IMG/VR virus record: IMGVR_UViG_3300045988_057146 | Span: 1 to 37,499 of that record | Source: a virus | Direction: 5' to 3' (one strand) | Length of the DNA stretch: 37,499 bases | Shown: piece after piece, positions 1 to 37,499 of the stretch | Position numbering within the stretch: position 1 is the stretch's first letter | Layout: each line of letters starts with the position of its first letter | Notes under the pieces: generated by a model | The model's input: the letters and a program-made list of their open reading frames with translations, nothing else | Databases searched by the model: none | What the model was told of the DNA's origin: nothing | Translations under genes and position numbers: made by a program

Positions 1-409
1 TCTTAATGATGATATTTGCATTTTGAACAGATAAATCTAAACCACTGTTATTACCTAGTGTAATTGTGTAAGACGCTCCACAAGGTACTTGAATCAATGT
101 AGCTCCACTAACATTTCCATATGCACTTGCAGTAGCTACATTATATAGAGATTCTGTTCCTCCTACTGCTTCTCCATTCTGTTCTAACTCTAAAGAAGCA
201 ACTCCTACCGTTGCGCTTGTAATATCTGCCGTATATTCTACTTCATAAATTCCTTGTTTTGTCAACGTAAACAATCCACTACCTACATCATGGGCGAGCC
301 AACCTTTACAAGCGCATTGGCATGATTTCGTTCTTACTCTATCCGTTGGAAATAATACATTTTGTCCATTTTCTACTGTCTGTACTGCCGTTGCTATACT
401 ATTAATCAT
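1..409 (-). CDS. C1q/TNF-like (BclA C-terminal-domain-like) protein, partial; 3' end lies beyond the window
   Basis: ATG at 409-407 lies 9 nt after AGGAGG. The frame stays open to the window edge. The translation MINSIATAVQTVENGQNVLFPTDRV...GIYEVEYTADITSA...SYTITLGNNSG is beta-rich like BclA-C/C1q domains. The family call is from memory only. Confidence 0.45.
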   Translation of the reverse strand, partial: MINSIATAVQTVENGQNVLFPTDRVRTKSCQCACKGWLAHDVGSGLFTLTKQGIYEVEYTADITSATVGVASLELEQNGEAVGGTESLYNVATASAYGNVSGATLIQVPCGASYTITLGNNSGLDLSVQNANIIIK

Positions 410-423
410 TTTTCTTTTCCTCC

Positions 424-455
424 TATAAAATAAATGGGTAGCCTTTCGACTACCC
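424..455 (-). terminator. Rho-independent terminator candidate after the 203-aa gene
   Basis: GGGTAG/CTACCC 6-bp stem (436-441/450-455) followed on the minus strand by ATTTATTTTAT. Confidence 0.4.
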
Positions 456-490
456 TATAATCCAAAGGCTAATGCCTAATCTCTTTCGAG

Positions 491-1102
491 CTAGATTTGA
501 TTACATCCACAACCTGTCATATTGTATGCATAATAAGGTGAGCAAGTAAGATATGCAGGTTTTGGTGTTGGTTGCAATGTGTTAATGATATTAGCAGATT
601 GTGCCTGTTGACTTAATTGGAAGTTCGCAGTTAATAAATCTCTGTCTCTGTCTGCTAATTTATCACGCAATTCTTGCATTGTGTTAGCATTAATCAATGC
701 TCTTGTTGCTTCGCCTTCTGCATGAATTGCAGTGGTAATATCACACGTGTTTTTGAAACTTTGTGTGTTTACACCATCAATCGCTCTTTGCGTTGCACAA
801 CAACATTCTTGATTCTGTTGTCCTAGATTCTGTAAGCCTAATTGTGTAGTGTATCGGCTTTCTAAAATGTCTCTTGAATTTTGGAAACCTTGGCTAGATA
901 CATTCTGATTTGTGTTAATCAAATCACGTTTAATAAATTCTTGATTCATTAATTCGTCATTTTGCAAATTTCCATTGTTACCCCAATTTCCACCAAATAA
1001 TAAGAATAACAGGATAATCCAAATCCAATATCCTCCACCAAATTCATTGTTGTTTCTGTCTGCTAAATCGTACATTGGTTGAATACCATTCATGCTTTCC
1101 AT
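491..1102 (-). CDS. Hypothetical membrane-anchored, Cys-rich coiled-coil protein
   Basis: ATG lies 8 nt after AGGAGG. There is one N-terminal hydrophobic helix (YWIWIILLFLLFGG), a Q/N-rich central region, a CCC motif and a C-terminal CGC motif. No family recognised. Confidence 0.6.
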   Translation of the reverse strand: MESMNGIQPMYDLADRNNNEFGGGYWIWIILLFLLFGGNWGNNGNLQNDELMNQEFIKRDLINTNQNVSSQGFQNSRDILESRYTTQLGLQNLGQQNQECCCATQRAIDGVNTQSFKNTCDITTAIHAEGEATRALINANTMQELRDKLADRDRDLLTANFQLSQQAQSANIINTLQPTPKPAYLTCSPYYAYNMTGCGCNQI

Positions 1103-1126
1103 TTATATTTCCTCCTTTCAACGCAA

Positions 1127-1336
1127 TTAGCGTTTTAGCCCGTATTGACTAGCCACTGATTCAAATTGTTGTTTCTGTTGTGGCGTTAACTGCCCCATCA
1201 TATTATTCAATAATACTTGGGGATTTTGCCCACATTGCATTAATTGTTGTAATTGATTAAATGCTTGTGGATTTCTTTGTTGCAACATACCCAACAACAT
1301 TTGTTGAGGGTTCATCATATTCATTAAAGGATTCAC
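1127..1336 (-). CDS. Small Met/Gln/Asn-rich protein (69 aa)
   Basis: GTG start overlaps the upstream stop (GTGA), with AAAGGAG 8 nt upstream. The composition is low complexity with NPQ/QQ repeats. Confidence 0.5.
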   Translation of the reverse strand: MNPLMNMMNPQQMLLGMLQQRNPQAFNQLQQLMQCGQNPQVLLNNMMGQLTPQQKQQFESVASQYGLKR

Positions 1337-1767
1337 GCTTTAAGCTCCTTTCTAGGCGTTTCTTTCTCTGCTCTTGCATTTATATTACTTCCGTTTTTTA
1401 GGCCTAATATCATAGCTTCTAGCTTGTCTAAGCGTTGTTCTATGTTGTCCTTCTTTGGCTCTGTTTCTTCTTGGAATCTGTATTTCTTGAAACTGCCGTC
1501 TAATGATTTCATGTAGAATACTGAATCATTTCTATCCAGCATAATACTAGGCAAACCATTCACCATCATATTCCTTGCTTCTTGTTCATTATTGACCCAC
1601 TTACCATTGAAATCGTTTAATGCCATGTTAGGCGTGATTTGGTTGTTAATATTAATAGGTGGAATATTTGCTAGTTGTTGAATGTTCTGCAACTGCGATT
1701 CAATCATCTGCTTTTGGTTCATTAAATTGTTAATTCTGTCATTGATTGGATTGTACATTTCGCTCAC
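1333..1767 (-). CDS. Hypothetical protein (start GTG 1767 or ATG 1758)
   Basis: First gene after a terminator. A perfect TATAAT lies at 1788-1783 (minus strand), and AAAGAGGTGA precedes the ATG at 1758. Confidence 0.55.
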   Translation of the reverse strand: MSEMYNPINDRINNLMNQKQMIESQLQNIQQLANIPPININNQITPNMALNDFNGKWVNNEQEARNMMVNGLPSIMLDRNDSVFYMKSLDGSFKKYRFQEETEPKKDNIEQRLDKLEAMILGLKNGSNINARAEKETPRKELKA

Positions 1768-1835
1768 CTCTTTACACTCCTAATTATATTCATATGCAAT
1801 CTCAGTTTGTTTTCACATTAATGTCAAATAAATAC

Positions 1836-1860
1836 CAAAAAAAGAGGTCTTTCAACCTCT
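1836..1860 (-). terminator. Rho-independent terminator after the sigma-like gene
   Basis: AGAGGT/ACCTCT stem (1843-1848/1855-1860) followed by a T7 run on the minus strand. It overlaps the stop codon. Confidence 0.6.
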
Positions 1861-2126
1861 TAATTTTTATCTAAATACGTTTCTTTTTCACTGTTTTTTC
1901 TTGGTGGTAAAACTGCGCTATACTTCTCTACTTCATCATACTTGTTCTTAATCCTTTTAATGATTCTATTTACACTAGAAACACTCATATTCAATCTGTC
2001 GGCTTGTTCTCTAACTGTCCATCCGTATATCCTTGTTCTTAGAATCATTTCTTCATCTTTAGTTAATAAAGCTAGATTAATAAACTCTTCTAAAATAATC
2101 TTATTCCAAGGTACTTGATTCGTCAT
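1860..2126 (-). CDS. Small sigma-70 region-4-like / HTH DNA-binding protein
   Basis: 88 aa. LTKDEEMILRTRIYGWTVREQADRLNMSVSSVNRIIKRIKNK resembles a region-4 HTH. It overlaps the holin 3' end by 26 nt. Confidence 0.5.
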   Translation of the reverse strand: MTNQVPWNKIILEEFINLALLTKDEEMILRTRIYGWTVREQADRLNMSVSSVNRIIKRIKNKYDEVEKYSAVLPPRKNSEKETYLDKN

Positions 2127-2601
2127 CGTCTTCGTTAATGATTTTATCTGCTACTTCTAATCCTTTAGTTAATACATTAGGAACGCTATATCCACATTGT
2201 ACAAGGTTCTCAATAATGCTACGCACTTCATTAATACACAAAGAAGCCAATACGAACCAACCTAATAATGTGGTTACATGAAAATCAATTCCTAGCATTT
2301 TTCCAATCTCTACCAAGAATGCACTGAACGTGAACGCAACCACAATCATAATCCAATAGCCTAGCTTTTTTAGAACTCCAATCCATCCTTTATTGCTATT
2401 GATTTTATGATTAATCGCCGACTTCATACATCCCGTAACGTAATCCACTACATTCATAAATAAGAAGAATGCAAATAAATACCAATGTTCGCCTAATACG
2501 TATGTTAATACGGCAACGGCTACACCACCCATTGCATTCATCTTGTCTAGAAAATACATACTTCTTGTTATTTGTTTAAATCCTCCATTGTTCTTTTCTA
2601 T
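2101..2601 (-). CDS. Holin (phage_holin_4_1 / TcdE-like family)
   Basis: Multiple TM helices and the motif NVVDYVTGCMKS...KGWIGVLKKLGYW...NEVRSIIENL. The ORF-track GTG (2610) lies inside the AAGGAG SD. An ATA at 2601-2599 sits 8 nt after the SD and is used here as the start. Confidence 0.8.
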   Translation of the reverse strand: MEKNNGGFKQITRSMYFLDKMNAMGGVAVAVLTYVLGEHWYLFAFFLFMNVVDYVTGCMKSAINHKINSNKGWIGVLKKLGYWIMIVVAFTFSAFLVEIGKMLGIDFHVTTLLGWFVLASLCINEVRSIIENLVQCGYSVPNVLTKGLEVADKIINEDDDESSTLE

Positions 2602-2613
2602 TAAATTCACTCC

Positions 2614-3627
2614 TTACATGACTTTTAAATTATCAACTTCTAATTCTAAGGTTCTATATCCACTTTTAATGACTTCGAATATATTTCTAATTCTTGCCGT
2701 CATTACTAAACCAATTTCTGCGACAATCACATCCACCTTATCACCTAAATCATAATCAACCTTGTATTCGTATGAATCCGTATTCAATCCGAAATTCACA
2801 TTCTCTTTAATCTTACAATCTGCTAGTTTTTCAATTCCTTTTTGAATCAATACCTTCTTATATTCTTCAAGTGTTGTACCTTCTCCCATGCGCTCGGAAC
2901 GTGCGTCTACATACAACTTTTTGATTCTTTCATTCTTATTTGTTCTAGCATCATATTCAACGAAAATACGCTCTTCACCTTGTCCTTCACCACAAATGAT
3001 TGCATAATTCTTGTAATTACTAGAATCAATCATAACGTCCGGTTCTTCAACATTTCCGAACTCTGTTGAAAAGGTAACAAAATTGTTTCCGTCTGTATTG
3101 TTTTGAGTCAAATCACGACCTCGATACAACACAAATGTGAACGTACTTGATACATAGTCATATTCTATGCGGAAAGACAATTCTAACGGATATAACATCT
3201 CATAAAGCTTCTTATCAAGGCTTGCTCCTGTTTCTTGTACGTCTACGGTATCGGTAATGGATTCATCATATCTATACCCCATTTCCCATGAACAATACCT
3301 ATCTAATAATTTCTTTACGACATCAACAATCTTTCCACTACTTGAGAATGTAGGATAAATACAATCATCTGCTAGAATCTTTTCGAAAAAAGAACCTCTA
3401 AGAAGCATTTGCTTCGTGTTATTAGAAACGGAATAATGTGGTATTTCTACAATTCCTAACTCCTTATCCTCAGTTGAATAAATGTATGCAATATCACTTG
3501 AATACTGCCCTATATCAATATAAATCTCAAAATCTCCTGTCTCATAATATCGCCGATTCCACTGCACGTTATAAGGTGCTAGGTGTGTTACGATATTGAA
3601 ATCTTTATCTAATCCGAAATAAGACAT
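2614..3627 (-). CDS. Siphovirus Gp37-like tail/baseplate protein
   Basis: ATG start right after the Dit stop. The N-terminus MSYFGLDKDFNIV...YNVQWNRRYYETGDFEIYID is typical of the ReqiPepy6 Gp37-like family (from memory). Confidence 0.65.
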   Translation of the reverse strand: MSYFGLDKDFNIVTHLAPYNVQWNRRYYETGDFEIYIDIGQYSSDIAYIYSTEDKELGIVEIPHYSVSNNTKQMLLRGSFFEKILADDCIYPTFSSSGKIVDVVKKLLDRYCSWEMGYRYDESITDTVDVQETGASLDKKLYEMLYPLELSFRIEYDYVSSTFTFVLYRGRDLTQNNTDGNNFVTFSTEFGNVEEPDVMIDSSNYKNYAIICGEGQGEERIFVEYDARTNKNERIKKLYVDARSERMGEGTTLEEYKKVLIQKGIEKLADCKIKENVNFGLNTDSYEYKVDYDLGDKVDVIVAEIGLVMTARIRNIFEVIKSGYRTLELEVDNLKVM

Positions 3628-3628
3628 A

Positions 3629-4498
3629 CTATAAACCTAAATACCTTTCATTGTAATAAACCGTACAAGCTAGGTTCGTATCTCCATTGTCTGCCGTGTA
3701 TCCTATGATATTCTCGCCTAACTGAATCGTCATATCATTGAATGATGAAGTTCTGTCAACTTTTCCAATACAATTCACACCATTCTTTTTGATTGAAATA
3801 GGCTCAGAAACTAAATCAATTTCTAATACATCACCATTGTGTAGCGTATCTAATACACGAATATATTTATCTTTATTAAAGAGTTTCGGATTTGTTACAT
3901 CTCCAAACGCTTCAATAACGGCTCTGCAATATGTTTCTGTATCGCCTTGATTATCAATATAAATTTCTCTAGCGAATGTAAATGTTCCAAAGTTCACGCC
4001 TGTTTCCGGTATTTCAAAATTAAACGCTAAACCTCCACCAATTTCTGCAATATTCCTTGCGAAATCATCAAATGAAAGCAATAAAGGTTGTGTGCATAGA
4101 ATTGTAAAGTTAAGCTCTAATTCTTTGTAGATGTTAGCAGTTGGTAAGCTATACGCATATAATCTACCTCTGCAATATTTCTTTTCCCCCATATACTCAA
4201 CGATAACATCAAATAAATGAGAATATTGGAAGAAGCGCCGTAGCTTCTCCCTTTCTTCTCTTTTTTCTTCTAGTGAACCTTTAAAGATAGTTTTCACACT
4301 TCTTTCTTTCGTTGGAATACGTGAACCGATTAATCTAGCGCCATTTCCAAATGCATTGTCTTGTGTCGTGTATGAAGGCGCTACATAATCAAATCCATCT
4401 AGTCCATCACTAGATGGTATTCTCCATCTTTTGTTATCAATTTCAAATTCTTTGCCATCATCCCTTCGGACGATAACTCTTACTTTATTGATGTCTAT
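3629..4498 (-). CDS. Distal tail protein (Dit, Sipho_tail-like)
   Basis: The frame is open from 4552 with no ATG/GTG/TTG before 4297. The upstream 67 codons (IDINKVRVIVRRDDGKEFEIDNKRWRIPSSDGLDGF...) look like a genuine Dit N-terminus. ATA 4498-4496 overlaps the tape-measure TAG stop and lies 9 nt after GGAGG. Confidence 0.75.
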   Translation of the reverse strand: MDINKVRVIVRRDDGKEFEIDNKRWRIPSSDGLDGFDYVAPSYTTQDNAFGNGARLIGSRIPTKERSVKTIFKGSLEEKREEREKLRRFFQYSHLFDVIVEYMGEKKYCRGRLYAYSLPTANIYKELELNFTILCTQPLLLSFDDFARNIAEIGGGLAFNFEIPETGVNFGTFTFAREIYIDNQGDTETYCRAVIEAFGDVTNPKLFNKDKYIRVLDTLHNGDVLEIDLVSEPISIKKNGVNCIGKVDRTSSFNDMTIQLGENIIGYTADNGDTNLACTVYYNERYLGL

Positions 4499-7074
4499 TG
4501 AATTACACCTCCATATCCATATCTTGCTTGCATTCTTAACATTCGAGCAATTTCATCCGGACTTTGAACTTTATTGTAGAAGTTGATTGTCTGTCCGTTG
4601 TTATTCGTTGTAACGCTAGGCATAATTTGGGCCATGTCTTTCGCTACGGCACGAATCCACGCTTTATTTCTTTCTAATGGCACGACTGCTTCTGCTCCAT
4701 TACCTTCCAACAAACCAATTTGACCGCGTTTCAATACACCACCACGTTCTAGTTTTGGAATCTTTCCAATGCTAACTCCGGGAATCTTATTGATGATACT
4801 GATTGCACCGTTAATGCCACCGATAACACCATTTACCATTCCTTTTACACTTCCAACTAATGAACTTACTGCTCCTTCAATTCCATTGAATACACCACCT
4901 ACAAATCCTTTTAAACCGCTCCATGCATTCTGTATTCCATGTAGAACATTTGAAACCTTATTTCCTACCTTATCCATCACGATTCTTATTTTTGACCACA
5001 CATCGTCAAATACATTTGAAATAGTATCTTTTACACCTGCGAAGCTAGAATCAATTATATCAATCACATTTTGTACAATATTTCCAACATTATCGAATAC
5101 ACCTTTGATAACATTCCATATGTTTTCAAATACGCTTGAAATTGACTGAAATAAACCACTTACAAATTGAATGATTGCAGATACTACTTCACTTATCTTG
5201 CTCCAAATATTTGTCGCAATAGTTACGATTAAAGACCAAATATTAGATATGATAGATGCAATGATTTGAACAATTGGCATGACAATAGACAATATTGTAG
5301 AAATTGCACTTCCAATATATGAAATTACCATACTAATAAACGAAATGATTCCACTTACAACACTTCCAACTATCGAAAGAATAGATGTGATTACAGGAAT
5401 TAATCCAACTATATTTGAAATCACCATCTTTATAATAGCTAGGATAGGTGGGCCTACTACGCTAAGAATTTTTTGAGCTTGGTTAACAATATTTTGAATT
5501 GCGTTACCGATTTTTCTTAGAATTTCTTTTGCGATAGGTTCAAGTGCAACTTTCATTTGCTCAATCGCTTTTTTTACTTCATCAAATGCAGGCTTTAAAA
5601 CTTTGGAAACTTGGTTAACGATATTTGTGATTCCACTTGTATCAATGCTACCAAATACACTTGAAATAACTTCACCAACTTTAGCAAACCCTTGTTGAAT
5701 ACCTTGTATAGCTAATGTAATTAATACAATGATACCGGAAAGAATAGGAGTAATAAGTTCGCCTATTGGAGTAAATGAATCAAGAAATGCACGCCCTAAG
5801 CCACTTAATGCGTTCTTTAAGCCACCATTTGCAATAGCTTTAACCTTATCCATTGTTCCGGCTACATTGTTATATTCATCACCTACAGATGATAAAGATG
5901 TAATAAACTTAAGGTTGAAATCTTCTCCCATTGTACCAAAAGCAATACTTGCTTTATTTAATGCTTCTTGTTGATTTGTTGTTTCCTTAATATCTTGGAC
6001 AATTGCGTCTTGCACATCTTTTTGTGTTGCGCCACCTTCTTTATATGCCTTAAAAACTTCTTTTGTCTTATCATTGAAACTATCTAACGCTCCTTCAATA
6101 GTTCCGTCTGACATTCGTGTAGTGATTTCATTTACTGCGTCTTGCATTTTATCAAGGTTATAAGAACCACCTTTTACACCATTTGTCATAGCTTGGAAAT
6201 ATTCTTTTGCCGAATATCCTGCTTGAGCAAATTTACCGGCATATTCTGCGATATTATCACCTAATTCTCCGGAATAATCTAAACCATTTTGTGCTCCTTT
6301 AGCCATAAGGTCGAAAGCTTCTTTAGAACTAATTCCAAACTGTTCCATTAATTGCTTTGCACCTCTTAATGTTTCGTTCTCGTCCATTCCATAAACGTCT
6401 CTTAATGTAATCAAATCCTCAGTAACATTCTTTAAATCAACATCACTTATTCCTTGCATTTGTTGCTTGACTCTGCCCATCATATCGGCTACATCTGAAA
6501 CATTTTCGCCAAAATTATTAGACCAAACATCACGAGCGATGTCTTTAAATTTATTCATTTCACCACTTGAAGCACCTGTTTGAGCTTGGAATTTAGCCAT
6601 AGCGTCATCTAATTCAGTAGCTTGGTTAACACCTGCCTTAATTGCTAATGCCATACCACCGATAGCTCCTGCTACGGCAGTAACGCCTACAACACCTCCC
6701 ACGCCTAATTCTGTTAGGGCATCAGTGATTGCAGTAGCTTCCGGACTGATATTCTGAATCTTTCCTAATAGTCCATCAAATCCACCTTGAATTGATTCTA
6801 AGGCACTGTTTCCGATTTGTTTAAATACATCAAACTTTGAACCTGTTTCTTGCGTTTCTGCTTGTGTATTCTTTTGCTCTTCGTTTAAATCTTTAAGTTT
6901 ATCTTTAATCTTTGGTGGTGCTTTTGAACCTTCAGAACCTAGCTTATCAATTGCTTTTGAAGTATCTTTGATAGCGTTTGTGGCTTCACTTGATACAACT
7001 TTTACCGATTTAATACCATTCTCAAGACCACTTGTATCAATTTTCGTCTCAAACTTTAATGTTCCGTCCGATAT
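4495..7074 (-). CDS. Tail tape measure protein
   Basis: Long helical and hydrophobic repeat protein in the canonical position. The frame is open up to the TGA at 7077-7075. The upstream 124 codons begin (ATA)SDGTLKFETKIDTSG, a typical tape-measure N-terminus. GGAGGTGG lies upstream. Confidence 0.85.
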   Translation of the reverse strand: MSDGTLKFETKIDTSGLENGIKSVKVVSSEATNAIKDTSKAIDKLGSEGSKAPPKIKDKLKDLNEEQKNTQAETQETGSKFDVFKQIGNSALESIQGGFDGLLGKIQNISPEATAITDALTELGVGGVVGVTAVAGAIGGMALAIKAGVNQATELDDAMAKFQAQTGASSGEMNKFKDIARDVWSNNFGENVSDVADMMGRVKQQMQGISDVDLKNVTEDLITLRDVYGMDENETLRGAKQLMEQFGISSKEAFDLMAKGAQNGLDYSGELGDNIAEYAGKFAQAGYSAKEYFQAMTNGVKGGSYNLDKMQDAVNEITTRMSDGTIEGALDSFNDKTKEVFKAYKEGGATQKDVQDAIVQDIKETTNQQEALNKASIAFGTMGEDFNLKFITSLSSVGDEYNNVAGTMDKVKAIANGGLKNALSGLGRAFLDSFTPIGELITPILSGIIVLITLAIQGIQQGFAKVGEVISSVFGSIDTSGITNIVNQVSKVLKPAFDEVKKAIEQMKVALEPIAKEILRKIGNAIQNIVNQAQKILSVVGPPILAIIKMVISNIVGLIPVITSILSIVGSVVSGIISFISMVISYIGSAISTILSIVMPIVQIIASIISNIWSLIVTIATNIWSKISEVVSAIIQFVSGLFQSISSVFENIWNVIKGVFDNVGNIVQNVIDIIDSSFAGVKDTISNVFDDVWSKIRIVMDKVGNKVSNVLHGIQNAWSGLKGFVGGVFNGIEGAVSSLVGSVKGMVNGVIGGINGAISIINKIPGVSIGKIPKLERGGVLKRGQIGLLEGNGAEAVVPLERNKAWIRAVAKDMAQIMPSVTTNNNGQTINFYNKVQSPDEIARMLRMQARYGYGGVIQ

Positions 7075-7094
7075 TCAATTTGCCACCTCCTTTT

Positions 7095-7658
7095 CTAAAC
7101 ATCAAAATATGAATCAAATTCATCTTTCATTTCTTGTTCCTCTATTGTTAATTCGATTGGGAAAGACCACGCTTCTTTTGCTCTTTGATATGCTTTATCT
7201 TGCGTATCATTCTTTGAAGGTTTTTCATAACCTCTAACGCTCTTTGCATATCCCCATAATGTAGAATCACCAACTATATTATTGGCTAGTGCTAAGAACT
7301 TATGCCAATGCATATCACATTCCGTCAAATCAATTCCGTAAAGTTGCATAAATGCCGAATAAATATATTCCCCATCTTGCACATAGTCTAAAGTCTTAAC
7401 ACCTGTAGAATCACTTCTAGGCGTACTAGAAGGATTATATAAGAATCGTTCTAACTCTTTTAAAATATGCCCGTCTACGATAGGTGGTTCATCTACGAAT
7501 AAATAAGAGCAATCTACTTCATCAATAACATGATTATTAAATCTTTCTAATTCTTCATAAAATCTTATCCATAACCGAAAATCTGTATTTAATAAAATAG
7601 GCTCGCCATCTAGCGATTGTATGCTATTTGGCAAGCCCTTTGTCCGTAAATCAATCAT
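7095..7658 (-). CDS. Phage Gp15-like tail assembly protein
   Basis: ATGA overlap with the upstream gene and a position immediately before the tape measure. The Gp15-like N-terminus is recognised from memory. Confidence 0.6.
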   Translation of the reverse strand: MIDLRTKGLPNSIQSLDGEPILLNTDFRLWIRFYEELERFNNHVIDEVDCSYLFVDEPPIVDGHILKELERFLYNPSSTPRSDSTGVKTLDYVQDGEYIYSAFMQLYGIDLTECDMHWHKFLALANNIVGDSTLWGYAKSVRGYEKPSKNDTQDKAYQRAKEAWSFPIELTIEEQEMKDEFDSYFDV

Positions 7659-8017
7659 TTATTTTCCGTAACCTTTGAAACTGCATTGCTTGCATCAATT
7701 AAGCTTTTGATTGCTTTATCGTTCATTAATGTTCTAGCTTTCTTCATTGCTTGTTCGTTTGTTCTTCTTGAATATTCTTCATCAATTAAATTCACAATAT
7801 ATAACACTTCCATTAAATCTACTTGTTCAATATCTACGCTACCTAACATGCTTTCAATCTGTTCATCTGTTAATACTGTTTTCAGATAGTCGAATTTAGC
7901 TCGATATGCTTCTTCATGTGTAGCATGAAATGCGTTACAAGTGTCCTCTGCTTTTAATACTTCAATTGTTTTGGGTGGGATTTCATACTGCTTTCCTTCA
8001 TACGTGATTCTATTCAT
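7655..8017 (-). CDS. Tail assembly chaperone
   Basis: 120-aa acidic protein between the major tail and tape-measure genes. AGAGG lies 6 nt before the ATG. Confidence 0.6.
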   Translation of the reverse strand: MNRITYEGKQYEIPPKTIEVLKAEDTCNAFHATHEEAYRAKFDYLKTVLTDEQIESMLGSVDIEQVDLMEVLYIVNLIDEEYSRRTNEQAMKKARTLMNDKAIKSLIDASNAVSKVTENK

Positions 8018-8035
8018 GATTTACCTCTTCTTTCT

Positions 8036-8542
8036 TTATACTTCTGATGTGCCTTCTGTAAATGTTACTTCTCCATCCGCTACCTTTGCAGTACCGACAC
8101 GAATATCACTTGCAAAGTTAATATTGAAGTTGATTTTTGAATCGACACCGCTCAACGTGTCAAAGATTAATTTAGCGTCAACTTCCCACGCCTTATATCC
8201 TTTTGTTTTGTCTCCATCAAACATAAATACAAGTAATGCCTTTGTATTTACTTCTTCGTTGTTTGGCACGGATTTCATCATTTTTTCGTAAATATATTCA
8301 AAATCATCTTCACCTTTAATCATTGTTAAATCTTGCGAAATCTGAGGTGAATAACTCTTTAACGATTCAGTTGGGTTCTTATCTGCGATAAAGTCATATG
8401 TTTCAGTTTCGCTATTAAATGCAATATCTAAAGTTGTAGACTTTTTAATTCGTTTGTAAGCTTCTCCCATTTGTAAGAACAATCCAATCATATACTTCTT
8501 GACTGTCTGTCCTGTATTAACTTCAGTTCCTGTAGTTGTTAT
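8036..8542 (-). CDS. Major tail protein
   Basis: The position and size fit. The frame is open 17 codons upstream of the ATG at 8491, back to a TAA. ATA 8542-8540 lies 8 nt after AAAGGAG. Confidence 0.65.
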   Translation of the reverse strand: MTTTGTEVNTGQTVKKYMIGLFLQMGEAYKRIKKSTTLDIAFNSETETYDFIADKNPTESLKSYSPQISQDLTMIKGEDDFEYIYEKMMKSVPNNEEVNTKALLVFMFDGDKTKGYKAWEVDAKLIFDTLSGVDSKINFNINFASDIRVGTAKVADGEVTFTEGTSEV

Positions 8543-8961
8543 TAATTAAGCTCCTTTCTGTATTTGATTTGAATAGTTAATGCATATACTGCTTGACTAT
8601 CTTCATTTGTGTATAGATATAAACCACTTGAAACGGAAACATCATCACAATATTTGCTTCCGTCTAGTTGTGGCAATTCTCCATTTAAATTCTTTTCGTC
8701 AATCCATACTCCCAATTCTTCTAAGAAGGAATTGTTGTCTTGCCTTTCAGATTCAATCTGTGTATTCCTACGTGCTAGAAACGTGTAGTATTCTGTACGC
8801 ATTTGAGAGCCGTCAATGTATGTATCTACAATTGCGTTAGGTTCTTTATACAACGCATAAGAGATAGCTTGTTGCGCTAAAACATCCGTTTCAATACGTT
8901 CATCTATCTGTATATTTCCATAGCCGTATAGCCATTGAATCAATGCTTTTGATACTGTCAT
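8542..8961 (-). CDS. Head-tail joining / tail completion protein (Minor_capsid_3-like)
   Basis: ATGA overlap with the upstream gene. The position is syntenic. Confidence 0.5.
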   Translation of the reverse strand: MTVSKALIQWLYGYGNIQIDERIETDVLAQQAISYALYKEPNAIVDTYIDGSQMRTEYYTFLARRNTQIESERQDNNSFLEELGVWIDEKNLNGELPQLDGSKYCDDVSVSSGLYLYTNEDSQAVYALTIQIKYRKELN

Positions 8962-9314
8962 TCTCCGTCTCCTATCATTTGTTGTGCTTTCTTCAAGATT
9001 GTTTCTGCTCCACCATTTCGCATAGCTTTTTCAAACCAATGGTCTGTTTTACCTCCTACGAAATGAGCATTCTCTTTATTGTAATACCAACGTCTAGCAT
9101 ATGGAGCACTTGGCCCACCTTGCTTTACTAATCCACTACCGATTTGAGTATTTCTTGTAGCCGAGTTAATCAATGCTCCTGTGTCTCTAGGCGTATAAGG
9201 GGACATAAGCCTAATGACTTCAGAATCAATCATTTGTTGAACTCGTCCACGTTCTTCAAGTCCTCTTGATTGCTTAATCTTGGGGATTGATTCAACATCA
9301 AGTTTAACTTTCAT
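8958..9314 (-). CDS. Head-tail joining protein (HK97 gp10-like)
   Basis: Start trimmed to the ATG at 9314 (MKVKLDVES...), because the longer track ORF overlaps the upstream gene. Contains the PYTPRDTGAL motif. Confidence 0.55.
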   Translation of the reverse strand: MKVKLDVESIPKIKQSRGLEERGRVQQMIDSEVIRLMSPYTPRDTGALINSATRNTQIGSGLVKQGGPSAPYARRWYYNKENAHFVGGKTDHWFEKAMRNGGAETILKKAQQMIGDGE

Positions 9315-9316
9315 TC

Positions 9317-9736
9317 CTATTGACCGACAACCTCCCAATGCTTCAACATATCGACATTCGTACAATCTGTCACACTTTGAATTGTTGTCCATTTGTATTT
9401 CTTTTTAGCTTCATTTATTGCTTTAATACTAGATAAATCTTCTTCTACTTCTCCAAAGAATACGAAATCTGTCTTATCTGTATTCAATGTGAAATGCTTT
9501 TGTTTCTCATCATTTGAAAGTTTTGCATATGCGTAAGGTTCAACATATCCCTCACGATATAGAATGGTAATATTTGTGGATGTGGCTATGCTCAGAATAT
9601 TACCGTTTGCAGTTCTAACCGTTGATTGTCTCCACATACATTTATCAAGAATAGAAGCTTGAAACCTATCTTCTCTTGTCAATGTATCGTAGTAGTGATT
9701 TACAAGTGTAATCGAATCTTCAAAGAATCCTATCAT
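9317..9736 (-). CDS. Head closure / head-tail adaptor protein
   Basis: The ATG at 9736 forms an ATGA overlap with the upstream stop. The position is syntenic. Confidence 0.5.
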   Translation of the reverse strand: MIGFFEDSITLVNHYYDTLTREDRFQASILDKCMWRQSTVRTANGNILSIATSTNITILYREGYVEPYAYAKLSNDEKQKHFTLNTDKTDFVFFGEVEEDLSSIKAINEAKKKYKWTTIQSVTDCTNVDMLKHWEVVGQ

Positions 9737-10080
9737 AATGCAATCCATCTTTCTTTCATTAAATCTGTATCACCTAACCAAAAAGCTATAATATCCTCAA
9801 GCGTGTTCCTTTTGTCCGTGTGTGAAGCGTTTATAAAGCTTTTGGAATATCCACCATTTGAAATACTTGATACGCCATCAATTGAATCTTGAAAGATTAC
9901 ATTGTTTAAAACATCGCAGATACAATCTTTTAAAGTATCTTCGTTCTGTTCGTTAATAGAATCAACATTTACATACTTCAATACCATTGCTTCCGCTTTG
10001 TAAGAATACTGATTGAATTGACTTTCATCGAATTTAGGAAAATGGGAATTGTAATATTCCCAATCTAAAATATCGTTCAT
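9733..10080 (-). CDS. Head-tail connector (gp6-like) protein
   Basis: ATG lies 7 nt after AAGGGGGA. The position after the capsid gene fits. Confidence 0.55.
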   Translation of the reverse strand: MNDILDWEYYNSHFPKFDESQFNQYSYKAEAMVLKYVNVDSINEQNEDTLKDCICDVLNNVIFQDSIDGVSSISNGGYSKSFINASHTDKRNTLEDIIAFWLGDTDLMKERWIAL

Positions 10081-10100
10081 TTTACAATCCCCCTTTTTTG

Positions 10101-10250
10101 CTATTTTTTCTTTTTATCTTGAGGTTTAGCTTCCTCTTTTTCTTCTGTGGGTTCTTCTTTTACTTCTTCATCAACTTTAGGTTCTTCAGCTTTTGGTTGT
10201 TCAACCTCTTTAGTGATAGAAGGATAACCCCATCCAATTTCCGTTGCCAT
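10101..10250 (-). CDS. Small charged ORF (49 aa) after the capsid gene
   Basis: TAATG overlap with the capsid stop. Translation MATEIGWGYPSITKEVEQPKAEEPKVDEE...KKKK. It is below the ORF-track length cutoff and the SD is weak. Confidence 0.3.
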   Translation of the reverse strand: MATEIGWGYPSITKEVEQPKAEEPKVDEEVKEEPTEEKEEAKPQDKKKK

Positions 10251-11119
10251 TACTTTGCACTAGCAGATAAGTAGATACCTGCTACCTTATTGGCGTATAC
10301 ATCAACGATTCCATACTTACGATATTTCAATACATCTGAATCCGATTCAATGTTATTGCTTGCCGGAATTACATTTGAAACAGTATGTTTATCCCATTTC
10401 ATGACGGAAGGTTTGTGAACAATCAAAAAGTTGATTACGTGTCCATCCTCTGCCTTCTTATATCCACCGTCTAACTCTGTATCTTTTCCACTCAACAATT
10501 TAATTTTCGTATAGAAGCGTGTTGAAGGTACAGGAACAACCTTTGCGAATCCTTGTAAAGCTTCACGAGATTTGTAAGTGTCCAACGCCTTAACACTATT
10601 TAATAAAGTAGGTGTTGAATATAAAATACGTTGTTCACTAGGTACTTCATCTTCATCCATTTTAGTAGTGGCTTTTAATAATGCGCTCAAGAATGTTTCT
10701 GCATCTGCGAAATCTTCGGCAACTGTTGTGATTCCTTCTGTTCCTGCAATTTTAGCGAATGTGTAAGCGTCTGCTTCCGGTGCTACCTTTGTACGCATAA
10801 GTTCCGCTCCTGCTCTACCGAACGCAATATTCATTGATTCCGCATTATCTTGAGTATCAACTGCAATCTTTGTTCCTCTATCATAGTCGAATGTAGCAGT
10901 TTTCCACTCTAATGTCACTGCGTTAGATGTATAACCACTATTTCTATCATAGTCTCCTAAACCTTTGACGGAAATTTGTGGATAGATGATTTCTTTTGCG
11001 TTTGCTCCTGCTCGTACCATTGTAGCGTCTGCGTTCAAATCACCTGTAACTGAAGCTAACTTATATACCTCATCCAAATTTGAGACATACGTTTTAGCTA
11101 ATGCAATTTGATTTGCTAT
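10250..11119 (-). CDS. Major capsid protein
   Basis: Follows the scaffold gene. The frame is open 14 codons upstream of the TTG at 11077, back to a TAA. (ATA)ANQIALAKTYVSNLDEVYK looks like the native N-terminus. ATA 11119-11117 lies 9 nt after AGGAGG. Confidence 0.8.
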   Translation of the reverse strand: MANQIALAKTYVSNLDEVYKLASVTGDLNADATMVRAGANAKEIIYPQISVKGLGDYDRNSGYTSNAVTLEWKTATFDYDRGTKIAVDTQDNAESMNIAFGRAGAELMRTKVAPEADAYTFAKIAGTEGITTVAEDFADAETFLSALLKATTKMDEDEVPSEQRILYSTPTLLNSVKALDTYKSREALQGFAKVVPVPSTRFYTKIKLLSGKDTELDGGYKKAEDGHVINFLIVHKPSVMKWDKHTVSNVIPASNNIESDSDVLKYRKYGIVDVYANKVAGIYLSASAK

Positions 11120-11133
11120 TAATTAAATCCTCC

Positions 11134-11718
11134 TTATTTCTTCTCTGTAGTTAAACCCATTGCTTGACGAAGCAATAAATCTTCGGCGTTTGGGTTCTCT
11201 CCTTGCCCACTGTTTCCAACAATATTGCCTTTAACACTAGGCTCATTTTGTTCTTCTTCAAATAAGATTGGCTTATTCTCTTTCAAAGTCTTGAAAGCTT
11301 TGTCAATATCATTTGTTTGGTCTTTTGAATTTAGTAAATCTTCATAGTTGAATTGTGATTTTGCTAAATCGAAATCTTTACATCCGTATTCTTTAGCTTT
11401 TGCGCTTAATACAGAATCAAGATTCATTTTGCTAATCTGAACTTCGTAGCTTGTCTTTTGAGATTCAATATCATTCGTCAATGTATTGATTTTATTTCTC
11501 AATTCTTGTACATCAACTCCATCATAGCTTTTCTTGAAATCATCAAACTTTGTTTGAATATCCTTTGCGTTGTTCTCTGCTAAAGATAGCTTGTCTTTCT
11601 GCCTTTCGAACTCTGCAATCGTCTTATAGTTGTCATTTACTAGCTTTGTAACTGAATCCTCTTGTTCTTTGGTTAATTCAATGTTTGATTCTTTTAAAAT
11701 TTCAATAATGTTTTTCAT
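11134..11718 (-). CDS. Scaffolding protein (DUF4355-like)
   Basis: Acidic coiled-coil protein immediately upstream of the capsid gene. AGGAGGG precedes the ATG. Confidence 0.7.
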   Translation of the reverse strand: MKNIIEILKESNIELTKEQEDSVTKLVNDNYKTIAEFERQKDKLSLAENNAKDIQTKFDDFKKSYDGVDVQELRNKINTLTNDIESQKTSYEVQISKMNLDSVLSAKAKEYGCKDFDLAKSQFNYEDLLNSKDQTNDIDKAFKTLKENKPILFEEEQNEPSVKGNIVGNSGQGENPNAEDLLLRQAMGLTTEKK

Positions 11719-11795
11719 GTGCCCTCCTAAAGTCTTTTATAAACCGAATCTTCTCCGGTATGGTTTTGGCTAACTATATTTTAGCTTGAATAATA

Positions 11796-11810
11796 GCTCA
11801 CAATGTGAGC
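11796..11810. repeat. Palindromic hairpin GCTCACAATGTGAGC (copy 1 of 2)
   Basis: Sits right after the stop of the minor head protein gene. The same palindrome recurs at 22829-22843. Confidence 0.6.
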
Positions 11811-11813
11811 GTT

Positions 11814-12998
11814 TTATCCGATTCTAAGCCTATCGTTGTGAATTCTGTCTCCCATTTCAGAACTGAAAGCTTTATACGTTGCATTTGCGTGCTTTAGCTT
11901 GATTTTGGCTTCTGTACTGCCTAATCCTTGATTGTCCAATAAGATTACTTCCCTTTTCAATGCTCTGATATTTCTTTCTAATTCTCTTTGGTATTGTCTA
12001 GCTTCATATCCTTCATATTCTTTTCCTTGGAATGCGAAAGGTTTTGTATCAATATTCTTTAACTGCTCTTTTGTGTAGGCATAAGGCATATCTACATCCC
12101 AAACCGGTTGTGCAAAGTGCCTACATCCATAGTCTTTTTCTTCTCCATGCGTTAATTCATACAAGCTAGGATATAGTTTCCCTTGCGTGTCGTAGCGTTT
12201 ACCTTGCCATTTTTTATGACTTGGACGTGCATTTGCGTGAGCGTCAAATTCAAATACAGTAACTCCCATATCCTTTGCGCATTTATTGTTAATTTCTTGT
12301 GATGATTCTTTTTCTGCATACTGCATTTGTTGTCTCACCCATACATCCACATTTCTTTTAACTCCTGTATCATATTCAACGATTTTTAAGCCACTATTCG
12401 CTAATTTCGAGATAGCTTTTCTACAAGAATCATCAATTGTACATTTTCCACCTACTACATTCTTAACTTCTTCTTGAACTATCTTTGTAAAGAATACAGG
12501 TAGTTTATCTTTACCGATTGCATACGTGTTAGCACTTGTCTTGATGTATTTCTTCCAACGCTTTGCAGTGCTCTTTTGTGGATTCACATACGCAATATGT
12601 TTTGCAAGGCTTCCATCCATCTTTTTTCTAGTTGCTTCTTGGATTAATTCTAATGTTCCATTCTTATTTTCTTCAAAATCATTTTTTGATTCATTGATTA
12701 CATCTTTTTTTAGGCTTTTTGATTCTTTTTTCGTAAATTTACGCAAATCTACGAGTGATTTTGCTAATATCTCATTAAATTTTGCATTTTCTTCGGTGCT
12801 TTTTTCTAATACTTCACGAATTTTATTAGATACGAATATCATCATTCCTAATTCAAATACACTAGCACGCTTTACACTTCTTCTTTCTCTTTCCTCAAGT
12901 TTTCTTCTTTTCTCAATCTGCTTTTGCAAGCGTTCTTGCTTCCTTTTTTCTTGCCGTTCTTTGCGTTCTTGTTCCCTTTGTTCTTCTTCGCTTAACAT
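11814..12998 (-). CDS. Minor head / head morphogenesis protein (SPP1 gp7 / Mu F-like)
   Basis: ATG lies 7 nt after AGGAGGG. The protein has a K/E-rich N-terminus followed by a conserved C-terminal half. Confidence 0.7.
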   Translation of the reverse strand: MLSEEEQREQERKERQEKRKQERLQKQIEKRRKLEERERRSVKRASVFELGMMIFVSNKIREVLEKSTEENAKFNEILAKSLVDLRKFTKKESKSLKKDVINESKNDFEENKNGTLELIQEATRKKMDGSLAKHIAYVNPQKSTAKRWKKYIKTSANTYAIGKDKLPVFFTKIVQEEVKNVVGGKCTIDDSCRKAISKLANSGLKIVEYDTGVKRNVDVWVRQQMQYAEKESSQEINNKCAKDMGVTVFEFDAHANARPSHKKWQGKRYDTQGKLYPSLYELTHGEEKDYGCRHFAQPVWDVDMPYAYTKEQLKNIDTKPFAFQGKEYEGYEARQYQRELERNIRALKREVILLDNQGLGSTEAKIKLKHANATYKAFSSEMGDRIHNDRLRIG

Positions 12999-13012
12999 TT
13001 ATATACCCTCCT

Positions 13013-13038
13013 ACAGAAAAAGGGCATAAATGCCCTTT
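13013..13038 (-). terminator. Rho-independent terminator at the end of the fibre cassette
   Basis: AAAGGGCA/TGCCCTTT stem with a TAAA loop, followed by TTTTTCT on the minus strand. Confidence 0.55.
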
Positions 13039-13054
13039 AAAACGTTTCTAAAGC

Positions 13055-13174
13055 CTATTTAATTAATTCTTTTCTTTGCTTTTCTGTAATCCATCCGATA
13101 GAAGCGAATATTTCTAAATCGCTTTTTGTAAATAATCCTAACTCATAATATGATTTGATTAATTCATAATTCAT
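13055..13174 (-). CDS. XkdX-like small phage protein (39 aa)
   Basis: MNYELIKSYYELGLFTKSDLEIFASIGWITEKQRKELIK matches the XkdX pattern (from memory). It is below the ORF-track cutoff. Confidence 0.5.
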   Translation of the reverse strand: MNYELIKSYYELGLFTKSDLEIFASIGWITEKQRKELIK

Positions 13175-13175
13175 A

Positions 13176-13517
13176 CTACTTCACCCCATTCATTTGTGCT
13201 TTTAATTGAGCAATTTGTAACATCAATTGTGAATTGATTCTATCTTGCTCAGTTGGTACTGCTTTTGGTTTTGTGATTTCCGGTTTCTCATCCTCTGAAA
13301 TTTCTACAAGCTTTCCTTCCGTGAATTTATAATTGTATCTTCCATGTCTATCAATTAATCCTTTATCTAAATACTGAGATTGAGCGTGTGAGTATTTATC
13401 ACCTTCACCCTCATCAATCAAAGTCATATTCGCTTTTTCTTCTTGAGATAAGAAAAGCTCTGAGTTAATAGATGTAATATCATTATCCGAATTTAATTCA
13501 ATATATACCTTATACAT
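13176..13517 (-). CDS. Fibre-associated protein (XkdW-position)
   Basis: ATG after AAGGGGTGA. It lies between the fibre gene and the XkdX-like gene. Confidence 0.45.
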   Translation of the reverse strand: MYKVYIELNSDNDITSINSELFLSQEEKANMTLIDEGEGDKYSHAQSQYLDKGLIDRHGRYNYKFTEGKLVEISEDEKPEITKPKAVPTEQDRINSQLMLQIAQLKAQMNGVK

Positions 13518-13528
13518 AATTTCACCCC

Positions 13529-14455
13529 TTAATAGATTTCTGCATCGAGTTTAACGACTGTAAAATCACTATTACTTGCTATGATTCGTCCAAATTGTAC
13601 GGGTTGTGAGCCAAACGAACCCCTAAAGGATATTACATCATCATATCCTTGACTTTGTACTATCTTATCAAGAGTTATATTTACCGCCTTTGCATTGTTT
13701 ACATTTGATTCTGTAAAGTTCCAAAACTTTATGGATGATTTGTTCAGACTTAATGTTGGTTTTGTTCTCATTTCAATATGGGGAACATAAATATAAGCGT
13801 CATTCATTCCCGCAACTATCAAGCTAGAATCCTTTAATTCTATTTTCGTATAATAATACTCACATTTTTTTAATTCTTCTGCGTAGATTGGTGCGACATA
13901 AGTTGTTGCTTTGCTTCCTTTCTCTAATTTAATCCATTCAATCGTGATTGATGCGCCTTGCTTCAATTCGATACTTGCTTCTTTTAATGAAGATAAAGTT
14001 ACGGCATTTAAACCTTTTACAATCTTTTTTCCATTTGTTTGATTGTATAAATATGCGTTTCCTGTCACTGCCGTAATATTGCACGATAATGTACACGTGT
14101 CATTGATTGCGTGTTCTAAGATTTGTTTAAACCACGAGCTAGTATCGGTAGTGGCTAATGAGGTGATGGTGACCGTACCATCAATATTGTATACTACCTT
14201 AGCATTAATGCTCATCCATCTATCTAATGTATACGTTGGCTTCGTAGTATTGTTCGTATACGTTCCATATCCTCTTTGGTCCACTCTGAAATTAGAGTTA
14301 AGCAATAAATTTGGATTACTGAATCTTTCTGCAATGTAATCCGTTAGTTGCGACAATGTACCTTTTTTCAAGCCTGCTCCGTTATGAACAGGCAATAGAC
14401 TAGTGTCGGTAAAGCTAGGCAATGCGTCTAGCTCTGTTACTTGTTTTCCTGCCAT
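13529..14455 (-). CDS. Tail fibre / receptor-binding protein
   Basis: N-terminal LP...LLPV...KKGTLSQLTDYI and NLLLNSNFRVDQRG...YTLDRW motifs are typical of Firmicute phage fibres. AAGGAGGA lies 7 nt before the ATG. Confidence 0.6.
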   Translation of the reverse strand: MAGKQVTELDALPSFTDTSLLPVHNGAGLKKGTLSQLTDYIAERFSNPNLLLNSNFRVDQRGYGTYTNNTTKPTYTLDRWMSINAKVVYNIDGTVTITSLATTDTSSWFKQILEHAINDTCTLSCNITAVTGNAYLYNQTNGKKIVKGLNAVTLSSLKEASIELKQGASITIEWIKLEKGSKATTYVAPIYAEELKKCEYYYTKIELKDSSLIVAGMNDAYIYVPHIEMRTKPTLSLNKSSIKFWNFTESNVNNAKAVNITLDKIVQSQGYDDVISFRGSFGSQPVQFGRIIASNSDFTVVKLDAEIY

Positions 14456-14458
14456 TTT

Positions 14459-14704
14459 CTATTCCTCCTTGACTTTATATGTCCAATCCGTTCCGACTTC
14501 TCCACTTGCGACTTCGTAAGACCAATCGGCTAGGATTGTATTTCCTTTTTCATCCACTAATTCTTGAGCACTCGTTGCATTCAAGTTTGTGGTAAAGTGG
14601 TTATTCATAACCATTTGATTCAATGCATTATGTGATGTGGTTACAGACTTTATTTTACCGACAAGCCACTGAATAGAAGCTTTGTCTTTAAATACGAAAG
14701 CCAT
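14459..14704 (-). CDS. Small protein duplicating the C-terminal module of the 15922-16731 protein
   Basis: NNHFTT...LVDEKGNTILADWSYEVASGEVGTDWTYKVK parallels the C-terminus of the 269-aa protein. Confidence 0.5.
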   Translation of the reverse strand: MAFVFKDKASIQWLVGKIKSVTTSHNALNQMVMNNHFTTNLNATSAQELVDEKGNTILADWSYEVASGEVGTDWTYKVKEE

Positions 14705-14707
14705 CTA

Positions 14708-15316
14708 CTAACCCCACATTGTGTCTAACTCGTTTGTTGTAATCGCAGTTAATTCTGATTTCTTAACATATGCCGTTAAATCAATGTCTGTATTACCAAT
14801 CTTTTCAAATGTTTTGGATTCTGAAATCCAAATATATTCATCATAAATATCTTGCGTTCCATGTGAATGCGCAATCAAATAAATCACACCATTAGAGCCT
14901 GTAGCAGGTAAGCTCGTTACCTTTTCATATCTAATAGACGTGATGCTTCCTACTGCCGAATTGATTAACGATTGAACTTCGGCTTTCGTCTGATAGCCTT
15001 TTCCTGCAATCAGTGTATTTACTTGCGATTCGTTCCGAAATCCACTATCATTTGTTAATTGCGATACCTTTGTTGGAACTGAAATGGCAACGGCTTTTGA
15101 ACTTGGTTCAATTTTTGTTCCGTTAACACTCACTGACTCAATCACGTTTACTTGAGCACCACTTGCAATACCACTTAATTTGCTTTTTTCTGCGCTTGTG
15201 TAGTCATTTGTCGATAAGCCTTTACCACTTACCACATCAACTTTTCCACTTAATGCAGTTTTAATTTTACTGATTAATAGAGTCAATCCACTCTTATCTA
15301 AATATTCAATAGCCAT
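14708..15316 (-). CDS. Fibre-like structural protein
   Basis: Start trimmed to the ATG at 15316, 8 nt after AAGGAGG. Contains the motif GKGLSTNDYTSAEKSKLSGI. Confidence 0.6.
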   Translation of the reverse strand: MAIEYLDKSGLTLLISKIKTALSGKVDVVSGKGLSTNDYTSAEKSKLSGIASGAQVNVIESVSVNGTKIEPSSKAVAISVPTKVSQLTNDSGFRNESQVNTLIAGKGYQTKAEVQSLINSAVGSITSIRYEKVTSLPATGSNGVIYLIAHSHGTQDIYDEYIWISESKTFEKIGNTDIDLTAYVKKSELTAITTNELDTMWG

Positions 15317-15329
15317 TCTTTTGTCCTCC

Positions 15330-15629
15330 TTATAAACTATTCCATATTTCATCTAATTCATTTATTGATACCGAAGTTACAGAACCTTCTGCCATAGCTC
15401 CAATATCTTCCGGTGTATATACGGGCCTTGTTTCTGCTTTCGCCCACGTTGGAACTGTTGGGTCTATTTCTTCAACTTCTCCAATGATTTCATTACCATT
15501 TAATTTAGGCTTGTTCTTTAGTTTGTTGTAATCGTTTGTACCTTCAATAAACTTTCCATCATTAATTTTAATTTGAAGCTTATCTGATTCATCTTGTATA
15601 TTCATTTGAATATCATTCATAAGAATCAT
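15330..15629 (-). CDS. Fibre-module protein (NKPxLNG motif)
   Basis: DYNKLKNKPKLNGNEIIG is a motif common in phage fibres. The start overlaps the upstream stop (ATGA). Confidence 0.5.
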   Translation of the reverse strand: MILMNDIQMNIQDESDKLQIKINDGKFIEGTNDYNKLKNKPKLNGNEIIGEVEEIDPTVPTWAKAETRPVYTPEDIGAMAEGSVTSVSINELDEIWNSL

Positions 15630-15925
15630 GTAATCACTTCCTTATTCAATACTCTATATACTTTTGTTGTTTTGATAGGAGAAGCAATAGCAACTCCTCC
15701 TTTTGTAATCATTCTTAATTGAATGTTACAAGTACCTTCTTTAAAGGTGAGCGTTTCTTCTTGGCTTAATAACACTGAAATAACATTTCCTTCAATATCT
15801 AAATCACTTGATTCTTTTTTCAAGATATATCCGTTCTGTTCAAATACAACATAGATATTCTGCATTTCATTTAAATTAATATCGTTTATTGTGATTTGAA
15901 TTGTTGGTGTTGTTCCTTGTCTCAT
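15626..15925 (-). CDS. Small beta-rich (Ig-like?) structural protein
   Basis: ATGA overlap with the upstream gene. 99 aa. The Ig-like call is tentative. Confidence 0.45.
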   Translation of the reverse strand: MRQGTTPTIQITINDINLNEMQNIYVVFEQNGYILKKESSDLDIEGNVISVLLSQEETLTFKEGTCNIQLRMITKGGVAIASPIKTTKVYRVLNKEVIT

Positions 15926-16731
15926 GATTTCACCTTATAAGTCCAATCTGTACCGACTTCACCTTCATCAACTTCATACGCCCAATCGGCTAGAATCTCT
16001 TGTCCGTTCTCGTCTACAAGCGTTCCGTCATCTGATAAAAGAATCGTAGTGAAATGGTTGTTCATAAGCATTTGCTCAACATTTGCGATTCGATTCATCA
16101 ACTTACCTGCCGTATTTGAATCCAATGTATCTTTTACACTCGCAAACCATTCATTGAATTCATTCTCGTTTGCTTTCATTTCAGATTGATTCTGTTCTTT
16201 TACTTCTTTGAATAATTCGGTCATTTGTGTGAATAAGTCTAATGTTTCAACACTCTTGATAGCATTTGTAACTGCCCCACAACGTGTAGAATCTAGCCTT
16301 GTATCAGTAATATTTGAGCCTTTGATTTCACTTGCATTTCCTTCTACTGTAACCGTAGCCAATACTAAATCATAAATAGAATCACTTCTCGTAATTCCAT
16401 TGTTGATGTCGCTTGATAATAAGACAATGTTTCTGTAAGCATCATTATCATTCAATCTAAGAATGATGTTGTAGCTTTTAGTAGCAGTATTCTTTTCTAG
16501 TGTGATGGCTTCGTCATCTTTCTGCCAATAGAATGCTCCATTGATATTTGCTCTTCCTGCTTTAACTGTTAATGTTAAACCTTGAGCCTTCTCAACTCTT
16601 AAATGGTCAGAACTAGAATCATCTATGAATACACCATTTGTAAAATAACTTGAGAACAACCTTCTAAAAGCGTCATATAGTACTAATCTATCACCATTTC
16701 TTGAGACGAACGGAAAATATGTAGTTGCTAT
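15922..16731 (-). CDS. Phage structural (fibre-module) protein, 269 aa
   Basis: The frame is open 24 codons upstream of the TTG at 16659. (ATA)ATTYFPFVSRNGDRLVLYDAFRRLFSSYFTNGVF looks like the native N-terminus. ATA 16731-16729 overlaps the portal TAG stop and has GAGGAGGA upstream. Confidence 0.6.
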   Translation of the reverse strand: MATTYFPFVSRNGDRLVLYDAFRRLFSSYFTNGVFIDDSSSDHLRVEKAQGLTLTVKAGRANINGAFYWQKDDEAITLEKNTATKSYNIILRLNDNDAYRNIVLLSSDINNGITRSDSIYDLVLATVTVEGNASEIKGSNITDTRLDSTRCGAVTNAIKSVETLDLFTQMTELFKEVKEQNQSEMKANENEFNEWFASVKDTLDSNTAGKLMNRIANVEQMLMNNHFTTILLSDDGTLVDENGQEILADWAYEVDEGEVGTDWTYKVKS

Positions 16732-18131
16732 TCTTCTTCATCCTCCTCTCCATCATCTTGAATTTCTTCATTTAATAACTCAGTTGCTTCTTCTTCAGTA
16801 AAGCCATATTGCTTCATGAAATACATAATCTTTAATCTTGGAATATCAAATGTTAGTGCGTCATTTCTTAACGCTTGTGCCGTGCTTTGTTTATCCTCGA
16901 TATATGTATCGTCATAATCAATCGCAATGTCTAATGAATTGATATTAAGCTTTCTACCTTGTGTTAATTCATAGAAGTATGCTATTGCTTGAATAATATC
17001 TTGAATATATGCAGTAGATTCTTTACGTTGTGAATTTACTTCCTTCATTGCGTCTTGATTCTCACCGATATATTCTGTTGCCGTTACAATTCTTCCGCTT
17101 TCAAATGTGTATTTCTTTGTGCCGAATCCAAACATCATTGATAAGATACTTAATGCAGTTTCTAGCGATTGAACAACTTCCGCCGTCCTTACCGTTGGAT
17201 TATATTCCTGCCATAAGGCTTTTTCTTCCGGTAATTTGTCTCTACCTAACTGAACAAATATCTTTTTCATTTGTGGATTCATCTTAATCTTTCCATTCTC
17301 GTCTTTTTGCATTAATGCTTCATTTACAAGAACGATTTTATCCGATTTCAATAAATCTCGATTCCACATTGTCATTGTTAAATCAATCGTTTTTAGTGGA
17401 GCAATTGCACTCCAAATCTTTGGTAAGCCGTACCCTTGCATTTGTAAGTTGTTGACCTTTGCATTTCTCATAATTGCAAAAGGCTTAACCACATCTAATT
17501 GAACAATCTGTGCACGGTCTTTTATTTCTTCGCCTGTATCTTTAAAGTAATGTGTTTCTGCAATATATCTTTCGTCTTGTCCTTTTAAGAACATAACCAT
17601 CACATATACTTTTTTCAGTTTCTCGTAATTTACTCCAACGAATGCTACTTCCACAATTTCATCATTGATAACAGTTAATGGAAGGATATTCATTGAATCA
17701 CAATAGTTGATTCTAATTTCTCCTCCACTGAATGTACCATCTTCATAAATCTCGGCATTAGATACTGTCACATAAGCTCCTACAGTACCATTTGCAGACA
17801 TTTGCTCAACTTGTTTCCTATACATTACATCAAACCTATTCTTCGTTAGAATGTCTGAAATAATGTCATTTGTAGTACTGTCCTCTGTTGCGTTTATATC
17901 TAGGATTTCAATTAGGTTTGCGTCATCCTCGCATAAACGTTTCGCAAAGTCTGTTTTATCCAATGTGTATTCCTCATTGTTCAAGGTGTATGCCGTATGA
18001 AATTCTGTTTCGGTATTTGTGTACCATTTGTTGCACAATTCAATAATTTCAATTGCGTTTGTATCTACATAATACCCTCTATCGTTTAGGTAATTCTGAA
18101 ACCACGGTCTACGTGTGTTAGATGTTTCTAT
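16728..18131 (-). CDS. Portal protein (SPP1 gp6-like)
   Basis: Immediately follows terL. The frame is open 31 codons upstream of the TTG at 18038. ATA 18131-18129 lies 6 nt after GGAGG, and the terL stop falls in between. Confidence 0.85.
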   Translation of the reverse strand: METSNTRRPWFQNYLNDRGYYVDTNAIEIIELCNKWYTNTETEFHTAYTLNNEEYTLDKTDFAKRLCEDDANLIEILDINATEDSTTNDIISDILTKNRFDVMYRKQVEQMSANGTVGAYVTVSNAEIYEDGTFSGGEIRINYCDSMNILPLTVINDEIVEVAFVGVNYEKLKKVYVMVMFLKGQDERYIAETHYFKDTGEEIKDRAQIVQLDVVKPFAIMRNAKVNNLQMQGYGLPKIWSAIAPLKTIDLTMTMWNRDLLKSDKIVLVNEALMQKDENGKIKMNPQMKKIFVQLGRDKLPEEKALWQEYNPTVRTAEVVQSLETALSILSMMFGFGTKKYTFESGRIVTATEYIGENQDAMKEVNSQRKESTAYIQDIIQAIAYFYELTQGRKLNINSLDIAIDYDDTYIEDKQSTAQALRNDALTFDIPRLKIMYFMKQYGFTEEEATELLNEEIQDDGEEDEEE

Positions 18132-18134
18132 TTC

Positions 18135-19472
18135 TTACCTCCTTAAGTCAATATATCCACTATGGGTTATAAATGTATAGCAGAACGAATCCCAATCATC
18201 ATTGATATTGTTTACGTTCTCATCCTTTGGGATATCTTCCTTTTCATCCCATACTAATTCGCTCAATGCGTTTATTAAGTTCTTACAATGTTCTTCTATT
18301 TTTAATCGTCCTGTTACAAGTAAGATATCAACCGTTATAGGACGGTCTGTAAGCTCATTCTTCTTAACTGGTGCAATTATACTTCCGTCTAATCCTTCGG
18401 CGTAAAAATAAGCTCTAAGCGTGTTTATTAATGTATTAGAAGCACTGTCCGGAAATATCCATTCAACATATCCGTAACATTCAATACATCGCTTATAGAA
18501 CCTTACAAACGCCTTACAGAACTTTGTTGCGTCAATTGAGTTTGACTTTGCCATGTCTCCTTCATCAAGTGCCCACATATAATCCCAATCGTTCGTAAAT
18601 CCTGTTAAGTGCCATGAATACTTTGAACCATTGTCTCCAAAATCAACGCCTATGATTAAATGACTGAACCTTTTCCCTTGTTCTTTCATCTTCTCTTTTA
18701 AATGTTGATATTTGAATAGGTAAGGTTTGCAGTCATTAGCAAAATAAGGGAACACAAGTCCTTCGGCAACCATTCTTTCCCCTAAAATATCTCGCTTGTA
18801 CCATACTGAATTCATGTCGTATTTGTTTTGGATTTCTTCGATTCTTTCTTGGCTCATTGTAGCATTATCAAAGATATTGAAATGCTCATATCTGTACCAA
18901 TCTAATCCCATGAATTTATCTATGTAATTCTTATAAATGTCTGCGTTTGGGTTTGATGGGTTTAAATCCCATAATGTAAATGGATGTACGCTTGCAATCT
19001 GTCTTGCCATCGCTACCTTGATAAAGCTTGTTCTAGAATCATCACAATCGTAATGCTCATTTATTTCGGTCGCTATCCATCCCCCATATGAGTTACCTAA
19101 TATGCTCTTATACGAATCGGACTTTCCACCACCTGTAAATATCACTATCTTTTCGCCTGTCTTTGTTTGGACAAATAGTGCTTCGTTTGATTTGTATTTA
19201 CCCCAACGACATCGTCCACGAAAGATATGCTCTAAGCCGAAACCATTGCAGTCACCTATATTTAATTTCGCATTCGGTAAGCTTGACCCACTCGCTAAAT
19301 GTATTTTATCTTCACATGTTTCCAAATACATTGAAAAGATTATGCAGTGGTCAATCGTTTTACCACTTCGTACCGCTCCTTCTGCTACACTTTGTTTGTA
19401 ATTTAGGGCGGTCTTAATATAGTTCTTATGTTTATCTGAGAATTTCCCCCAAGGAATCGTTCTTGTCATCAT
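18135..19472 (-). CDS. terL: Terminase large subunit (PBSX-type)
   Basis: Walker A-like GAVRSGKT, the right size, and an ATGA overlap with terS. Confidence 0.9.
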   Translation of the reverse strand: MMTRTIPWGKFSDKHKNYIKTALNYKQSVAEGAVRSGKTIDHCIIFSMYLETCEDKIHLASGSSLPNAKLNIGDCNGFGLEHIFRGRCRWGKYKSNEALFVQTKTGEKIVIFTGGGKSDSYKSILGNSYGGWIATEINEHYDCDDSRTSFIKVAMARQIASVHPFTLWDLNPSNPNADIYKNYIDKFMGLDWYRYEHFNIFDNATMSQERIEEIQNKYDMNSVWYKRDILGERMVAEGLVFPYFANDCKPYLFKYQHLKEKMKEQGKRFSHLIIGVDFGDNGSKYSWHLTGFTNDWDYMWALDEGDMAKSNSIDATKFCKAFVRFYKRCIECYGYVEWIFPDSASNTLINTLRAYFYAEGLDGSIIAPVKKNELTDRPITVDILLVTGRLKIEEHCKNLINALSELVWDEKEDIPKDENVNNINDDWDSFCYTFITHSGYIDLRR

Positions 19473-19810
19473 TTTAATAAATCTGCCAAAGGTGTTAAAT
19501 CCTCAATCTCATGTGTCATTGTCTGTTCAACCTTTTCGCTCTGTCCAAGCATTTGTTTACCTAACCAAATAAGCATAGTCGTATTCCCTTTTGAAGCCTT
19601 ATCAAATTGCATACGTCTTAAACTTCTTTTTGAGTGGCTTATACCTCTTTTATATGTCTGACAAAACTTTTTATTTCTTAATAATGTTCTTACCGAACAT
19701 CCTAGAAAATCTGCAATTTCTTCTTGAGTACATCCAATAGAAGCAAGTTTTTCAACTGCTTCATAATCAATCTTTATTCTTGGGCGTCCCCCTGCGTGTT
19801 TCTCTGCTAT
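19469..19810 (-). CDS. terS: Terminase small subunit
   Basis: HTH protein with AEKHAGGRPRIKIDYEAVEKLASIGCTQEEIA. The ATG at 19834 has no SD. ATA 19810-19808 lies 7 nt after AGGGGG and gives the typical (M)AEKHAGGRP N-terminus. Confidence 0.7.
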   Translation of the reverse strand: MAEKHAGGRPRIKIDYEAVEKLASIGCTQEEIADFLGCSVRTLLRNKKFCQTYKRGISHSKRSLRRMQFDKASKGNTTMLIWLGKQMLGQSEKVEQTMTHEIEDLTPLADLLK

Positions 19811-19811
19811 T

Positions 19812-19934
19812 TTAATACCCCCTATAACAATCATATTGATTCAATTGCTTTTTAAGCCTTTGTAATCTTTTTCTTAAATCTCTTTTTCTATATTCTGATG
19901 TCGTGTTTTCTAATTCTTCTTCAACGCTTTTCAT
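19812..19934 (-). CDS. Possible 40-aa coiled-coil ORF upstream of terS
   Basis: MKSVEEELENTTSEYRKRDLRKRLQRLKKQLNQYDCYRGY. The SD is weak. Its stop lies 1 nt before the terS ATA. Confidence 0.25.
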   Translation of the reverse strand: MKSVEEELENTTSEYRKRDLRKRLQRLKKQLNQYDCYRGY

Positions 19935-19953
19935 TTGGCGTAAATGTTCTTCT

Positions 19954-21261
19954 CTAGACGTGTCTTGCTTCTTCTGTTTCAAGTTCTGTAATCTCCTCTG
20001 TTCTTTTTAAGAATGTTACTGAATTATCATATTCGTAAACGATGTCATTATTTTCATCAAATCCTACAGGCTTTAGAACCTTTTCAAAAATCTTGTAAGG
20101 TGATTGTCCTGCTTTTGGTGAATTCCATAAATAATGCAAATAATCCTTCATTGTCATTCCTGCATATTTCGCCCTAGCTTCTGACGTATTTGTATTGAAG
20201 CCAATCGCTTTGTTACGCTCAAAATCTAAGAAGTACATATCCTTTTCAATATCTTTCCAATGTACTCTTCCATGTTTCTTTGCAATTTGTAAAGCTCCAC
20301 TAAAATTTCCTCTTGAGTAATCCCAATTCTTATCTAATGCACAACAACAACAGTTATTCGAGCATTCTTTAAAGTGTGCGTCTGATACATAGAATCTCAT
20401 GCCTAATTCATCACATAGTTCTTTCATCTTTTGAATGTATTTAGCCTTTACTTTTCTGTTAAGTCTTAAATATCCACTTCCATTTGAATGTTTTCTATAA
20501 AAATCTACAATATCAAATCCTGCACATTCACTAATCACATCATAATGCTCCTTAGCTTGCTTAATAGAGCGCATTTCTAAGCAAAAGAACTCTGTAGTAA
20601 CCGCAGTAGCTCCTGCCTTTTTGGCTTCTCTAATTAAATCTAGGTAGGTTTTATCTGATACTCCTACAATAAATGGACGCAACCTTAAAGTTGCACCACC
20701 TTTTGATAATTCAGTGTATTTTTTCATTGCTTCAAGTCTTTTCCTTGGACTTGGTACACCTACTTCGATTTTTCTTGCGTCCTCTTCATCTAGTGTGATG
20801 ATACTAAACTTAACATTCCAATTATCTGCGCCTTTGAACAATTCTTGATATTTAGGGTCGTTAAATACCCATGCCGATTTCGTACTAAAACAGATAGGAT
20901 AGTTAATAGATTTCAAATACTTGAGCATTTCATAGGTTTTACCATATTTCTTTTCATATCCGTCGAATTGGTCTGATAAACCACCATATTGAATAGGACG
21001 TCTGTCTTTAATGTATTTATAGAATTGTGATTTTGTATCTTCTCCACTGAAAATCTTTTTGCATTTCTCAACATTGATACATTTCACATCTTTATTAAGA
21101 TATGCTTCTTTACTTGCACCAATACCTCTTTGATATTGGCTAAAACAATAAACACATCCAAATGAACAGTTGGAATATGTGTCAAATGTTACCGGTAATG
21201 AGCAATCTGCGATTTCTCCTGTCCATCTTGGTGATAAATATGTCTCACTGATTTTATTCAC
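19954..21261 (-). CDS. Radical SAM enzyme (SplB / COG1533-like)
   Basis: CSFGCVYC CxxxCxxC cluster near the N-terminus and a second Cys cluster, CSNNCCCC. The GTG start lies 6 nt after GGAGGA. Confidence 0.75.
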   Translation of the reverse strand: MNKISETYLSPRWTGEIADCSLPVTFDTYSNCSFGCVYCFSQYQRGIGASKEAYLNKDVKCINVEKCKKIFSGEDTKSQFYKYIKDRRPIQYGGLSDQFDGYEKKYGKTYEMLKYLKSINYPICFSTKSAWVFNDPKYQELFKGADNWNVKFSIITLDEEDARKIEVGVPSPRKRLEAMKKYTELSKGGATLRLRPFIVGVSDKTYLDLIREAKKAGATAVTTEFFCLEMRSIKQAKEHYDVISECAGFDIVDFYRKHSNGSGYLRLNRKVKAKYIQKMKELCDELGMRFYVSDAHFKECSNNCCCCALDKNWDYSRGNFSGALQIAKKHGRVHWKDIEKDMYFLDFERNKAIGFNTNTSEARAKYAGMTMKDYLHYLWNSPKAGQSPYKIFEKVLKPVGFDENNDIVYEYDNSVTFLKRTEEITELETEEARHV

Positions 21262-21262
21262 C

Positions 21263-22030
21263 TTATATCCTCCATTTTCTTTTAATAATTAAGTTATTTC
21301 CTCTAATTGTTACCATGTCATCATATTTTCTTTTCAATAAATTTAGATATTGCTTTTGTATGTTTGTGGTTTTATATATTTCATAATATCCGCCTTTTTC
21401 TTTTCCCATTCTTGCTTTATTTGCAATAATGGTATTATTGCGTGCTATAATCTCTCCTTGTCTTATCAATCTAAGACATAGTTCATAGTCATCTAAAATT
21501 TTCATTTTTTCATCATATACAATCTTGTTATTTTTTATAATGAAATTGAATCCACCTTGCAAAAGTGTGTTATACGAATATTTTTCACCTGTCCTATTTA
21601 GCTTTGAAATGTTCATTTTATTGTCGATTGATATTACACCCGCATAATTAATTCCGTTTTTCTGCATAAAATCAAATATCTTTTTAACTTCACGCTCAAA
21701 CTTATTTGTCAAATTTATTAAACGTCCACATTTAGTTTCTGAACATTCATACCATTTTTGAAAGGGCCTTATATCATCATCTAACAATAGTATTTTTGAA
21801 CCATTTTCAAATTGATTTAGACATGTATTCCTATTGAATGATACATACATACCTTCTCTTAAAATGATTCTCGCTCGGCTTCCTAAATTCTGCCTGTAAG
21901 CTTTATAATCATTTGAATCATTTAAACATACAACAATTCTTTCATCTTCAATCCCACATTCTTTTAGTGCGTGATATGTTTTACATTTTGGTCTATGATA
22001 ACTTGCTATTGCATAATAGATGTTATTCAT
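21263..22030 (-). CDS. GT-A-fold glycosyltransferase-like protein
   Basis: N-terminal beta-strand IASYHRP and an acidic LLLDDDI motif suggest a DxD glycosyltransferase. It is translationally coupled to both neighbours. The fold call is tentative. Confidence 0.4.
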   Translation of the reverse strand: MNNIYYAIASYHRPKCKTYHALKECGIEDERIVVCLNDSNDYKAYRQNLGSRARIILREGMYVSFNRNTCLNQFENGSKILLLDDDIRPFQKWYECSETKCGRLINLTNKFEREVKKIFDFMQKNGINYAGVISIDNKMNISKLNRTGEKYSYNTLLQGGFNFIIKNNKIVYDEKMKILDDYELCLRLIRQGEIIARNNTIIANKARMGKEKGGYYEIYKTTNIQKQYLNLLKRKYDDMVTIRGNNLIIKRKWRI

Positions 22031-22604
22031 GCATTAATTCCTTGATGTCGTAGCACACTTTTAATTCAGTTACCTGTAAAAGTTTCTCTAAGAATAGTTG
22101 TTCTTCCTCTGTTTCATATGTAATGATTACACGTTGCTTTTTTAGCATTTCTTCTGAATGTTCGCTAAATGCGTCCATAAGCTCATTATCATATCCTTCC
22201 GCTTCCATATCCTCAGTTAATGCACTAATTTCAAAATCGCCGAATCCGAAATCTCTCATGTCGATTCCGTCAATTTCTTCAAGCTCTTCCATTTCTGTTT
22301 TTAATGCGTCTAAATCCCATGAAGCTTTTTCTGCCGTTTTATTATCTGCAATTCTAAACGCTTTTACTTGCTCATCTGTTAAATCATCTGCAACCACGCA
22401 AGGAACAGTTTCTAAGCCTAATTCTTGACTAGCTTTATATCGTGTATGACCTGCAACAATCACTCCATTTTTATCAATAACAATAGGCACTTTGAAGCCG
22501 AACTCCTCAATAGAATTTTTAACAAATTTCACTGCTCCATCATTGATTCTAGGGTTATTCTCATAAGGCTTTAGCTCATTTAATCTTTTTTCAACAATGT
22601 TCAT
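22023..22604 (-). CDS. ParB-like nuclease (ParB N-terminal) domain protein
   Basis: LKPYENNPRINDGAVKFVKNSIEEFGFKVPIVIDKNGVIVAGHTRYKA is a classic ParB/Srx motif. A strong SD is present. Confidence 0.8.
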   Translation of the reverse strand: MNIVEKRLNELKPYENNPRINDGAVKFVKNSIEEFGFKVPIVIDKNGVIVAGHTRYKASQELGLETVPCVVADDLTDEQVKAFRIADNKTAEKASWDLDALKTEMEELEEIDGIDMRDFGFGDFEISALTEDMEAEGYDNELMDAFSEHSEEMLKKQRVIITYETEEEQLFLEKLLQVTELKVCYDIKELMHE

Positions 22605-22621
22605 TATTCTCCTCCTTATTA

Positions 22622-22648
22622 TTAAAAGAACCGAGACAAACGCTCGGT
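22622..22648 (-). terminator. Terminator-like hairpin between the tRNA-like gene and the late operon
   Basis: ACCGAG/CTCGGT stem with a 7-nt loop, followed by TCTTTTA on the minus strand. It lies about 15 nt before the ParB SD. Confidence 0.5.
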
Positions 22649-22728
22649 AATATAAAAGCCTAATTGTATGCCATTGTTGGTATTTAATATCTAATTTGGG
22701 AAGGACTTACTGATAGGCTTTGTAATCA

Positions 22729-22804
22729 TGGTTGCAGGAGAAGGATTTGCACCGTTCGACCTCTAGCTAATAAGACTAGTGAGCTACTACTGCTCTATCC
22801 TGCT
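22729..22804 (-). tRNA. Non-canonical tRNA-like gene, anticodon UAU (reads AUA)
   Basis: Hand-folded 76-nt cloverleaf. Acceptor AGCAGGA/TCCTGCA has 6 bp plus an A1xA72 mismatch. U8 is present. D stem is GAGC/GCTC (A11:U24). Anticodon stem is CTAGT/GCTAG with loop CTTATTA, giving anticodon TAT at 22772-22770. T arm is GAA(C)GG-TGCAAAT-CCTTC. A73 and an encoded CCA follow. Odd features are a bulged C in the T stem, G55, a D loop without GG, and U37. Confidence 0.6.
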
Positions 22805-22821
22805 AACACAATTATTACATG

Positions 22822-22844
22822 AAAAAATGCTCACATTGTGAGCA
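22822..22844 (-). terminator. Rho-independent terminator overlapping the 3' end of the regulator gene (hairpin copy 2)
   Basis: TGCTCAC/GTGAGCA stem followed by T6 on the minus strand. It contains GCTCACATTGTGAGC. Confidence 0.6.
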
Positions 22845-23157
22845 CTTTTTTTAAATTCTTGTTTATTTTTCTTGGAATTTCTTCTCTCGCATAGCCTACA
22901 ATATTAGATGTCTTTTCTGCACTGAATCCCTTTATATATCTATACTCAATCATGGCTCGAGTCGTATCATCAAGTTGGCTTAATTTGTCTTTTACATAGT
23001 TCATTCTTCTTGCATAATCCGCATGAGCCAAGAATAACTCGGCTTTTAAAGGATAAATTGCTTCATCTCTTTGTAGCTCTGCTATCTTTTGCTCATAGTA
23101 TGTATAAGATTGGCATTCGCATAGAAAATGCTTTTTAACTTCTTCATATGTGCTCAT
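22831..23157 (-). CDS. Late-gene transcriptional regulator-like protein (ArpU/RinA/sigma region-4-like)
   Basis: 108 aa. C-terminal RAMIEYRYIKGFSAEKTSNIVGYAREEIPRKINKNLKK is HTH-like. It is the last early gene before the packaging module. Confidence 0.5.
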   Translation of the reverse strand: MSTYEEVKKHFLCECQSYTYYEQKIAELQRDEAIYPLKAELFLAHADYARRMNYVKDKLSQLDDTTRAMIEYRYIKGFSAEKTSNIVGYAREEIPRKINKNLKKVLTM

Positions 23158-23348
23158 GACGTATACATCCTCATTAATCTATTTTCTAATTTGCCAACTT
23201 TATTTTTTAATCTATTAATCTCGTGTGTTTGATTATGAATTGTTGCATTTCTTTCTTTTAAAGTCTGCTCCAATTCAATATTCTTCCTTCCTAGTCTATT
23301 GTTTTTAGAAATTAACTTTTTAATCCTTTCTTCATAATTCATTTCTAT
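23154..23348 (-). CDS. Small coiled-coil protein
   Basis: The GTG at 23357 is part of the GGAGGTG SD. ATA 23348 lies 8 nt after GGAGG. An ATG at 23342 is an alternative start. Confidence 0.5.
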   Translation of the reverse strand: MEMNYEERIKKLISKNNRLGRKNIELEQTLKERNATIHNQTHEINRLKNKVGKLENRLMRMYTS

Positions 23349-23360
23349 TAATTTCACCTC

Positions 23361-23843
23361 CTAGAATGGTAAATCATCTGAAGCAATGTCTAAATAGTTT
23401 TCATTATATTCTTGTTGTGCAATTTGTTGTGTCAAACTAGGTTGCGTATATGTGCTTTGCACGCCGTAATTGTTGTTATTTGCTTGATTAGGTTGTTGAT
23501 ATGTATTTATATTAGAATTGTAATTCTGCCCATTAGAAGCGCTTTTAGGCGGTAATTGTACGTTACTAGCTACCACCTCAGTGATATAAATTCTTTGTCC
23601 TTGCTGGTTATCATAATTTCTAACACTTATTCTTCCTTCTATTGTCACTAAATCGCCTTTCTTACAATACATATTTACAATATCTGCGAGCTTGTTCCAT
23701 GCTACGCAATTAATAAAATCTGTAGTGTTATTAAATCCGTTTACTGCTACCGTAAACTTTGCTACGCTATTTCCATTTTGTGTTTTTAATAGTTCGACAT
23801 CTTTTGTTAGATGTCCTGCTATTACTGCTACATTAATACTCAT
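23361..23843 (-). CDS. ssb: Single-stranded DNA-binding protein
   Basis: OB-fold N-terminus (NVAVIAGHLTKDVEL...FINCVAWNKLA), a Q/N-rich linker and a C-terminal DDLPF tail. Confidence 0.9.
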   Translation of the reverse strand: MSINVAVIAGHLTKDVELLKTQNGNSVAKFTVAVNGFNNTTDFINCVAWNKLADIVNMYCKKGDLVTIEGRISVRNYDNQQGQRIYITEVVASNVQLPPKSASNGQNYNSNINTYQQPNQANNNNYGVQSTYTQPSLTQQIAQQEYNENYLDIASDDLPF

Positions 23844-23856
23844 TTATATTTCCTCC

Positions 23857-24261
23857 TCAATTTACAATCTTTCTTCCACAATTTGGGCAATACTTAGGTC
23901 TGTAATCGTAAAAGAACCTTTTTCCATCATCTTCATCAATTTCAATTTGTTGATACTCACTCAATACAATTCCACAATTAGAACATTCAAATTCATCAAT
24001 TGAATCAAATTCTGATAAATTAGTACAAGTCTTTTCATCTAGCCATCCCAACTCCTTCTTTTGCTGCTGAACAGCTTTGCTTTCCTCAGAATTAAACATT
24101 CTTAATCCCATTCCACATTCGCAATAAGCTTGTTTTGTTTTTAAATCGAAAACGATTAGAGTTGTAGTTCTGTAGACGGTTTTTGCGTAACTGATGCGTT
24201 GCTTATAGTGCTTGTATTCATATCCCAGTTTTTCAAACATTTCTCTAGCGTTCATCTTCAT
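23857..24261 (-). CDS. Hypothetical zinc-ribbon protein
   Basis: CxC...CSNCG...CPNCG motifs. An SD is present. Confidence 0.5.
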   Translation of the reverse strand: MKMNAREMFEKLGYEYKHYKQRISYAKTVYRTTTLIVFDLKTKQAYCECGMGLRMFNSEESKAVQQQKKELGWLDEKTCTNLSEFDSIDEFECSNCGIVLSEYQQIEIDEDDGKRFFYDYRPKYCPNCGRKIVN

Positions 24262-24610
24262 TCTCCTTATAAGGTTCAGGCAGTGGCATCCAAGCTAAAT
24301 TTTTTAAATCAGTTCCGCTTTCAAGTCCATATCCTTCATCTGCTTCACACCATGCATCTTCCCATACGTTATTACCATCAGATACAAGTATATCTTCGCC
24401 ATCATCCGGAATTTGACAGTAAAGAAAGCCATCCTCCATTTCAAATGGAATCCACTCAAATGAATCTGATTTATCAACTAATTCTTTTAACCAATCCATA
24501 GAATTAGACATTTCTTCCATAGTCGGCTTATATCCATCTTCTCTTTCTTCCCCACACATTAAGTGAAGCAATGTATCTATTACTTCAATAGCTTTTTGAT
24601 ATTTATTCAT
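24245..24610 (-). CDS. DUF551-like protein
   Basis: C-terminal LAWMPLPEPYKE and an acidic W-rich region are typical of DUF551 (from memory). Confidence 0.55.
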   Translation of the reverse strand: MNKYQKAIEVIDTLLHLMCGEEREDGYKPTMEEMSNSMDWLKELVDKSDSFEWIPFEMEDGFLYCQIPDDGEDILVSDGNNVWEDAWCEADEGYGLESGTDLKNLAWMPLPEPYKENEDER

Positions 24611-24869
24611 ATGCCTTTAATTCCTCTTTAAGCTCGTTTATAGCTTCTTTAACTTGTTTCAAGTCTAAATATACGTTAGAAACTAAATCTGCCATCACGC
24701 AATTAGAATAGCCTTGTAACGCACTTGATAATGTAGAGTGAAAGGAAATCTGTTTCTTGGCTTCCGTTATACTCCCATCTTTTCTTTCTTGAATTACATA
24801 TTTAAACAACGTGTAGCTTTTTCCGTCTGATTCAATTTCATAACCGTTTTTTAACTTAATCATTTTCAT
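24603..24869 (-). CDS. Hypothetical early protein
   Basis: ORF with AAGGAGA upstream. The start is ATG 24869 or 24863. Confidence 0.5.
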   Translation of the reverse strand: MKMIKLKNGYEIESDGKSYTLFKYVIQERKDGSITEAKKQISFHSTLSSALQGYSNCVMADLVSNVYLDLKQVKEAINELKEELKAYE

Positions 24870-24876
24870 TCTCCTT

Positions 24877-25182
24877 TTAACTCATTAATCTATTTTTGTA
24901 ACGATTATCCAATTCTTCCATAACATGCTTTCCACCATATAGTTTCGATGCGTAAACAATGTAGTCTAATTCATCTAGCATACTGTTCATCAAATCTTTA
25001 TTGGTACAGACAAATTTAATATTCTTTTGCAAAGATAAATAAGTTTGCTCAATTTGTTTATCGATTTCAGAAGCATTGCTTTTATCTAATCTGATAAAAG
25101 TATTTATTTTTATGGCATTTTCTCTTTGCTTTTTTCTTTCCTTTTCTAAGTTTTTTTTCAATTCTTTATCATTCATCTTCAT
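24877..25182 (-). CDS. Hypothetical early protein
   Basis: ORF tightly packed in the operon. Confidence 0.45.
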   Translation of the reverse strand: MKMNDKELKKNLEKERKKQRENAIKINTFIRLDKSNASEIDKQIEQTYLSLQKNIKFVCTNKDLMNSMLDELDYIVYASKLYGGKHVMEELDNRYKNRLMS

Positions 25183-25540
25183 CTTCTTCTTTCTGTTTCA
25201 CTAATTCTTCATATTTATCGGCTATAAATCCATCCATATCTTGTTTTGTGAACCCTAGATTTAATAAATCATCTTTGTAATACATTCCATAGGTCCATGA
25301 ATCTACATTTAAATATTGCTCTAGTGAATAGGTCACAGTGTTTGCCAATTTACAATTACGTTCTAGAATGTATTTCTTATACTGCTCTATTTTTTCAACC
25401 AAATCATTTATTTCTTTTTTGGCTTGTGCAACATCTTCATTATGTGATTCTTGTCCCTTTTTGAGTTCTCCTTTTAAATACTCGTTATTACGTTTTAAAG
25501 AATCATATGTTTCTAGTGACATTTGAACAAACTCTTTCAT
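25169..25540 (-). CDS. Hypothetical early coiled-coil protein
   Basis: TAATG overlap with the upstream stop. GAGGAGGA lies upstream. Confidence 0.5.
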   Translation of the reverse strand: MKEFVQMSLETYDSLKRNNEYLKGELKKGQESHNEDVAQAKKEINDLVEKIEQYKKYILERNCKLANTVTYSLEQYLNVDSWTYGMYYKDDLLNLGFTKQDMDGFIADKYEELVKQKEEDEDE

Positions 25541-25821
25541 TAAAAATCATCCTCCTCATTTGAATTATCATTAACTCTTTTGTTCCAAGCGTCTATAGCT
25601 TCTTGCTTTGAAGTGTAGATGTAACATCCTTGTATCTCACCCAAATTAGTCGCTATTGGACAACTATCTGTTGAATTACTTATATCATGGATAATCACAT
25701 AGCCTACTCCGCTATATGGGTCTTCTAAATAACTCTCACTTTTTAGATTTCCCTCATCATCCGTTACCTGTATTCTTGCTTCTCCATCGCAAAATGGGCA
25801 TAGCTTTAATTTCTCTGTCAT
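25540..25821 (-). CDS. Lar-family restriction-alleviation-like protein
   Basis: LCPFCDGEA near the N-terminus and AIDAWNKRV near the C-terminus match the Lar_restr_allev pattern (from memory). Confidence 0.6.
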   Translation of the reverse strand: MTEKLKLCPFCDGEARIQVTDDEGNLKSESYLEDPYSGVGYVIIHDISNSTDSCPIATNLGEIQGCYIYTSKQEAIDAWNKRVNDNSNEEDDF

Positions 25822-26057
25822 TCTTCCACCTCTTCATCCGCAGGCATTTGATATACCACTGTTCCTTCTAAATCAAATTCATTCAATTGATTCTCGATTT
25901 CATCCAACACTCTCATAGCTTTTTCTAGGCTCGAATAATTACCTAAAAAATAGTTGAAACTTTCTCCAATATTGTATATTTGGCATTTATCCGTACCGCC
26001 GACATAAATTTTATCAGCATCAATTAATAATCTATCGTCCTGACTTCTAATCCACAT
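25818..26057 (-). CDS. Hypothetical early protein
   Basis: ATG lies 6 nt after AAGGAGAA. Confidence 0.5.
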   Translation of the reverse strand: MWIRSQDDRLLIDADKIYVGGTDKCQIYNIGESFNYFLGNYSSLEKAMRVLDEIENQLNEFDLEGTVVYQMPADEEVEE

Positions 26058-26059
26058 AC

Positions 26060-26428
26060 TTATTTCTCCTTTTCTGTAACCAATCTCATATTTATTTCCG
26101 TTAATTCTTGGATTCTCTTTTTAGTTTCTAATTCCATGTATGTTTCTAAATCTAACGAATTAAAATAATCATCCATATTGCTTAATCCGTATTTATCTTG
26201 TTCTTCTTTAGTGAATGTAAGGTTGTTCTGATTGTGTCCTTGTTCATCAAGTACAAATTCGTAATCTCCTTCAGTTGTTCCACCATTCTGTAAATTCATA
26301 TATTGGATGTTTCCGTCATCATCTAAATACAATCTGTCATGTTGGTCAGTTCCTACAATGTGGATATATCCAGTATCTTTATCTCTTACATAAATAAGAA
26401 TTGCTTTCAAATAATTTGGGTTATACAT
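26060..26428 (-). CDS. Hypothetical early protein
   Basis: ORF in the operon. No family recognised. Confidence 0.5.
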   Translation of the reverse strand: MYNPNYLKAILIYVRDKDTGYIHIVGTDQHDRLYLDDDGNIQYMNLQNGGTTEGDYEFVLDEQGHNQNNLTFTKEEQDKYGLSNMDDYFNSLDLETYMELETKKRIQELTEINMRLVTEKEK

Positions 26429-26429
26429 C

Positions 26430-26654
26430 TTAATAGCCTTCTTTCAATCCTGTATTGTCAATTGATTCAAGCTTCTTTTCTAGTTCATGTTTCTGATATT
26501 CAAGCGTTCTGATTCTTCTTCTGTATTCTTCATACTTGAAGATACATTTAGTCGATTTGTCTTGTTCTTCCTGAATCCTTTTTCCTACCATTAGGCTATA
26601 TAGAAGAAGTGTTGCACCACTTCCACATATAGCTCCACAAATCCAATTAATCAT
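26430..26654 (-). CDS. Small membrane-anchored coiled-coil protein
   Basis: N-terminal TM helix (WICGAICGSGATLLLYSLMV). AAAGGGGA precedes the ATG. Confidence 0.5.
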   Translation of the reverse strand: MINWICGAICGSGATLLLYSLMVGKRIQEEQDKSTKCIFKYEEYRRRIRTLEYQKHELEKKLESIDNTGLKEGY

Positions 26655-26666
26655 CTAATCCCCTTT

Positions 26667-27407
26667 CTACGCTCCAAATAGTTGTGCTCTAAGCCTATTA
26701 AATTCATCTTGGACTTCTTTATCTGTCTTTGTGTTCTGCTCTGCATAAAACTTTGAATCAAGTGTGATAGGCTTATCTTTATTTCTTTTGGTCCATTCAT
26801 CATGTACCCATTTTTGAATCACTAGTGAATGGTTTTTGTATTTTTTTCCACTCGTTTCAATATATTCATCTAATATCTTTATATGCTCATCTAATGAATC
26901 ACCATATAAATCTAATAGGTGTGTGTGTTCTTTATCTGTAAGTAACACGTGTGAATATTCTCCATATTTATGTTTACTTTGTTTATTAGTATTTAATTTA
27001 TTAGTATTTGGTTTATTAGTATCTTTATAAGTGTAGGGGTTTTCAAGTACTTGAGTTTCAACACCTTGCTTTTCAATACCTTGATTTTCAAGGGGTTGAA
27101 AATCCACCTCTTGAGGATTCTCAAAGAATGTATATTGATATTGAATTCTATTGCTATTTGCGTTCGGATATATCTTCTCTACTCTTAAATATCCATTCTT
27201 TTTTAATTCCTTAATTGCACTTTCAACTGAATCTTTCCCATCTTTTACAATTCCAACTAATCCATTTACTGTATAATGCCATTCTTCCGGTAAACCAAGA
27301 ACAACACTTAACAAGCCTATTGCTTTAAGTGATAAGCGTTTATCTTTTAAATGTGTATTGCTCATCACTGTATAGTTTCTGTTCTTAATAACTCTAATTA
27401 CTGCTAT
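26667..27407 (-). CDS. Replication initiator / replisome organiser (winged-helix N-terminus, DnaD-like C-terminus)
   Basis: NYTVMSNTHLKDKRLSLKAIGLLSVVL... is an N-terminal wHTH, and the gene contains internal iterons. The TTG at 27422 lacks an SD. ATA 27407-27405 lies 8 nt after GGAGG. Confidence 0.6.
   Translation of the reverse strand: MAVIRVIKNRNYTVMSNTHLKDKRLSLKAIGLLSVVLGLPEEWHYTVNGLVGIVKDGKDSVESAIKELKKNGYLRVEKIYPNANSNRIQYQYTFFENPQEVDFQPLENQGIEKQGVETQVLENPYTYKDTNKPNTNKLNTNKQSKHKYGEYSHVLLTDKEHTHLLDLYGDSLDEHIKILDEYIETSGKKYKNHSLVIQKWVHDEWTKRNKDKPITLDSKFYAEQNTKTDKEVQDEFNRLRAQLFGA
26982..27099. repeat. Two sets of 15-bp-phased iterons (candidate origin) inside the initiator gene
   Basis: Three copies of TTTATTAGTAT(TT) at 26982, 26997 and 27012. 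Four copies of TTTTCAAnACCTTGA-like units at 27040, 27055, 27070 and 27085. Confidence 0.65.
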
Positions 27408-27753
27408 TTTGCTCACCTCCAAGCACTACGACTTGTTTTAGGATTTCATCAATAATCTTGTCGGTGTATTCTATATAACATTTAATTCTTTCATCACTAA
27501 AATATCCGTCAATTTTGCGCAATGCTTTATATATTGCAATTATTCTTTCTTTGTTTAATCCTTCTTTTGTGTAGCTATTGCACTCATGTAATCTATACAT
27601 GAATTCCTCTGTAATGTCATAACAAGTACACATTTCTTCATACACGCCAATTGCGTTCGTATCTTCTTCGGTTTCTGCAATTAAGTAAAATGAATTAAAT
27701 TCATCAAAGTAAACTTGCTTTGCTACGTTTACTGCCATTTCTTGTTCTCTCAT
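27394..27753 (-). CDS. Hypothetical early protein
   Basis: ATGA overlap with the RusA stop. Confidence 0.5.
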   Translation of the reverse strand: MREQEMAVNVAKQVYFDEFNSFYLIAETEEDTNAIGVYEEMCTCYDITEEFMYRLHECNSYTKEGLNKERIIAIYKALRKIDGYFSDERIKCYIEYTDKIIDEILKQVVVLGGEQNSSN

Positions 27754-28118
27754 AATATTTCTACCTCTATCCTTGGATTTTCTTTATCGGTAAATACTGT
27801 ATGATTCACTTGATTAATGTATTTTCTTGAATCATCTTCAAGTATTCCCGTTCTAACTAATGAATCTTGAATGAATTTAGTTGCGAATGTGATATTGTCT
27901 ATATCTCTTCTGTTATCCGGCTCATACCAATTAATATTTAATTTAATTGGGTAGTTCTTGACTTCGTAAACTTCACCGAAATTCACTGCCTGTAAGATAT
28001 AAGCCATTACAAGACGCTCGTTCTTTTTCACCATTTCTGCTCCCTTGTAACGATTAGCTCGGCAAGCTCTAATATATTCATTCAATCCATCTAATTTTCC
28101 TTTAATAACAAACTTTAT
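27750..28118 (-). CDS. rusA: RusA-family Holliday junction resolvase
   Basis: RRDIDNITFATKFIQDSLVRTGILEDD motif. The frame is open 11 codons upstream of the TTG at 28085. (ATA)KFVIKGKLDGLNEYIRACRANRYKGA is the typical Gram-positive RusA N-terminus. ATA 28118-28116 overlaps the upstream TAA stop and lies 7 nt after GGGGG. Confidence 0.75.
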   Translation of the reverse strand: MKFVIKGKLDGLNEYIRACRANRYKGAEMVKKNERLVMAYILQAVNFGEVYEVKNYPIKLNINWYEPDNRRDIDNITFATKFIQDSLVRTGILEDDSRKYINQVNHTVFTDKENPRIEVEIL

Positions 28119-28654
28119 TTTTCTTCCCCCTTAATTCCTTTATCTAAATAATATTGAGTACTGATTCCTAATTGCTCTGCATAATCTAATATGCAATCAA
28201 TTAACACTCCCATTTGTTTTGTATCCATTTGTGAGCTACCTAGAAACAATCTACAATTCACAAATTCATTTCCGTTATCTCTTATCTCAGTACCCAATAT
28301 TTGCACTGCCCTAACTCCATGAGCTTGAGCCAACGAATCAACACCATCTTTCAAAACTGAAACATATGTATATAAAGCTTTAGCCATTCTCAAAAACTCA
28401 CAATACATATCCCATGTATCGTTATAACTAGCGTTTTCGTTTTCGCTTATTTCCTTGATTAATGCCCACATAAGCCGATTCTGATTATTCGTACGTAAAT
28501 GTTTAACAGAATCTATAATCACGCTATATGCCCCTTTTTCGAGTGTCTGAGCGTATGATTCGTATATTGGCTCAGTTAATTCAAATGTTATTTCTAGGTT
28601 TCCATCTTCATTTCTTGATTTTCTTAAGTAATTGCCAATCAACTTTGTTTTCAA
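28115..28654 (-). CDS. NinB/Orf-like recombination protein
   Basis: RTNNQNRLMWALIKEIS resembles the RSxxQNxxxW motif of NinB. The TTG start forms a TTGA overlap with the upstream stop. Confidence 0.45.
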   Translation of the reverse strand: MKTKLIGNYLRKSRNEDGNLEITFELTEPIYESYAQTLEKGAYSVIIDSVKHLRTNNQNRLMWALIKEISENENASYNDTWDMYCEFLRMAKALYTYVSVLKDGVDSLAQAHGVRAVQILGTEIRDNGNEFVNCRLFLGSSQMDTKQMGVLIDCILDYAEQLGISTQYYLDKGIKGEEK

Positions 28655-28881
28655 AATCTCATTCGCTCCATTTCTTCAAATTTCTGAAGTCTGAAAAGTT
28701 TTTTCTGTTCTTCTGTAATTCCCAATTCTTCCATTTTTTTTACATCCGTCCATGAATCTTGGTATGGATTAAAGTTTTCATCCATAATATAGTTTTCAAG
28801 CTCTTCAATCCTTTTAGCTTGCGAAAAATAGATTTCTCTAGGATATGTTTCTTGGTCCGTGATAACATTGTATGAATGCAT
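28651..28881 (-). CDS. Hypothetical early protein
   Basis: ATG lies 5 nt after AGGAGG. Confidence 0.5.
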   Translation of the reverse strand: MHSYNVITDQETYPREIYFSQAKRIEELENYIMDENFNPYQDSWTDVKKMEELGITEEQKKLFRLQKFEEMERMRF

Positions 28882-28890
28882 ATTTACCTC

Positions 28891-29187
28891 CTATAGATAA
28901 TTCTTATGGAATATATCCATAAACTCCTTTCTTGTGTGCTCTTTCTCAAATGCCTGTTGGCATTCCTTTTTAAGTTTCATGTCTAATTTGTGGCTGAAAT
29001 GTACTCCTTCACTGCTCATGTTGTGATGTCTAGCACATAATCTTACATAGCAACCATGCTCAATTGATTTCTTTCTATTAGCATTTCCAAAGTAAATTTC
29101 ATGTGTATGTAAATCTAAAGTTGAACCACATACATAGCACCTAGACATATCACTTTGAAGTATTGACTTATCTCGTTTTATTTCCAA
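28891..29187 (-). CDS. Zn-binding (HNH/DUF968-like) protein
   Basis: CYVCGS...HTHEIYFG...CARHH motifs. The start is ambiguous: TTG 29187, or ATA 29181 overlapping the upstream TAA. Confidence 0.45.
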   Translation of the reverse strand: MEIKRDKSILQSDMSRCYVCGSTLDLHTHEIYFGNANRKKSIEHGCYVRLCARHHNMSSEGVHFSHKLDMKLKKECQQAFEKEHTRKEFMDIFHKNYL

Positions 29188-29483
29188 GTTACCTTAACAC
29201 TAGATTTAACTTGTGTTTCCTTAGATAATTGGTGCATAAGACCTAATTCGTTCACTAATTTTGTATCAATAGTTGTTCTTGTGTATGGTTCTACATATGC
29301 AATTTTCACAACATCATTTTCAAATGATTTGATACCGTTCTTTTCCATTGCTTCTAAGATATTCTTCTTAATATCTTTTTCTAATTTGTCCATTTCCTTT
29401 TTGTATTCTTGAAATGATTTTAATTTGTTCAATGCTTCTTTTTGAATTTCAATTTGTCCATTTGTTACGTTTACTAATTCCAT
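29178..29483 (-). CDS. Hypothetical coiled-coil protein adjacent to erf
   Basis: Start trimmed to the ATG at 29483, after AAGGAGGAAAG. Confidence 0.5.
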   Translation of the reverse strand: MELVNVTNGQIEIQKEALNKLKSFQEYKKEMDKLEKDIKKNILEAMEKNGIKSFENDVVKIAYVEPYTRTTIDTKLVNELGLMHQLSKETQVKSSVKVTWK

Positions 29484-29496
29484 TTTTCTTTCCTCC

Positions 29497-30159
29497 TTAC
29501 GCTTTCGCATTTTCTTTGTAAACAGCTCCGTATGCTTTAATTAATGCCACTAGACCGTTTCCGTTTAGGTTAGCAATATCTTGTGATGTGATTTTATATT
29601 CTGCTTTTAAATGCTCACAAAATGCTTCTGAATGGGTGTCGATTCCTAGCTTTTGCAATTCATTTTGTGCCTTGAAACATCTCATACGAATTTCATCTAG
29701 CTTTGCATTGTTTTCTTGTTTTTTAGGTTGGCTTTTGGCACTTTGAATGACTTGATGTTGTTCATCTGTATCCGCATCTTTTATATCATCTAGATTGAAC
29801 AATCCATTCAGTGCATACTTTCTTGCATATGAACTGCAAGCTCCTGTAACTTGCGATGCATCCATTTTCTTTTTGCTTTCTTCTTCTCTAGCCATTGCTT
29901 TAACTTCTACCGTTGCAATCGAATCCCAATCCGTTAATATTGCATGAGCTACTACATAGAATCTGTTTTCTAGACAACTTACCTCATCAGTTAGAATCAG
30001 TGTAGTTCTATATTTCATGCATAATTTTTTTGCTTCTGCCAAAATATCCTCTGCCGAACGATAATTGTATTCCCCAAATTTGTTGTACTGATTCTTTCCT
30101 ACTTTCATTTCATTCTGAATTAATGAAAGTTTCTCATAAATGCTTTTCTTTTCTTCCAT
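29497..30159 (-). CDS. erf: ERF-family single-strand annealing protein
   Basis: YNYRSAEDILAEAKKL and GACSSYARKYALNGLF motifs are typical of ERF. Confidence 0.8.
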   Translation of the reverse strand: MEEKKSIYEKLSLIQNEMKVGKNQYNKFGEYNYRSAEDILAEAKKLCMKYRTTLILTDEVSCLENRFYVVAHAILTDWDSIATVEVKAMAREEESKKKMDASQVTGACSSYARKYALNGLFNLDDIKDADTDEQHQVIQSAKSQPKKQENNAKLDEIRMRCFKAQNELQKLGIDTHSEAFCEHLKAEYKITSQDIANLNGNGLVALIKAYGAVYKENAKA

Positions 30160-30259
30160 CTTCCGTTTCTCCTTTTAATCTGCTATAATGTATGTGTTCT
30201 TAATTTAAGAACGTCATTTCTTGTGTGTGCGTACTTTTTGTCGGGTGCGCACCTCTTTT

Positions 30260-30490
30260 TTATAGAAATAACATTGCATACGATTTACCCAAACAAGCTA
30301 TTGAAATAAGTAGAATCACGATTGTTGCGAATAACATAATGTTTATTCCGATTGTGATTCTTTTTTGATACCTTTGTTCTCTAATAAGTTCTTTTTCTTC
30401 CTTGCTTAAATGTATTCGTTTTGGATTAAATGGATAAATGTTCAATTCCACTTCTTCATCTTGAATACTGTTCATTCTTATATCTTCCAT
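30260..30490 (-). CDS. Small C-terminally membrane-anchored protein
   Basis: AGGAGA lies 5 nt before the ATG. The C-terminal TM helix is GINIMLFATIVILLISIACL. Confidence 0.5.
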   Translation of the reverse strand: MEDIRMNSIQDEEVELNIYPFNPKRIHLSKEEKELIREQRYQKRITIGINIMLFATIVILLISIACLGKSYAMLFL

Positions 30491-30492
30491 GT

Positions 30493-30744
30493 TTATCTCC
30501 TAAAGCTTTTTTTGAACTCAGGAGCACACTTCAAGAATGTTTCTGTAGGAATCACCTTTTGATGAATATTTCTTTGTGTAAACGAATCTTCCCATTCAGT
30601 TCCTGTTTCTTTTTTGTAAGCTTCTTTTACTGCCTTCATAATACTGTAGCAGTAGTTTTTTTTCGTTTGTGGCTTGTATCTATCTAAGTCATAAAGTGCG
30701 ATTATATCGTCTTTATTTAGAAGTGCCTTATATTCAATTATCAT
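30493..30744 (-). CDS. Hypothetical small early protein (possible DNA-binding)
   Basis: GGAGGTGA lies 6 nt before the ATG. A DUF3173-like impression only. Confidence 0.4.
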   Translation of the reverse strand: MIIEYKALLNKDDIIALYDLDRYKPQTKKNYCYSIMKAVKEAYKKETGTEWEDSFTQRNIHQKVIPTETFLKCAPEFKKSFRR

Positions 30745-30913
30745 ATTCGTTCACCTCCATTCTAGATTCGCAAGTGTTAATTTGATTTACTTCTTGTAAA
30801 TCTCTCACATTCAGTTGATTAGCAATTTTTTTTGCTTCTTCACTATCATGTGCTTCAACTTCGAACGTAACATTTGCAGTTACGTCGAAGGTTACGAAAT
30901 ATGTTCTAGTCAT
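30734..30913 (-). CDS. Hypothetical small protein (59 aa)
   Basis: Start trimmed to the ATG at 30913, after AAGAGGTGA. Confidence 0.45.
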   Translation of the reverse strand: MTRTYFVTFDVTANVTFEVEAHDSEEAKKIANQLNVRDLQEVNQINTCESRMEVNEYDN

Positions 30914-31034
30914 GCTTCTCACCTCTTTTCGATTCATCTAAGATACAAGCGATATATCCTAGATAAAATTCTGAAAGCTCATAGCCTTTCTTTTGTAGTT
31001 CGCCTAAGGCTTCAAAAATTCTCTTGTCTAGTAT
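30906..31034 (-). CDS. Possible 42-aa ORF starting at ATA just downstream of the ribozyme
   Basis: GGAGGTGA, then 4 nt, then ATA 31034-31032. Translation (M)LDKRIFEALGELQKKGYELSEFYLGYIACILDESKRGEKHD. No in-frame ATG/GTG/TTG is available. Confidence 0.3.
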   Translation of the reverse strand: MLDKRIFEALGELQKKGYELSEFYLGYIACILDESKRGEKHD

Positions 31035-31046
31035 TGTTTCACCTCC

Positions 31047-31118
31047 ATGACCTGTCTCATCAGTGCTAGTAGGTCGTCTCTAGCAGACTAGCCTATTGGC
31101 TAGTTTCGACTAATTCAT
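31047..31118 (-). ncRNA. Hammerhead ribozyme, type II topology
   Basis: Minus strand reads GUC-GAA-[ACUAGCC AAUA GGCUAGU]-C(cut)-[UGCUAG ...10 nt... CUAGCA]-CUGAUGA-GAC. All core nucleotides are present: C3-A9, G12-A14, A15.1:U16.1 and C17. Helix III is 7 bp, helix I is 6 bp, and helix II is 3 bp plus a possible AUGA/UCAU extension. Confidence 0.75.
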
Positions 31119-31391
31119 AAATGGTTCTGCATTTTGATTGATTCGCTCAACTTGATTCAATTTGAATAAGTAAGCTTTTGCTAAGAAGAAATTGTTCTCA
31201 ACTTTTTCTTCACCATTTGTGTCTGTGTACTTTTTGGCTTTAGGTTTCCATAACTTTGTACAAGTTACTGCATGCTCACCTTTCTTAACTTTGAATCCCA
31301 TTTCTTTCCATTTTTGGAAAGTGTGGAGAGGTTCAAACTCTCCCATTCCTAATGCCTTTTTTTCATTTTGGATAATTTGTTCGTTTCTCAT
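31110..31391 (-). CDS. First early gene; small protein with an ArdC-N-like ssDNA-binding motif
   Basis: Start trimmed to the ATG at 31391, 8 nt after GGAGGA. HTFQKWKEMGFKVKKGEHA resembles the TFxQAxxLGGxVRKGEKG motif of ArdC-N/DUF1738 (from memory; weak). Confidence 0.4.
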   Translation of the reverse strand: MRNEQIIQNEKKALGMGEFEPLHTFQKWKEMGFKVKKGEHAVTCTKLWKPKAKKYTDTNGEEKVENNFFLAKAYLFKLNQVERINQNAEPFMN

Positions 31392-31409
31392 TTCTTGTAT
31401 CCTCCGTTT

Positions 31410-31446
31410 AGTACTCATTTGTACTTTACGAGTACATTATAGTACT
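31410..31446. promoter_or_regulatory. Two operator palindromes AGTAC-N6-GTACT
   Basis: AGTACTCATTTGTACT (31410-31425) and AGTACATTATAGTACT (31431-31446) are spaced 21 bp centre to centre. The second overlaps the -10 of the leftward early promoter. Confidence 0.65.
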
Positions 31447-31464
31447 TTTGAATGACATTATCAA
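31436..31464 (-). promoter_or_regulatory. Early (lytic) promoter
   Basis: Minus strand has TTGATA (31464-31459), a 17-nt spacer, then TATAAT (31441-31436). Confidence 0.65.
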
Positions 31465-31483
31465 GTGTTTTTTGTCCTTTTAA

Positions 31484-31511
31484 TTTACAAGTTTATTCTT
31501 TGTGATATTAT
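31484..31511 (+). promoter_or_regulatory. Repressor promoter
   Basis: TTTACA (31484-31489), a 16-nt spacer, then TATTAT (31506-31511) with TG at 31503-31504 as an extended -10. Confidence 0.5.
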
Positions 31512-31533
31512 GAATATAGAGGAGGTAAAAAAT

Positions 31534-31908
31534 TTGACTATAGGTGAAAGAATAAATGCGATTAGGTCTAGCTTGAACCTAAGCATGGAGAAATTCGGAA
31601 AGAAGATTGGTATAACTCGTAGTAGTGTCAATTCACTTGAAAAAGGTGTAAACAATCCTAGTGACCAAACAATCAAATTAATATGTAAAGAATATAATGT
31701 TGATTACTTTTGGTTAACTGAAGGTAAAGGCAATATGTTTCTAGAATTGCCGGATAACACTATTGATGAATTAATTGATGAATACCAAATTAACCCAAAT
31801 CAAAAGCCACTTATAAAGGCTTACTTAAAATCAAGCGAAGAAACGAAGGAAAGGTTATTAGATTTCATTTATGGAATCATTAAGGAATTAGACAATGAAA
31901 ATCAATAA
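31534..31908 (+). CDS. XRE-family (CI-like) repressor
   Basis: The TTG at 31534 lies 8 nt after GAGGAGG and gives MTIGERINAIRSSLNLSMEKFGKKIGITRSSVNSLEKG, a classic HTH_XRE. The longer track ORF is rejected. Confidence 0.8.
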   Translation: MTIGERINAIRSSLNLSMEKFGKKIGITRSSVNSLEKGVNNPSDQTIKLICKEYNVDYFWLTEGKGNMFLELPDNTIDELIDEYQINPNQKPLIKAYLKSSEETKERLLDFIYGIIKELDNENQ

Positions 31909-32500
31909 AAAAAGGCGATATTCAATCGCCGTTGCTTTAGTATTATGTTTAGGCTTATCTATGCCTGTAAATGTATATGCTTTTAGTAATGAAGTTCAGT
32001 ATTTAACTACATCAGAAGCAACTAAAGAATATAAAATTAAAAAGAAGGACATGAAAGCTCTTGTTAAGGTAATGAAAAAGCTAGGTGTTCCTAAGAAATT
32101 TATTGATATTACAGATTATAAAAAAGATGTATTTACTATAAATTATCTTGAAAATAGCTATACTGCTACCGTTAAAAAAGGAAAGGTAAAACTTGTTAAT
32201 CAAGGCGATTTCATTTTGTATAAAAAAGGTGAGGTATATCAAAAGATTACTAATGCATATATTACAAATTCAGATAAAATAGGTATTCATGAATCTGTAG
32301 AAAATGCAGTAAATGAAAATGTAGGGGCGCAATGTACATTCCAAGATTATAAAGAATGGGATTATAGAAGAGCCGAGAACACCTTTACAATTAGAGGACA
32401 AGCCGAAGCAAACGGAACTACATACAACTTTGAAGTGAGAGCTAGATGGGATAGAATGCACTCACACCCTATAACAATAGATTCGGTTACATTGCAATAA
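31895..32500 (+). CDS. Secreted / surface protein co-transcribed with the repressor
   Basis: Signal peptide MKINKKRRYSIAVALVLCLGLSMPVNVYA. It overlaps the repressor stop, and AAGGAA lies 7 nt upstream. Confidence 0.65.
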   Translation: MKINKKRRYSIAVALVLCLGLSMPVNVYAFSNEVQYLTTSEATKEYKIKKKDMKALVKVMKKLGVPKKFIDITDYKKDVFTINYLENSYTATVKKGKVKLVNQGDFILYKKGEVYQKITNAYITNSDKIGIHESVENAVNENVGAQCTFQDYKEWDYRRAENTFTIRGQAEANGTTYNFEVRARWDRMHSHPITIDSVTLQ

Positions 32501-32503
32501 AAA

Positions 32504-32527
32504 AGAGCGAAATTAATCGCTCTTTTC
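32504..32527 (+). terminator. Terminator hairpin after the secreted-protein gene
   Basis: AGAGCGA/TCGCTCT stem followed by TTT. Confidence 0.45.
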
Positions 32528-32641
32528 ATCTGTGGAATTTATCCAAATCCGTTGAGTATACTCATAAACTCTTGCCACTTCTTTTTCTTCTAATTCTTCT
32601 AACATTCTATTAATTAATACATACATTTCATACTTCGTCAT
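32513..32641 (-). CDS. Possible 42-aa acidic ORF downstream of int
   Basis: AAAGGGGGAAG lies 4 nt before the ATG at 32641. Translation MTKYEMYVLINRMLEELEEKEVARVYEYTQRIWINSTDEKSD. It is below the track cutoff. Confidence 0.3.
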   Translation of the reverse strand: MTKYEMYVLINRMLEELEEKEVARVYEYTQRIWINSTDEKSD

Positions 32642-32723
32642 GTGGCTTCCCCCTTTCCTTAGAATTAATAACTCTAACGTTATTACTTATCTAACTATTT
32701 TTCAAGGGTAATTTTTAGTGCCA

Positions 32724-33818
32724 CTATTTGTTTTTCTCCATAAATTTGACAATGCCTTTGTCTGCTTGTGGTAACCAATGAGCGTATACTGAAAGAACAG
32801 TATCAAGGTTATCACCTAATCTTTTCGCAATGTCATACACTGAGAAATTCACTGTTCCATCTGTAACCATATTATTAATCATGTAGCTTGCACATGAGTG
32901 TCTTAAATCGTGTATTCTTATAATAGGTATCTGCTCATTCCGTTGTAGCTTGATATTCGTTCTCTTAATCGTTTCATTCATTTCTTTTCTAACTGAGCTT
33001 CGATAAAAAGGAACTGTCATACCGAATATATAGTCATTATCATTTGCGTTCATATTCTCTTTAAAAGCTTTATATTCATTAGATAGAAACTTCGGCATAG
33101 TGATTAATCTATAACTGTTATTTGTTTTGGGTGTTGTAGCCTTTCTTAACGTGTCTGCCCATGTCTTTTGTATATTAATAGTATTGTTCACTAAATCAAT
33201 ATCCTTCCACTGTAAAGCTAATGTTTCACCTATTCTCATGCCCATGTAGAATTGATTCATAAATAATAAATGATATACAGGTTTATTTTCATTTGCTATG
33301 AATTTGTTAAACTGCTCAACAGTCCAATACATCATGTCTTTCTTTTTTTTGTTTGGGTCTTTCTTCAAATCAATTTTATTACATGGATTTGCTTGAATAT
33401 ATCCTTGTCTTACTGCATAGTTCAATACTGCTCTGAATTTGGTATAATAGTTAAGTACTGAATCAAATGACATTGATTTCATTAATTTATTAATAACTTT
33501 TTCTATATTGCTTGCAGTGAGCTTTTTAACTTCACACTCTCCTAGCTCATCTTCCCAAACTTTCAATATTGCTTTCTGCGTTAGGTATGTACTTTCCTTA
33601 ATCCTTTTTTCACTGTATACTTGATATGAATAAGATAGTTGATTAAATGTGATTGTCGCATTTGGTTCTTTTAGATTCTCTTTAAAAAGAATCTCGGCTT
33701 TTATAGCGTCCTTCTTTTTTTCAAAACCACGCTTCTTATATTGCTTGACCTTTCCATTCAATTTATATGAACCGTAATACATCCATTTGCCTGTTGTTTC
33801 ATCTTTCTTGACTGCCAT
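32724..33818 (-). CDS. int: Tyrosine recombinase / phage integrase
   Basis: The ATG at 33818 lies 6 nt after AAGAGGTG. The N-terminal arm-binding-like region is KDETTGKWMYYGSYKLNGKVKQYKKRGF. Also contains RIHDLRHSCAS and LSVYAHW (catalytic Tyr). Confidence 0.9.
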   Translation of the reverse strand: MAVKKDETTGKWMYYGSYKLNGKVKQYKKRGFEKKKDAIKAEILFKENLKEPNATITFNQLSYSYQVYSEKRIKESTYLTQKAILKVWEDELGECEVKKLTASNIEKVINKLMKSMSFDSVLNYYTKFRAVLNYAVRQGYIQANPCNKIDLKKDPNKKKKDMMYWTVEQFNKFIANENKPVYHLLFMNQFYMGMRIGETLALQWKDIDLVNNTINIQKTWADTLRKATTPKTNNSYRLITMPKFLSNEYKAFKENMNANDNDYIFGMTVPFYRSSVRKEMNETIKRTNIKLQRNEQIPIIRIHDLRHSCASYMINNMVTDGTVNFSVYDIAKRLGDNLDTVLSVYAHWLPQADKGIVKFMEKNK

Positions 33819-33886
33819 TTCTTGCACCTCTTTTTTATCATCATACACAAGAAAAAGGATAAAAAAAAGGCATAATTCATGAAAGA

Positions 33887-34058
33887 ATATGCCAAAAATA
33901 TGCCAATGTTCCTATATATGCTTTATATATAGGCTTTTATTTATTATATAAGAATCGGACAGGTATATTCCACCATGTTATTGTAGTATTTTACAGTACT
34001 TTTGCGTACTCTATGATACTGCAATTTTCAATATAAAATATGCCAAAAAATATGCCAA
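33887..34058. other. attP-like site: arm-type repeats flanking a core inverted repeat
   Basis: ATATGCCAA occurs at 33887, 33898, 34038 and 34050, with an inverted TATGCC at 33869-33874. The core candidate is CCTATATA-7 bp-TATATAGG at 33911-33933. Confidence 0.6.
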
Positions 34059-34091
34059 TAAAAAATGCAGACTATTTTTTTTTAGTCTGCA
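34058..34091 (-). terminator. Terminator overlapping the 3' end of the RHH gene
   Basis: TGCAGACT/AGTCTGCA stem followed by T5 on the minus strand. Confidence 0.55.
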
Positions 34092-34254
34092 TATCTTTTC
34101 GTATCAATTCCTTAATATATCCCATTTTAGAATCAACCTCATCCAATTTCTTTATGATGTCTGCGTCCGTGTTGTAACTTAAACGAACGCAAATCATCTT
34201 TGTATTAATCTTATTCGATTTACTGTTAGCTCTAAATTTTGCTTCTGAAGCCAC
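34072..34254 (-). CDS. Small ribbon-helix-helix-like protein
   Basis: 60 aa. TKMICVRLSYNTDADIIKKLDEV...GYIKELIRKD has an RHH (CopG/Arc) pattern. Confidence 0.45.
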   Translation of the reverse strand: MASEAKFRANSKSNKINTKMICVRLSYNTDADIIKKLDEVDSKMGYIKELIRKDMQTKKK

Positions 34255-34270
34255 TTACAATTCCTCCTAT

Positions 34271-34600
34271 TTACCATTCCTCAACATCTTTAATTGTATA
34301 TGATTCCATATCAAATATCTTTTCTTCTTCGTCCCATCCTTCAACGCAAATTTCGCATGGCACTTCAATTGTATCAACATATCCATAAATGTGATGTACT
34401 TCAATCACGATACATCCTTCTAAATATCCTACGTCACCTTTCCGTTCAATCATATCTAGGCAATCGTTGATATCTGTAGTTCTAATTCCTTTCTTATCAT
34501 AGTAGTATAAATCTCTGCCAGTGTTTAATTCATCCGCTTTCTTTACGAAATCAGTGTGTTCTCCAAATTCCTTGTAATTCATCAATTGTTCTTTTGTCAT
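34271..34600 (-). CDS. Hypothetical protein (109 aa)
   Basis: Start trimmed to the ATG at 34600, after AAGGAGGAAC. Confidence 0.5.
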   Translation of the reverse strand: MTKEQLMNYKEFGEHTDFVKKADELNTGRDLYYYDKKGIRTTDINDCLDMIERKGDVGYLEGCIVIEVHHIYGYVDTIEVPCEICVEGWDEEEKIFDMESYTIKDVEEW

Positions 34601-34613
34601 CTTGTGTTCCTCC

Positions 34614-34859
34614 TTATTCAATTGTGATTTTCTTTCCAAAAATATCGTTGTATCTGTTACTACTAGAATACCACTTATCACTAAACATATCATAATATTT
34701 TACGATTAATGGATTCTTTTTTCCTGTAACAATATGAACATAATCCATATTGCTTGGCATAGAATGGACATATTCGTCCATTCTATTTTTAAGACTTATC
34801 AATGAGTTGCTTTCGTCAACAACTTCTCCTTTAACAATTGCATAATATTTAAATGTCAT
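34614..34859 (-). CDS. Hypothetical protein (81 aa)
   Basis: AAGGAGGG lies 8 nt before the ATG. Confidence 0.5.
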   Translation of the reverse strand: MTFKYYAIVKGEVVDESNSLISLKNRMDEYVHSMPSNMDYVHIVTGKKNPLIVKYYDMFSDKWYSSSNRYNDIFGKKITIE

Positions 34860-34880
34860 TTCTTGTACCCTCCTTATATA

Positions 34881-34970
34881 TTACTTAACAAACCATACAA
34901 TCAATATTGCAATTAATAATACAATGGTAATTGCATTTAAAATCATTTTAACTATTTCTAGTTTTTTCAT
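34881..34970 (-). CDS. 29-aa hydrophobic peptide
   Basis: AAGGAGGAAC lies 6 nt before the ATG. MKKLEIVKMILNAITIVLLIAILIVWFVK forms a single TM helix. It is below the track cutoff. Confidence 0.4.
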   Translation of the reverse strand: MKKLEIVKMILNAITIVLLIAILIVWFVK

Positions 34971-35016
34971 TTCTTGTTCCTCCTTTTATGTGGTACAATC
35001 TAAGTGAGCTAGGGAA

Positions 35017-35139
35017 TTAATTCCCTAAGCTCTTGATGAATGTTATTATAGCTACTATCAACCCAATAACATTTTTAGCAATCTCTAAATAGATATTAGC
35101 GGTCTCTATTTTCTGATTGCTTTTTTTCTTTGTTTTCAT
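35017..35139 (-). CDS. 40-aa single-TM peptide
   Basis: Start trimmed to the ATG at 35139, after GGGAGG. Translation MKTKKKSNQKIETANIYLEIAKNVIGLIVAIITFIKSLGN. Confidence 0.4.
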   Translation of the reverse strand: MKTKKKSNQKIETANIYLEIAKNVIGLIVAIITFIKSLGN

Positions 35140-35186
35140 GTTTAACCTCCCAAAACAAATATCCTTGTCTTTCTGACCACATATAT

Positions 35187-35215
35187 AGTATAACATACAC
35201 GTATATACGTGTAAA
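35187..35215 (-). promoter_or_regulatory. Promoter with an 18-bp perfect palindrome in the spacer
   Basis: Minus strand has TTTACA (35215-35210), a 17-nt spacer, then TATACT (35192-35187). The palindrome TACACGTATATACGTGTA at 35196-35213 spans the -35 and the spacer. Confidence 0.55.
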
Positions 35216-35226
35216 GAACTTTTTTG

Positions 35227-35262
35227 GAAAAATAAAAATAGCCTACGCATTACACGTAGGCT
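35227..35262 (-). terminator. Rho-independent terminator after the endolysin gene
   Basis: AGCCTACG/CGTAGGCT stem followed by ATTTTTATTTTT on the minus strand. Confidence 0.65.
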
Positions 35263-35268
35263 TTATTA

Positions 35269-36993
35269 TTATTTAAATAGTTTCGACACCTTTTTTAATA
35301 ACTTTAAAATCAAAGTGATAATCCGATTGATTCCATCTACATTAATTTTATCTTTTTTTGAATCATTACTTGAATCATCTTTTTTAGAATTGCTCAACTC
35401 ATCCAAATATTGTGATACTAATGATTTAAAATCATCCCATCCCTCATCAAGAATCTTGTGTGGGCAATATTTATAATTACCACTTGTCATCTTGTAATCA
35501 TGGTGCTTTTTCAAGCAATCAATACTCAATCCATATTTATACAATAATTCAGATGCAAGTCTTGCTCCATTCTCTCTAGCTTTTTTCCATTCATCTTGTG
35601 AATCGTTATCATTATCCTTGGCGATTTCGATTTGGATACCTGTTCTATTACCAAGTCCATATGCTCCATCACCTGTTGCAAATGCATTACGATTCAATGG
35701 TAATGATTCGATGATGTCTTTATCATCCACCGAGAAATGCCATGATTTATATTCCTTCGAATTATGCAATGCATTATTTAAAGCTCTAGCAGTTCCATTT
35801 GGTGTAGCCGAGTTATGAATGATGATTGCTTGAGGTTTATTCATCAAATAAGGGCATTTGTACGGATACAAGCTCTTATCAATTAAATCAACTGTAACTC
35901 CATCATGATTATAAACTTCATCTTTTACATCGTGACCTTCATATTCTCCTTTATTGACTGAACTAAATCCATTTGTATTTTCTGTTGGTGTAGGCGTTGG
36001 CTTAACTTCTTCTTTTTTTTCTTCTTCCGGTGAAGTAAATGTTGCCCACATTTGACTTCTATCTTCGGTTGCTGAAACTGCTAAGAATACTTTTCTTGAA
36101 CCATCTTTATACACAATATATCTGTGCCCATTGCCCACATATTTCCAGTAATAACGAATTGAATCACCAGTGTTGTATGTCTTACATACTGTGCCAGTTG
36201 GAGAATCATAACGCGCTCTCACGCCGTCTACAGTAAATGTAGCAATGCCATCTTCTTGTGTTAATGTAATAGATTCAACAGGTTTTTGTTCTTCGATAGC
36301 ACTAAAGTCTGCCCATGGTTCAGTACCAGCTTCATTACCATTTACTGCAACGAAATAACGATAGCTTGCACCATCCGCTTGATGTTCAACCCAACTAATA
36401 TATCTATGGCCGTTACCAACCCATTTTTGGGTATATTCTAATTTTCTGCCACTTTTCAATGTTTCAACCGCCAAACCTGTAGGTGTATCTCTTCGCTTTT
36501 GAATATCATATTTAAGCGTAGCATAAGCGTGCTCATCTATTAGTTTAGATTCGCTATAATCGCTATTTTGAGCTTGATTTACGAAACATTTAGGTCTAAA
36601 TGCAGTATCAAAGGTAGCACTGTATGGAAGTTTACATAAATTAAATGCCCCATTTACTCCACCTTGGTTCTGCCCTAAGAACCAACCGTATCCACCACTT
36701 GCGTCGTGGTCGAAAATTGCAATGTGCGAGTATGGAGTCCATCCTGCTACTTCTCTAAATACTGCAATATCACCAGGTTGCATAACAGTGACTTCATTAC
36801 AATAATTTAAGATTCCATTTGTTTTTCGATTGTTCCAAATGTCTTTTGCATAACCGCTTGTAGTACAGTGAATTGCTTTATATCCTAAATCAATCATGTA
36901 CTTCATAGTTCCATCCCAACACTGAGCACCATAATATCCGTCAATGTCGAATGCTTTGCCTAATACGGCTTTTTTAAAATCTTGATAATTTAT
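35269..36993 (-). CDS. Endolysin: CHAP, two SH3b-like repeats and an Amidase_2 (PGRP) domain
   Basis: The CHAP catalytic motif GAQCWDG lies upstream of the first ATG (36906). The frame is open back to a TAA, and ATA 36993-36991 lies 9 nt after AAGGAGGA. NGHRYI(S/V) repeats appear twice. The amidase motifs are IIIHNSAT...GIQIEIA...YCPHK. Confidence 0.85.
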   Translation of the reverse strand: MNYQDFKKAVLGKAFDIDGYYGAQCWDGTMKYMIDLGYKAIHCTTSGYAKDIWNNRKTNGILNYCNEVTVMQPGDIAVFREVAGWTPYSHIAIFDHDASGGYGWFLGQNQGGVNGAFNLCKLPYSATFDTAFRPKCFVNQAQNSDYSESKLIDEHAYATLKYDIQKRRDTPTGLAVETLKSGRKLEYTQKWVGNGHRYISWVEHQADGASYRYFVAVNGNEAGTEPWADFSAIEEQKPVESITLTQEDGIATFTVDGVRARYDSPTGTVCKTYNTGDSIRYYWKYVGNGHRYIVYKDGSRKVFLAVSATEDRSQMWATFTSPEEEKKEEVKPTPTPTENTNGFSSVNKGEYEGHDVKDEVYNHDGVTVDLIDKSLYPYKCPYLMNKPQAIIIHNSATPNGTARALNNALHNSKEYKSWHFSVDDKDIIESLPLNRNAFATGDGAYGLGNRTGIQIEIAKDNDNDSQDEWKKARENGARLASELLYKYGLSIDCLKKHHDYKMTSGNYKYCPHKILDEGWDDFKSLVSQYLDELSNSKKDDSSNDSKKDKINVDGINRIITLILKLLKKVSKLFK

Positions 36994-37044
36994 TAAAAAA
37001 AATCCTCCTTATATGTCGATTATAGCACATAAAGAGGATATTTA

Positions 37045-37482
37045 TTATTGATATACTGAGAACATTTCTCTTAATTTATCTCTTACCATTTCTCTTTCTT
37101 CTTGAAAGTCGCTAGACGTTTTCATTTCTTCTAGAATTCCATACATAGCGCTAAGAAAAGATTCTAATTCACGAATTGAATTTTGTTTATCAATTTCATT
37201 ATTGCCTTTCCGATATTCTTTCTTTGCTTCTATGTATTTCCTAAAATGGCTATTCATCAATGCAATATTATCATCAATTTCCGTTCCTTCAATATCTGTA
37301 TCATTTGCTTTTAATGCGTTTATAGCCGTTCTTCCATCACTCATAGCTAGTATTGTATCAATGTCTTTGATATTGTCTAAAGCTTGGCTCATGACTTTAA
37401 AATCTAAATCATTGTATCCTTTTTCTAGTCCTCTCATTGCTTCGGTTAAGAGGTCTAGATTCCTTTTTCTAACCTCTTGCAT
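37045..37482 (-). CDS. Hypothetical helical protein
   Basis: ATG after TAGGTG. No family recognised. Confidence 0.5.
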   Translation of the reverse strand: MQEVRKRNLDLLTEAMRGLEKGYNDLDFKVMSQALDNIKDIDTILAMSDGRTAINALKANDTDIEGTEIDDNIALMNSHFRKYIEAKKEYRKGNNEIDKQNSIRELESFLSAMYGILEEMKTSSDFQEEREMVRDKLREMFSVYQ

Positions 37483-37499
37483 GATACACCTACGCTAAT

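Follow-up and report, generated by a model that had tools for sequence, protein, structure and literature searches.

How are genes started in a phage genome in which several reading frames, those of the main virion and lysis proteins among them, open well ahead of the first canonical start codon? The window analysed here comprises 37,499 nt (positions 1 to 37,499 of IMG/VR record IMGVR_UViG_3300045988_057146) and comes from a phage that is common in the human gut. An earlier note, made from the sequence alone, had placed ATA at the initiation position of at least 8, and possibly 14, genes, and had taken this to imply a dedicated mechanism or deliberate translational gating. Sequence comparison confirmed ATA as the start codon of up to 14 genes. 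All 14 codons were found where they had been reported, on the minus strand, such that ATA instead of ATG heads about a quarter of the genome (14 of 62 genes), including the small terminase (terS), portal, a head protein, capsid, major tail protein, tape measure, distal tail protein (Dit), holin, and endolysin. ATG is kept as the start by 44 genes. The ATA-headed genes are all oriented along the direction of lytic transcription, and canonical starts were present at the lysogeny genes examined (the integrase and two plus-strand genes at 31465-32500).

Recomputed distances from ATA to the first ATG, GTG, or TTG gave the same range of 11-124 codons as before in the eight genes considered strong, specifically 67 in Dit, 124 in the tape measure, 17 in the major tail protein, 14 in the capsid, 24 in a 269-aa protein, 31 in the portal, 11 in RusA, and 29 in the endolysin; an in-frame stop lies 0-18 codons upstream of these ATAs. 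A GGAGG-type core was located 5-11 nt upstream of 13 of the 14 start ATAs versus 8 of the 160 internal in-frame ATA codons, the latter being ordinary isoleucine codons (19% of Ile). Moreover, Shine-Dalgarno (SD) duplexes were stronger at ATA genes than at ATG genes (median -12.55 versus -10.30 kcal/mol, p = 0.0036).

Comparisons with homologues, where the ATG/Met of other phages aligns exactly on ATA, placed N-termini at this codon; the genes (all on the minus strand) are taken in turn. For terS (19469..19810), ATA 19810 is kept in 22/22 relatives, with the SD AGGGGG lying between an upstream ATG and the ATA, and residue 5 of the L047 homologue (MAKIGRPRIEI) aligns to query residue 8. The portal (16728..18131) has ATA 18131 with the SD AAGGAGGT 5 nt upstream; this ATA is kept in 45/45 relatives, is also the start of the L121 portal, and lies within 6 residues of where portals from the clade using ATG align. 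The 269-aa protein (15922..16731; ATA 16731, present in 44/44 relatives), previously assigned to a fibre module, is instead a head protein (phrog_1220), with residues 3-225 matching profile positions 8-249. At the major capsid protein (MCP, 10250..11119; ATA 11119), ATA is the start in 40 close relatives, and ATG occupies the same codon in 23 distant relatives and in annotated capsid genes of cultured phages; homologues at 46-62% identity begin M-A/P-N-x-I-A-L, their ATG falling on the ATA. A possible fifteenth start (9318..9320), in the head gene at 8958-9392, is ambiguous: GGGAGGT lies 9 nt upstream, the ATA overlaps a TAG stop upstream, two codons further on there is an in-frame ATG, and the L121 orthologue starts with ATA.

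Among the tail genes, the major tail protein candidate (phrog_3099; 8036..8542, ATA 8542) matches profile positions 4-169 of 171 with residues 10-167; of 33 relatives, 30 begin this gene with ATA and one with ATG. The tape measure (4495..7074), which has a PhageMin_Tail domain, begins at ATA 7074 directly after a TGA stop, with the SD AAAGGAGG, and this ATA is kept in 32/32 relatives. Dit (3629..4498) has ATA 4498, kept in 28/28 relatives, with GGAGGTG 7 nt upstream; the codon overlaps the tape measure stop in the manner of the usual ATGA overlaps, and the Sipho_tail N-domain starts from residue 28, ahead of the first GTG (codon 67). The lysis genes comprised a holin (Phage_holin_4_1; 2101..2601) with AAGGAG 8 nt upstream of ATA 2601, which is the start in most relatives and replaced by ATG at the same or adjacent codon in three contigs, and the endolysin (CHAP and Amidase_2; 35269..36993), with AAGGAGG 10 nt upstream of ATA 36993-36991. 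The endolysin CHAP domain spans residues 18-109 and its catalytic QCWD precedes the first ATG (codon 30).

The remaining ATA genes lie among other functions. RusA resolvase (27750..28118; ATA 28118, kept in 8/8 relatives) is 122 aa long, its profile having 124 positions, and residue 24 falls at profile position 21. The replication initiation protein (26667..27407; ATA 27407, with GGAGGTGA 5 nt upstream) matches phrog_11718 positions 2-99 with residues 2-98, and a 96-aa protein (28891..29181; ATA 29181, with a weak SD) matches phrog_7566 positions 4-96 with residues 4-96; the latter ATA is kept in relatives, displaced by one codon in two. The PHROG matches of four proteins (the 269-aa head protein, the major tail protein, the product of the gene at 29181, and the replication initiator) all come into register within residues 1-10. 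While all six genes that had been added to the strong set carry ATA at an SD, two are the weakest of the 14. A 64-aa coiled-coil protein (23154..23348; ATA 23348) has an alternative in-frame ATG two codons on (23342), although its SD AGGAGGTG lies 6 nt from the ATA versus 12 nt from the ATG, and ATA is present in 29/29 relatives. The weakest case is a 42-aa ORF (30906..31034; ATA 31034, kept in 5/5 relatives), with GGAGGTGA 4 nt upstream, for which neither a family match nor a homologue was found.

A survey of related phages, in which each ORF of 80 codons or more was assigned the first candidate start that follows an SD, gave 225 ATA, 237 ATG, 2 ATT, and 1 ATC starts in 35 related IMG/VR loci, versus 7 ATA and 171 ATG in 23 more distant relatives. 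Over 60 related contigs share the start ATAs, and these contigs come from some 30 or more independently assembled gut metagenomes. Now and then the same site has ATA in one contig and ATG in another, and ATA swaps only with ATG. A DNA-modification-like cassette and the several ATAs that adjoin an upstream stop codon would suit the reading that these ATAs are not starts at all: each could be an ATG altered by base modification or by an error of sequencing or assembly, or the genes could be expressed from upstream ORFs through coupling, reinitiation, or frameshifting. We consider this extremely improbable, given that the ATAs recur across independent assemblies and vary by sequence lineage, that AATG shows no depletion elsewhere (413, against 415 AATA), that real intergenic gaps precede several ATA genes and most are served by an SD of their own, and that the phage carries a tRNA with the matching anticodon.

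This tRNA gene (22729..22804, minus strand; A1 at 22804, A73 at 22732, encoded CCA at 22731-22729), proposed earlier as a tRNA-like gene and mentioned only as a control for reporter fusions, is probably the dedicated mechanism itself. ARAGORN does not call it; it matches Rfam RF00005 at 48.8 bits (gathering score 29), and the cmscan alignment places a UAU anticodon, complementary to AUA, at 22770..22772 (loop C32-U-U34-A35-U36-U37-A38). Judged by its sequence, the gene is real and of the initiator type. It aligns over its whole length to the verified E. coli tRNAfMet and shares with bacterial initiators (CAU) the 1:72 mismatch (here A1xA72), G2:C71, C3:G70, A73, a D stem GAGC/GCUC with A11:U24, the variable loop AGGUC, and the 3′ end GCAACCA, and every one of the annotated phage tRNAs nearest to it is a tRNA-Met. 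Across eight variants, in which the cloverleaf is 95% paired and ten pairs changed on both sides, no variant had a strong pair at 1:72, and all had the same 2:71, 3:70, and 11:24 pairs. Every contig with this tRNA body (35 from IMG/VR and 27 from metagenomes) likewise had the loop CTTATTA, and none had a CAU version, although the anticodon stem varied by three compensatory double substitutions. In contrast to bacterial initiators, only G30:C40 survives of the three anticodon-stem G:C pairs (a variant form keeps two), and the tRNA has U37, a U31-G39 closing pair, a bulged T stem, and an altered D/T-loop elbow (G55, and a D loop without GG), so that it could be a poor or unusual tRNA. Previous work identified the 1-72 mismatch and R11:Y24 as formyltransferase elements (PMC9976931), with A11C/U24G lowering formyltransferase recognition (PMC11122139), and the three G:C pairs as used by IF3 and the P site to select initiators (PMC9723500).

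The tRNA gene forms an insulated unit between a 108-aa sigma-r4-like gene and the late operon. Just upstream, a conserved G+C-rich hairpin flanked by T/A runs (22828..22844) is a terminator-like insulator after the sigma-r4-like gene, and a second conserved terminator-like hairpin (22630..22648, minus strand) separates the tRNA from a ParB-like gene. An extended -10-like element, TGnNATAAT (22811..22819, minus strand), ends 6-7 nt before the tRNA +1, and ≥90% of 47 distinct contexts keep it; it is putatively the tRNA's own promoter, and a promoter scan gave no call there.

Tracing the tRNA through relatives, we found it in 29 of 35 contigs of the ATA clade; five others end before its position, and one 43-kb contig had no match. 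In a second lineage (L121/L096), whose capsid is 60% identical, the initiator-like tRNA with UAU is diverged (C1xA72), the MCP, the portal, and four to six further genes begin with ATA, and each gene has the same start type as in the main lineage. Conversely, the sister clade L035-L040/L056, with a related head module, has a phage-borne initiator tRNA that retains CAU (G1xG72, all three G:C pairs), as do copies annotated as tRNA-Met in mycobacteriophage Phabba and others, and uses only ATG starts. Around two further UAU initiator-like tRNAs (L089, L115), the short stretches of DNA at hand showed no clear ATA starts.

ATA initiation could instead be a trait of the host translation system, e.g., a relaxed IF3 or an AUA-reading host initiator. 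Initiators with fewer G:C pairs are tolerated in some low-GC lineages. We nevertheless regard this as very unlikely. The tRNA is phage-encoded, and a light check on the host side, for which the earlier note had asked about housekeeping genes, found ATG at the endolysin and all nine called genes of a prophage with an 84%-identical endolysin, as well as at five flanking host genes; its host is probably the same as, or close to, that of the phage, based on this identity. Among endolysin matches, the near-identical P0001-P0005 are N-terminally truncated, whereas nearly all others at ≥70% identity span 97-100% of the query, and the four full-length ones whose sequences were read all have Met1. In P0008, Met1 falls on the ATA (N-terminus MTYEQFKNQVLGK versus I-NYQDFKKAVLGK in the phage); in P0006 and P0019, reading continues upstream past it.

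The best explanation, with a probability of roughly 0.7, is that the phage-encoded tRNA(UAU) acts as an AUA-reading initiator that drives the ATA starts. A different reading, which we rate as unlikely overall but worth weighing, is that the host fMet-tRNA(CAU) reads ATA inefficiently, aided by a strong SD, and that tRNA(UAU) serves another role, such as an elongator for internal AUA or a decoy against anticodon nucleases. With a CAU initiator, ATT and ATC leak equally to or better than ATA, so that the near absence of both here (225 versus 2 + 1) is what anticodon pairing, not general leakiness, would produce. The stronger SD duplexes fit attenuated starts, and in S. aureus the host initiator by itself brings AUA starts with an extended SD to 10-30% of the AUG level, AUA/AUU starts serving attenuation in infC, ccpN, citZ, and cvfC1, and the ccpN AUA being conserved in B. 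subtilis (PMC13009471). That system shares AUA at a strong SD but concerns a handful of regulatory genes, unlike the 14 of 62 here that include the capsid and major tail protein, those of highest copy need, and ATA starts occur only where the UAU tRNA was found (two lineages), with none in the CAU sister clade. An elongator role would suit the incompletely kept G:C pairs, the internal ATA codons to be decoded, and the tRNA-Ile(tat) label that ARAGORN gives the L121-type tRNA. The UAU anticodon is indeed known from elongator tRNA-Ile in lactic acid bacteria and Mycoplasma mobile (references 44 and 45, as cited in PMC9976931), which from that account shows that a Firmicute IleRS can accept UAU. 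The phage body, however, is of initiator/Met type, with an anti-elongator 1:72 mismatch, R11:Y24, and pyrimidine 37, and AUA usage of the candidate host type is similar to that of the phage, leaving no obvious need for an extra elongator. Against the initiator reading, we counted the 44 ATG genes, the lost G:C pairs, the 43-kb contig, and L089/L115.

ATA and its matching tRNA thus look, on sequence grounds, like a natural private start codon, of which we found no description within the literature searched. In crAss-like and Lak phages, phage-encoded suppressor tRNAs recode stop codons, similarly giving a codon a phage-specific meaning chiefly in late and structural genes and confounding gene callers; here, it is initiation that would be altered rather than termination, and ATA in elongation is still isoleucine. 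Anticodon-mutant E. coli initiator tRNAs, among them the amber initiator and those of Schulman and RajBhandary, reportedly start translation at whichever codon pairs with the new anticodon, and the first amino acid is usually the one that this anticodon specifies. Those are laboratory constructs (e.g., the engineered mutants of Mayer et al. 2003, as cited in PMC11122139), unlike the phage case, which is natural, conserved, and tied to a genome-wide shift in start codons.

In the mechanism that we propose, an initiator-type phage tRNA would have changed its anticodon from CAU to UAU, and about a quarter of the genes from ATG to ATA to match. The SD, with its right spacing and greater strength than at ATG genes, places the 30S subunit on ATA, where the tRNA may pair perfectly with AUA in the P site. 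The retained 1:72 mismatch, G2:C71, C3:G70, A73, and A11:U24 would make it a formyltransferase and IF2 substrate kept off EF-Tu. Given anticodon-dependent charging and UAU-reading IleRS in Firmicutes, it would probably be charged with isoleucine rather than methionine, such that the proteins begin with (formyl-)Ile. As AUA works with the host initiator in S. aureus and the ATA genes have stronger SDs, the tRNA may not be strictly needed. If the proposal is true, the ATA genes would depend on, or gain from, expression of the phage tRNA, and the system might, speculatively, serve as translational gating, as a firewall, or as insurance against attack on host tRNAfMet.

The window holds the genome of a temperate siphovirus (37.5 kb, 33% GC) with nearly all of its genes on the minus strand. 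All 14 ATA codons that the earlier note had proposed as start sites were present, in the genes for Dit, tape measure, major tail, capsid, a 269-aa head protein, portal, RusA, endolysin, holin, terS and the replication initiator, and in the genes at 23348, 29181 and 31034. For the first eight of these, considered its strong cases, the first ATG, GTG or TTG lay 11–124 codons 3′ of the ATA and the frame was open from 0–18 codons 5′ of it. A GGAGG-type core was located 5–11 nt 5′ of the ATA at 13 of the 14 starts, versus 8 of the 160 in-frame ATA codons internal to genes. Once ATA is allowed as a start, the 62 minus-strand genes begin with ATG (44), ATA (14), GTG (3) or TTG (1). A possible 15th ATA start was found at 9312–9320 (minus strand), where GGGAGGT lies 9 nt upstream and the ATA overlaps the TAG stop of the upstream gene. 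There is also an in-frame ATG two codons after it. Starting at the annotated ATG, at 9392, would make the gene overlap its upstream neighbour by 75 nt, and the orthologue in L121, a contig from a second ATA lineage, starts with ATA. Reassignment of ATA in elongation was ruled out, since the 160 internal ATA codons (14.3 per 1000 codons, 19% of Ile) identify it as a normal Ile codon.

These ATA codons have a Shine-Dalgarno sequence (SD) at proper spacing, are located at the 5′ end of the open reading frame, and align with Met1 of homologues. The last point comes from the homologue comparison that the earlier note had put forward as a check. Specifically, 23 distant IMG/VR relatives (46–62% capsid identity) have ATG exactly on the window's capsid ATA, their N-termini reading M-A/P-N-x-I-A-L versus I-A-N-Q-I-A-L in the window, and annotated capsid genes of cultured phages aligned with the window capsid from residue 1. 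The Met of the endolysin homologue P0008 (84% identity) likewise fell on the ATA (N-terminus MTYEQFKNQVLGK, versus I-NYQDFKKAVLGK in the window), and the endolysin CHAP domain, including the catalytic Cys, begins 5′ of the first ATG. For portal, terS and Dit, homologue N-termini were within 3–6 residues of the ATA, and PHROG/Pfam profiles register at the ATA-defined N-terminus of the 269-aa head protein, the major tail candidate, RusA, the product of the gene at 29181 and the replication initiator.

The ATA was also retained among relatives, being present in 45/45 portal, 44/44 head protein, 32/32 tape measure, 28/28 Dit and 22/22 terS genes. Exchanges involved ATG: the gene at 15316 has ATG in the window and ATA in most relatives, with the surrounding sequence otherwise identical, the major tail and holin genes have ATG in a few contigs, and the gene at 14455 has ATA in three. 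Across the 35 loci of the ATA clade, that is, the close IMG/VR relatives, start positions were occupied by ATA (225), ATG (237), ATT (2) and ATC (1), so that ATA start codons exchange with ATG only and ATT or ATC essentially never occur there. The pattern recurred in the IMG/VR contigs of six datasets and also in 27 metagenome contigs that come from many ENA/NCBI assemblies, and this independence excludes a sequencing artefact. Global motif conversion was rejected as well, AATG being as common as AATA and not depleted elsewhere. We therefore regard it as barely credible that the ATAs are an artefact, or that expression by coupling accounts for them.

A selection test on the third base of the start codon within this close clade, in which 37% of A/G synonymous sites were polymorphic, recovered an ATA haplotype in none of 26 mainly-ATG genes and an ATG haplotype in three of 13 mainly-ATA genes in the filtered set. 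Looser comparisons exposed ATA variants of the mainly-ATG genes at 14455 and 25182. The test indicates constraint on the ATG starts.

A tRNA of initiator type is encoded at 22729–22804 (minus strand). It was matched by Rfam at 22804–22732 (48.8 bits), followed by an encoded CCA at 22731–22729, and was not detected in an ARAGORN scan of the window. The anticodon loop reads C-U-U-A-U-U-A, and the anticodon, UAU, is the exact complement of AUA. Eight aligned variants supported the cloverleaf, with 95% of positions paired and 10 pairs changed on both sides. Position 1:72 was a mismatch or weak pair (A1×A72 in the window, C1×A72 in L121, L115 and L163, U1:A72 in L089 and L105) and never G:C, while the formyltransferase determinants G2:C71, C3:G70 and A73 were invariant in all eight, as was a GAGC/GCUC D stem with A11:U24 (purine11:pyrimidine24). 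The 1–72 mismatch and R11:Y24 have been named as formyltransferase recognition elements (PMC9976931), and the change A11C/U24G lowers recognition by this enzyme (PMC11122139). The variable loop and 3′ end match those of a verified, aligned E. coli tRNAfMet sequence.

Elongator tRNA-Ile traits (Watson-Crick 1:72, Y11:R24 and purine 37) were absent from the window tRNA, which has A1×A72, A11:U24 and U37, and in a blastn search against 50,697 phage records every annotated tRNA among the matches was a tRNA-Met and none a tRNA-Ile. Judged by its sequence, then, the tRNA body is not Ile-like. It also departs from the canonical initiator. Of the three consecutive G:C pairs at 29–31:39–41, the window keeps only G30:C40, the others being A29:U41 and a U31-G39 closing pair, and position 37 is U. 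Two of these pairs, G29:C41 and G30:C40, are kept in the L090-type variant and L121, and all three in L163 and in a CAU tRNA from a sister clade. Within the ATA clade, the anticodon stem had two forms, CUAGU/GCUAG and UCGGU/GCCGA, which are three compensatory double changes apart, the second being nearly the canonical fMet stem (UCGGG/CCCGA). The elbow, which is normal in the L121-type tRNA, is unusual here, with a bulged T-stem base that varies (C, U or A), a UGCAAAU T loop (G55) and a D loop without GG, features that may matter for the contacts IF3 makes with the elbow of an initiator. Despite this variation, every copy had the UAU anticodon, the anticodon loop was invariant in 62 of 62 contigs, and an IMG/VR search returned no tRNA with the same body and a CAU anticodon.

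The strongest argument for tRNA-driven ATA starts came from the co-variation of anticodon and start codon. Within the ATA clade, 29 of 35 IMG/VR contigs carried the tRNA and five ended before its position; a search of the 43-kb contig 3300029219_000010 gave no match. The second lineage, L121 and L096, has a capsid 60% identical to that of the window and a clearly diverged tRNA (C1×A72, canonical T loop) that shares the CUUAUUA loop and U31-G39. Here ATA starts were located behind strong SDs in the genes for capsid (IANSIALSKNYVDLL) and portal (IEDCIRNFLNKQGYS) and in a further four to six out of about 13 genes. The sister clade (L035–L040 and L056; capsid about 53% identical to the window's) encodes a textbook initiator tRNA with G1×G72, G2:C71, C3:G70, A11:U24, GGG/CCC and anticodon CAU, found in L035 at 9259–9332, about 700 nt upstream of the capsid gene, and has ATG starts only, which may be the ancestral state. 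The remaining relatives had no such tRNA, and ATG starts. UAU tRNA and ATA starts thus occurred together in two lineages, whereas 23 relatives with a CAU tRNA or none had ATG starts. Moreover, six clear orthologue pairs had the same start type in the two ATA lineages, namely ATA for portal and capsid, and ATG for terL, minor capsid, scaffold and g10080. Such gene-by-gene agreement, in lineages whose capsids are about 60% identical, hints that the division into ATA and ATG genes is functional and maintained by selection rather than drift.

Other UAU initiator-like tRNAs were present in unrelated contigs or MAGs (L089/L095, 64% GC; L105/L117; L115; L146; L104), and the short stretches of DNA examined for L089/L095, L115 and L146 contained no convincing ATA starts. 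In L163, a 95.8-kb metagenome contig, positions 9471–9543 encode a full fMet-type body with C1×A72, the three G:C pairs and anticodon UAU, adjoining an unusual tRNA whose anticodon was called as four bases. The same contig has a 212-codon frame (6778–7416) lacking any ATG, GTG or TTG, with an ATA right after a stop, and many frames bounded by TAG.

The co-variation also bears on whether the host fMet-tRNA could read AUA weakly at strong SD sites. Such reading is plausible because the S. aureus genes infC, ccpN and citZ initiate in this way, at 10–30% of AUG output (PMC13009471), and the ATA genes of the window do have the stronger SDs. However, it does not account for a UAU anticodon on an initiator body, for the lack of ATT and ATC starts, or for the co-occurrence at the level of lineages, and we consider it unlikely. 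That ATA initiation is a host-wide trait appears very improbable, given that ATG starts were found throughout a prophage whose endolysin is 84% identical and in the host genes on its flanks. Endolysin homologues of at least 70% identity also nearly all covered 97–100% of the query, apart from near-identical truncated matches, and the four inspected begin with Met. A portal scan of GTDB representatives for the host gave no match, scanning genomes for the tRNA pattern yielded nothing beyond unrelated MAGs, att-like fragments and other UAU variants, and no close relatives were found among cultured phages, protein matches to named phages being too distant to point to a host.

We consider a phage-encoded, AUA-reading initiator tRNA the best reading, with a probability of roughly 0.7. 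When the anticodon of an initiator tRNA is mutated, the protein usually begins with the amino acid that the new anticodon specifies. The initiation activity of anticodon mutants was studied by Mayer et al. 2003, as cited in PMC11122139. In the proposed mechanism, the SD places the ribosome on the ATA, a step we take as demonstrated, and the phage tRNA would pair with AUA in the P site. Through its retained acceptor and D-stem determinants, the tRNA would still be formylated and bound by IF2, and would stay off EF-Tu. Charging would probably be by IleRS, because MetRS depends on the CAU anticodon (PMC9976931) and Firmicute IleRS accepts UAU, according to references 44 and 45 in that paper. The main difficulty is the loss of the G:C pairs, since IF3 uses those of the anticodon stem to select initiators (PMC9723500). 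We lean slightly towards a natural orthogonal initiation system, in which a temperate gut phage has a private AUA start and its own initiator tRNA, probably carrying formyl-Ile, and makes its virion, packaging and lysis proteins efficiently only with the tRNA expressed. In a genome lacking the tRNA, transferred genes would then lose most of their translation.

The tRNA gene is flanked on both sides by conserved hairpins that insulate it, and a conserved TGnNATAAT element, ending 6–7 nt before its +1, suggests a putative promoter of its own. On one side of it is the gene for a 108-aa protein that weakly resembles sigma region 4, and on the other the late region (ParB-like, TAGT, radical SAM, terS onward). 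The former (22831–23157, minus strand), just upstream, could be a late activator, and a second small protein with weak sigma-70 region-4 similarity follows the holin (1860–2147, minus strand). Directly downstream, 19954–22604 (minus strand) encodes a ParB_N protein, a TET-associated glycosyltransferase (PF20691) and a 435-aa radical-SAM-like protein, which may form a DNA hypermodification cassette. GATC was absent from the window (1–37499; about 111 expected), and CCAG, CAGC, GCTG and CTGG were strongly depleted, suggesting avoidance of restriction sites; L111, a candidate host-type contig, had GATC at normal density. The lysis module was split across the window ends, with the holin near the low end (491–2601) and the endolysin near the high end (35269–37482), so the window is a circularly permuted or wrapped genome copy. 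The ENA contig was 37,659 bp, versus 37,499 nt for the window.

In this common human-gut phage group, about a quarter of genes, including those for capsid, portal, tail and endolysin, are cut short or extended too far by standard gene callers. Public versions of the endolysin (35269–36993) comprised P0001, truncated to 545 aa from an internal ATG, and P0006, over-extended to 598 aa through the SD; portal, capsid and head protein were likewise truncated in called genes. Given these misplaced calls and the tRNA missed by ARAGORN, annotation pipelines should check whether a tRNA anticodon matches the start codons.

Phages are known to encode tRNAs, including initiator copies, and to recode stop codons by suppressor tRNAs, and initiator tRNAs with new anticodons have been engineered. 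Rare, attenuating AUA starts are known in host genes (PMC13009471). What appears new, from sequence comparison, is the coupling, in nature, of an initiator-type tRNA whose anticodon is not CAU with start codons that have shifted to match it across a quarter of a genome. The literature searched contained no description of this combination, nor anything relevant on an AUA or UAU initiator tRNA of phages. As in stop-codon recoding, the codon change co-occurs with a matching phage tRNA, here at initiation, and this would be its initiation counterpart. If the tRNA initiates at AUA, it would be, as far as we found, the first natural non-CAU initiator tRNA with a systematic start-codon change, and would give synthetic biology in Firmicutes an orthogonal initiator/start-codon pair ready for use. 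Questions would then arise over N-terminal Ile, over deformylation, and over how IF3 proofreads when the three G:C pairs are lacking. For the phages themselves, it would provide a testable model of how a prophage gates the translation of its lysis and virion genes, and it would mean that even the nearly universal pairing of AUG with CAU at initiation is open to rewiring in nature.

Follow-up and report, generated by a model that had tools for sequence, protein, structure and literature searches.

ATA start codons in about one gene in five of a Holdemanella phage, and an initiator-type tRNA that probably reads them

The classic anticodon mutants of initiator tRNA are reportedly those of Schulman and RajBhandary. 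When the anticodon of an E. coli initiator tRNA is altered, as in the amber initiator or the i-tRNA-AAC reading GUU, the tRNA initiates only at the complementary codon; the new anticodon specifies the amino acid, and formylation is a bottleneck (bioRxiv 10.64898/2025.12.21.695813). The phage described here resembles these engineered orthogonal initiators in combining an initiator scaffold, a non-CAU anticodon and a complementary start codon behind an SD sequence. However, the engineered initiators are laboratory constructs, whereas the phage system appears to be a natural one, kept in several lineages, that has evolved together with 11-15 genes, and its tRNA has U37 and seemingly uses a fourth pair with the mRNA base at -1. 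Borges et al. 2022 and Ivanova et al. 2014 are said to have described phages that recode stop codons with phage-encoded suppressor tRNAs. There too a codon acquires a meaning peculiar to the phage through a phage tRNA of altered anticodon, and structural and lysis genes are where the recoded codon mostly occurs, a distribution suggestive of control over the translation of lytic genes; that, however, is a reassignment in elongation, whereas here a start codon and an initiator-type tRNA are concerned and the host elongation code is untouched. Near-cognate starts (AUU in E. coli infC; AUA in S. aureus infC, ccpN and citZ, PMC13009471) share with the phage a conserved AUA and an extended SD, but they belong to single regulatory genes, in which inefficient reading by the host's initiator, controlled by IF3, serves attenuation, whereas the phage uses ATA in a fifth of its genome, for the most highly needed proteins and alongside a matching tRNA. 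The phage looks like the bearer of a natural private start-codon system, hitherto undescribed.

The stretch of DNA analyzed (the window, 37,499 nt) is identical to an ENA contig and represents a prophage of the gut bacterium Holdemanella, in which about one gene in five starts with ATA, not ATG. We distinguish 11 firm, three probable and one possible ATA start (11-15 of roughly 66 genes), the firm ones being those of the lysin, a 42-aa ORF, RusA, the replication initiator, a 64-aa ORF, the portal, the head fibre, the major capsid protein (MCP), the major tail protein (MTP), the tape measure protein (TMP) and the distal tail protein Dit. As far as comparative analysis can tell, initiation at ATA is strongly supported and much wider than the stop-start overlaps to which the preliminary description had drawn attention. 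Comparison with homologues shows the ATA codons to be the true N-terminal codons of the predicted proteins, conserved and phage-specific. At the codon aligned to ATA, homologues of MCP, TMP, Dit, MTP, the head fibre and the lysin carry ATG or GTG, profile alignments begin at residues 2-3 of the ATA-started proteins, and no canonical start was found upstream of the conserved N-terminal domains of the proteins started at the overlaps (Dit, the head fibre, RusA, MTP and the Zn-ribbon protein). Independent assemblies, and 38 relatives in IMG/VR, contain the same ATA starts.

All genes discussed lie on the minus strand. The portal protein (467 aa, 16728..18131) starts at ATA 18131 behind the SD AAGGAGG, with the first canonical start 31 codons further in; its alignment to phrog_533 runs from residue 22, and the ATA is found in 38/38 relatives as well as in lineages L160, L366 and L367. 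The head fibre or decoration-like protein (269 aa, 15922..16731, ATA 16731) aligns to phrog_1220 from residue 3 and has ATA in 38/38 relatives, its L160 orthologue having ATG at the aligned codon. In MCP (289 aa, 10250..11119, ATA 11119), residues 2-288 match positions 2-294 of phrog_422, and the start is ATA in 33/33 relatives and in 22/22 of a second set, while the aligned codon is ATG in 51 of 58 distant homologues. MTP (168 aa, 8036..8542, ATA 8542) aligns to phrog_3099 with residue 10 at profile position 4; its start is ATA in 30 of 31 relatives and ATG in one, and ATG also stands at the aligned codon of the L160 orthologue. TMP (859 aa, 4495..7074) starts at ATA 7074 behind the SD AAAGGAGGTG, 124 codons before the first canonical start, and the aligned codon of its homologues, whose N-termini have the form M/V-x-DG-x-L-x-F-x-TK, is GTG or ATG. 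Dit (289 aa, 3629..4498, ATA 4498, SD GGAGGTG) has its first canonical start 67 codons further in, with the RIFT domain within the extension, and Met1 of homologues of 286-293 aa aligns to the ATA codon. The endolysin (CHAP and amidase_2 domains, 574 aa, 35269..36993) starts at ATA 36993 behind the SD AAGGAGG, with a gap of 51 nt to the upstream stop; the first canonical start lies 29 codons further in, the CHAP domain starts at residue 2-18, and the orthologue in a Faecalicoccus phage has ATG at the aligned codon. Probable ATA starts were assigned to a small-terminase-like protein with a TerS PHROG match (19469..19810, ATA 19810, SD AGGGGGT), which has ATA in 18/18 relatives and an alternative ATG at 19834 without SD, and to a minor head or adaptor protein (8958..9320, ATA 9320, SD GGGAGG), which has an ATG (9314) two codons after the ATA; its orthologues in L367 and L160 have ATA at the aligned codon, and its homologue L007 starts at the aligned ATG. 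The start at ATA 2601 of a holin-like protein (2101..2601) is a possible one, the alternative being a GTG (2610) inside the SD.

Replication and small genes show the same pattern. RusA (122 aa, 27750..28118) starts at ATA 28118 behind the SD AAGGGGG; positions 21-123 of the Pfam RusA profile correspond to residues 24-121, and residue 53 of E. coli RusA to residue 56. The replication initiator, a DnaD-like protein (246 aa, 26667..27407, ATA 27407, SD GGAGGTG), aligns to PHROG profiles from residue 2-3, and relatives carry a different N-terminal allele, again with ATA after a strong SD. The gene for a 64-aa coiled-coil protein (23154..23348, ATA 23348) has the SD AGGAGGTG with a 6-nt spacer, and ATA in 31/31 relatives despite varying spacers. 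The Zn-ribbon protein (96 aa, 28891..29181), with a probable start at ATA 29181, matches phrog_7566 (residues 4-96 at positions 4-96 of 96) and has ATA in 5/5 relatives, behind a weak SD of only -4 kcal/mol.

Public annotations place the starts at the first downstream ATG, GTG or TTG and leave the upstream in-frame stretches untranslated, giving an MCP of 275 or 256 aa, a portal of 411 or 436, a TMP of 719-735, a Dit of 222-234 and a lysin of 545. Such starts lack an SD and cut conserved domains (the Dit RIFT domain, CHAP, and the N-termini of MCP and portal), and near-identical contigs receive different gene calls, e.g. 94, 97, 111 or 114 aa for RusA. Moreover, the stretches from ATA to the first canonical start show coding-type polymorphism, with 44, 26 and 137 variable sites at codon positions 1, 2 and 3, and contain no stops. 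The 42-aa ORF (30906..31034, ATA 31034, SD GGAGGTG with a 5-nt spacer) is overlooked by public gene callers and has no ATG, GTG or TTG whatever in its open frame, and yet it is kept in relatives with a varying protein. The downstream-start reading is already contradicted by this evidence, and we assign it virtually no probability. It is also highly improbable that the ribosome never sees ATA, either by a sequencing or assembly artefact (e.g. linked to DNA-modification genes) or by A-to-I editing of AUA to AUI. The phage does encode a ParB-like/TAGT-type glycosyltransferase/radical-SAM module, and A-to-I editing of start-like codons is known from eukaryotes; however, dozens of assemblies, produced in different studies and with different assemblers, agree on the ATA codons, internal ATG codons are untouched, the TadA-type UACG context occurs at no ATA start, and both the match to tRNA(UAU) and the pairing of AGG with tRNA(CCU), described below, would be left unexplained.

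The start codon is strictly ATA. Its third base in relatives is A in 269 of 270 observations and G in one, never C or T, by comparison with a G variant at 38% of synonymous A/G sites (site-level binomial P=0.04), and ATT or ATC is never used as a start in the phage. At portal, MCP and TMP the ATA persists between lineages whose proteins are only 44-59% identical. None of about 50 Holdemanella host genes examined starts with ATA, as against 11/65 phage genes (Fisher p=0.002). One automated criterion returned 11 ATA and 23 canonical starts in the window versus 14 and 623 in 794 kb of Erysipelotrichaceae chromosome, where most of the 14 candidates read as out-of-frame ATG (ATAtg) contexts and the two examined closely are internal sites.

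A strong SD lies 5-10 nt before the ATA starts, stronger than before canonical starts (-12.5 vs -8.9 kcal/mol, p=1e-4), although the comparison is partly circular, since SD strength helped choose some of the ATA starts. The strong SD at all phage ATA starts compared would also fit initiation by the host: host fMet-tRNA(CAU) would read AUA despite the mismatch at its third position, helped by extended SDs and, at overlaps, by the termination-reinitiation coupling of the preliminary description, while the tRNA(UAU) of the phage would serve as a normal elongator for AUA (Ile) decoding. The AUA starts of S. aureus infC, ccpN and citZ, which have extended SDs and reach 10-30% of AUG expression (PMC13009471), provide a precedent, and an upstream stop lies within 20 nt of 9/11 ATA starts. 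Nevertheless, we consider near-cognate initiation unlikely: the host genes lack ATA starts, the most abundant virion proteins (MCP and MTP) use them, ATT and ATC are avoided, ATG almost never takes the place of ATA though it is one transition away, and the junction geometry of ATA starts is that of ATG starts.

The overlaps deserve separate consideration. ATAG joins the TMP stop to the Dit start (4498-4495) and the portal stop to the head-fibre start (16731-16728), ATAA joins the NinB-like stop to RusA (28118-28115) and an upstream stop to the Zn-ribbon protein (29181-29178), and in TAATA (8544-8540) the MTP start shares one base with the upstream stop. All these coordinates were correctly given in the preliminary description, each overlapping the stop of a long upstream frame, as were those of nine ATGA and two TAATG junctions; a further overlap of the same type, ATAG 9320-9317, was absent from its list. 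Of these starts at ATA, that of the Zn-ribbon protein is probable and those of Dit, MTP, RusA and the head fibre are firm, but the argument that this geometry is hard to explain by chance fails, and the overlap is not supported as evidence for, or mechanism of, ATA initiation. In the phage, A precedes 26/50 TAA/TAG stops. At 11 TAA/TAG stops the 4-nt-overlap frame is open for at least 60 codons downstream, and the overlapping codon is ATA in eight of them; of these eight in-frame ATAR overlaps, at least three belong to genes clearly starting at ATG 2-7 codons on (30493, 26060, 10101), and at 9317 both ATA and ATG are available. A purine follows ATA in 9/11 firm starts, so that the +1 frame nearly always contains TAR. 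Overlaps of 4 or 1 nt occur at 4/11 ATA and 13/50 canonical starts (Fisher p=0.48), the junction types of the two are distributed alike, and seven of the 11 firm ATA starts have no stop overlap, two of them following gaps of 51 and 75 nt. The likeness to ATGA/TAATG coupling is thus confined to four or five ATA starts in the same geometry, which is neither enriched for ATA starts nor needed by them: the overlaps are ATA starts that chance to fall at tightly packed junctions, a by-product of that packing and of the purine at +4. An initiator-like tRNA(UAU) of the phage explains these starts better than re-initiation by the AUG-reading initiator tRNA of the host.

This tRNA, with anticodon UAU (reading AUA) and an encoded CCA, lies at 22729..22804 on the minus strand; the Rfam tRNA model scores it at 48.8 bits (gathering score 29), and ARAGORN, run on the window, missed it. 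A terminator-like hairpin follows its 3' end, before the ParB-like gene (22630..22648, minus strand). Just upstream lies a hairpin with a T-run (22828..22844), reported by the scan on the plus strand; as an inverted repeat it forms a terminator-like hairpin on the minus (gene) strand too and probably ends the preceding operon. The tRNA has the initiator hallmarks A1xA72 mismatch, G2:C71, C3:G70 and A73, and its D stem GAGC/GCUC gives A11:U24; oddities are the pyrimidine U37, the T loop UGCAAAU and a bulged T stem. An unpaired 1:72 together with G2:C71, C3:G70, A73 and A11:U24 blocks EF-Tu use and favours formylation. The gene is kept in 32 relatives, with an invariant anticodon, compensatory changes in three anticodon-stem pairs, a cloverleaf 98.7% paired and double changes at 12 pairs; G2:C71 and C3:G70 do not vary, and none of 12 sequences pairs 1:72. 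E. coli IF3 selects initiators by three consecutive G:C pairs in the anticodon stem, which the window tRNA lacks, having only G30:C40, while variants have two; one variant stem, UCGGU/GCCGA, equals that of the E. coli initiator except at 31:39. Elongator tRNA-Ile(UAU)/tRNA-Ile2 shares the anticodon UAU reading AUA but pairs 1:72, has Y11:R24 and normally carries a purine at 37. Genes for elongator-type tRNA(UAU) are indeed present in the related phages L282 and L261 (paired 1:72, Y11:R24, and A37 in the readable loop of L282), as near-cognate initiation would allow; that of L282 matches a neighbouring tRNA(CAU) everywhere except in the anticodon loop, and the L282 MCP starts with ATG. ATA makes up 19% of phage Ile codons and 4% of those in the host ribosomal-protein region, which makes a codon-supply role for tRNA(UAU) plausible in itself and speaks for the same reading. 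The tRNA, however, shows the initiator hallmarks in every lineage, which speaks against that reading.

We therefore favour, as the probable reading of these genomes, a phage-encoded initiator-type tRNA that reads ATA as a private start codon. The phage would run a second, private initiation channel beside that of the host, through an initiator-type tRNA in which the CAU anticodon has become UAU. The SD would position the 30S subunit at AUA, which would pair in the P site with the phage tRNA, not with host fMet-tRNA(CAU), probably over four bases (mRNA A(-1)-A-U-A with tRNA U37-U36-A35-U34), and the other phage genes would use ATG, GTG or TTG with the host initiator. We infer that the phage tRNA is expressed, formylated and used in the P site, and that it is aminoacylated, by analogy with engineered initiators probably with Ile, though Met could also be its amino acid; MetRS normally requires CAU. 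One may speculate that the system is a lock tying the synthesis of virion and replication proteins to expression of the phage tRNA, or that it frees the phage from a host initiator tRNA that infection might deplete or cause to be cleaved. As the replication initiator and RusA, which are early genes, use ATA, synthesis of the tRNA would be needed early, which weakens a simple "late-gene lock".

Other lineages show a corresponding pairing of start codon and tRNA. ATA starts are in use in lineage L366 (Faecalicoccus-type) and in a third one, L367/L346; as predicted, both lineages carry an initiator-like tRNA(UAU) with A1xA72 or C1xA72 and U37, upstream of the packaging genes, so that the two features co-occur in three lineages. 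L321 and L334 have an A37-type initiator-like tRNA(UAU), and the short DNA available for them shows no clear ATA starts; the ATG-using relative L244 has an initiator-like tRNA(CAU). A separate phage lineage uses AGG starts at MCP, TMP and other genes and carries an initiator-like tRNA(CCU) with C1xA72 or G1xA72, i.e. the same pattern with another codon, which argues against near-cognate initiation; the same scan of five ATG-using relatives gave 0-1 chance AGG hits. The mRNA base at -1 also follows tRNA U37, a further point against host reading. It is A at 11/11 window ATA starts, but at only 21/51 of the canonical starts (p=4e-4) and 62/159 of the internal ATA codons (p=6e-5), although in many cases it is an abutting stop triplet that ends in this A, an alternative reason for it. 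A also stands at -1 of ATA starts in 6/6 cases in L366, 4/4 in L160 and 6/8 in L367. Where tRNA(CCU) has A37, A at -1 is found in only 2/4 cases; where it has U37, A precedes 8/9 scored AGG starts (6/6 by automated scan), the ninth being an uncertain candidate with T at -1.

Shine-Dalgarno (SD) pairing was scored for all ATG, GTG, TTG, ATN and CTG codons in each open frame of the window, and many frames that lack a canonical start for 11-124 codons were found to have a strong SD followed by ATA at or near their first codon. Eleven of these ATA starts, all on the minus strand, are considered firm: those of the lysin (36993), a 42-aa ORF with no canonical start anywhere in its frame (31034), RusA (28118), the replication initiator (27407), a gene at 23348, the portal (18131), the head fibre (16731), the major capsid protein (MCP, 11119), the major tail protein (MTP, 8542), the tape measure protein (TMP, 7074) and the distal tail protein (Dit, 4498). 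The ATA codons at 29181, 19810 and 9320 are probable starts, and the one at 2601 is a possible start. The codon at 9320 had first been set aside because the homologue L007 starts at an ATG two codons later; it was restored since the orthologues in two further phages (L367 and L160) have an ATA start at the aligned codon. Another candidate, ATA at 30741, was dropped because of an adjacent ATG.

Comparative sequence analysis indicates that the ATA starts in the window are real and widespread. Profile alignments of the ATA-start proteins begin at residues 2-3, and homologues of MCP, TMP, Dit, MTP, head fibre and lysin possess ATG or GTG exactly at the codon aligned to ATA. Between the ATA and the first canonical start, polymorphic sites are distributed as 44/26/137 among codon positions 1/2/3, with no stop codons. 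A count of trinucleotides enriched downstream of SD cores gave too diffuse a signal to be informative. Editing of the starts by a TadA-type A-to-I mechanism was ruled out, as the UACG context occurs at no start.

It had been proposed in the preliminary description that ATA codons overlapping the preceding stop (ATAG, ATAA, TAATA) mirror the ATGA and TAATG overlaps of translational coupling, in a geometry hard to explain by chance. All the tetranucleotides and coordinates listed there proved correct on checking, so the overlaps do exist; the argument from chance does not hold, because 26 of 50 TAA/TAG stops in the window are preceded by A, and the proposed count of ATAR at stop codons, as run, revealed no enrichment. 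Moreover, since a purine follows ATA in nine of the 11 firm cases, TAR in the +1 frame is an almost constant feature of ATA starts. Stop overlap is not commoner for ATA starts (4/11) than for canonical ones (13/50; p=0.48). Where the frame overlapping a TAA/TAG stop by 4 nt stays open for at least 60 codons (11 cases), the overlapping codon is ATA in eight, and in at least three of these eight the gene plainly starts at an ATG a few codons on. As such, the geometry is not unusual.

The window represents a temperate siphovirus-like genome of 33% GC with nearly every gene on the minus strand. It is identical to an ENA metagenome contig (ERZ27229643:k119_78721), which shows the sequence to be unedited, and has near-identical counterparts in many other samples as well as in 38 IMG/VR entries. 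The names of cluster members and the prophage junctions, located beside the Pkinase/aro operon or beside rplQ-rpoA, identify the host as Holdemanella (Erysipelotrichaceae). Relatives with different integrases (window 33850-34070; L051-L056, L068-L076, L157) occupy two chromosomal sites, one next to the Pkinase gene and aro operon and the other between the rplQ and ecfA genes. A megablast comparison of cultured phages with the window gave no match, and a search for TerL homologues returned only near-identical proteins.

Among the relatives ATA is kept at every site, the sole exception being one ATG at the MTP start, and A occupies its third position in 269 of 270 observations, compared with a G variant at 38% of synonymous A/G sites (P=0.04 at the level of sites). 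An alternative allele of the replication initiator also starts with ATA. In the Faecalicoccus pleomorphus prophage L160/L161, whose proteins are 40-64% identical, ATA is found at the portal, MCP, TMP and adaptor genes, and four genes that start with ATA in the window (MTP, Dit, head fibre and lysin) start with ATG (a scan of IMG/VR with the L160 portal found nothing). This mixed pattern, together with the conservation among close relatives, shows that ATA and ATG replace each other over evolutionary time, yet ATA is maintained. The nearest outgroup phage (L004, from a Tenericutes MAG) uses ATG throughout, and its apparent ATA matches adjoin ATGs.

A reasonable first model would be near-cognate initiation, in which the host initiator tRNA reads AUA behind a strong SD; it has a precedent in Staphylococcus aureus, where rare AUA starts behind extended SDs give 10-30% of AUG expression (PMC13009471). 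It leaves unexplained the exclusive use of ATA, its presence on the most abundant virion proteins, and its restriction to the phage. Among about 50 Holdemanella genes, those of a 21-kb ribosomal-protein/rpoA region included, the start is ATG in every case but one (GTG), behind strong SDs (ATA in 0/~50 host genes vs. 11/65 phage genes, p=0.002). A single automated criterion yielded 11 ATA and 23 canonical starts in the window, as against 14 and 623 in 794 kb of Erysipelotrichaceae chromosome; most of these 14 matches read as out-of-frame ATG contexts, and the two studied in detail are internal sites. Genome-wide use of ATA by the host is thereby ruled out, given its absence from the ~50 genes and a false-match background of ~2% in the 794 kb. 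The pattern also differs from infC-type attenuation, in which a rare start is confined to a few regulatory genes: here 11-15 genes are involved, including MCP, MTP, portal and TMP.

A parallel system was encountered among distant homologues of the MCP. Among 58 such sequences aligned from IMG/VR, 51 have ATG and one has GTG at the aligned start; in three an ATG stands one codon further upstream, and three contigs have AGG. The AGG lineage includes L242/L243 (IMGVR_UViG_3300029705_001711 and 3300032167_001373) and L255 (3300029878_000261), and also L266 and L268. In the AGG phages this codon also starts TMP ((M)ADGSL...), probable portal/terminase genes and others, behind strong SDs, and ARAGORN detects just upstream of the head genes a tRNA with the anticodon CCU. 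These tRNAs(CCU) are initiator-like, with C1xA72 or G1xA72, G2:C71, C3:G70 and A73. In L268 the tRNA(CCU) has C1xA72 and the stem UCGGC/GCCGA, and MCP starts with ATG; L244, an ATG-using relative, possesses an initiator-like tRNA(CAU). Upstream of the head genes of ATG-using relatives of the AGG lineage we also observed the GP20-b RNA motif (RF03003, 51-56 bits; L244 7615-7671, L245 7233-7290, L247 9354-9411).

Because AGG starts were found paired with tRNA(CCU), the window was scanned with Rfam. Though ARAGORN reports no tRNA in it, the scan identified one at 22804-22732 on the minus strand (48.8 bits vs. the gathering score of 29), with the sequence AGCAGGATAGAGCAGTAGTAGCTCACTAGTCTTATTAGCTAGAGGTCGAACGGTGCAAATCCTTCTCCTGCAA, followed by CCA. 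Its anticodon loop CUUAUUA contains the anticodon UAU, complementary to AUA. A terminator-like hairpin flanks the gene on either side, and the ParB/packaging operon lies downstream. All 32 relatives whose sequence spans the region have the gene. The anticodon is invariant in at least 32 copies, whereas compensatory changes affect three pairs of its stem (CUAGU/GCUAG to UCGGU/GCCGA); apart from 31:39, the variant stem equals that of the E. coli initiator.

In an alignment of 12 sequences (the UAU and CCU tRNAs, the CAU tRNA of L244 and E. coli tRNAfMet) the cloverleaf is 98.7% paired, with double changes in 12 pairs, and 1:72 is never paired: it is AxA in the window, in all its relatives and in L366, a relative of the Faecalicoccus phage, and C1xA72 in the contigs L346 and L367. 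The formylase determinants G2:C71 and C3:G70 are invariant in 12/12, and the discriminator is A73. The window tRNA shares its D stem, GAGC/GCUC (A11:U24), with E. coli tRNAfMet, and 11/12 sequences have A:U at this pair. An elongator tRNA-Ile(UAU) would be expected to have a paired 1:72, a purine (t6A) at 37 and Y11:R24, none of which is found here, position 37 being U. The three G:C pairs 29:41, 30:40 and 31:39 are reduced to G30:C40 in the window stem, and to G29:C41 and G30:C40 with U31.G39 in the variant stems and in L366 and L367; in lacking the three-GC motif and in having U37, the tRNA truly differs from known initiators. Judged by its sequence, the window tRNA is initiator-like in its predicted working, yet it is not a tRNAfMet, having the anticodon UAU instead of CAU.

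Decoding of ATA starts by this tRNA would predict a similar tRNA in other lineages that use ATA. L366 has ATA at portal, MCP and TMP, and encodes between SSB and ParB a tRNA with the anticodon UAU and U37. L367, a third lineage, has 8 ATA vs. 7 canonical starts with strong SDs, the ATA genes including TMP, portal, MCP, MTP and Dit; its tRNA, identical to that of L346, also has UAU and U37 and lies upstream of the terminase genes. In the related phages L282 and L261 the tRNA(UAU) is of elongator type, with a paired 1:72, Y11:R24 and the D stem GCTC/GAGC. The L282 copy has A37 and differs from the neighbouring tRNA(CAU) (L298) in the anticodon loop only, and L282 MCP starts with ATG. Near-identical elongator-type tRNAs occur at one position in several contigs (L282 2235-2311, L298 2640-2717, L283 2180-2253, L285 1587-1662) and differ in the anticodon loop only (CAU in L298/L299, UAU in L282 and, in L283/L285, an odd loop called 'Ser tga' or undetermined), which suggests that anticodon switching on a fixed tRNA body is common in this phage family. 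Two further initiator-like tRNA(UAU) genes, both with A37, were observed in L321 (915-987; U1:A72) and L334 (2341-2414; C1xU72, in an array of eight tRNAs of a phage of 45% GC); no clear ATA starts were seen in either within the few kb of DNA available. Seven of 46 matches to a UAU anticodon-arm pattern in IMG/VR (L323, L337, L339, L341, L342, L347, L349) do not fold as tRNAs.

The base preceding the start codon also fits this picture. Position -1 is A at 11/11 firm ATA starts, compared with 21/51 canonical starts (p=4e-4) and 62/159 internal ATA codons (p=6e-5). Since U37 of the tRNA faces mRNA position -1, AAUA:UAUU pairing would make four base pairs. The same base precedes the ATA starts of L366 (6/6), L160 (4/4) and L367 (6/8). 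In the AGG phage whose tRNA(CCU) has U37, -1 is A in 8 of 9 scored starts (6/6 in an automated scan), the ninth being an uncertain candidate with T, and in the AGG phage with A37 it is C, C, A and A. Reading of these sites by these tRNAs would account for such co-variation, which is otherwise hard to explain.

We therefore regard with considerable confidence a phage-encoded initiator tRNA that reads a private start codon as the best explanation of these sequence patterns. The rival possibility that tRNA(UAU) supplies internal ATA codons is kept alive by codon usage (ATA accounts for 19% of the phage Ile codons vs. 4% in host ribosomal genes), but gives no account of the ATA starts. A broader reading in terms of the private initiator, namely that some temperate phages of gut Firmicutes possess a natural system of orthogonal initiation, appears moderately likely. 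According to this scheme, the anticodon of a phage initiator tRNA would have been switched, to UAU in the window and to CCU in another lineage; key genes would carry the matching ATA or AGG, and the fourth base pair between U37 and A at -1 would strengthen recognition. Engineered initiators are charged according to their anticodon (bioRxiv 10.64898/2025.12.21.695813), so the window tRNA would likely carry Ile, and the proteins would begin with formyl-Ile (or formyl-Arg in the AGG phages), or else with Met. Synthesis of key proteins would then require the phage tRNA. Speculatively, its purpose may be a translational lock, or else immunity to attack on the host initiator tRNA or independence from it.

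Full-text literature searches turned up orthogonal initiators made by engineering and isolated AUA/AUU starts, and no description of a natural initiator tRNA with a changed anticodon or of start-codon reassignment in phages; nor did literature searches find ATA starts described in phages of Erysipelotrichaceae. A natural anticodon-switched phage initiator tRNA with start-codon reassignment would be a phage-exploited exception to the rule of one initiator tRNA (AUG/GUG/UUG) in bacterial translation, reassigning a start codon via a dedicated initiator tRNA, and an initiation-side counterpart to stop-codon recoding in phages. Synthetic biology could also take it as a natural model for orthogonal initiation, and it would possibly add a further level of control over lysis-lysogeny or anti-defence.

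Independently of the mechanism, these genes are truncated or missed by standard gene callers and in NCBI annotation, which affects hundreds to ~1,400 public sequences in each protein cluster. Every public gene call and NCBI WP_ record in this phage group shortens the ATA-start genes, the lysin among them, and the calls are inconsistent: MCP has 275/256 aa vs. 289 from ATA, portal 411/436 vs. 467, TMP 719-735 vs. 859, and Dit 222-234 vs. 289. The 42-aa ORF is omitted altogether. A match to the type II hammerhead ribozyme (31046-31111, minus strand; 38.2 bits vs. the gathering score of 37) ends right before the SD (GGAGGTG) of this ORF, and self-cleavage would place the ORF near a new 5' end.

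A contig from another sample (L002, 99.9% identical) is a natural deletion variant without ~1.4 kb of the head-decoration region (genes 14708-15925; window about 14536-15934). Directly downstream of the tRNA lies a module of three minus-strand genes (19954-22604), which is probably a DNA hypermodification system: a ParB-like protein (22023-22604), a TAGT/beta-glucosyl-HMC-alpha-glucosyltransferase-like protein (21263-22030) and a radical SAM protein of the PA0069/Rv2578c family with a GTG start (19954-21261).

Follow-up and report, generated by a model that had tools for sequence, protein, structure and literature searches.

Three coupled genes ahead of the terminase genes

The window, by which we mean the whole stretch of DNA that was analysed (37,499 nt, IMG/VR record IMGVR_UViG_3300045988_057146), belongs to a temperate phage that is a prophage of Holdemanella, a strictly anaerobic gut bacterium. 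Three coupled minus-strand genes encode a ParB-like protein, a glycosyltransferase (GT) and a radical-SAM enzyme (rSAM), in that order, and are followed by terS and terL (Table 1). The ParB stop and the GT start share 8 nt (ATGAATAA), and a single base separates the GT stop codon TAA from the GTG of rSAM; the coordinates, overlap and spacing given by a first-pass annotation of the sequence are thus borne out. With terS and terL directly downstream, the cassette opens the packaging/late operon.

Table 1. Positions of the cassette genes, their motifs and the neighbouring features in the window
Feature	Position	Strand	Details
tRNA gene	22804..22732		Rfam match, 48.8 bits
Terminator-like hairpin + T-run	22630..22648	(-)	consensus scan and direct sequence reading; between tRNA gene and ParB ribosome-binding site
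Short ParB-like protein	22604..22023	(-)	193 aa, ATG start, SD AAGGAGG
GHTR motif of ParB-like protein	22451..22440	(-)	residues 52-55
TAGT/JGT-type GT-A DNA glycosyltransferase, putative accessory tailoring gene	22030..21263	(-)	255 aa
DDD of the GT LLLDDDI motif	21781..21773	(-)	D84-D86
SPL-like radical-SAM enzyme	21261..19954	(-)	435 aa, GTG start, GGAGG 8 nt upstream
CSFGCVYC of rSAM	21168..21145	(-)	CxxxCxxC
CSNNCCCC of rSAM	20364..20341	(-)	
terS	19834..19469	(-)	phrog_309 terminase small subunit; downstream of rSAM
terL	19472..18135	(-)	source name 'PBSX family phage terminase large subunit'

The hairpin is possibly a boundary or regulatory point for the cassette and the late operon. 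The tRNA-like gene noted earlier, 128 nt upstream of ParB, was recovered with Rfam but was not called when the window was scanned with ARAGORN. It is confined to this phage species, with tRNA-Ile(UAU) in variant copies, and is absent at ~80 other, more distant rSAM loci. Neither a megablast of the region nor tblastn of rSAM and GT gave a match among GenBank phages, and there is therefore no annotated isolate for comparison.

Domain and fold assignments of the three proteins

The ParB-like protein comprises an N-terminal ParB/Srx nucleotide-binding domain (NBD), an acidic linker and a C-terminal domain (CTD) of ~40 aa. As had been proposed from the sequence, the N-terminal domain is Srx-like, matching ParB_N (PF02195) with 36.3 bits (cut-off 26.3); the protein also matched phrog_620 (E 1.5e-57) and carries GHTR as its GxxR arginine-patch motif. 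Its matches in the PDB, to the Spo0J/ParB NBD and to sulfiredoxin, span residues 7-94 only, and it scored below the TIGR00180 cut-off (44.9 vs 58.45). With no HTH DNA-binding domain, and hence no central parS-binding domain, and no ParA family match among the scanned window ORFs, a chromosome or plasmid partition ParB was rejected. We propose the protein as an activator or DNA-loading partner of rSAM. DpdB is a ParB-fold helper of the DNA-modifying enzyme DpdA, and the cassette resembles DpdA/DpdB and ParB-methyltransferase fusions in that a ParB/Srx-fold protein is encoded or fused with a DNA base-modifying enzyme, while the partner enzyme and the chemistry differ. The NBD type found in the window occurs in the same pre-terminase position elsewhere in IMG/VR, fused or adjacent to N6/N4 methyltransferases in 31 of 76 loci and adjoining DpdA-like genes (with Vut_1) in 10 loci.

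The GT had been taken for a GT-A glycosyltransferase on its LLLDDDI motif, and this assignment holds. It matched PF20691 TAGT over model positions 4-205 of 205 (42.5 bits, cut-off 27.5, E 9e-11), and the top PDB matches found by Foldseek with its AF2 model (pLDDT 80, predicted from a thinner alignment) were all GT-A enzymes, namely WrtF, K4CP, LARGE1 and TarP. Residues R13, R67-N68, D84-D86 and D181-x-E183 (D181-Y-E183 here) are invariant or nearly so, in agreement with the R...DDD...[E/D]DY motif set that characterises phage DNA GT-A enzymes (bioRxiv 10.1101/2023.12.21.572611). Near-identical sister phages carry in the GT slot either allele A, an allele 58% identical to it, or a clean deletion of GT; in the deleted phages ParB and rSAM are intact, at 98-99% identity, which suggests that rSAM can work without GT. 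GT is thus one among a number of tailoring genes that can be exchanged or lost, and its allele swapping and deletion look like a type IV restriction arms race.

In rSAM, the three cysteines of CSFGCVYC (C32-x3-C36-x2-C39) do not vary among 55 diverse homologues. Beyond this SAM cluster, only C20, C306 and C307 are conserved family-wide (93-95%). The first-pass annotation had read CSNNCCCC as an extra cluster; the stretch is present, but within it C306/C307 alone are conserved (C300/C304/C305 9-35%), and it was rejected as an auxiliary-cluster motif. No canonical auxiliary-cluster (SPASM/twitch) domain was detected in the protein. The likeness to spore photoproduct lyase (SPL) was upheld at the level of structure: with an AF2 model of pLDDT 94, the best PDB match in Foldseek was SPL (4k9r/4fhc, E 2e-7, TM 0.47/0.59), and all 16 PDB fold matches with E<=0.001 were radical-SAM enzymes, in keeping with the partial or full TIM-barrel core of that superfamily. 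By sequence, rSAM fell below the Pfam PF04055 cut-off (20.5 vs 29.5 bits) and scored 70.4 bits against NCBIfam PA0069 (NF033668, cut-off 360) and 48.1 bits against Rv2578c (NF038135, cut-off 430), families that are related superfamily members only. SPL was not retrieved from the PDB at E<=1 by phmmer or by the 55-sequence rSAM family profile, and the SplB model of NCBIfam gave no match. Homologues of rSAM number 2236 at 90% clustering and 1518 at 50% clustering.

Acting on DNA, the radical-SAM enzyme SPL (SplB; PDB 4FHC/4K9R) forms a thymine allylic (C5-methylene) radical; its H-atom donor is Cys141 (B. subtilis numbering), with a Tyr relay. In contrast to SPL, to which it is 17% identical, rSAM is ~95 residues longer, has a C-terminal domain with the conserved CC, and is found in a context of modification rather than repair. 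A conserved counterpart of the H-donor cysteine was not evident in a comparison by region, in which Cys124, present in 18% of the family, is the sole cysteine of the window rSAM where the donor might be expected.

A constant ParB-rSAM core around a variable slot

The survey took in approximately 100 related loci of phages from gut and rumen, 101 rSAM loci (1.35 Mb) being read in six frames. Homologues of the window genes served as anchors for these surveys, which do not amount to an unbiased census. Of the 78 loci with 3 kb or more of sequence upstream of rSAM, 75 have ParB there, and terminase genes lie downstream in 64 of 71. The slot between ParB and rSAM (78 loci) holds kinase/AADT genes in 39, TAGT in 29, both in one and nothing in nine. 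Where kinase/AADT genes are present (40 loci, including the one with TAGT), they encode a 5-hmdU DNA kinase and an amino-acid:DNA transferase (AADT), with or without a GNAT, while the 29 TAGT slots, the window among them, come with or without sugar-activating genes. The trio that had been put forward as a unit therefore resolves in the gene-neighbourhood survey into a constant core of ParB and rSAM, with a GT that is swapped or deleted. Among 27 selected long (fusion-length) rSAM homologues, nine contain a TAGT domain and one a P-loop kinase3 domain. A SAM synthetase gene is present in 17-21 of the rSAM loci, consistent with bulk stoichiometric use of SAM.

The kinase profile matched the experimentally validated 5-hmdU DNA kinase M6 gp54 with 87 bits and lies above the Pfam HMUDK cut-off. 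Fifteen of 20 AADT-like members matched PF18724 ADDT (best E 5e-18), and the AADT-like cluster gave no match to M6 gp51/gp55, either pairwise or by profile. By these matches the kinase and the transferase are bona fide 5hmU-directed families, as is GT, which belongs to PF20691 TAGT. Accessory enzymes of this kind require 5-hydroxymethyluracil (5hmU) in DNA, and the source of that base was sought. In the roughly complete 37.5-kb window, a Pfam scan of the remaining ORFs of 70 aa or more found no TET_JBP, thymidylate-synthase-like, C5-methyltransferase or DNA polymerase gene, the absence of ThyA and TET holding at Pfam sensitivity; AADT, 5-hmdU kinase and PLP enzyme were likewise not found in the window with Pfam. 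At E<=1e-3, TET-like and ThyA-like ORFs were absent from the 101 rSAM loci, and so neither in the window nor in these loci does TAGT have a TET/JBP dioxygenase or ThyA homologue beside it; the flanks covered were at most 9 kb, and a distant ThyA or TET is possible in the relatives.

A complementary picture was obtained from 79 AADT-anchored IMG/VR loci, in which rSAM was present in 41, a TET/JBP dioxygenase in 14 and a ThyA-like gene in 14, and no two of them together. The phage TET/JBP profile matches TET2 (E 3e-7). ParB accompanies rSAM in 34 of 41 of these loci, TET in 11 of 14 and ThyA in 0 of 14, and the gene orders correspond, ParB-(GATase)-AADT-(HMUDK)-TET vs ParB-AADT-HMUDK-(GNAT)-rSAM. 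Thus rSAM occupies the position that the oxygen-dependent thymine oxidase has in related phages, and its strict exclusion with ThyA and TET/JBP is most simply explained by an equivalent output. To our knowledge, the known post-replicative routes to 5hmU/5hmC in DNA all use O2-dependent TET/JBP dioxygenases. When GTDB contigs were searched with a profile from 10 closer rSAM sequences, the 61 loci found lay nearly all in gut/rumen anaerobes, e.g. Segatella copri, Prevotella, Lachnospiraceae and Faecalibacterium, hosts in which an O2-dependent dioxygenase would be useless.

ParB-dependent phage thymine dioxygenases (5mYOX, TET/JBP family) with such an accessory set have been established experimentally (O'Toole et al., PNAS 2026, PMC13229309). 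The cassette and the 5mYOX clusters have in common a short, terminase-adjacent ParB built of NBD, linker and CTD with no DNA-binding domain, and the ParB of the cassette and the TET/JBP-linked ParBs are of equal size and domain plan, with 34-42% identity over the NBD. They also share the accessory repertoire (GT-A GT, P-loop 5-hmdU kinase, AADT, GATase, GNAT, HAD and APH-like kinase) and the order ParB-tailoring genes-oxidase. In contrast to the 5mYOX clusters, however, the Fe(II)/2-oxoglutarate dioxygenase is missing and an SPL-like rSAM stands in its place, the two being mutually exclusive; the hosts are obligate anaerobes, the ParB CTD differs in sequence and a SAM synthetase is frequent. 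The earlier statement that this was not a described system thus holds in part: a ParB-dependent thymidine-hypermodification architecture is on record (PMC13229309, PMC8989533), but with a dioxygenase where a radical-SAM enzyme is found here. Its suggestion that the genes form a DNA-modification module, made shortly before packaging, finds strong support in the context of ~180 related loci.

A separate set of 15 IMG/VR loci carries ParB and a canonical TAGT before terS, with no rSAM or TET-like ORF within 6 kb on each side. TAGT is therefore not always beside a visible 5hm source, and these loci count against reading rSAM as a thymine oxidase.

A candidate oxygen-independent route to modified thymine

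We favour, with a probability of about 0.6, a post-replicative thymidine hypermodification module in which a ParB-assisted, O2-independent thymine C5-methyl oxidase would yield 5hmU and, via GT, a base-J-like product. The reading draws on the gene structure, the domain and fold assignments, the ParB...rSAM frame with its variable slot, the fusions, and the distribution complementary to TET/JBP and ThyA. The cassette would be expressed together with the packaging genes, after replication. We propose rSAM as the primary DNA-modifying enzyme, which would start the pathway by abstracting H from the thymine C5-methyl in double-stranded DNA, helped by the short ParB; the oxidised C5-methylene would then become 5hmU, with O2 not used and the oxygen presumably drawn from water. 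Cys20, Cys306 and Cys307 may have a role in this step. GT would put a sugar on the 5hmU hydroxyl, giving a base-J-like nucleotide. In relatives, 5hmU may be phosphorylated by the 5-hmdU DNA kinase and substituted by the amino-acid:DNA transferase (sometimes together with GNAT or GATase), and where the slot is empty it would be left bare. Net hydroxylation would need a one-electron acceptor and water capture, and it counts against a thymine oxidase that no canonical auxiliary-cluster domain was detected and that conservation beyond the SAM cluster is confined to C20, C306 and C307.

In base J formation in kinetoplastids, the thymidine hydroxylase JBP1/2 makes 5hmU from T and the glucosyltransferase JGT then glycosylates it. 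JGT has structural homologues in the TAGT-type GT-A enzymes of phages (bioRxiv 10.1101/2023.12.21.572611). The two proposed steps, T to 5hmU and then GT-A glycosylation, would follow this pathway, whereas the hydroxylase would be a radical-SAM enzyme, with a ParB helper, in a phage and not a eukaryote. The more specific claim, that the SPL-like rSAM is the first O2-independent DNA thymine C5-methyl hydroxylase, a third (anaerobic) route to 5hmU beside ThyA-type dUMP hydroxymethylases and TET/JBP dioxygenases, ParB-activated, widespread in phages of gut/rumen anaerobes and feeding a JGT-like GT here, we hold at even odds. No precedent for radical-SAM formation of 5hmU was found in the literature searched, nor was a description of a radical SAM and ParB pairing, though a mention in Iyer et al. 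2013 (PMC3763556) is possible.

With this cassette, modified thymine in DNA may thus arise by a so far undescribed, oxygen-free route. If so, a radical-SAM thymine oxidase would show how thymine could be hypermodified in phages of strict anaerobes with no nucleotide-level pathway, would be a new reaction type for radical-SAM enzymology on DNA, and would extend the role of ParB-like activators to a second, unrelated class of DNA-modifying enzymes. Many temperate gut/rumen phages (thousands of homologues) would package chemically modified DNA, with a bearing on restriction and CRISPR evasion, on type IV restriction arms races and on biases in sequencing and virome assembly. Such an enzyme could also serve as a tool for labelling DNA with 5hmU or base-J-type groups without a need for oxygen.

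Alternatively, rSAM and ParB could install another primary modification, such as a different C5-methylene, a methylthio, methyl or adenosyl adduct, or one on another base, with the kinase, transferase and GT acting on the product. The versatility of radical-SAM chemistry would allow this, as would the variety of DNA-modifying enzymes that ParB-type partners join ahead of the terminase genes, the nine loci with ParB and rSAM alone, and the ParB and TAGT loci with no visible 5hm source. However, clear homology links the kinase to a validated 5-hmdU DNA kinase, and the transferase is a member of the AADT family, whose enzymes displace a 5hmU phosphate ester (PMC8989533); kinase and transferase each need C5-CH2-OH. 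Together with the exclusion of both known 5hmU sources, this makes another primary modification unlikely.

The nearest characterised phage homologue of rSAM is M6 gp53 (N-alpha-glycinylthymidine isomerase, Lee et al., NAR 2021, PMC8989533), likewise an SPL-like radical-SAM enzyme, which acts on the thymine C5-methylene in phage DNA, beside a 5-hmdU DNA kinase. SPL and gp53 both work at this position (PMC8989533) and deal with the same thymine-methyl radical that rSAM would form, and as the nearest fold and nearest homologue they are compatible, by analogy, with the proposed chemistry. M6 is lytic and makes its 5hmdU before replication, using a ThyA homologue and a polymerase of its own, and gp53 is a late tailoring enzyme requiring AADT, kinase and PLP partners (PMC8989533). 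That this closest relative is a tailoring isomerase and not an initiator counts against the thymine-oxidase reading.

It could accordingly be envisaged that rSAM is itself a late tailoring enzyme, either isomerising amino-acid-thymine adducts in the manner of gp53 or taking the place of a flavin-dependent lyase under anaerobic conditions, with 5hmU coming from elsewhere. The remote homology to gp53 (family profile 37.6 bits; pairwise E 0.002, 18% identity) and the HMUDK and AADT genes in about half of the loci would fit, and Lee et al. 2021 so interpreted the rSAM genes of metavirome clusters (PMC8989533). In contrast to gp53, however, the window rSAM is paired with ParB and has no AADT, kinase, PLP enzyme or ThyA; AADT and kinase are also lacking in 28 other loci, nine loci hold ParB and rSAM only, rSAM is intact in the GT-deleted sister phages and is elsewhere fused to TAGT, and neither a rSAM locus nor the complete window has a ThyA or TET source. 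A tblastn search of GenBank phages with the window rSAM gave nothing at 1e-5, and it is therefore not a gp53 orthologue. Thus we consider a late tailoring role for rSAM improbable, and retain primary thymine oxidation.

Much less probable still is a role for rSAM in SPL-type DNA repair, or one otherwise unconnected with the genes around it, the adjacency being due to a general accessory-gene hot spot upstream of terS. SPL is the best structural match, one source calls a homologue 'DNA repair photolyase', and the pre-terminase position is known for insertions, with many different genes there. The hosts, however, are gut/rumen anaerobes of a UV-free habitat, many of them non-sporulating (Prevotella, Segatella, Bacteroidales), the family profile does not retrieve SPL, and the cysteine in the region where a donor might be expected is infrequent in the family; repair was rejected on ecology, context and the lack of sequence-level membership. 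A hot spot cannot explain ParB in 96% of loci, the TAGT/kinase fusions or the exclusion of TET and ThyA.

Equally hard to credit is a target in RNA, as in the earlier suggestion that the adjacent tRNA is modified, or in a non-nucleic acid such as a protein or cell-wall polymer: a tRNA gene does lie close upstream, TAGT relatives include GREB1 (one source's name for the GT cluster) and TarP-like GT-A enzymes glycosylate teichoic acid, but the tRNA idea was rejected because the tRNA is species-restricted, the ParB, HMUDK, AADT and TAGT partners are all DNA-directed families, and a DNA target suits the position of the cassette and its co-expression with terminase.

Gene layout and conservation of the cassette

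The window holds an essentially complete temperate siphophage of ~37.5 kb, whose genes include an integrase, a CI-like repressor, ERF, SSB, RusA, NinB, a replication initiator, structural genes, a holin and an amidase. Identical copies of its proteins were found in a 37,659-bp contig and in Holdemanella sp. genomes (WP_337527007.1, WP_337618870.1), and these exact copies identify Holdemanella, a gut Firmicute and strict anaerobe, as the host. The three coupled genes that the first-pass annotation had placed ahead of terS are present as ORFs on the minus strand, and the LLLDDDI, CSFGCVYC and CSNNCCCC motifs quoted there were all found in the sequence. An 8-nt overlap (ATGAATAA) joins the ParB stop to the glycosyltransferase (GT) start, and the GTG start of the radical-SAM (rSAM) gene, with GGAGG 8 nt upstream of it, follows the GT stop after a single nucleotide. 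From the rSAM stop to the terS start there are 119 nt, a length conserved in sister phages (near-identical relatives), and a lysine/glutamate-rich ORF of 40-56 aa in this spacer overlaps the terS start. Elsewhere in the window one protein matches Lar restriction-alleviation (PF14354) and one the ArdC N-terminal domain (PF08401); on these matches the phage may encode further anti-restriction functions.

Positions of the cassette genes, their neighbours and related features in other surveyed loci (L-numbers)
Feature	Locus and position	Strand	Remark
ParB-like protein, 193 aa	window 22604..22023	minus	
GT, 255 aa (allele A)	window 22030..21263	minus	
Radical-SAM protein, 435 aa	window 21261..19954	minus	
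Lysine/glutamate-rich ORF	window 19812-19982	minus	
terS	window 19834..19469	minus	downstream of rSAM
terL	window 19472..18135	minus	downstream of rSAM
Terminator-like hairpin	window 22648..22630	minus	between tRNA gene and strong ParB ribosome-binding site
tRNA gene	window 22732-22804	minus	Rfam 48.8 bits; upstream of ParB
GT allele B	L003:6001-6762		58% identity to allele A
Clean GT deletion	L008:6944-7000		
Small SPL-like rSAM	L022:9115-9957; L029/L030:8833-9669; L038:908-1750; L053		
ThyX-like protein, 203 aa	L125:1984-2595		
SAM synthetase	L057, L059-L062, L064, L066-L069, L072, L076 and others		adjoins ParB or rSAM

Neighbouring genes were clustered for 101 rSAM loci, drawn from IMG/VR, GTDB genomes, two looked-up contigs and the window. 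Where at least 3 kb of upstream DNA was available (78 loci), a window-type ParB lay upstream of rSAM in 75, and terminase genes lay downstream in 64 of the 71 with sufficient downstream DNA. The slot between ParB and rSAM held a P-loop kinase and a 225-330-aa protein, with or without a GNAT or GATase, in 39 loci, a TAGT (the GT-A type to which the window GT belongs), in some cases accompanied by a HAD/kinase fusion and a cytidylyltransferase, in 29, and the kinase/225-330-aa protein set together with a TAGT in one more, and it was empty in nine. The trio noted earlier is thus not the conserved unit: ParB and rSAM form that unit, while the GT, judged both by this variable slot in 78 loci and by its alleles and deletion, is an interchangeable accessory. 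Only 16 GT homologues were recovered, against 2236 for rSAM at 90% clustering (1518 representatives at 50%).

Within the window's own phage species, whose ParB, rSAM, terS and terL are 97-100% identical, three GT states were found among contigs, namely allele A, allele B and a clean deletion. The deletion left 26 nt of the 5' end and ~31 nt of the 3' end, with the rSAM Shine-Dalgarno sequence retained and a 9-codon remnant ORF, and ParB and rSAM are intact in these natural GT knock-outs. In the contig sequences this polymorphism has the look of diversifying selection, or of the glycosylation step being lost. The suggestion that the cassette modifies the adjacent tRNA was rejected, since the tRNA gene, seen by Rfam and missed by ARAGORN in the window, occurs only in this phage species (19 loci); 89%-identical copies in three of the surveyed loci (L008, L009, L014) were called tRNA-Ile (anticodon TAT).

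Features of the three proteins

The window ParB matched PF02195 at 36.3 bits (cut-off 26.3) and phrog_620 at E 1.5e-57, and Spo0J/ParB nucleotide-binding domains (NBDs) and sulfiredoxin aligned with its residues 7-94 only. An HTH domain is absent, and after the NBD come an acidic linker and, over ~40 aa, a C-terminal domain (CTD). In a ParB-anchored survey of 76 IMG/VR loci (handles within L110-L189), most window-type NBDs either were fused to, or neighboured, N6/N4 DNA methyltransferases (31 loci) or lay beside DpdA-like and Vut_1 transporter genes (10 loci), and five were fused to DUF4417; only seven loci had the window-type rSAM. We read this NBD as a promiscuous, general helper of primary DNA-modifying enzymes in a pre-terminase position. 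A SAM synthetase was often close by in these loci.

The window GT matched PF20691, 'TET-associated glycosyltransferase', at 42.5 bits (cut-off 27.5), and its AF2 model (pLDDT 80) matched exclusively GT-A enzymes (WrtF, K4CP, LARGE1, TarP). Its invariant residues, R13, D84-D86 and D181-Y-E183, agree with the R...DDD...EDY/F signature of phage DNA GT-A enzymes structurally like the base-J glucosyltransferase (bioRxiv 10.1101/2023.12.21.572611).

The AF2 model of the rSAM protein (pLDDT 94) had spore photoproduct lyase (SPL; 4k9r/4fhc) as its closest solved structures (E 2e-7, 17% identity); generic rSAM enzymes came next, and no auxiliary-cluster domain was recognised in the protein. Among its best viral structural relatives were ~280-aa proteins of Bacillus phages CP-51 and Goe2, which have 5-hydroxymethyluracil (5hmU) in their DNA. 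By sequence the window rSAM falls outside the SPL, PA0069 and Rv2578c families. A tblastn search of 50,697 GenBank phage records with the window rSAM found nothing; a profile of 55 sequences of the family detected M6 gp53 at 37.6 bits. This closest characterised phage relative is a tailoring enzyme, an N-alpha-glycinylthymidine isomerase and the only radical-SAM enzyme for which installation of a DNA modification has been described (PMC8989533).

Across the family C32, C36 and C39 are conserved at 100%, C20 at 95% and C306/C307 at 93%, followed by C227 and C283 (71%) and C124 (<20%). The CSNNCCCC stretch, earlier taken for an extra cluster, is not a conserved motif, because C305 is kept in only 35% of members and C300 and C304 in <20%. 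Among 27 selected homologues of fusion length, nine carried a TAGT domain, one a P-loop kinase3, one an FkbM methyltransferase and six inteins; in several rSAM homologues (P0143, P0145, P0167, P0177) a LAGLIDADG intein was inserted directly after the CxxxCxxC motif. In some loci the large rSAM was accompanied by another, smaller SPL-like one (278-280 aa, CGCQHDCKYC ... DCCNLR), close in length to the CP-51 and Goe2 proteins.

Source of the 5-hydroxymethyl group

The 5-hmdU DNA kinase (HMUDK), the amino-acid:DNA transferase (AADT) and TAGT are tailoring enzymes that in all characterised systems act on the 5-hydroxymethyl of a pyrimidine that is already part of DNA (PMC5889632, PMC8989533, PMC8256090). 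That group is known to come either from a TET/JBP dioxygenase or from a ThyA-like dNMP hydroxymethylase acting together with a phage polymerase. The slot kinase profile scored 87 bits with the validated HMUDK, M6 gp54, and exceeded the Pfam HMUDK cut-off, and 15 of 20 members of the 225-330-aa slot protein matched PF18724, 'amino acid:DNA transferase' (best E 5e-18). A Pfam search of all other window ORFs of at least 70 aa found no ThyA-like protein, TET/JBP, C5-methyltransferase or DNA polymerase, the families present being phage structural, lysis, recombination and regulatory only. Likewise, neither a TET-like nor a ThyA-like ORF turned up at E<=1e-3 in the 101 rSAM loci (1.35 Mb).

An AADT-anchored survey covered 79 IMG/VR loci, with 9-kb flanks, six-frame ORFs and local profiles. 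The window-type rSAM was present in 41 loci (34 with ParB), a TET/JBP-like protein of ~263 aa in 14 (11 with ParB) and a ThyA-like protein in 14 (none with ParB); the remaining 10, four with ParB and four of them fragments of <5 kb, had none of the three. HRD...H motifs are present in the TET/JBP-like protein, whose profile matches human TET2 (E 3e-7). No two of the three occurred together in any locus, so that co-occurrences with rSAM numbered 0 against ~14 expected under independence, within homology-anchored surveys with flanks of <=9 kb. Gene order was also alike, ParB-(GATase)-AADT-(HMUDK)-TET against ParB-AADT-HMUDK-(GNAT)-rSAM. From this mutual exclusion and matching order, the rSAM therefore holds the functional and positional slot of the 5hmU-generating enzyme, and we consider it probable, at roughly 0.6, that it is the source of 5hmU or of an equivalent activated thymine.

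A TAGT alone is no proof of a neighbouring 5-hydroxymethyl source, since 15 IMG/VR loci had ParB and a canonical TAGT before terS with no window-type rSAM or TET-like ORF within 6 kb on each side. Loci of this kind, with a ParB of 245-288 aa that carries a different CTD and a canonical TAGT (146 bits) directly before terS, include L114, L120, L121, L139, L161, L125 and others. Five ParB and TAGT loci without the SPL-like rSAM had an added rSAM-SPASM protein of ~320 aa, and in L125, a ParB and TAGT locus without rSAM, a ThyX-like protein with an RHRxxSxxxxSxR motif was seen by eye.

Relation to ParB-dependent dioxygenases and a proposed mechanism

To oxidise T in dsDNA, a subclass of the thymine dioxygenases of phages depends on a short ParB, composed of NBD, linker and CTD and lacking a DNA-binding domain; the genes of these dioxygenases are accompanied by those for GTs, P-loop kinases, AADTs, GATases, terminases and proteins with GNAT, HAD and APH domains (PMC13229309). 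This accessory set is exactly that found around the window-type rSAM. The TET-linked ParBs of our loci (191-211 aa) were 34-42% identical to the window ParB across the NBD and shared its domain plan, but their CTD sequences differed, in keeping with the cognate-pair specificity described for 5mYOX/ParB. The cassette is a variant of the ParB-dependent thymidine hypermodification clusters in which a radical-SAM enzyme stands in place of the dioxygenase, and the earlier reading of a DNA-modification module gains support and sharper definition from the context of related loci. Radical-SAM enzymes are not mentioned by O'Toole et al., PNAS 2026 (PMC13229309), and no earlier description of a ParB and rSAM system was found in the literature searched, which did not take in Iyer et al. 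2013.

The GTDB rSAM loci were almost entirely from gut or rumen anaerobes, for example Lachnospiraceae, Eubacteriales, Segatella copri (including a complete genome), Prevotella, Bacteroidales, Phocaeicola, Faecalibacterium and Victivallales. In this habitat an O2-dependent dioxygenase cannot work, whereas a radical-SAM enzyme can.

As to the chemistry, we infer throughout that ParB would load or hold the enzyme on dsDNA, or expose the base, and that the 5'-deoxyadenosyl radical would take H from the thymine C5-methyl, giving an allylic radical of the kind also handled by SPL. One-electron oxidation and water capture could then yield 5hmU, a step that would parallel hydration of the exocyclic methylene in dUMP hydroxymethylases. 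The conserved C20/C306/C307 may be a second metal site, a C6 nucleophile or a redox relay, and the JGT-like GT would then glycosylate 5hmU. A phage-encoded SAM synthetase (MetK, ~265-350 aa) adjoined ParB or rSAM in 17-21 loci, a frequency which fits stoichiometric consumption of SAM.

What the first reader, a model, noticed from the sequence alone, without database searches (positions are those of the whole stretch)
22729..22804. Phage-encoded tRNA-like gene with anticodon UAU and initiator-like identity elements
A 76-nt cloverleaf on the minus strand carries anticodon UAU, which is complementary to AUA, the codon found at the start position of many genes in this genome.

Initiator-like features:
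- Position 1:72 is an A x A mismatch above six perfect acceptor pairs.
- The D stem has A11:U24, a purine:pyrimidine pair.
- The discriminator is A73, and CCA is encoded.
- The anticodon loop CUUAUUA resembles the initiator loop CUCAUAA.

A 1:72 mismatch and R11:Y24 are hallmark features of bacterial initiator tRNA.

Evidence against:
- The three consecutive G:C pairs of the initiator anticodon stem are absent.
- Position 37 is U.
- The T stem has a bulged C.
- The T loop is UGCAAAU rather than UUCAAAU.
- The D loop lacks GG.

The gene is flanked by two terminator hairpins. It has an extended -10-like TGTAATAAT just upstream. It sits exactly at the early/late boundary, after the ArpU/RinA-like regulator and before the late operon.

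Hypothesis: this is an AUA-decoding initiator-type tRNA that licenses translation of the ATA-start genes. The more ordinary alternative is an elongator tRNA-Ile(UAU) serving AUA-rich phage genes.
Basis: partly seen in the sequence, partly recalled or inferred. Interest (0 to 1): 0.9.

Follow-up and report, generated by a model that had tools for sequence, protein, structure and literature searches.

The report
Phage initiator tRNA for ATA starts
A gut-bacterial prophage carries a copy of the start-of-translation tRNA whose anticodon has been changed to read ATA, and nine of its genes (capsid, tail, lysis and replication genes) begin with ATA instead of ATG, which looks like a natural private start codon not described before.

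Summary
Window 22729-22804 (-) is a tRNA (Rfam 48.8 bits) with anticodon UAU, an A1xA72 mismatch, A11:U24 and encoded CCA.

The ATA-start claim is also real. Nine of 62 genes have a strong Shine-Dalgarno site followed by ATA exactly where homologues have ATG/Met: portal, minor head, major capsid, major tail, tape measure, Dit, holin-like, endolysin and a DnaD-like replication gene.

The tRNA belongs to a family of 14 distinct sequences in Erysipelotrichaceae phages (Holdemanella, Amedibacillus).
- Covariation is strong: 13 of 20 stem pairs show compensatory changes.
- Position 1:72 is never paired.
- G2:C71, C3:G70, A11:U24, G30:C40 and the loop CUUAUUA are invariant.
- The family is 57-78% identical to bacterial tRNAfMet and 45-56% to E. 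coli elongator Met/Ile tRNAs.

Presence of the tRNA and ATA starts coincide perfectly across about 70 related loci. Within the clade, start positions vary only between ATA and ATG.

Best reading: a tRNAfMet-derived initiator that reads AUA start codons. The charged amino acid, formylation and expression are untested.

Related phages carry sister initiator-type tRNAs with anticodon CCU and AGG starts, so this may be a general phage strategy. Nine literature searches found no prior report.

The parts
22729..22804 (-). Initiator-type tRNA gene. Anticodon UAU (loop CUUAUUA, U37), A1xA72 mismatch, G2:C71, C3:G70, A11:U24, G30:C40, A73, encoded CCA.
   Evidence: Rfam RF00005 at 48.8 bits. Own covariance model at 98.9 bits. 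Covariation in the 14-member family. 65-69% identity to tRNAfMet against 49-51% to E. coli elongator Met/Ile tRNAs.
22811..22819 (-). Extended -10-like TGTAATAAT ending 6 nt before tRNA position 1. Putative own promoter; transcription could start at or near A1.
   Evidence: Read from the sequence. Conserved as TGTAATAAT, TGCGATAAT or TGCAATAAT in the clade. The consensus scan found no -35/-10 pair here, so this is inference.
22828..22844 (.). Palindromic G+C-rich hairpin with T runs on both strands, directly after the stop of the upstream 108-aa gene. Terminator-like.
   Evidence: sequence.
22630..22648 (-). Terminator-like hairpin between the tRNA and the first gene of the late block (ParB_N gene, start 22604).
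16728..18131 (-). Portal gene with an ATA start (18131-18129) behind AAGGAGGT.
   Evidence: (phrog_533). Public gene callers truncate it to an internal TTG (P0001, 436 aa).
15922..16731 (-). Minor head protein gene with an ATA start (16731-16729).
   Evidence: phrog_1220, protein residues 3-225 on profile 8-249; 32 of 32 haplotypes ATA.
10250..11119 (-). Major capsid gene with an ATA start (11119-11117) behind AAGGAGG.
   Evidence: (phrog_422, residues 2-288 on profile 2-294).
8036..8542 (-). Major-tail-like gene with an ATA start (8542-8540).
   Evidence: I-TTTGTEV against M-ATSGTEV; 28 ATA and 1 ATG among haplotypes.
4495..7074 (-). Tape measure gene with an ATA start (7074-7072) behind AAGGAGGT. 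The next canonical start lies 372 nt downstream.
   Evidence: phrog_58; I-SDGTLKFETKID against M-ADGTLLFETKLD.
3629..4498 (-). Distal tail protein (Dit) gene with an ATA start (4498-4496), overlapping the tape measure stop as ATAG.
   Evidence: (phrog_33).
2101..2601 (-). Holin-like gene with an ATA start (2601-2599), 8 nt after AAGGAG. The GTG at 2610 overlaps the SD.
   Evidence: phrog_199 holin.
35269..36993 (-). Endolysin (CHAP + amidase) gene with an ATA start (36993-36991) behind AAGGAGG. It is the first gene after its own TGCTATAAT (37027-37019), so translational coupling cannot explain this start.
   Evidence: phrog_291, residues 2-78 on profile 5-86.
26667..27407 (-). DnaD-like replication initiation gene (early region) with an ATA start (27407-27405) behind GGAGGTGA.
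   Evidence: phrog_11718, residues 2-98 on profile 2-99; 10 of 10 haplotypes ATA.

Best explanation
The gene at 22729-22804 (-) encodes a phage-borne derivative of the bacterial initiator tRNA (tRNAfMet). Its anticodon has been changed from CAU to UAU.

Proposed mechanism:
- It keeps the features that send a tRNA to the ribosomal P site at initiation and keep it out of elongation.
- It pairs perfectly with AUA.
- It therefore lets the phage start translation at ATA codons placed behind normal Shine-Dalgarno sites.
- In this Holdemanella-type prophage nine genes depend on it: portal, minor head, major capsid, major tail, tape measure, Dit, a holin-like protein, the endolysin and a DnaD-like replication protein.

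Shown here:
- The RNA is a selected, structured tRNA of initiator ancestry.
- ATA occupies the start position of these genes.
- The tRNA and the ATA starts always occur together.

Inferred:
- The tRNA is charged, most likely with isoleucine by the host IleRS, because the anticodon dominates Ile/Met identity.
- It is formylated by host Fmt through the 1:72 mismatch with G2:C71 and C3:G70.
- It is delivered by IF2.
- The host initiator alone reads AUA too poorly (about 3% of AUG in E. coli) to make virion quantities of capsid protein.

More speculative, about one chance in three: the pay-off is a private lock on lethal and costly genes (lysis, virion), so that they are translated only when the phage tRNA is made.
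For: **The tRNA is real and under selection**
- It scores above threshold on Rfam tRNA: 48.8 bits in the window, 56.5 in L037 and 53.6 in L059.
- In 14 distinct sequences, 13 of 20 stem pairs carry compensatory changes.
- The acceptor 2-7, D and anticodon stems are 100% paired.
- 0 of 500 shuffles reach the observed covariation.

**Initiator identity**
- 1:72 is unpaired in 14 of 14 (AxA, GxA or CxA).
- G2:C71, C3:G70, A11:U24 and G30:C40 are invariant.
- These are the Fmt determinants and the essential middle G:C pair according to PMC5389676.
- Identity to E. coli, Listeria, Staphylococcus and Enterococcus tRNAfMet is 57-78% across the family (65-69% for the window's own sequence). Identity to E. 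coli elongator Met, Ile1 and Ile2 is 45-56%.
- The nearest annotated tRNAs in phage records and E. coli are all tRNA-Met.

**ATA is at the start position**
- Strong SD at normal spacing, the ORF opens just after the previous stop, and no canonical start is nearby.
- N-termini align residue for residue with Met-initiated homologues, for example I-ADGTLIFETKLD against M-ADGTLLFETKLD.
- PHROG profiles start at protein residue 2.

**Co-occurrence**
- In loci with the tRNA, 135 of 138 portal, MCP, MTP, TMP and Dit starts are ATA.
- In assessable loci without it, 53 of 54 are ATG.
- The tRNA-positive lineages form six portal clusters. The clusters are defined at 20% average divergence, and their representatives are 54-68% identical to one another. 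They are interleaved with tRNA-less, all-ATG L060 and L061.

**Population data**
- Start positions in the clade are only ever ATA or ATG.
- Three genes are polymorphic between the two.

**Independent replicate**
- Sister initiator-type tRNAs with anticodon CCU go with AGG starts.
- L276: portal, protease and MCP.
- L130: tape measure starts with AGG against ATG in the CAU-carrying L062 and L132, which fall in the same 20%-divergence portal cluster.

**Experimental precedent**
- Engineered tRNAfMet with a changed anticodon initiates at the matching codon, for example GAU at AUC.
- AUA gives 238 against 7314 CAT units for AUG with native tRNAfMet (PMC3643588).
- B. subtilis IleRS charges a UAU tRNA well. 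Unmodified U34 binds AUA strongly and AUG weakly (PMC3919564).
Against: - There are no expression, charging, formylation or N-terminal protein data. Everything is comparative.
- The window's own copy has only one of the three canonical G:C pairs (A29:U41, G30:C40, U31.G39), an irregular T arm, and a D loop without GG. ARAGORN rejects it and its folding energy is unremarkable (z -0.87).
- U37 is unprecedented for a tRNA reading an A-starting codon. By E. coli rules it would weaken IleRS recognition, so the charged amino acid is uncertain.
- One ATA-start gene is an early replication gene, which does not fit a simple late switch.
- The co-occurrence rests on few independent evolutionary events, perhaps two to four. 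The portal tree is rough and phages are mosaic.
- Initiator-scaffold UAU tRNAs with A37 occur in unrelated phages with no visible ATA starts in the fragments held (L144, L193-L196). Such tRNAs may therefore sometimes serve another purpose.
Confidence: 0.82

Rival explanations
1. It is an ordinary elongator tRNA-Ile(UAU) that supplements decoding of internal AUA codons in an A+T-rich phage. The ATA starts are read weakly by the host initiator and have nothing to do with it.
For: - ARAGORN names the canonical relatives tRNA-Ile(tat).
- The window has 168 internal AUA codons (15 per 1000, 20% of Ile codons).
- Phages commonly carry elongator tRNAs. Genuine elongator tRNA-Ile(UAU) genes exist in viral contigs (L146, L167, L185, and the second tRNA of L276).
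Against: - Those genuine elongators have a paired 1:72, C11:G24 and a purine at position 37. This family has a 1:72 mismatch in 14 of 14, A11:U24 and U37.
- The scaffold is that of tRNAfMet, not tRNA-Ile.
- AUA usage is not unusual for 33% G+C.
- This reading does not explain why ATA starts appear only where the tRNA is present.
- It does not explain how capsid and tail proteins could be made in bulk from a codon that gives about 3% of AUG activity.
Confidence: 0.06
2. It is chiefly a counter-defence tRNA: a phage copy of the initiator whose anticodon loop has been altered to escape a host nuclease or toxin that cleaves tRNAfMet (VapC-like). The switch to UAU and ATA starts is a secondary consequence, or a way to keep key genes translatable when the host initiator is destroyed.
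For: - Related phages carry initiator-scaffold tRNAs that keep CAU but have unusual loops: UUCAUGC, CUCAUAC, AUCAUGU. A viral scan finds many with U37.
- In cellular initiators sampled here the loop is CUCAUAA.
- The changes in this family (31, 34, 37, 39) cluster around the anticodon loop. From my own knowledge, not checked here: enteric VapC cuts tRNAfMet in that loop, and phage tRNAs are reported to escape anticodon nucleases through loop mutations.
Against:
- Most late genes (terminase, scaffold, connectors) still start with ATG and would stay vulnerable.
- This reading is compatible with, rather than opposed to, AUA initiation. It concerns why the system exists, not how it works.
Confidence: 0.08
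3. It is a decaying tRNA pseudogene or a tRNA-like processing or attachment element. The ATA codons are sequencing or assembly artefacts, for example from modified DNA.
For: - The window copy has an aberrant T arm and D loop, and ARAGORN rejects it.
- The phage carries a ParB_N, TAGT and radical SAM module that suggests modified DNA.
Against: - Compensatory changes occur in all four stems and key positions are invariant.
- Relatives have fully canonical arms (L052, L037, L059).
- The same ATA positions appear in IMG/VR, ENA and Logan assemblies and in an NCBI isolate genome (Amedibacillus, L036).
- 46 ATG starts and 277 internal ATG codons are unaffected.
- Two of the four differences from tRNAfMet (A37U, C39G) cannot be C-to-T or G-to-A errors.
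Confidence: 0.02

Closest known systems
Bacterial initiator tRNA (tRNAfMet, e.g. E. coli metZWV/metY and Firmicute homologues)
   Same: - Same scaffold, with 57-78% identity across the family (65-69% for the window's own sequence).
- 1:72 mismatch, G2:C71, C3:G70, A11:U24, G30:C40 and A73.
- Encoded CCA, which PMC5143459 reports as frequent in initiator genes.
   Different: - Anticodon UAU instead of CAU, so it cannot be a MetRS substrate by the usual rules.
- U37 instead of A37.
- U31.G39 instead of G31:C39.
- Position 1 is A, G or C.
- It is encoded by a phage and matched to ATA start codons in phage genes.
Engineered anticodon-mutant initiator tRNAs (amber initiator tRNAfMet(CUA); GAU, GAC and GAA variants; i-tRNA(AAC) orthogonal initiation systems)
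   Same: - Same principle. Changing the initiator anticodon moves initiation to the complementary codon and usually changes the initiating amino acid (PMC3643588; preprints listed).
   Different: - Those are laboratory constructs.
- This one is natural, conserved across phage lineages, and paired with a genome whose key genes have evolved the matching start codon.
Stop-codon recoding in gut phages with phage-encoded suppressor tRNAs (TAG or TGA reassignment in crAss-like and Lak phages; preprint 10.1101/2021.08.26.457843 and PMC9523058, listed)
   Same: - A phage-encoded tRNA changes the meaning of a codon.
- That codon is concentrated in structural and lysis genes of gut phages.
- A plausible role is restricting expression of those genes to the right time.
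- Standard gene callers mis-annotate the genes.
   Different: - Recoding acts at elongation and termination on stop codons inside genes.
- This system acts at initiation on a sense codon, which keeps its normal meaning (Ile) inside genes.
Elongator tRNA-Ile(UAU) (Mycoplasma mobile type; B. subtilis tilS suppressor; phage elongator copies)
   Same: - Anticodon UAU reading AUA.
- Probable charging by IleRS (PMC3919564).
   Different: - Elongators have a paired 1:72, Y11:R24 and a purine at position 37, and they are delivered by EF-Tu.
- None of these holds here.
Mitochondrial AUA initiation
   Same: - AUA is used as a start codon.
   Different: - In mitochondria a single tRNAMet with f5C34 reads both AUG and AUA as Met (PMC2655697, listed).
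- Here a separate, dedicated tRNA has a Watson-Crick UAU anticodon.

Membership tests
tRNA (Rfam RF00005) | Cloverleaf sequence and structure scoring above the curated gathering score | tested here: met
   48.8 bits against 29. Relatives score 56.5 and 53.6 bits.
Bacterial initiator tRNA (tRNAfMet) | Mismatch at position 1:72 | tested here: met
   AxA in the window. Unpaired in 14 of 14 distinct family sequences (AxA, GxA, CxA).
Bacterial initiator tRNA (tRNAfMet) | G2:C71 and C3:G70 (formylase determinants, together with 1:72) | tested here: met
   Invariant in 14 of 14. Their role is stated in PMC5389676.
Bacterial initiator tRNA (tRNAfMet) | A11:U24 purine:pyrimidine pair in the D stem | tested here: met
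   Invariant in 14 of 14. E. coli and viral elongators compared have C11:G24.
Bacterial initiator tRNA (tRNAfMet) | Three consecutive G:C pairs at 29:41, 30:40 and 31:39 | tested here: inconclusive
   - The window has A:U / G:C / U.G.
- G30:C40 is invariant in the family.
- G29:C41 occurs in 4 of 14.
- 31:39 is U.G in 13 and C:G in 1.
- PMC5389676 reports that the middle pair alone suffices in E. coli and that au/GC/gu occurs naturally. U31.G39 is, however, Y:R rather than R:Y.
Bacterial initiator tRNA (tRNAfMet) | Anticodon CAU and methionine identity | tested here: not met
   The anticodon is UAU in all members. The RNA is therefore initiator-derived and initiator-like, but not a tRNAfMet in the strict sense.
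Bacterial initiator tRNA (tRNAfMet) | Formylation of the attached amino acid and IF2-dependent P-site binding | not testable with these tools
   Needs biochemistry.
Bacterial initiator tRNA (tRNAfMet) | Overall sequence kinship with tRNAfMet rather than with elongators | tested here: met
   57-78% identity to four bacterial tRNAfMet across the family (65-69% for the window's own sequence) against 45-56% to E. coli Met, Ile1 and Ile2. Best BLAST hits are all tRNA-Met.
Elongator tRNA-Ile(UAU) | Anticodon UAU | tested here: met
Elongator tRNA-Ile(UAU) | Watson-Crick 1:72 pair (needed for EF-Tu binding) | tested here: not met
   0 of 14 paired.
Elongator tRNA-Ile(UAU) | Purine at position 37 (t6A37 for ANN codons) and Y11:R24 | tested here: not met
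   U37 and A11:U24 are invariant. Viral elongator tRNA-Ile(UAU) examples have A37 or G37 and C11:G24.
Phage tRNA-mediated codon reassignment (suppressor-tRNA recoding) | Phage tRNA whose anticodon matches a codon that is used abnormally in phage late genes | tested here: met
   UAU matches ATA at nine gene starts.
Phage tRNA-mediated codon reassignment (suppressor-tRNA recoding) | The reassigned codon is a stop codon read through inside genes | tested here: not met
   ORFs are intact under code 11. The unusual codon is a sense codon at the start position only.

The most novel reading that the evidence does not exclude
Phages have evolved a whole class of private start codons. Initiator-tRNA genes carried by phages have diversified their anticodons, and matching non-AUG codons have replaced ATG at the head of structural and lysis genes.

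- UAU is seen in the window's family.
- CCU is seen in at least two other phage groups.
- CGC, GAC, AAC, UAC, CAG, GCU and ACU also occur on initiator scaffolds, most with a 1:72 mismatch, in IMG/VR.

This would be a natural orthogonal translation-initiation system. It gates or protects phage gene expression, and current gene callers miss it systematically.
Probability: 0.6. Interest if true: 0.95.

Novelty: categorically new. Interest (0 to 1): 0.93.

Why it matters
- **New kind of code change.** If confirmed, this is the first natural case found here of a dedicated non-AUG initiator tRNA with a genome adapted to it. The genetic code is altered at the initiation step, alongside the known stop-codon recoding in gut phages.
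- **Testable predictions.** Virion proteins should begin with (formyl-)isoleucine. ATA reporters should be silent without the tRNA.
- **Ready-made parts for synthetic biology.** Evolution-tested orthogonal initiator/start-codon pairs would be available (UAU/AUA, CCU/AGG).
- **Annotation errors explained.** Public databases truncate these proteins. The portal is called from an internal TTG in a cluster of 1,406 sequences, and PGAP's Amedibacillus portal lacks about 60 residues.
- **Mechanistic questions opened.**
  - How much of the 3-G:C rule and A37 an initiator really needs.
  - What role U37 plays.
  - Whether phages use private start codons to lock lysis and virion genes, or to survive attacks on the host initiator tRNA.

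Tried and rejected
- ARAGORN on the window found no tRNA. This is a false negative caused by the extra T-stem nucleotide, not evidence of absence.
- Single-sequence folding gave a cloverleaf-like minimum free energy structure, but the z-score was not significant (-0.87). This is uninformative, as usual for tRNAs.
- A megablast of the locus against GenBank phages found nothing. No close annotated relative exists.
The host was identified instead from protein clusters: Holdemanella and the Amedibacillus prophage.
- A crude count of codons behind GGAG, and a first head-of-ORF count, were contaminated by codons next to true starts. They were replaced by per-gene analysis and homologue alignment.
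- Translational coupling as an explanation for ATA starts is rejected. The endolysin is the first gene after its own promoter-like site, and tRNA-less relatives use ATG at the same junctions.
- The radical SAM and TAGT genes next to the tRNA are rejected as dedicated tRNA modifiers. They are absent from L036, L037 and L059, which have the tRNA and the ATA starts.
- The SD-based test of cognate start codons for the GAC, AAC and UAC initiator-scaffold tRNAs gave nothing. Those phages have few SD-led genes, so the method does not apply there.
- Nine literature searches for a natural phage non-AUG initiator tRNA found no report. The library lacks most subscription journals.
Full report
**1. The observation**

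The stretch 22729-22804 on the minus strand reads AGCAGGAUAGAGCAGUAGUAGCUCACUAGUCUUAUUAGCUAGAGGUCGAACGGUGCAAAUCCUUCUCCUGCAACCA.

- Rfam's tRNA model matches it end to end at 48.8 bits, against a gathering score of 29.
- ARAGORN does not call the gene, because of the T arm. It does call the canonical relatives as tRNA-Ile(tat).
- The gene lies in a 226-nt gap between the stop of a 108-aa gene (weak Sigma70_r4 hit) and the first gene of the late block (ParB_N).
- Two terminator-like hairpins bracket it.
- TGTAATAAT lies 6 nt upstream of position 1 and is conserved in the clade.

**2. The ATA starts are real**

I had expected this part of the claim to fail. It did not.

The window is a roughly 37.5-kb temperate siphophage genome, 33% G+C, with nearly all genes on the minus strand. 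Nine genes share three features: the reading frame opens right after the previous gene's stop, a strong Shine-Dalgarno sequence sits at normal spacing, and the codon behind it is ATA. No canonical start lies nearby.

| ATA start | Gene |
|---|---|
| 18131 | portal |
| 16731 | minor head protein |
| 11119 | major capsid protein |
| 8542 | major-tail-like protein |
| 7074 | tape measure (next canonical start 372 nt downstream) |
| 4498 | Dit |
| 2601 | holin-like protein |
| 36993 | CHAP/amidase endolysin |
| 27407 | DnaD-like replication protein |

- PHROG profiles align from protein residue 2 onward. The capsid aligns 2-288 on profile 2-294, and the replication protein 2-98 on profile 2-99.
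- The N-termini line up residue for residue with Met-initiated homologues:
  - tape measure: I-SDGTLKFETKID and I-ADGTLIFETKLD against M-ADGTLLFETKLD
  - major tail: I-TTTGTEV against M-ATSGTEV
  - Dit: I-ISVTCRVVRDDGKEF against M-NAVTVEVIRDDGRRF
- Public gene callers truncate these proteins. Portal cluster P0001 starts at an internal TTG, and the PGAP call in Amedibacillus lacks about 60 residues.
- Inside genes, AUA is an ordinary Ile codon: 168 occurrences, 20% of Ile codons.

**3. The tRNA family**

Pattern scans of IMG/VR and contigs encoding portal homologues yielded 14 distinct sequences of this tRNA.

Hosts: integrase and ParB_N proteins of the window fall in 90% clusters with Holdemanella sp. 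proteins. One lineage is a prophage of Amedibacillus sp. YH-ame6. Both hosts are gut Erysipelotrichaceae.

On the cloverleaf:
- 13 of 20 stem pairs carry compensatory double changes.
- The acceptor (2-7), D and anticodon stems are 100% paired.
- No shuffle reaches the observed covariation.
- Sliding the partners collapses pairing to 37-53%.

These features are invariant in all 14: an unpaired 1:72 (AxA, GxA or CxA), G2:C71, C3:G70, A11:U24, G30:C40, the loop CUUAUUA, A73 and CCA. The search patterns fixed the loop and the 3' end. When positions 37 and 72 were freed, the only additional relative was L144.

Relatives such as L052, L037 and L059 have a canonical T arm and a GG D loop. The window's oddities are therefore a tolerated, derived state. 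In that state G18-to-A and U55-to-G occur together.

**4. It is an initiator by descent**

- Family members are 57-78% identical to tRNAfMet of E. coli (annotated initiator), Listeria, Staphylococcus and Enterococcus. The window's own sequence is 65-69% identical to these. The family is 45-56% identical to E. coli elongator Met, Ile1 and Ile2.
- The L042-type anticodon arm, GCUCGUCGGUCUUAUUAGCCGAAGGUCG, differs from the Firmicute initiator arm GCUCGUCGGGCUCAUAACCCGAAGGUCG only at positions 31, 34, 37 and 39.
- PMC5389676 names the 1:72 mismatch with 2:71 and 3:70 as the formylase determinant. It also shows that the middle pair G30:C40 alone can license the initiator in E. coli, and that au/GC/gu variants occur naturally.

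**5. Co-occurrence**

I fetched 80 loci around portal homologues, plus six contigs encoding portal homologues from the protein search.

- Every locus that contains the tRNA has ATA at the portal, capsid, major tail and tape measure starts. Of the portal, capsid, major tail, tape measure and Dit starts scored in these loci, 135 are ATA and 3 are ATG.
- Every assessable locus without the tRNA has ATG: 53 ATG, and one doubtful ATA call.
- The tRNA-positive lineages form six portal clusters, defined at 20% average divergence; their representatives are 54-68% identical to one another. They are interleaved with L060 (62% identical to L059) and L061, which lack both features.
- Within the window's clade the start positions are only ever ATA or ATG. 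Three genes are polymorphic between the two:
  - major tail: 28 ATA, 1 ATG
  - the gene at 15316: 14 ATA, 3 ATG
  - the gene at 14455: 25 ATG, 2 ATA

**6. Mechanism**

Established work shows the following:
- Changing the anticodon of tRNAfMet moves initiation to the complementary codon, usually with a new amino acid.
- AUA works at about 3% of AUG with the native initiator in E. coli (PMC3643588).
- A Firmicute IleRS charges a UAU tRNA well. Unmodified U34 binds AUA strongly and AUG weakly (PMC3919564).

The most likely chain is therefore: transcription from its own promoter, charging with Ile, formylation through the conserved acceptor determinants, IF2 delivery to SD-positioned AUA, and G30:C40-dependent passage to the 70S complex.

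Only the sequence-level steps are shown here. The biochemical steps are inferred. U37 may keep the RNA free of t6A and unfit for A-site decoding, but that is speculation.

Why the phage does this is open.
- Both lysis genes and the main virion proteins are ATA-started, which suggests a lock on lethal or costly genes.
- The variable anticodon loops of related phage initiators suggest escape from an initiator-targeting defence.
- An early replication gene also uses ATA, so a pure late switch is unlikely.

**7. Beyond the window**

- A covariance model built from the family finds initiator-scaffold tRNAs in nearly all the tRNA(UAU)-less relatives, at a different site after the minor capsid gene.
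  - Most keep CAU but with unusual loops.
  - L122, L130 and L141 carry CCU, and L125 carries CGC.
- In L130 the tape measure gene starts AAGGAGGT..AGG-SDGSLLFDTKLD. In L062 and L132, which carry CAU and fall in the same 20%-divergence portal cluster, it starts with ATG. All other starts compared are ATG, or GTG for the terminase.
- Another phage group (L201, L239, L264, L276, L305, L312) has a tRNA with the same acceptor stem as the window's, A1xA72, U31.G39 and U37, but anticodon CCU. Its portal, protease and capsid genes all begin SD + AGG AAA.
Anticodons found on initiator scaffolds were CAU, GAC, AAC, CCU, CAG, UAC, GCU and ACU. Sixty-six of the 70 that passed the stem checks, including every non-CAU one, have a 1:72 mismatch.
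- For GAC and AAC the SD-based test was uninformative.
- Initiator-scaffold UAU tRNAs with A37 occur in unrelated phages with no visible ATA starts in the fragments held.

**8. Novelty and verdict**

Nine full-text searches found engineered non-AUG initiators and phage stop-codon recoding, but no natural phage non-AUG initiator tRNA. The library is incomplete, so a prior report cannot be excluded.

The finding deserves experimental follow-up. N-terminal sequencing of virion proteins would be decisive.

Noticed in passing
L276 (minus strand of the locus: tRNA around 7844-7920; gene starts 10416, 11617, 12366); also L201, L239, L264, L305, L312: A different phage group carries a sister tRNA with the same acceptor stem as the window's (AGCAGGA/UCCUGCAA), A1xA72, U31.G39 and U37, but anticodon CCU. 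Its portal, head protease and major capsid genes all begin with SD + AGG AAA. The same phages also carry an ordinary elongator tRNA-Ile(UAU) with A37 and paired ends.
   Followed up: partly
L130:6392-6468 (tRNA) and L130:11482 (tape measure start); compare L062:12375 and L132:17326: L130 has an initiator-scaffold tRNA with anticodon CCU, and its tape measure gene starts with AGG. L062 and L132, in the same 20%-divergence portal cluster, carry a CAU version and start that gene with ATG. All other starts compared are canonical (ATG, or GTG for the L130 terminase).
   Followed up: yes
L062:7652-7725, L105-L141 (about 3.7 kb downstream of the portal start), L125:8449-8525, L122:13719-13793: Nearly all tRNA(UAU)-less relatives carry an initiator-scaffold tRNA after the minor capsid gene. 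Anticodon loops vary widely (UUCAUGC, CUCAUAC, AUCAUGU, CUCAUAA). One has anticodon CGC (L125) and one CCU (L122). The loci are too short to check for GCG or AGG starts.
   Followed up: partly
IMG/VR loci L197-L316: At least 120 viral contigs hold tRNAs with the initiator D arm and U37. Most of those that pass the stem checks (66 of 70) have a 1:72 mismatch. Anticodons include GAC (10 distinct sequences), AAC (4), CCU (5), CAG, UAC, GCU and ACU, besides CAU. Matching start codons could not be assessed for the GAC and AAC types because those genomes have few SD-led genes.
   Followed up: partly
L144:915-990; L193, L194/L196, L195: Initiator-scaffold tRNAs with anticodon UAU but A37 occur in unrelated phages (40-64% G+C). 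Some have a U1:A72 pair and some a C1xU72 mismatch. L144's portal, protease and capsid start with ATG. No ATA starts were evident in the fragments held.
   Followed up: partly
window 19954-22604 (-): The first genes after the tRNA encode a ParB_N-domain protein, a TET-associated glycosyltransferase (TAGT, E 9e-11) and a radical SAM-like protein (E 6e-4, below the Pfam cut-off). This suggests a DNA hypermodification module. It is not conserved with the tRNA in other lineages.
   Followed up: partly
window 22649-22728 (-): About 80 nt between the tRNA and the downstream terminator are conserved across the clade. They contain a long-range complementary pair, AAAGCCUA...UAGGCUUU. The function is unknown (late promoter, packaging site or processing signal?).
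   Followed up: no
window 22787-22790 and 22746-22752 (-); compare L052: In the window clade the D loop has changed from GG to AG and the T loop from UUC to UGC together. That is, G18-to-A occurs with U55-to-G, the two partners of the D/T-loop tertiary pair. One nucleotide (C, U or G) is also inserted in the T stem.
   Followed up: partly
L037:6215-6242, L239, L279, L144 (just 5' of the tRNAs): In several lineages a G+C-rich hairpin followed by AAUAU or UAUAU abuts position 1 of the initiator-type tRNA. In the window clade, L036 and L059, a -10-like hexamer ends 5-6 nt before a purine at position 1, which hints at leaderless tRNA transcripts.
   Followed up: no
public protein databases (P0001, P0003, P0035): Proteins of these phages are systematically truncated at the N-terminus in public collections because gene callers do not accept ATA. 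The portal is 436 or 365 aa there instead of 467 aa, and 408 aa in the PGAP annotation of Amedibacillus.
   Followed up: yes
window 37019-37027 (-): The endolysin gene has its own extended -10-like TGCTATAAT about 25 nt upstream of its SD. It is probably transcribed separately from the tail genes.
   Followed up: no

Follow-up and report, generated by a model that had tools for sequence, protein, structure and literature searches.

A candidate type II hammerhead ribozyme at the junction of two early phage cistrons and its association with the downstream gene

A 62-nt element lying between two small early genes of a temperate phage is quite likely a genuine type II hammerhead ribozyme, one that cleaves itself as the early operon is transcribed, uncouples the cistrons on either side and fixes the leader of the downstream message. 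We found it on the minus strand of the window, by which we mean the whole 37,499-nt stretch of viral DNA that was analyzed. Type II hammerheads have been known since 2011 to occur near integrases and anti-restriction genes in prophages, and the window holds one more of them; taken alone it leaves that picture unchanged, being one more well-formed type II hammerhead in its expected habitat. Published accounts place such ribozymes in qualitative terms, as "flanking" small phage ORFs (PMC3088659, PMC6155905). Beyond the literature that we examined lie the nucleotide-precise arrangement of stop codon, hammerhead and Shine-Dalgarno sequence (SD), the linkage of the ribozyme to the downstream cistron, and the conserved AUA-started ORF that follows it.

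The window is close to a whole temperate phage genome, with an integrase gene on the minus strand (32724–33848), an XRE-type repressor gene on the plus strand that ends at 31908, and an ERF recombinase; NinB-like, tail tape-measure and Amidase_2 endolysin proteins are also encoded. The terminase is nearest to that of a human-fecal phage (49.5%) and to those of C. difficile phages (~45%), and as to the host group it is the terminase only that points to phages of gut Firmicutes. The first gene of the early operon, which lies on the lytic side, encodes an ArdC-like protein (Pfam ArdcN, E = 8.5e-7; PHROG 7245, anti-restriction protein, E = 7.7e-8). Translation from an SD-preceded ATG at 31391 would give a product of 93 aa, and the gene call of the source assembly (L271) is likewise 93 aa. 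A putative early promoter, the best in the 28.5–32.7 kb region, lies ~340 nt upstream of the predicted cut and is divergent from the repressor gene.

On the minus strand, positions 31118–31040 read AUGAAUUAGUCGAAACUAGCCAAUAGGCUAGUCUGCUAGAGACGACCUACUAGCACUGAUGAGACAGGUCAUGGAGGUG, identical to the sequence quoted in the preliminary description. The hammerhead proper occupies 62 nt of this strand, 31110–31049, and its parts follow one another in the RNA as the 5' strand of helix II, GAA, the helix III hairpin, C17, the helix I hairpin, CUGAUGA and the 3' strand of helix II (Table 1). [quoted passage not shown] G31110 serves both as position 11.3 and as the final base of the TAG stop codon of the ArdC-like gene (31112–31110). 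The A15.1:U16.1 pair is present (A31104:U31087), and the nucleotide at the cleavage site, which is required not to be G, is a C. The tail after helix II can pair with loop I to form a pseudoknot of 5 bp; a Watson-Crick contact of at least 4 bp in this place is the tertiary hallmark of most type II hammerheads, which depend on it to cleave fast at physiological Mg2+ (PMC3088659). Every feature of a type II hammerhead that could be tested here at the level of sequence was found.

Table 1. Predicted parts of the ribozyme and neighboring features, with positions in the window
Feature	Positions	Strand	Remarks
Putative early promoter, TTGATA-17 nt-TATAAT	31436..31464	minus	11/12 match to the consensus, consensus match only
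ArdC-N-like gene, first of the early operon	31110..31418	minus	102 aa from first ATG
Helix II 5' strand, GUC (11.3–11.1)	31110–31108	minus	pairs with GAC 31056–31054
Core G12 A13 A14 (GAA)	31107–31105	minus	in 17/17 aligned family members and in 21 distinct close-lineage sequences
Helix III, 7 bp: A15.1-CUAGCC / AAUA loop / GGCUAG-U16.1	31104–31087	minus	
C17	31086	minus	predicted scissile bond between 31086 and 31085; GUC = 31088–31086
Helix I, 6 bp: UGCUAG / 10-nt loop AGACGACCUA / CUAGCA	31085–31064	minus	
Pseudoknot 5' strand, GACCU, inside loop I	31075–31071	minus	complementary to AGGUC 31053–31049
Core C3–A9, CUGAUGA	31063–31057	minus	invariant in family and close-lineage alignments
Helix II 3' strand, GAC (10.1–10.3)	31056–31054	minus	
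Pseudoknot 3' strand, AGGUC, from first nucleotide past helix II	31053–31049	minus	
Shine-Dalgarno sequence of downstream ORF, GGAGGUG	31046–31040	minus	2 nt past the pseudoknot
42-aa ORF, AUA start 31034–31032, ILDKRIFEALGELQKKGYELSEF...	30906..31034	minus	hammerhead always directly upstream

The coordinates given in the preliminary description are correct: GUC and the cut are rightly placed, and the element does lie between the ArdC-like stop codon, which it adjoins, and the SD of the ATA-started small ORF, which closely follows it. Its overall span, 31047–31118, contains the ribozyme and runs 8 nt too far on the 5' side. Helices I, II and III were described as we find them, but the pseudoknot between loop I and the tail was missed. 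As a separate matter, a terminator scan gave no terminator-like site at the hammerhead, and helix III, which has no U-tract, was ruled out as a terminator.

The earlier account had put its emphasis on the ArdC-like gene, and one possibility is that the element serves this gene, providing a short, hairpin-protected 3' end for the first early message, with any downstream effect being incidental. The stop codon does overlap helix II, helix III would stay in place as a 3'-terminal hairpin, and anti-restriction genes recur beside ribozymes: ardA is found beside hammerheads (PMC3088659), and in a distant relative of the window (L023) the ArdC-like gene is flanked by two Pistol ribozymes, which score 66.4 and 62.0 bits. 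Alternatively, the ribozyme may belong to the cistron that follows it.

We compared both neighbors of the ribozyme across related contigs. A search with the ArdC-like protein recovered 23 IMG/VR contigs, and a hammerhead was present in 23/23. In five of them (L004 and L008–L011), however, an extra gene stands between the ArdC-like gene and the hammerhead, and an SD comes directly after the ArdC-like gene. On the downstream side, the leader GGUGAAACAAUA and an ORF of 41–42 aa follow the hammerhead in 22/22 close relatives (L001–L022; the ORF of L015 is 22 aa). When the small ORF itself was used for the search, 30 loci were found, with a hammerhead directly upstream in 30/30 and ATA as the first codon in 30/30, and at least four different sequences occur upstream of the hammerhead in those loci. 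More than 50 related loci that we fetched have kept the hammerhead, always directly before the 42-aa AUA-started ORF. Given that the hammerhead is constant before the small ORF despite these varied upstream contexts, we conclude that the ribozyme has been inherited with the downstream cistron. The comparisons argue that it belongs to that cistron and not to the ArdC-like gene, and the intervening gene and the 30/30 association make it unlikely that the element acts mainly on behalf of the ArdC-like gene.

The distant relative L023 carries a fully diverged hammerhead, in which helices I and III are different and the pseudoknot is the same. This hammerhead lies upstream of a GTG-started ORF, one gene after the Pistol-flanked ArdC-like gene. 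The two Pistol ribozymes (RF02679) occupy equivalent intercistronic slots and have a different fold, and their occurrence together with a hammerhead in one locus suggests that different self-cleaving classes fill equivalent slots in such early operons. In the window itself, a search with Rfam (E <= 1) found no Pistol ribozyme. Outside the metagenomic viral contigs, blastn of 30400–31950 against 50,697 phage records gave no match, and neither did searches of genome contigs with the ArdC-like protein and with a DNA pattern specific to the hammerhead.

The layout of the window recurs well beyond its close relatives. We collected layout statistics for 209 phage hammerheads that had enough flanking sequence, among the matches listed, with random positions in the same loci as controls. 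In 79% of them an ORF of at least 50 codons had its stop codon in the range -12 to +45 relative to the start of the hammerhead, compared with 26% at random positions (n = 209, among the matches listed). The offset of this stop peaks sharply at -3/-2 (102/209, among the matches listed); at these offsets the stop codon is directly adjacent to helix II or shares one base with it, and -2 is the offset seen in the window. On the other side, an SD-preceded start of an ORF of at least 30 codons was located 16–30 nt after helix II in 56.5%, compared with 4.9% at random positions (n = 209, among the matches listed), and in the window the distance from helix II to the AUA is 19 nt. The window thus conforms to the modal layout of the family, with a stop abutting helix II and an SD and start 16–30 nt after it. 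Non-AUG starts are not enriched after these hammerheads (ATG 116, GTG 18 and TTG 13, among the matches listed), which suggests that the AUA start is peculiar to the present lineage.

We examined the structure in a wider phage family that was assembled from two pattern scans of viral contigs, one with the pseudoknot fixed and the other with helix II and the core fixed, each of which gave at least 120 matches. From the fetched DNA our parser returned 227 distinct type II hammerheads among the matches listed. Many of their contigs derive from a single metagenome data set and are related by descent, and part of the pairing is present by construction, given that the parser accepted no stem shorter than 4 bp and the core was fixed in the patterns; for these reasons the counts are supportive rather than unbiased. 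Loop I and the tail can pair over at least 5 bp, beginning at most 2 nt from helix II, in 178/227 hammerheads (78%) among the matches listed, compared with ~14/227 (~6%, among the matches listed) after loop shuffling. The sequence of the pseudoknot covaries, with UGACC/GGUCA, UGGUCU/AGACCA, UGGCU/AGCCA and UGCCC/GGGCA among its forms, and the middle pair of helix II alternates between U-A and C-G in the family. Position 17 is C in 221/227 family members among the matches listed, and it is invariant in the close lineage.

An alignment of 17 gap-free family members, with the window included (alignment A1), showed standard pairs in 97.3% of its cells and changes on both sides in 16/22 pairs. None of the shuffled alignments (0/500) reached the observed values, and controls in which the strands were slid were 23–48% paired. 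Both-side changes were seen at 6/7 pairs of helix III, at 6/6 pairs of helix I, where they include G-U, and at 3/6 pairs of the pseudoknot. For helices I–III together, 13/16 pairs had changed on both sides, and 100% of the cells were paired under a parser that demands stems of at least 4 bp. As for helix I, its G-U pairs are consistent with an RNA of this strand and not with its complement. Taken together, the pattern of substitution argues that helices I, II and III and the pseudoknot are all maintained by compensatory changes.

Variation among the closest relatives is of the same kind on a smaller scale. The close lineage contains 21 distinct hammerhead sequences, and all core bases are invariant in them. 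Two pairs of helix III switch together, from C-G to U-A and from U-A to A-U, dividing the loci into groups of 15 and 38. Other variation falls mostly in the loops, the pseudoknot strands and the tail, and two single-sided changes touch helices III and I. An extra U is inserted between A9 and G10.1 in 47/53 close-relative loci; the window is without it.

A further possibility is that the RNA acts as a structure and is never cut. Pairing between the flanks (ACC.AUUUAUGA with UCAUGGAGGU) would hide the SD of the AUA-started ORF, and ribosomes finishing the upstream ORF would open the pairing and so couple the two translations, or else the fold would simply stabilize the message. The minimum free energy fold of 31125–31040 (-27.4 kcal/mol, z = -3.0) does carry helix II on over the SD, and the flanks of the window could form a helix of 10 bp and -9.0 kcal/mol that covers it. 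However, this helix partly overlaps a strand of the pseudoknot, and it is the pseudoknot that is the conserved and covarying interaction. The flanks of the relatives, which read ACAAAUUAG, UUCAAUUAG or AAAGUAU upstream and AGGUCAAAAAGAAAG downstream, yield duplexes of -1.9 to -7.1 kcal/mol in other registers, and the duplex is absent in the AAAUUAG/AGGUCAAAAAG variants. Moreover, a catalytic core that is strictly invariant across very divergent stems is what catalysis predicts, and not what is expected of a mere hairpin. We consider a cleavage-free role very unlikely. Sequestration of the SD as a conserved feature was rejected, the flank duplex being weak or shifted in relatives. The preliminary description had also suggested that helix II might continue through AUGA/UCAU pairing. 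Relatives have not kept this extension, part of which falls on the pseudoknot strand, and we treat it as an apparent accident of this genome.

The assignment to the type II class also finds support in model scores. The Rfam model RF02276 (Hammerhead_II) matches end to end over 31111–31046, with E = 2.1e-6 on 401 nt and 2e-4 on the whole window, and its 38.2 bits exceed the gathering score of 37 by a margin of 1.2 bits. The covariance-model search that had been proposed earlier therefore succeeds, narrowly. A default scan of the whole window at the Rfam gathering thresholds reports a tRNA only; there the hammerhead is lost to the speed filters, a filter artifact, and laxer filters recovered the match. 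The window element, an AU-rich example of its class, clears the Rfam threshold by very little, and one relative with the extra U and an AU-rich helix III (L001) was not detected by RF02276 at E <= 1. We also built a model, R2, on 15 other phage hammerheads that share this architecture; neither the window nor any of its near relatives was among them. It gave 74.7 bits (E ~1e-18) to the element, its sole match in 37.5 kb with filters off. A strict pattern for the arrangement matched once in the window and in 0/100 dinucleotide-preserving shuffles. No further ribozyme was found in the window by Rfam (E <= 1), by the hammerhead parser or by models R1 and R2 run without filters. The original claim of a complete type II hammerhead with all invariant core positions present is upheld by both scores and by the covariation of all four helices.

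A relic that has lost its activity, or a functionless resemblance to a hammerhead that arose by chance, is scarcely credible, since the narrow Rfam margin and the inactivity of some published hammerhead-like candidates (PMC3088659) have to be set against the empty shuffles, the score from the independent model, a perfect core kept with compensatory changes in the many fetched loci, and a positional layout that is the same as in ~200 other phage hammerheads.

We return to cleavage in the service of the downstream cistron. The most likely role of the element, judging from its sequence and surroundings, is co-transcriptional self-cleavage that would uncouple its neighbors and give the downstream message a defined, structured leader with a 5'-OH. 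Transcription from the promoter at ~31464–31436 would produce the element, which would fold as the pseudoknot docked helix I on helix II, and the RNA would then cut itself after C17. Upstream of the cut, this would release a monocistronic ArdC-like mRNA of ~340 nt with its stop codon intact and with the helix III hairpin and a 2',3'-cyclic phosphate at its 3' end. The downstream fragment would begin with a 5'-OH flush on the helix I hairpin, followed by the SD, the AUA-started ORF and the remaining operon, and as this fragment would hold both strands of the pseudoknot, the hairpin could stay knotted to the tail. With the cistrons physically uncoupled, decay and translation of the downstream message would become independent of the upstream gene, and that message would gain a constant structured 5' leader; the element would act as an insulator or processing site that is independent of the host. 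Such a module is the most economical reading given that ribozyme and downstream gene are inherited together and that ~200 unrelated phage examples share the layout.

Two considerations bear on how this would work. Collins and colleagues reportedly found in 2007 that in Firmicutes RNase J1 breaks down the 5'-OH fragment left by glmS ribozyme cleavage. By analogy, the message downstream of the cut could lose stability here instead of gaining it, unless it is shielded by the flush hairpin at its 5' end. In addition, helix II and half of helix III would lie beneath a ribosome terminating at the UAG of the ArdC-like gene, and a 30S subunit bound to the SD would reach into the pseudoknot, which implies that folding of the ribozyme must compete with translation.

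The closest known counterparts are prophage hammerheads. Type II hammerheads with the pseudoknot flank prophage genes, including ardA, and cleave both in vitro and in E. coli (PMC3088659). The examples described by Perreault et al. in 2011 (PMC3088659) share with ours the core, the permutation, the short open helix II and the pseudoknot between loop I and the tail, as well as the habitat, a phage early region near an integrase and between small genes; the anti-restriction neighbor is ardA there and an ArdC-N-like gene here. In contrast to the gene-flanking arrays of that study, the hammerhead of the window is single-copy, AU-rich and tied to one AUA-started ORF, and cleavage, shown there, is predicted here. 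Cleavage in vivo has been seen, by cyPhyRNA-seq, for three type II hammerheads of D. vulgaris that lie in phage-like regions (PMC8782182), which is evidence that such elements are active in cells. These ribozymes are of the same class as ours and have small hypothetical and HTH genes as neighbors; they differ from it in host phylum and sequence. The literature still counts the function of bacterial and phage hammerheads among its open questions (PMC6155905, PMC6765202), and on this the preliminary description agrees with it (PMC3088659 as well).

A likeness of working, though not of family, is offered by RiboJ, a synthetic hammerhead insulator that raised and standardized downstream expression in E. 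coli (PMC6206723). Placed just before a ribosome binding site, the hammerhead of RiboJ trims variable upstream RNA and leaves a constant hairpin leader, making expression independent of context, and the linkage of the window hammerhead to its downstream ORF suggests something similar. Unlike the phage element, RiboJ was engineered from a type III satellite-RNA hammerhead with an added hairpin, and it is used after promoters and not between cistrons. The RNase III sites of T7 early genes and SP82 early RNA are cut between cistrons to leave hairpin ends, with altered stability and translation of the cistrons. There a host enzyme makes the cut; the hammerhead would need none, and its 2',3'-cyclic phosphate and 5'-OH ends would come from self-cleavage. 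The glmS ribozyme, a self-cleaver in 5' leaders of Firmicutes, is similar in that its 5'-OH product determines the fate of the mRNA, but it depends on a metabolite and down-regulates its gene via RNase J1, and there is no hint of a ligand in our element.

The stop codon abutting helix II, the SD following the pseudoknot and the co-inheritance with the downstream gene argue that these ribozymes serve the downstream cistron. If this is true, it would explain both the working of RiboJ and the retention of hammerheads in mosaic phage genomes that exchange modules. The window offers a clean single-copy case for testing, with one ribozyme ~340 nt from a putative strong promoter and between two small genes, and natural variants are at hand: with and without the extra U after A9, two versions of helix III, two versions of the tail and four upstream contexts. 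A bolder reading, which we regard as possible but doubtful, is that phage hammerheads in general are portable leaders of downstream genes, with cleavage required, and that here the block formed by the hammerhead and GGUGAAACAAUA is needed for initiation at AUA. On that reading the nucleotide-exact placement between stop codon and SD would insulate the gene from upstream RNA and provide a knotted, 5'-OH-capped leader, and the block might, perhaps together with a phage tRNA-like gene that has a UAU anticodon, allow a conserved 42-aa protein to be made.

The AUA-started ORF has several features of its own. Its frame is closed by a TAG at 31082–31080, and no canonical or common near-cognate start lies in frame between that stop and the AUA. 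It has a dN/dS of 0.14 in frame and stops in the other frames, and the block of SD, spacer and AUA is invariant in all related loci. Searches of Pfam and PHROGs gave no function for this ORF or for its three downstream neighbors. The tRNA-like gene (22732–22804) is atypical and has UAU in its anticodon loop; its co-occurrence with the AUA-started ORF is uninformative, as the carriers are all of one phage lineage. The ORF was not called as a gene in the source assembly, and the same genome is present as a 37.7-kb metagenome contig, in which the gene calls leave a gap of 196 nt over the hammerhead and the AUA-started ORF.

A distant relative of the window's early operon, the viral-contig locus L023, has a Pistol ribozyme on either side of its ArdC-like gene (scores of 66.4 and 62.0 bits), and a diverged type II hammerhead lies one gene further on. 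Equivalent intercistronic slots therefore hold different ribozyme classes. Within the close lineage, which takes in L001-L022, 47 of 53 loci carry an extra U between core position A9 and G10.1 of helix II, and the window and its close relative L007 are among the few that do not. Rfam at E <= 1 gave no match to the hammerhead of another close relative, L001, and AU-rich members of the window's lineage therefore escape standard annotation.

Some other viral contigs bear dense type II hammerhead arrays, with about one ribozyme per small gene: approximately 10 in 6 kb in L165, six in L054, five in L147 and four each in L033, L215 and L229. A hammerhead subgroup located 8-25 nt 3' of a promoter-like ATTATACCAC box (L025, L032, L058, L074, L094, L121, L136 and L143) has no ORF downstream. 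In its place stands a conserved, structured-looking stretch, CGUCCCGCC...GAGGCGAAUCAUGGUAG..., which may be a non-coding RNA processed by the ribozyme.

The conserved 42-aa ORF beyond the window's hammerhead appears to use AUA as its start codon. A strong SD lies 5 nt 5' of this AUA, and the ORF has no canonical in-frame start. Bacterial translation initiation at AUA is very rare. The ORF, which is absent from the gene calls of the source assembly, has a dN/dS of 0.14, and the block GGUGAAACAAUA shows no variation across more than 50 fetched loci. At the ArdC-like ORF, the first ATG (31418) lacks an SD, and GGAGGA precedes the ATG at 31391, where the source assembly starts the gene (93 aa). 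AGUAC/GUACU motifs recur in a stretch that overlaps both the -10 box and the early transcript start; they look like operator half-sites of the divergently encoded XRE repressor.

Coordinates of features in the window and in L023
Feature	Location	Strand	Remark
tRNA-like gene	window 22732-22804	-	Rfam tRNA, 48.8 bits
Terminator-like hairpin	window 22850-22821		
42-aa ORF	window 30906-31034	-	apparent AUA start
ArdC-like ORF	window 31110-31418	-	
AGUAC/GUACU motifs	window 31405-31450	-	putative operator half-sites
Two Pistol ribozymes and one diverged type II hammerhead	L023 473-542, 874-944, 1222-1295	+	

ARAGORN made no call for the tRNA-like gene. Its A1 and A72 are mismatched, position 37 is U, and the T stem is bulged and carries the loop UGCAAAU. 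CCA is encoded, and a TAATAAT box lies 5' of the gene, directly past the terminator-like hairpin. The gene hardly varies among 28 contigs from the window's phage lineage. The anticodon loop, CUUAUUA, gives the anticodon UAU, which reads AUA; this coincides with the apparent start codon of the 42-aa ORF in the same phage.

Follow-up and report, generated by a model that had tools for sequence, protein, structure and literature searches.

An endolysin gene that appears to start at ATA and an initiator-like tRNA(UAU) in a temperate Holdemanella phage

The endolysin gene and its start codon

The stretch of DNA analysed here, referred to below as the window, comprises the 37,499 nucleotides of IMG/VR record IMGVR_UViG_3300045988_057146 and belongs to a temperate siphophage of Holdemanella, a Firmicute host of the human gut. 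The host was identified from prophage-form contigs in IMG/VR, in which the flanking genes encode Holdemanella proteins; a look-up of the integrase sequence, aimed at an integrated form of the very same phage, retrieved only phage-form contigs. ENA and JGI assemblies contain the phage independently of each other. When the lysin region and 20 kb of the window were compared with GenBank phages by megablast, no close cultured relative was detected, and tblastn with the portal and capsid proteins recovered only distant gut-metagenome phages and phages of mixed Firmicutes.

The endolysin gene is located near the end of the window (Table 1). Its product is predicted to be a 574-residue CHAP-Amidase_2 lysin with Cys25 as nucleophile, arranged as CHAP, two repeated binding-type modules, Amidase_2 and a C-terminal amphipathic helix. 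The publicly annotated protein, which begins at ATG 36906, has 545 aa and no CHAP match. Between the upstream ATA and this ATG, the first ATG, GTG or TTG of the frame, lie 29 codons (I/M-NYQDFKKAVLGKAFDIDGYYGAQCWDGT). According to the original prediction these in-frame codons contain the motif QCWD, and the open stretch follows directly on a TAA with its ATA 9 nt past a Shine-Dalgarno (SD) sequence; both statements can be read directly from the minus strand. The SD pairs with the 16S tail at -11.1 kcal/mol and is separated from the ATA by the spacer TTTTTTTTA. The ATA had also been described as the only start-like codon of the stretch, which holds in so far as no ATG, GTG or TTG precedes 36906; TTA 36996 is present there as well, and is not plausible as a start.

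Table 1. Positions of the lysin gene, the phage tRNA and the ATA starts in the window
Feature	Position	Strand	Remarks
Endolysin CDS, revised	35269..36993	-	574 codons plus stop, begins at ATA
Lysin ATA start codon	36991..36993	-	A at -1 (36994)
Lysin SD AAGGAGGA	37003..37010	-	9 nt upstream of ATA
In-frame TAA closing the lysin frame upstream	37009..37011	-	Overlaps SD AAGGAGGA
First canonical start codon, internal Met30	36904..36906	-	Used by public gene calls
TGT, Cys25 (counted from ATA), CHAP nucleophile in GAQCWD	36919..36921	-	Upstream of ATG 36906
Phage tRNA, anticodon UAU	22729..22804	-	73 nt plus templated CCA; initiator-like
Anticodon UAU (positions 34-36)	22770..22772	-	Within invariant loop CUUAUUA
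Holin-like protein, probable ATA start	2599..2601	-	GTG three codons upstream falls inside SD
Dit (distal tail protein) ATA start	4496..4498	-	ATAG overlap with tape measure stop; ATA in 28/28 relatives
Tape measure ATA start	7072..7074	-	First canonical start 124 codons downstream; ATA in 32/32 relatives
168-aa tail-region protein (phrog_3099) ATA start	8540..8542	-	TAATA overlap with upstream stop
Major head protein (major capsid) ATA start	11117..11119	-	ATA in 35 relatives; ATG at same codon in 23 distant homologs
Head (MuF-like) protein ATA start	16729..16731	-	ATAG overlap with portal stop; ATA in 32/32 relatives
Portal ATA start	18129..18131	-	ATA in 32/32 relatives; also ATA in L186
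Replication initiator, probable ATA start	27405..27407	-	TTG five codons upstream falls inside SD
RusA-like resolvase, probable ATA start	28116..28118	-	Downstream TTG is CTA in relative L183

The Pfam CHAP family (PF05257) matched the ATA-started protein only (27.0 bits for residues 18-109, the cutoff being 26), and no CHAP match at E<=0.01 was obtained for the ATG-started form. In alignments with the CHAP structures of LytN and lysin L2, GAQCWD falls on GWQCFD and YSHIAIF on YGHTAI, the region of the catalytic His; LysK (4csh) was also matched in the structure comparison, the alignment evidence being that of LytN and lysin L2. The GxQC(F/W)D motif of the solved structures is thus placed in the stretch before the ATG. 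Translation from ATG 36906 would yield an enzyme without its nucleophile Cys, as had been proposed, and without the Ca-loop of the CHAP domain as well.

That ATA 36993 is the functional start of the lysin is supported by its homologs. Those with 84-91% identity carry an ATG codon-for-codon at this position (MTYEQFK, MNYNDFK; L001, L097-L101), and a lysin with 81% identity (L092/L093) keeps the ATA in a different SD context. A T-run upstream of the ATA differs by one T among the relatives, which indicates that the frame upstream of it is not conserved.

ATA starts in the phage and its relatives

Start codons were surveyed in an SD-anchored census, in which ATA was counted where no canonical alternative existed; the counts speak against a chance arrangement. 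The window yielded 7 ATA and 20 ATG starts, the related clade 188 ATA and 200 ATG starts, and the distant relatives 4 ATA (mostly doubtful) and 219 ATG starts, while ATT, ATC and CTG starts were essentially absent. The seven genes lacking an available canonical start encode the lysin, portal, head protein, major capsid, tail-region protein, tape measure and Dit; those for the holin-like protein, the replication initiator and the RusA-like resolvase probably use ATA as well, so that about 10 of the 58 genes of the window, mostly late ones, would be ATA-started. In one gene the window has ATG and 15 relatives have ATA. That premature lysin expression would be lethal, a point of the original prediction, does not by itself account for the unusual start, since the genes for the major capsid, portal, tape measure and replication begin with ATA too and it is hence not a lysis-specific brake.

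The ATA does not vary at any of five genes (portal, head, capsid, tape measure, Dit) across the contigs of 28-35 relatives from many metagenomes, whereas G occurs in some relative at 46% of comparable synonymous A-ending sites. The base at -1 is A in 41 of 42 ATA contexts (which come from ~10-12 gene families and are not phylogenetically independent) versus 60% at ATG starts. Among the ~40-45 distinct SD-anchored starts of Holdemanella host loci (~80 kb, partly overlapping) there was no ATA, ATT or ATC, and relaxed start fidelity in the host was rejected on these grounds; other sampled phages of the genus Holdemanella likewise showed no ATA starts and, like the sampled host genes, use ATG. Editing of the third base from A to I was also considered and dropped: the TadA editing motif is TACG, and the bases that follow the ATA are G, A or T and then varied, never CG.

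A phage-encoded tRNA with anticodon UAU

At the boundary between early and late genes, flanked by two terminator-like hairpins, the phage encodes a tRNA with anticodon UAU. It scores 48.8 bits as a tRNA in Rfam, the only tool that detected it; ARAGORN, run on the window and 24 clade loci, overlooks it and reported no tRNA, and naming by anticodon would give tRNA-Ile. The tRNA is found in every clade locus covering the region and in 35 IMG/VR contigs.

The features of this molecule (A1xA72, G2:C71, C3:G70, A73, A11:U24, G30:C40 and U37) point to an initiator ancestry. A 1:72 mismatch is a determinant for the formylase and also disfavours EF-Tu binding, tRNAs reading ANN codons carry t6A37, and elongators have Y11:R24. 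Compensatory changes in 5 pairs support the cloverleaf of the family, and 1:72 is unpaired in 10 of 11 variants. A1xA72 is found in 9/9 UAU variants, C1xA72 in L186, and G1xA72 or G1xG72 in CAU relatives, with U1:A72 in one further CAU relative. G2:C71, C3:G70 and A73 are invariant in all 11 variants and identical to E. coli metZ. The D stem GAGC/GCUC is that of metZ too (metT and ileX have GCUC/GAGC), and both it and the 3' end GCAACCA match the initiator of E. coli but neither elongator Met nor Ile2. A covariance model of the family scored the E. coli initiator at 64.2 bits, ileX at 49.4 and metT at 40.3. The nearest phage tRNAs are annotated as tRNA-Met and the relatives belong to an initiator-like tRNA-Met(CAU) type; in sister phages the tRNA has a CAU anticodon and 1:72 mismatches, with the full three G:C pairs in one group.

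Two hallmarks of bacterial initiators are not present in the tRNA of the window. In place of three G:C pairs it has A29:U41, G30:C40 and U31.G39, only G30:C40 being invariant in the family, and a second variant has G:C, G:C and U.G at 29:41, 30:40 and 31:39; for E. coli the middle pair, G30:C40, is reported to be enough, and au/GC/gu variants are found in nature (PMC5389676). The anticodon is UAU instead of CAU, a trait that would set the tRNA apart from standard members of the class as a novel kind of initiator. Furthermore, the window tRNA lacks G18G19, has the T-loop UGCAAAU and a bulged T stem; the loops are canonical in relatives L183 and L186.

Wherever the late genes of a lineage were readable, ATA starts co-occur with tRNA(UAU), and in the divergent relative L186 the C1xA72 tRNA, which also has UAU and U37, adjoins a portal gene starting AAGGAGGTAAGGGA-ATA. 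Initiator-like UAU tRNAs with A37 are present in other phage lineages, and the occurrence of initiator-like UAU tRNAs elsewhere suggests that the device may be more widespread and annotated as tRNA-Ile; no ATA starts were found in the short fragments of L171, L173, L176 and L196.

The tRNA at 22804-22729 is the likely cause of the ATA starts and probably turns ATA into a dedicated start codon, more than a weak near-cognate one. We consider it reasonably probable that the lysin is translated from ATA 36993 as one of ~10 A-ATA sites decoded by the initiator-derived phage tRNA(UAU). In the proposed mechanism this tRNA would descend from initiator tRNA-Met, the anticodon having become UAU and position 37 U. 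The SD AAGGAGGA would position the ribosome on the lysin ATA, and the tRNA would decode A-ATA starts in the ribosomal P site through four base pairs, mRNA A(-1)-A-U-A against tRNA U37-U36-A35-U34, of which U37:A(-1) would offset the all-A:U codon-anticodon helix. ATA would then serve as a phage-private start codon, internal ATA remaining Ile. We infer that tRNA(UAU), rather than host tRNA-fMet, reads the start ATA, that it is formylated and carries Ile or Met, and that the arrangement gates the translation of late genes; the amino-acid identity is uncertain because MetRS depends strongly on C34. Towards the wider proposal of a private initiation channel, in which an initiator altered from CAU to UAU and from A37 to U reads A-AUA on ~10 genes, mostly late ones, and the late genes of the prophage would go untranslated in the lysogen, we lean only slightly.

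Alternative explanations and related systems

The alternative that survives best, in our judgement an unlikely one, takes ATA as the true start and has it read by host tRNA-fMet(CAU) through a third-position mismatch helped by strong SDs, so that ATA lowers or tunes late-gene translation; tRNA(UAU) would be an elongator tRNA-Ile or would, for example, replace tRNAs hit by host defence. It is consistent with the observation that AUA combined with an extended SD gives 10-30% of AUG expression in S. aureus (PMC13009471), and the phage genes do combine strong or extended SDs, optimal spacing and a conserved non-canonical codon. Their SD pairing is stronger than that of the other genes (median -12.6 vs -9.5 kcal/mol), a comparison biased by how the ATA starts were found. 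UAU is formally a tRNA-Ile anticodon, and a B. subtilis tRNA-Ile with unmodified UAU allows wild-type growth and binds AUA strongly and AUG weakly (PMC3919564); phages of other lineages also have initiator-like UAU tRNAs and, in short fragments, no ATA starts.

Reading by host tRNA-fMet is, however, difficult to reconcile with the distribution of ATA starts, which are missing from the sampled host and other Holdemanella phages, while the ATA-rich clade is exactly the clade with tRNA(UAU). The phage uses ATA exclusively, never ATT, ATC or CTG, and starts its most abundant virion protein with it. As an elongator tRNA-Ile(UAU), the phage tRNA would fit in its anticodon but not in its body, which has a 1:72 mismatch, A11:U24 and U37 where a paired 1:72, Y11:R24 and a purine at 37 would be expected, and U37 is complementary to the A at -1. 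Codon usage provides no reason for such an elongator either, with 14.7 AUA per 1000 codons in the phage and 14.0 in host non-ribosomal genes. Nor does the pattern resemble infC/ccpN-type initiation, which concerns rare regulatory genes of low expression, several near-cognate codons and use by the host.

It is very improbable that the lysin starts at ATG 36906 as an amidase-only enzyme, the CHAP-like codons upstream being a decaying remnant. Public gene callers annotate the gene in this manner and the Amidase_2 domain is intact, but the sequence contains no SD upstream of this ATG, and at the protein level the 29 preceding codons, Ca-loop and QCWD included, are conserved among relatives with 81-91% identity. 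The rest of the CHAP domain, along with its His, is encoded after the ATG and would have no use without Cys25. Moreover, the pattern is repeated in essential genes, among them the tape measure, which would lose 124 residues.

Still less credible is that the ATA is an artefact of sequencing, assembly or a modified base, or that the frame is entered from ATG 37032-37030 by slippage at a T8 run. Such a run is located just upstream, the T7 relatives (P0006, P0019, P0052) have the upstream ATG in frame, and the phage carries a ParB-like/TAGT glycosyltransferase/radical-SAM module that may modify DNA. On the other hand, ENA, JGI, Logan and IMG/VR assemblies show the same ATA independently, ATGs both internal and at starts are read normally in the rest of the genome, no T-run accompanies the other ATA starts, and the upstream ATG lacks an SD and overlaps with a TATAAT box. 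A connection of ATA use with the module was rejected, as about half of the clade is without it and keeps ATA. Of similarly negligible probability is that ATA means Met throughout the phage or host: the UAU anticodon on a tRNA of Met-type ancestry would fit this, but in distant homologs the residues opposite internal ATA codons are I (50%), V and L, as they are for ATT and ATC, M is absent from the seven commonest residues aligned to them, and ATA and ATG frequencies in the phage are ordinary and equal to the host's. Wholesale reassignment was rejected from these alignments, which indicate that internal ATA keeps its reading as Ile.

Whatever the mechanism, gene callers restricted to ATG, GTG and TTG mis-annotate ~1/6 of the genes in a common clade of human-gut phages, and public databases contain a lysin without its catalytic Cys and probably a tape measure short by 124 residues. 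If initiation by the phage tRNA(UAU) is true, it would represent, as far as found, the first natural case, among bacteria and their viruses, of an initiator tRNA dedicated to a non-AUG start codon that it defines, and a start-codon counterpart of stop-codon recoding; the literature search, with subscription journals outside its coverage, found no report of frequent phage ATA starts or of a UAU-anticodon initiator tRNA. The phage would make its capsid, portal, tail and lysis proteins efficiently only with its own tRNA. Start-codon rewiring, compensation of a weak codon by the 37/-1 pair and gating of late genes at the initiation step would become testable, and synthetic biology in Firmicutes would gain an orthogonal initiator tRNA/start codon pair that is ready for use.

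Among known lysins, the streptococcal B30/PlyGBS and the staphylococcal LysK/LytN share with the phage enzyme the N-terminal CHAP motif D-x-D-G...G-x-Q-C-W/F-D, and B30 is 45% identical to it from residue 3. The phage lysin differs from these in its order of CHAP, two repeats, C-terminal Amidase_2 and amphipathic tail, and in its ATA start codon.

In mitochondria, AUA is read by tRNA-Met with f5C34, or with UAU anticodons in some bivalves. The proposed phage system shares with these an AUA start decoded by a Met-type tRNA in which the wobble base is altered or modified; in mitochondria, however, AUA is Met everywhere and one tRNA serves initiation and elongation, whereas internal AUA in the phage remains Ile. 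Stop-codon recoding in phages relies on phage suppressor tRNAs and has been proposed to gate late and lysis genes. It resembles the proposed mechanism in that a phage-borne tRNA alters the reading of a codon, late structural and lysis genes are affected, and gene callers mis-annotate them, but it acts on stops during elongation, while the phage ATA device would act on a start during initiation.

Anticodon mutants of E. coli tRNA-fMet initiate at non-AUG codons, and amber initiators serve orthogonal initiation. These engineered molecules share with the phage tRNA a scaffold (1:72 mismatch, G2:C71, C3:G70, A11:U24) carrying an altered anticodon, which in the phage too would define a new start; they are laboratory constructs, whereas the phage tRNA is natural, conserved in its clade, accompanied by many start sites in the same genome, and bears a second change, A37U, matched by the A at -1. 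Pairing of position 37 with mRNA position -1 was shown experimentally for the E. coli initiator tRNA, including an A37U mutant that favours A at -1, as the phage tRNA would (PMC10018350; earlier chloroplast work is cited there). The effect in E. coli is modest and involves A37:U(-1), while in the phage U37:A(-1) could form at 41 of 42 ATA starts.

A cellular parallel is provided by the conserved AUA/AUU starts of infC, ccpN, cvfC1 and citZ in Staphylococcus aureus and Bacillus subtilis (PMC13009471), which likewise belong to Firmicutes, place a non-AUG codon directly behind an extended SD and keep it among relatives. Those are isolated regulatory genes, with AUU as well as AUA, read weakly by host tRNA-fMet(CAU); in the phage ~10 of 58 genes are involved, the major capsid among them, with ATA as the only such codon, in a host whose sampled genes do not use it and with the matching tRNA encoded by the phage itself.

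Start site of the lysin

On the minus strand the start region of the lysin reads ...CGACATATAAGGAGGATTTTTTTTAATAAATTATCAAGAT..., and the frame, which stops at 35269, holds 29 codons (I/M-NYQDFKKAVLGKAFDIDGYYGAQCWDGT) between the ATA and its first ATG, GTG or TTG (ATG 36906). The original prediction held that the catalytic CHAP Cys is encoded upstream of this first canonical start, and the TGT of Cys25 does precede ATG 36906. CHAP was detected by Pfam solely in the ATA-started protein (27.0 bits, cutoff 26) and Amidase_2 in both the ATA- and the ATG-started versions. In the CHAP alignment that the prediction had proposed, the DIDGYYGAQCWD of the solved domains of LytN and lysin L2 falls on DFDGSFGWQCFD of the lysin, upstream of ATG 36906; the catalytic His region was also aligned in these structures, and LysK was among the structure matches. 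Based on the start-site sequence, the Pfam result and these alignments, the description proved accurate.

Its choice of the ATA as start was borne out by the homologs. Lysins of 84% identity start MTYEQFKNQVLGK... and those 91% identical in the CHAP domain start MNYNDFK..., in both groups with an ATG at the codon aligned with the window ATA and immediately following a stop codon or a Shine-Dalgarno sequence (SD), while an 81%-identity lysin (IMG/VR loci L092/L093) retains ATA in another SD context (AAAGGAGG plus 9 nt). Some relatives carry 7 T's in the upstream T-run vs 8 in the window, which shifts the upstream frame and thus indicates that the sequence upstream of the lysin is not conserved as coding; gene callers begin the public proteins P0006, P0019 and P0052 at an ATG that closely precedes the TATAAT box. 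Judged from sequence comparison, the lysin very probably starts at ATA 36993.

The identical phage was found in independent ENA and JGI assemblies, where the lysin is called from ATG 36906 or 36897 and has no CHAP match. Because gene callers ignore ATA, the family (P0001-P0005, P0023, P0081, P0096, P0098) is mostly represented in public collections by proteins truncated at the N-terminus (542-551 aa, no CHAP match) or falsely extended (MINILFMCYNRH...). In some lysin relatives a GH25 muramidase (PF01183) replaces the C-terminal Amidase_2.

ATA-headed genes in the phage and its clade

A window scan for a strong SD followed by an open frame, with gene identities assigned by PHROG and Pfam, returned 7 genes headed by ATA without a usable canonical codon; with three probable cases added, the lysin is one among about ten ATA-started genes. 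Late structural or lysis genes hold 8 of the 10 sites, and the capsid PHROG profile aligns from residue 2 of the major head protein.

Features of the lysin start, the ATA-headed genes, the tRNA and the accessory genes (all on the minus strand)
Feature	Position	Remarks
Stop closing lysin frame	TAA 37011-37009	overlaps SD
Lysin SD	AAGGAGGA 37010-37003	9 nt before ATA
Lysin start codon	ATA 36993-36991	9 nt after SD; no usable canonical start
Lysin Cys25	TGT 36921-36919	motif GAQCWD
Portal	ATA 18131	no usable canonical start
MuF-like head protein	ATA 16731	no usable canonical start
Major head protein	ATA 11119	no usable canonical start
168-aa tail-region protein	ATA 8542	no usable canonical start
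Tape measure	ATA 7074	next canonical start 124 codons downstream
Dit	ATA 4498	no usable canonical start
Holin-like protein	ATA 2601	ATA start probable
Replication initiator	ATA 27407	ATA start probable
RusA	ATA 28118	ATA start probable
tRNA (RF00005)	22804-22732	Rfam 48.8 bits
ParB_N-like protein	22604-22023	
TET-associated glycosyltransferase (PF20691)	22030-21263	
PA0069/Rv2578c-type radical SAM protein	21261-19954	GTG start

IMG/VR yielded 58 capsid-gene loci. The 35 of at least 91% identity all carry TAA-TTA-ATA at the start and differ in second codon and SD spacing; the 23 of 46-58% identity all carry ATG at the same aligned codon. Orthologs likewise start at ATA for portal, head and tape measure (32/32 relatives each) and Dit (28/28), and the gene at 15316, which has ATG in the window, has ATA in 15 relatives. 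In a rough comparison that ignores kinship, the third base of conserved ATA starts was never G, and G was seen somewhere at 46% of synonymous A-ending two-fold sites of the same relatives, which suggests that this A is maintained, more than tolerated.

SD-anchored starts in the clade comprise ATA 188, ATG 200, GTG 35, TTG 3, ATT 1, ATC 0 and CTG 0; distant relatives showed ATG 219 vs ATA 4, mostly ATA adjoining a real ATG. The host is Holdemanella: where clade members occur as prophage-form contigs, the flanking genes encode proteins with exact matches recorded under Holdemanella biformis, H. porci or Holdemanella sp. No ATA start was found among about 40-45 distinct SD-anchored starts in host loci (about 80 kb, partly overlapping), where 40 called genes use ATG (38), GTG (1) and TTG (1), nor in the other Holdemanella prophages examined. 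Internal ATA is about as frequent in phage as in host (14.7 vs 14.0 per 1000 codons) and aligns with Ile, Val and Leu, not Met, in distant homologs. Altogether, the phenomenon has a threefold specificity: for ATA, for initiation and for this phage clade.

Internal ATA codons number 0 in the major capsid gene (10250-11119), 1 in the lysin, 17 in TerL and 13 in the tape measure gene; the host ribosomal-protein operon is also nearly without them (1.9 per 1000 codons). About 130 nt before the start of the integrase gene (33818-32724) the prophage-form contigs end and cease to resemble the window, which places attP at about 33948, between this gene and the small genes at 34271-34859. The flanking Holdemanella genes differ by clade member: one type of flank has a Ser/Thr kinase, another a 150-aa protein downstream of rplQ and a methyltransferase. 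The clade therefore seems to integrate at more than one site.

An initiator-like tRNA with anticodon UAU

The window tRNA, which ARAGORN did not detect at 22804-22732, lies between terminator-like hairpins in a 226-nt gap separating a small protein from the ParB-like gene, the first of the late region. Its anticodon loop is C-U-UAU-U-A, UAU being the exact complement of AUA. The D stem (GAGC/GCUC) contains A11:U24, a mark of bacterial initiator tRNAs. The acceptor stem combines an A1xA72 mismatch with G2:C71, C3:G70, A73 and a templated CCA, and features of this type mark bacterial initiators and formylase recognition (PMC5389676). In both stems the molecule agrees with Escherichia coli metZ and differs from the elongators metT and ileX; a covariance model of 11 variants scored the E. 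coli initiator at 64.2 bits, ileX at 49.4, host Lys at 47.6 and metT at 40.3. Of the three hallmark G:C pairs the middle one alone is present, which suffices for E. coli (PMC5389676). G18G19 is missing from the window tRNA, whose T stem is bulged and which has a UGC T-loop.

The nearest GenBank phage tRNAs are annotated as tRNA-Met. In 35 IMG/VR contigs the UAU tRNA occurs as nine variants, which share one anticodon loop, keep G30:C40 constant and always leave 1:72 unpaired; their anticodon stems show compensatory changes (CUAGU/GCUAG vs UCGGU/GCCGA; U31.G39 to C31:G39). Homologs sharing the unusual D and T loops carry CAU (L126/L166, with G1xA72; L127; others). The ATG-using relatives whose capsid is 53% identical encode a tRNA-Met(CAU) that is a textbook initiator-like molecule: it has G1xG72, all three G:C pairs and A11:U24. 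The tRNAs of the related contigs L183 and L186 are UAU/U37 versions whose D and T loops are canonical. L183, an early-region fragment, retains ATA in its replication gene and has CTA for TTG in RusA, and the C1xA72 tRNA of L186 adjoins a diverged portal gene starting AAGGAGGTAAGGGA-ATA. The tRNA co-occurs with ATA starts in lineages with readable late genes.

Of the 42 distinct contexts of ATA starts in the clade, 41 have A at -1, with -2 and -3 varying freely (60% of ATG and 31% of GTG starts have A at -1). This A is complementary to U37 of the window tRNA, whose changes A37 to U37 and C34 to U34 go together. In E. coli, initiator position 37 pairs with mRNA -1, the A37U tRNA included (PMC10018350). 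Such pairing of position 37 is impossible in elongation, and the match therefore speaks for a role in initiation. The statistic is suggestive of a four-base A-AUA signal, the contexts coming from about a dozen gene families.

Other observations concern neighbors and relatives. The small protein (108 aa, 22831-23157, minus strand; weak sigma-70 region 4 matches, E about 1e-3) directly precedes the tRNA and the late genes and could act as an activator of the latter. Just upstream of terS, the ParB_N-like, PF20691 and radical SAM genes are adjacent (19954-22604, minus strand) and together resemble an accessory module for DNA modification or repair; the radical SAM gene was detected in 12 clade loci, ParB in 4 and the glycosyltransferase in 2, flanks often stopping short of these genes, and members without the radical SAM gene still start genes at ATA. 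In related gut siphophages (L038-L043, L059) the tRNA-Met(CAU) lies at about 9260-9331, with some 700 nt between it and the capsid gene downstream, and phage-borne initiator tRNAs appear to recur in this wider group. Initiator-like UAU tRNAs also occur in L171, L173/L185, L176 and L196 (IMG/VR contigs, GC 0.45-0.64), and a name given from the anticodon would presumably be tRNA-Ile; no ATA starts were seen in these short fragments. Viral contigs of about 190 kb (L127, L154, L165) carry arrays of about 20 tRNAs, in which a CAU homolog (U1:A72) stands beside a 96-nt tRNA, tRNA-Ile(tat) per ARAGORN, that may contain an intron.

Explanations for initiation at ATA

A mechanism based on this tRNA is, in our judgment, reasonably probable. 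The tRNA would be charged with Ile or Met, its initiator-type acceptor stem would allow formylation, and it would occupy the P site at A-AUA sites positioned by an SD, so that efficient initiation at ATA would depend on the phage tRNA. MetRS normally requires C34. In Bacillus subtilis a tRNA-Ile whose UAU anticodon is unmodified is functional, with a strong preference for AUA over AUG (PMC3919564). Given the share of sites in late structural or lysis genes, late-gene translation would plausibly be tied to tRNA expression and remain low in the lysogen. Protective weak expression of the lysin, as first envisaged, fits as one part of this, not as the whole explanation, since capsid and portal also start at ATA.

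In the main rival explanation, host tRNA-fMet reads ATA near-cognately behind strong SDs and the phage tRNA is an elongator or has an unrelated role. Such reading is known in Staphylococcus aureus, SDs are stronger at ATA genes (a comparison carrying ascertainment bias), and other phages with initiator-like UAU tRNAs showed no ATA starts in short fragments; however, this explanation is weakened by the restriction of ATA starts to the clade, the initiator-like UAU tRNA and the A(-1)/U37 match. Three further readings are poorly supported: that the lysin starts at ATG 36906, that an artefact or slippage is involved, and that ATA is generally reassigned, against which the alignment of internal codons speaks.

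ATA starts as such are already known and are permitted in genetic code table 11. A full-text literature search found no genome with a large fraction of ATA-started genes and no natural initiator-type tRNA with a non-CAU anticodon. Engineered initiators with mutant anticodons, AUA decoding in mitochondria and the recoding of stop codons by phages with suppressor tRNAs come closest to the tRNA-based mechanism.
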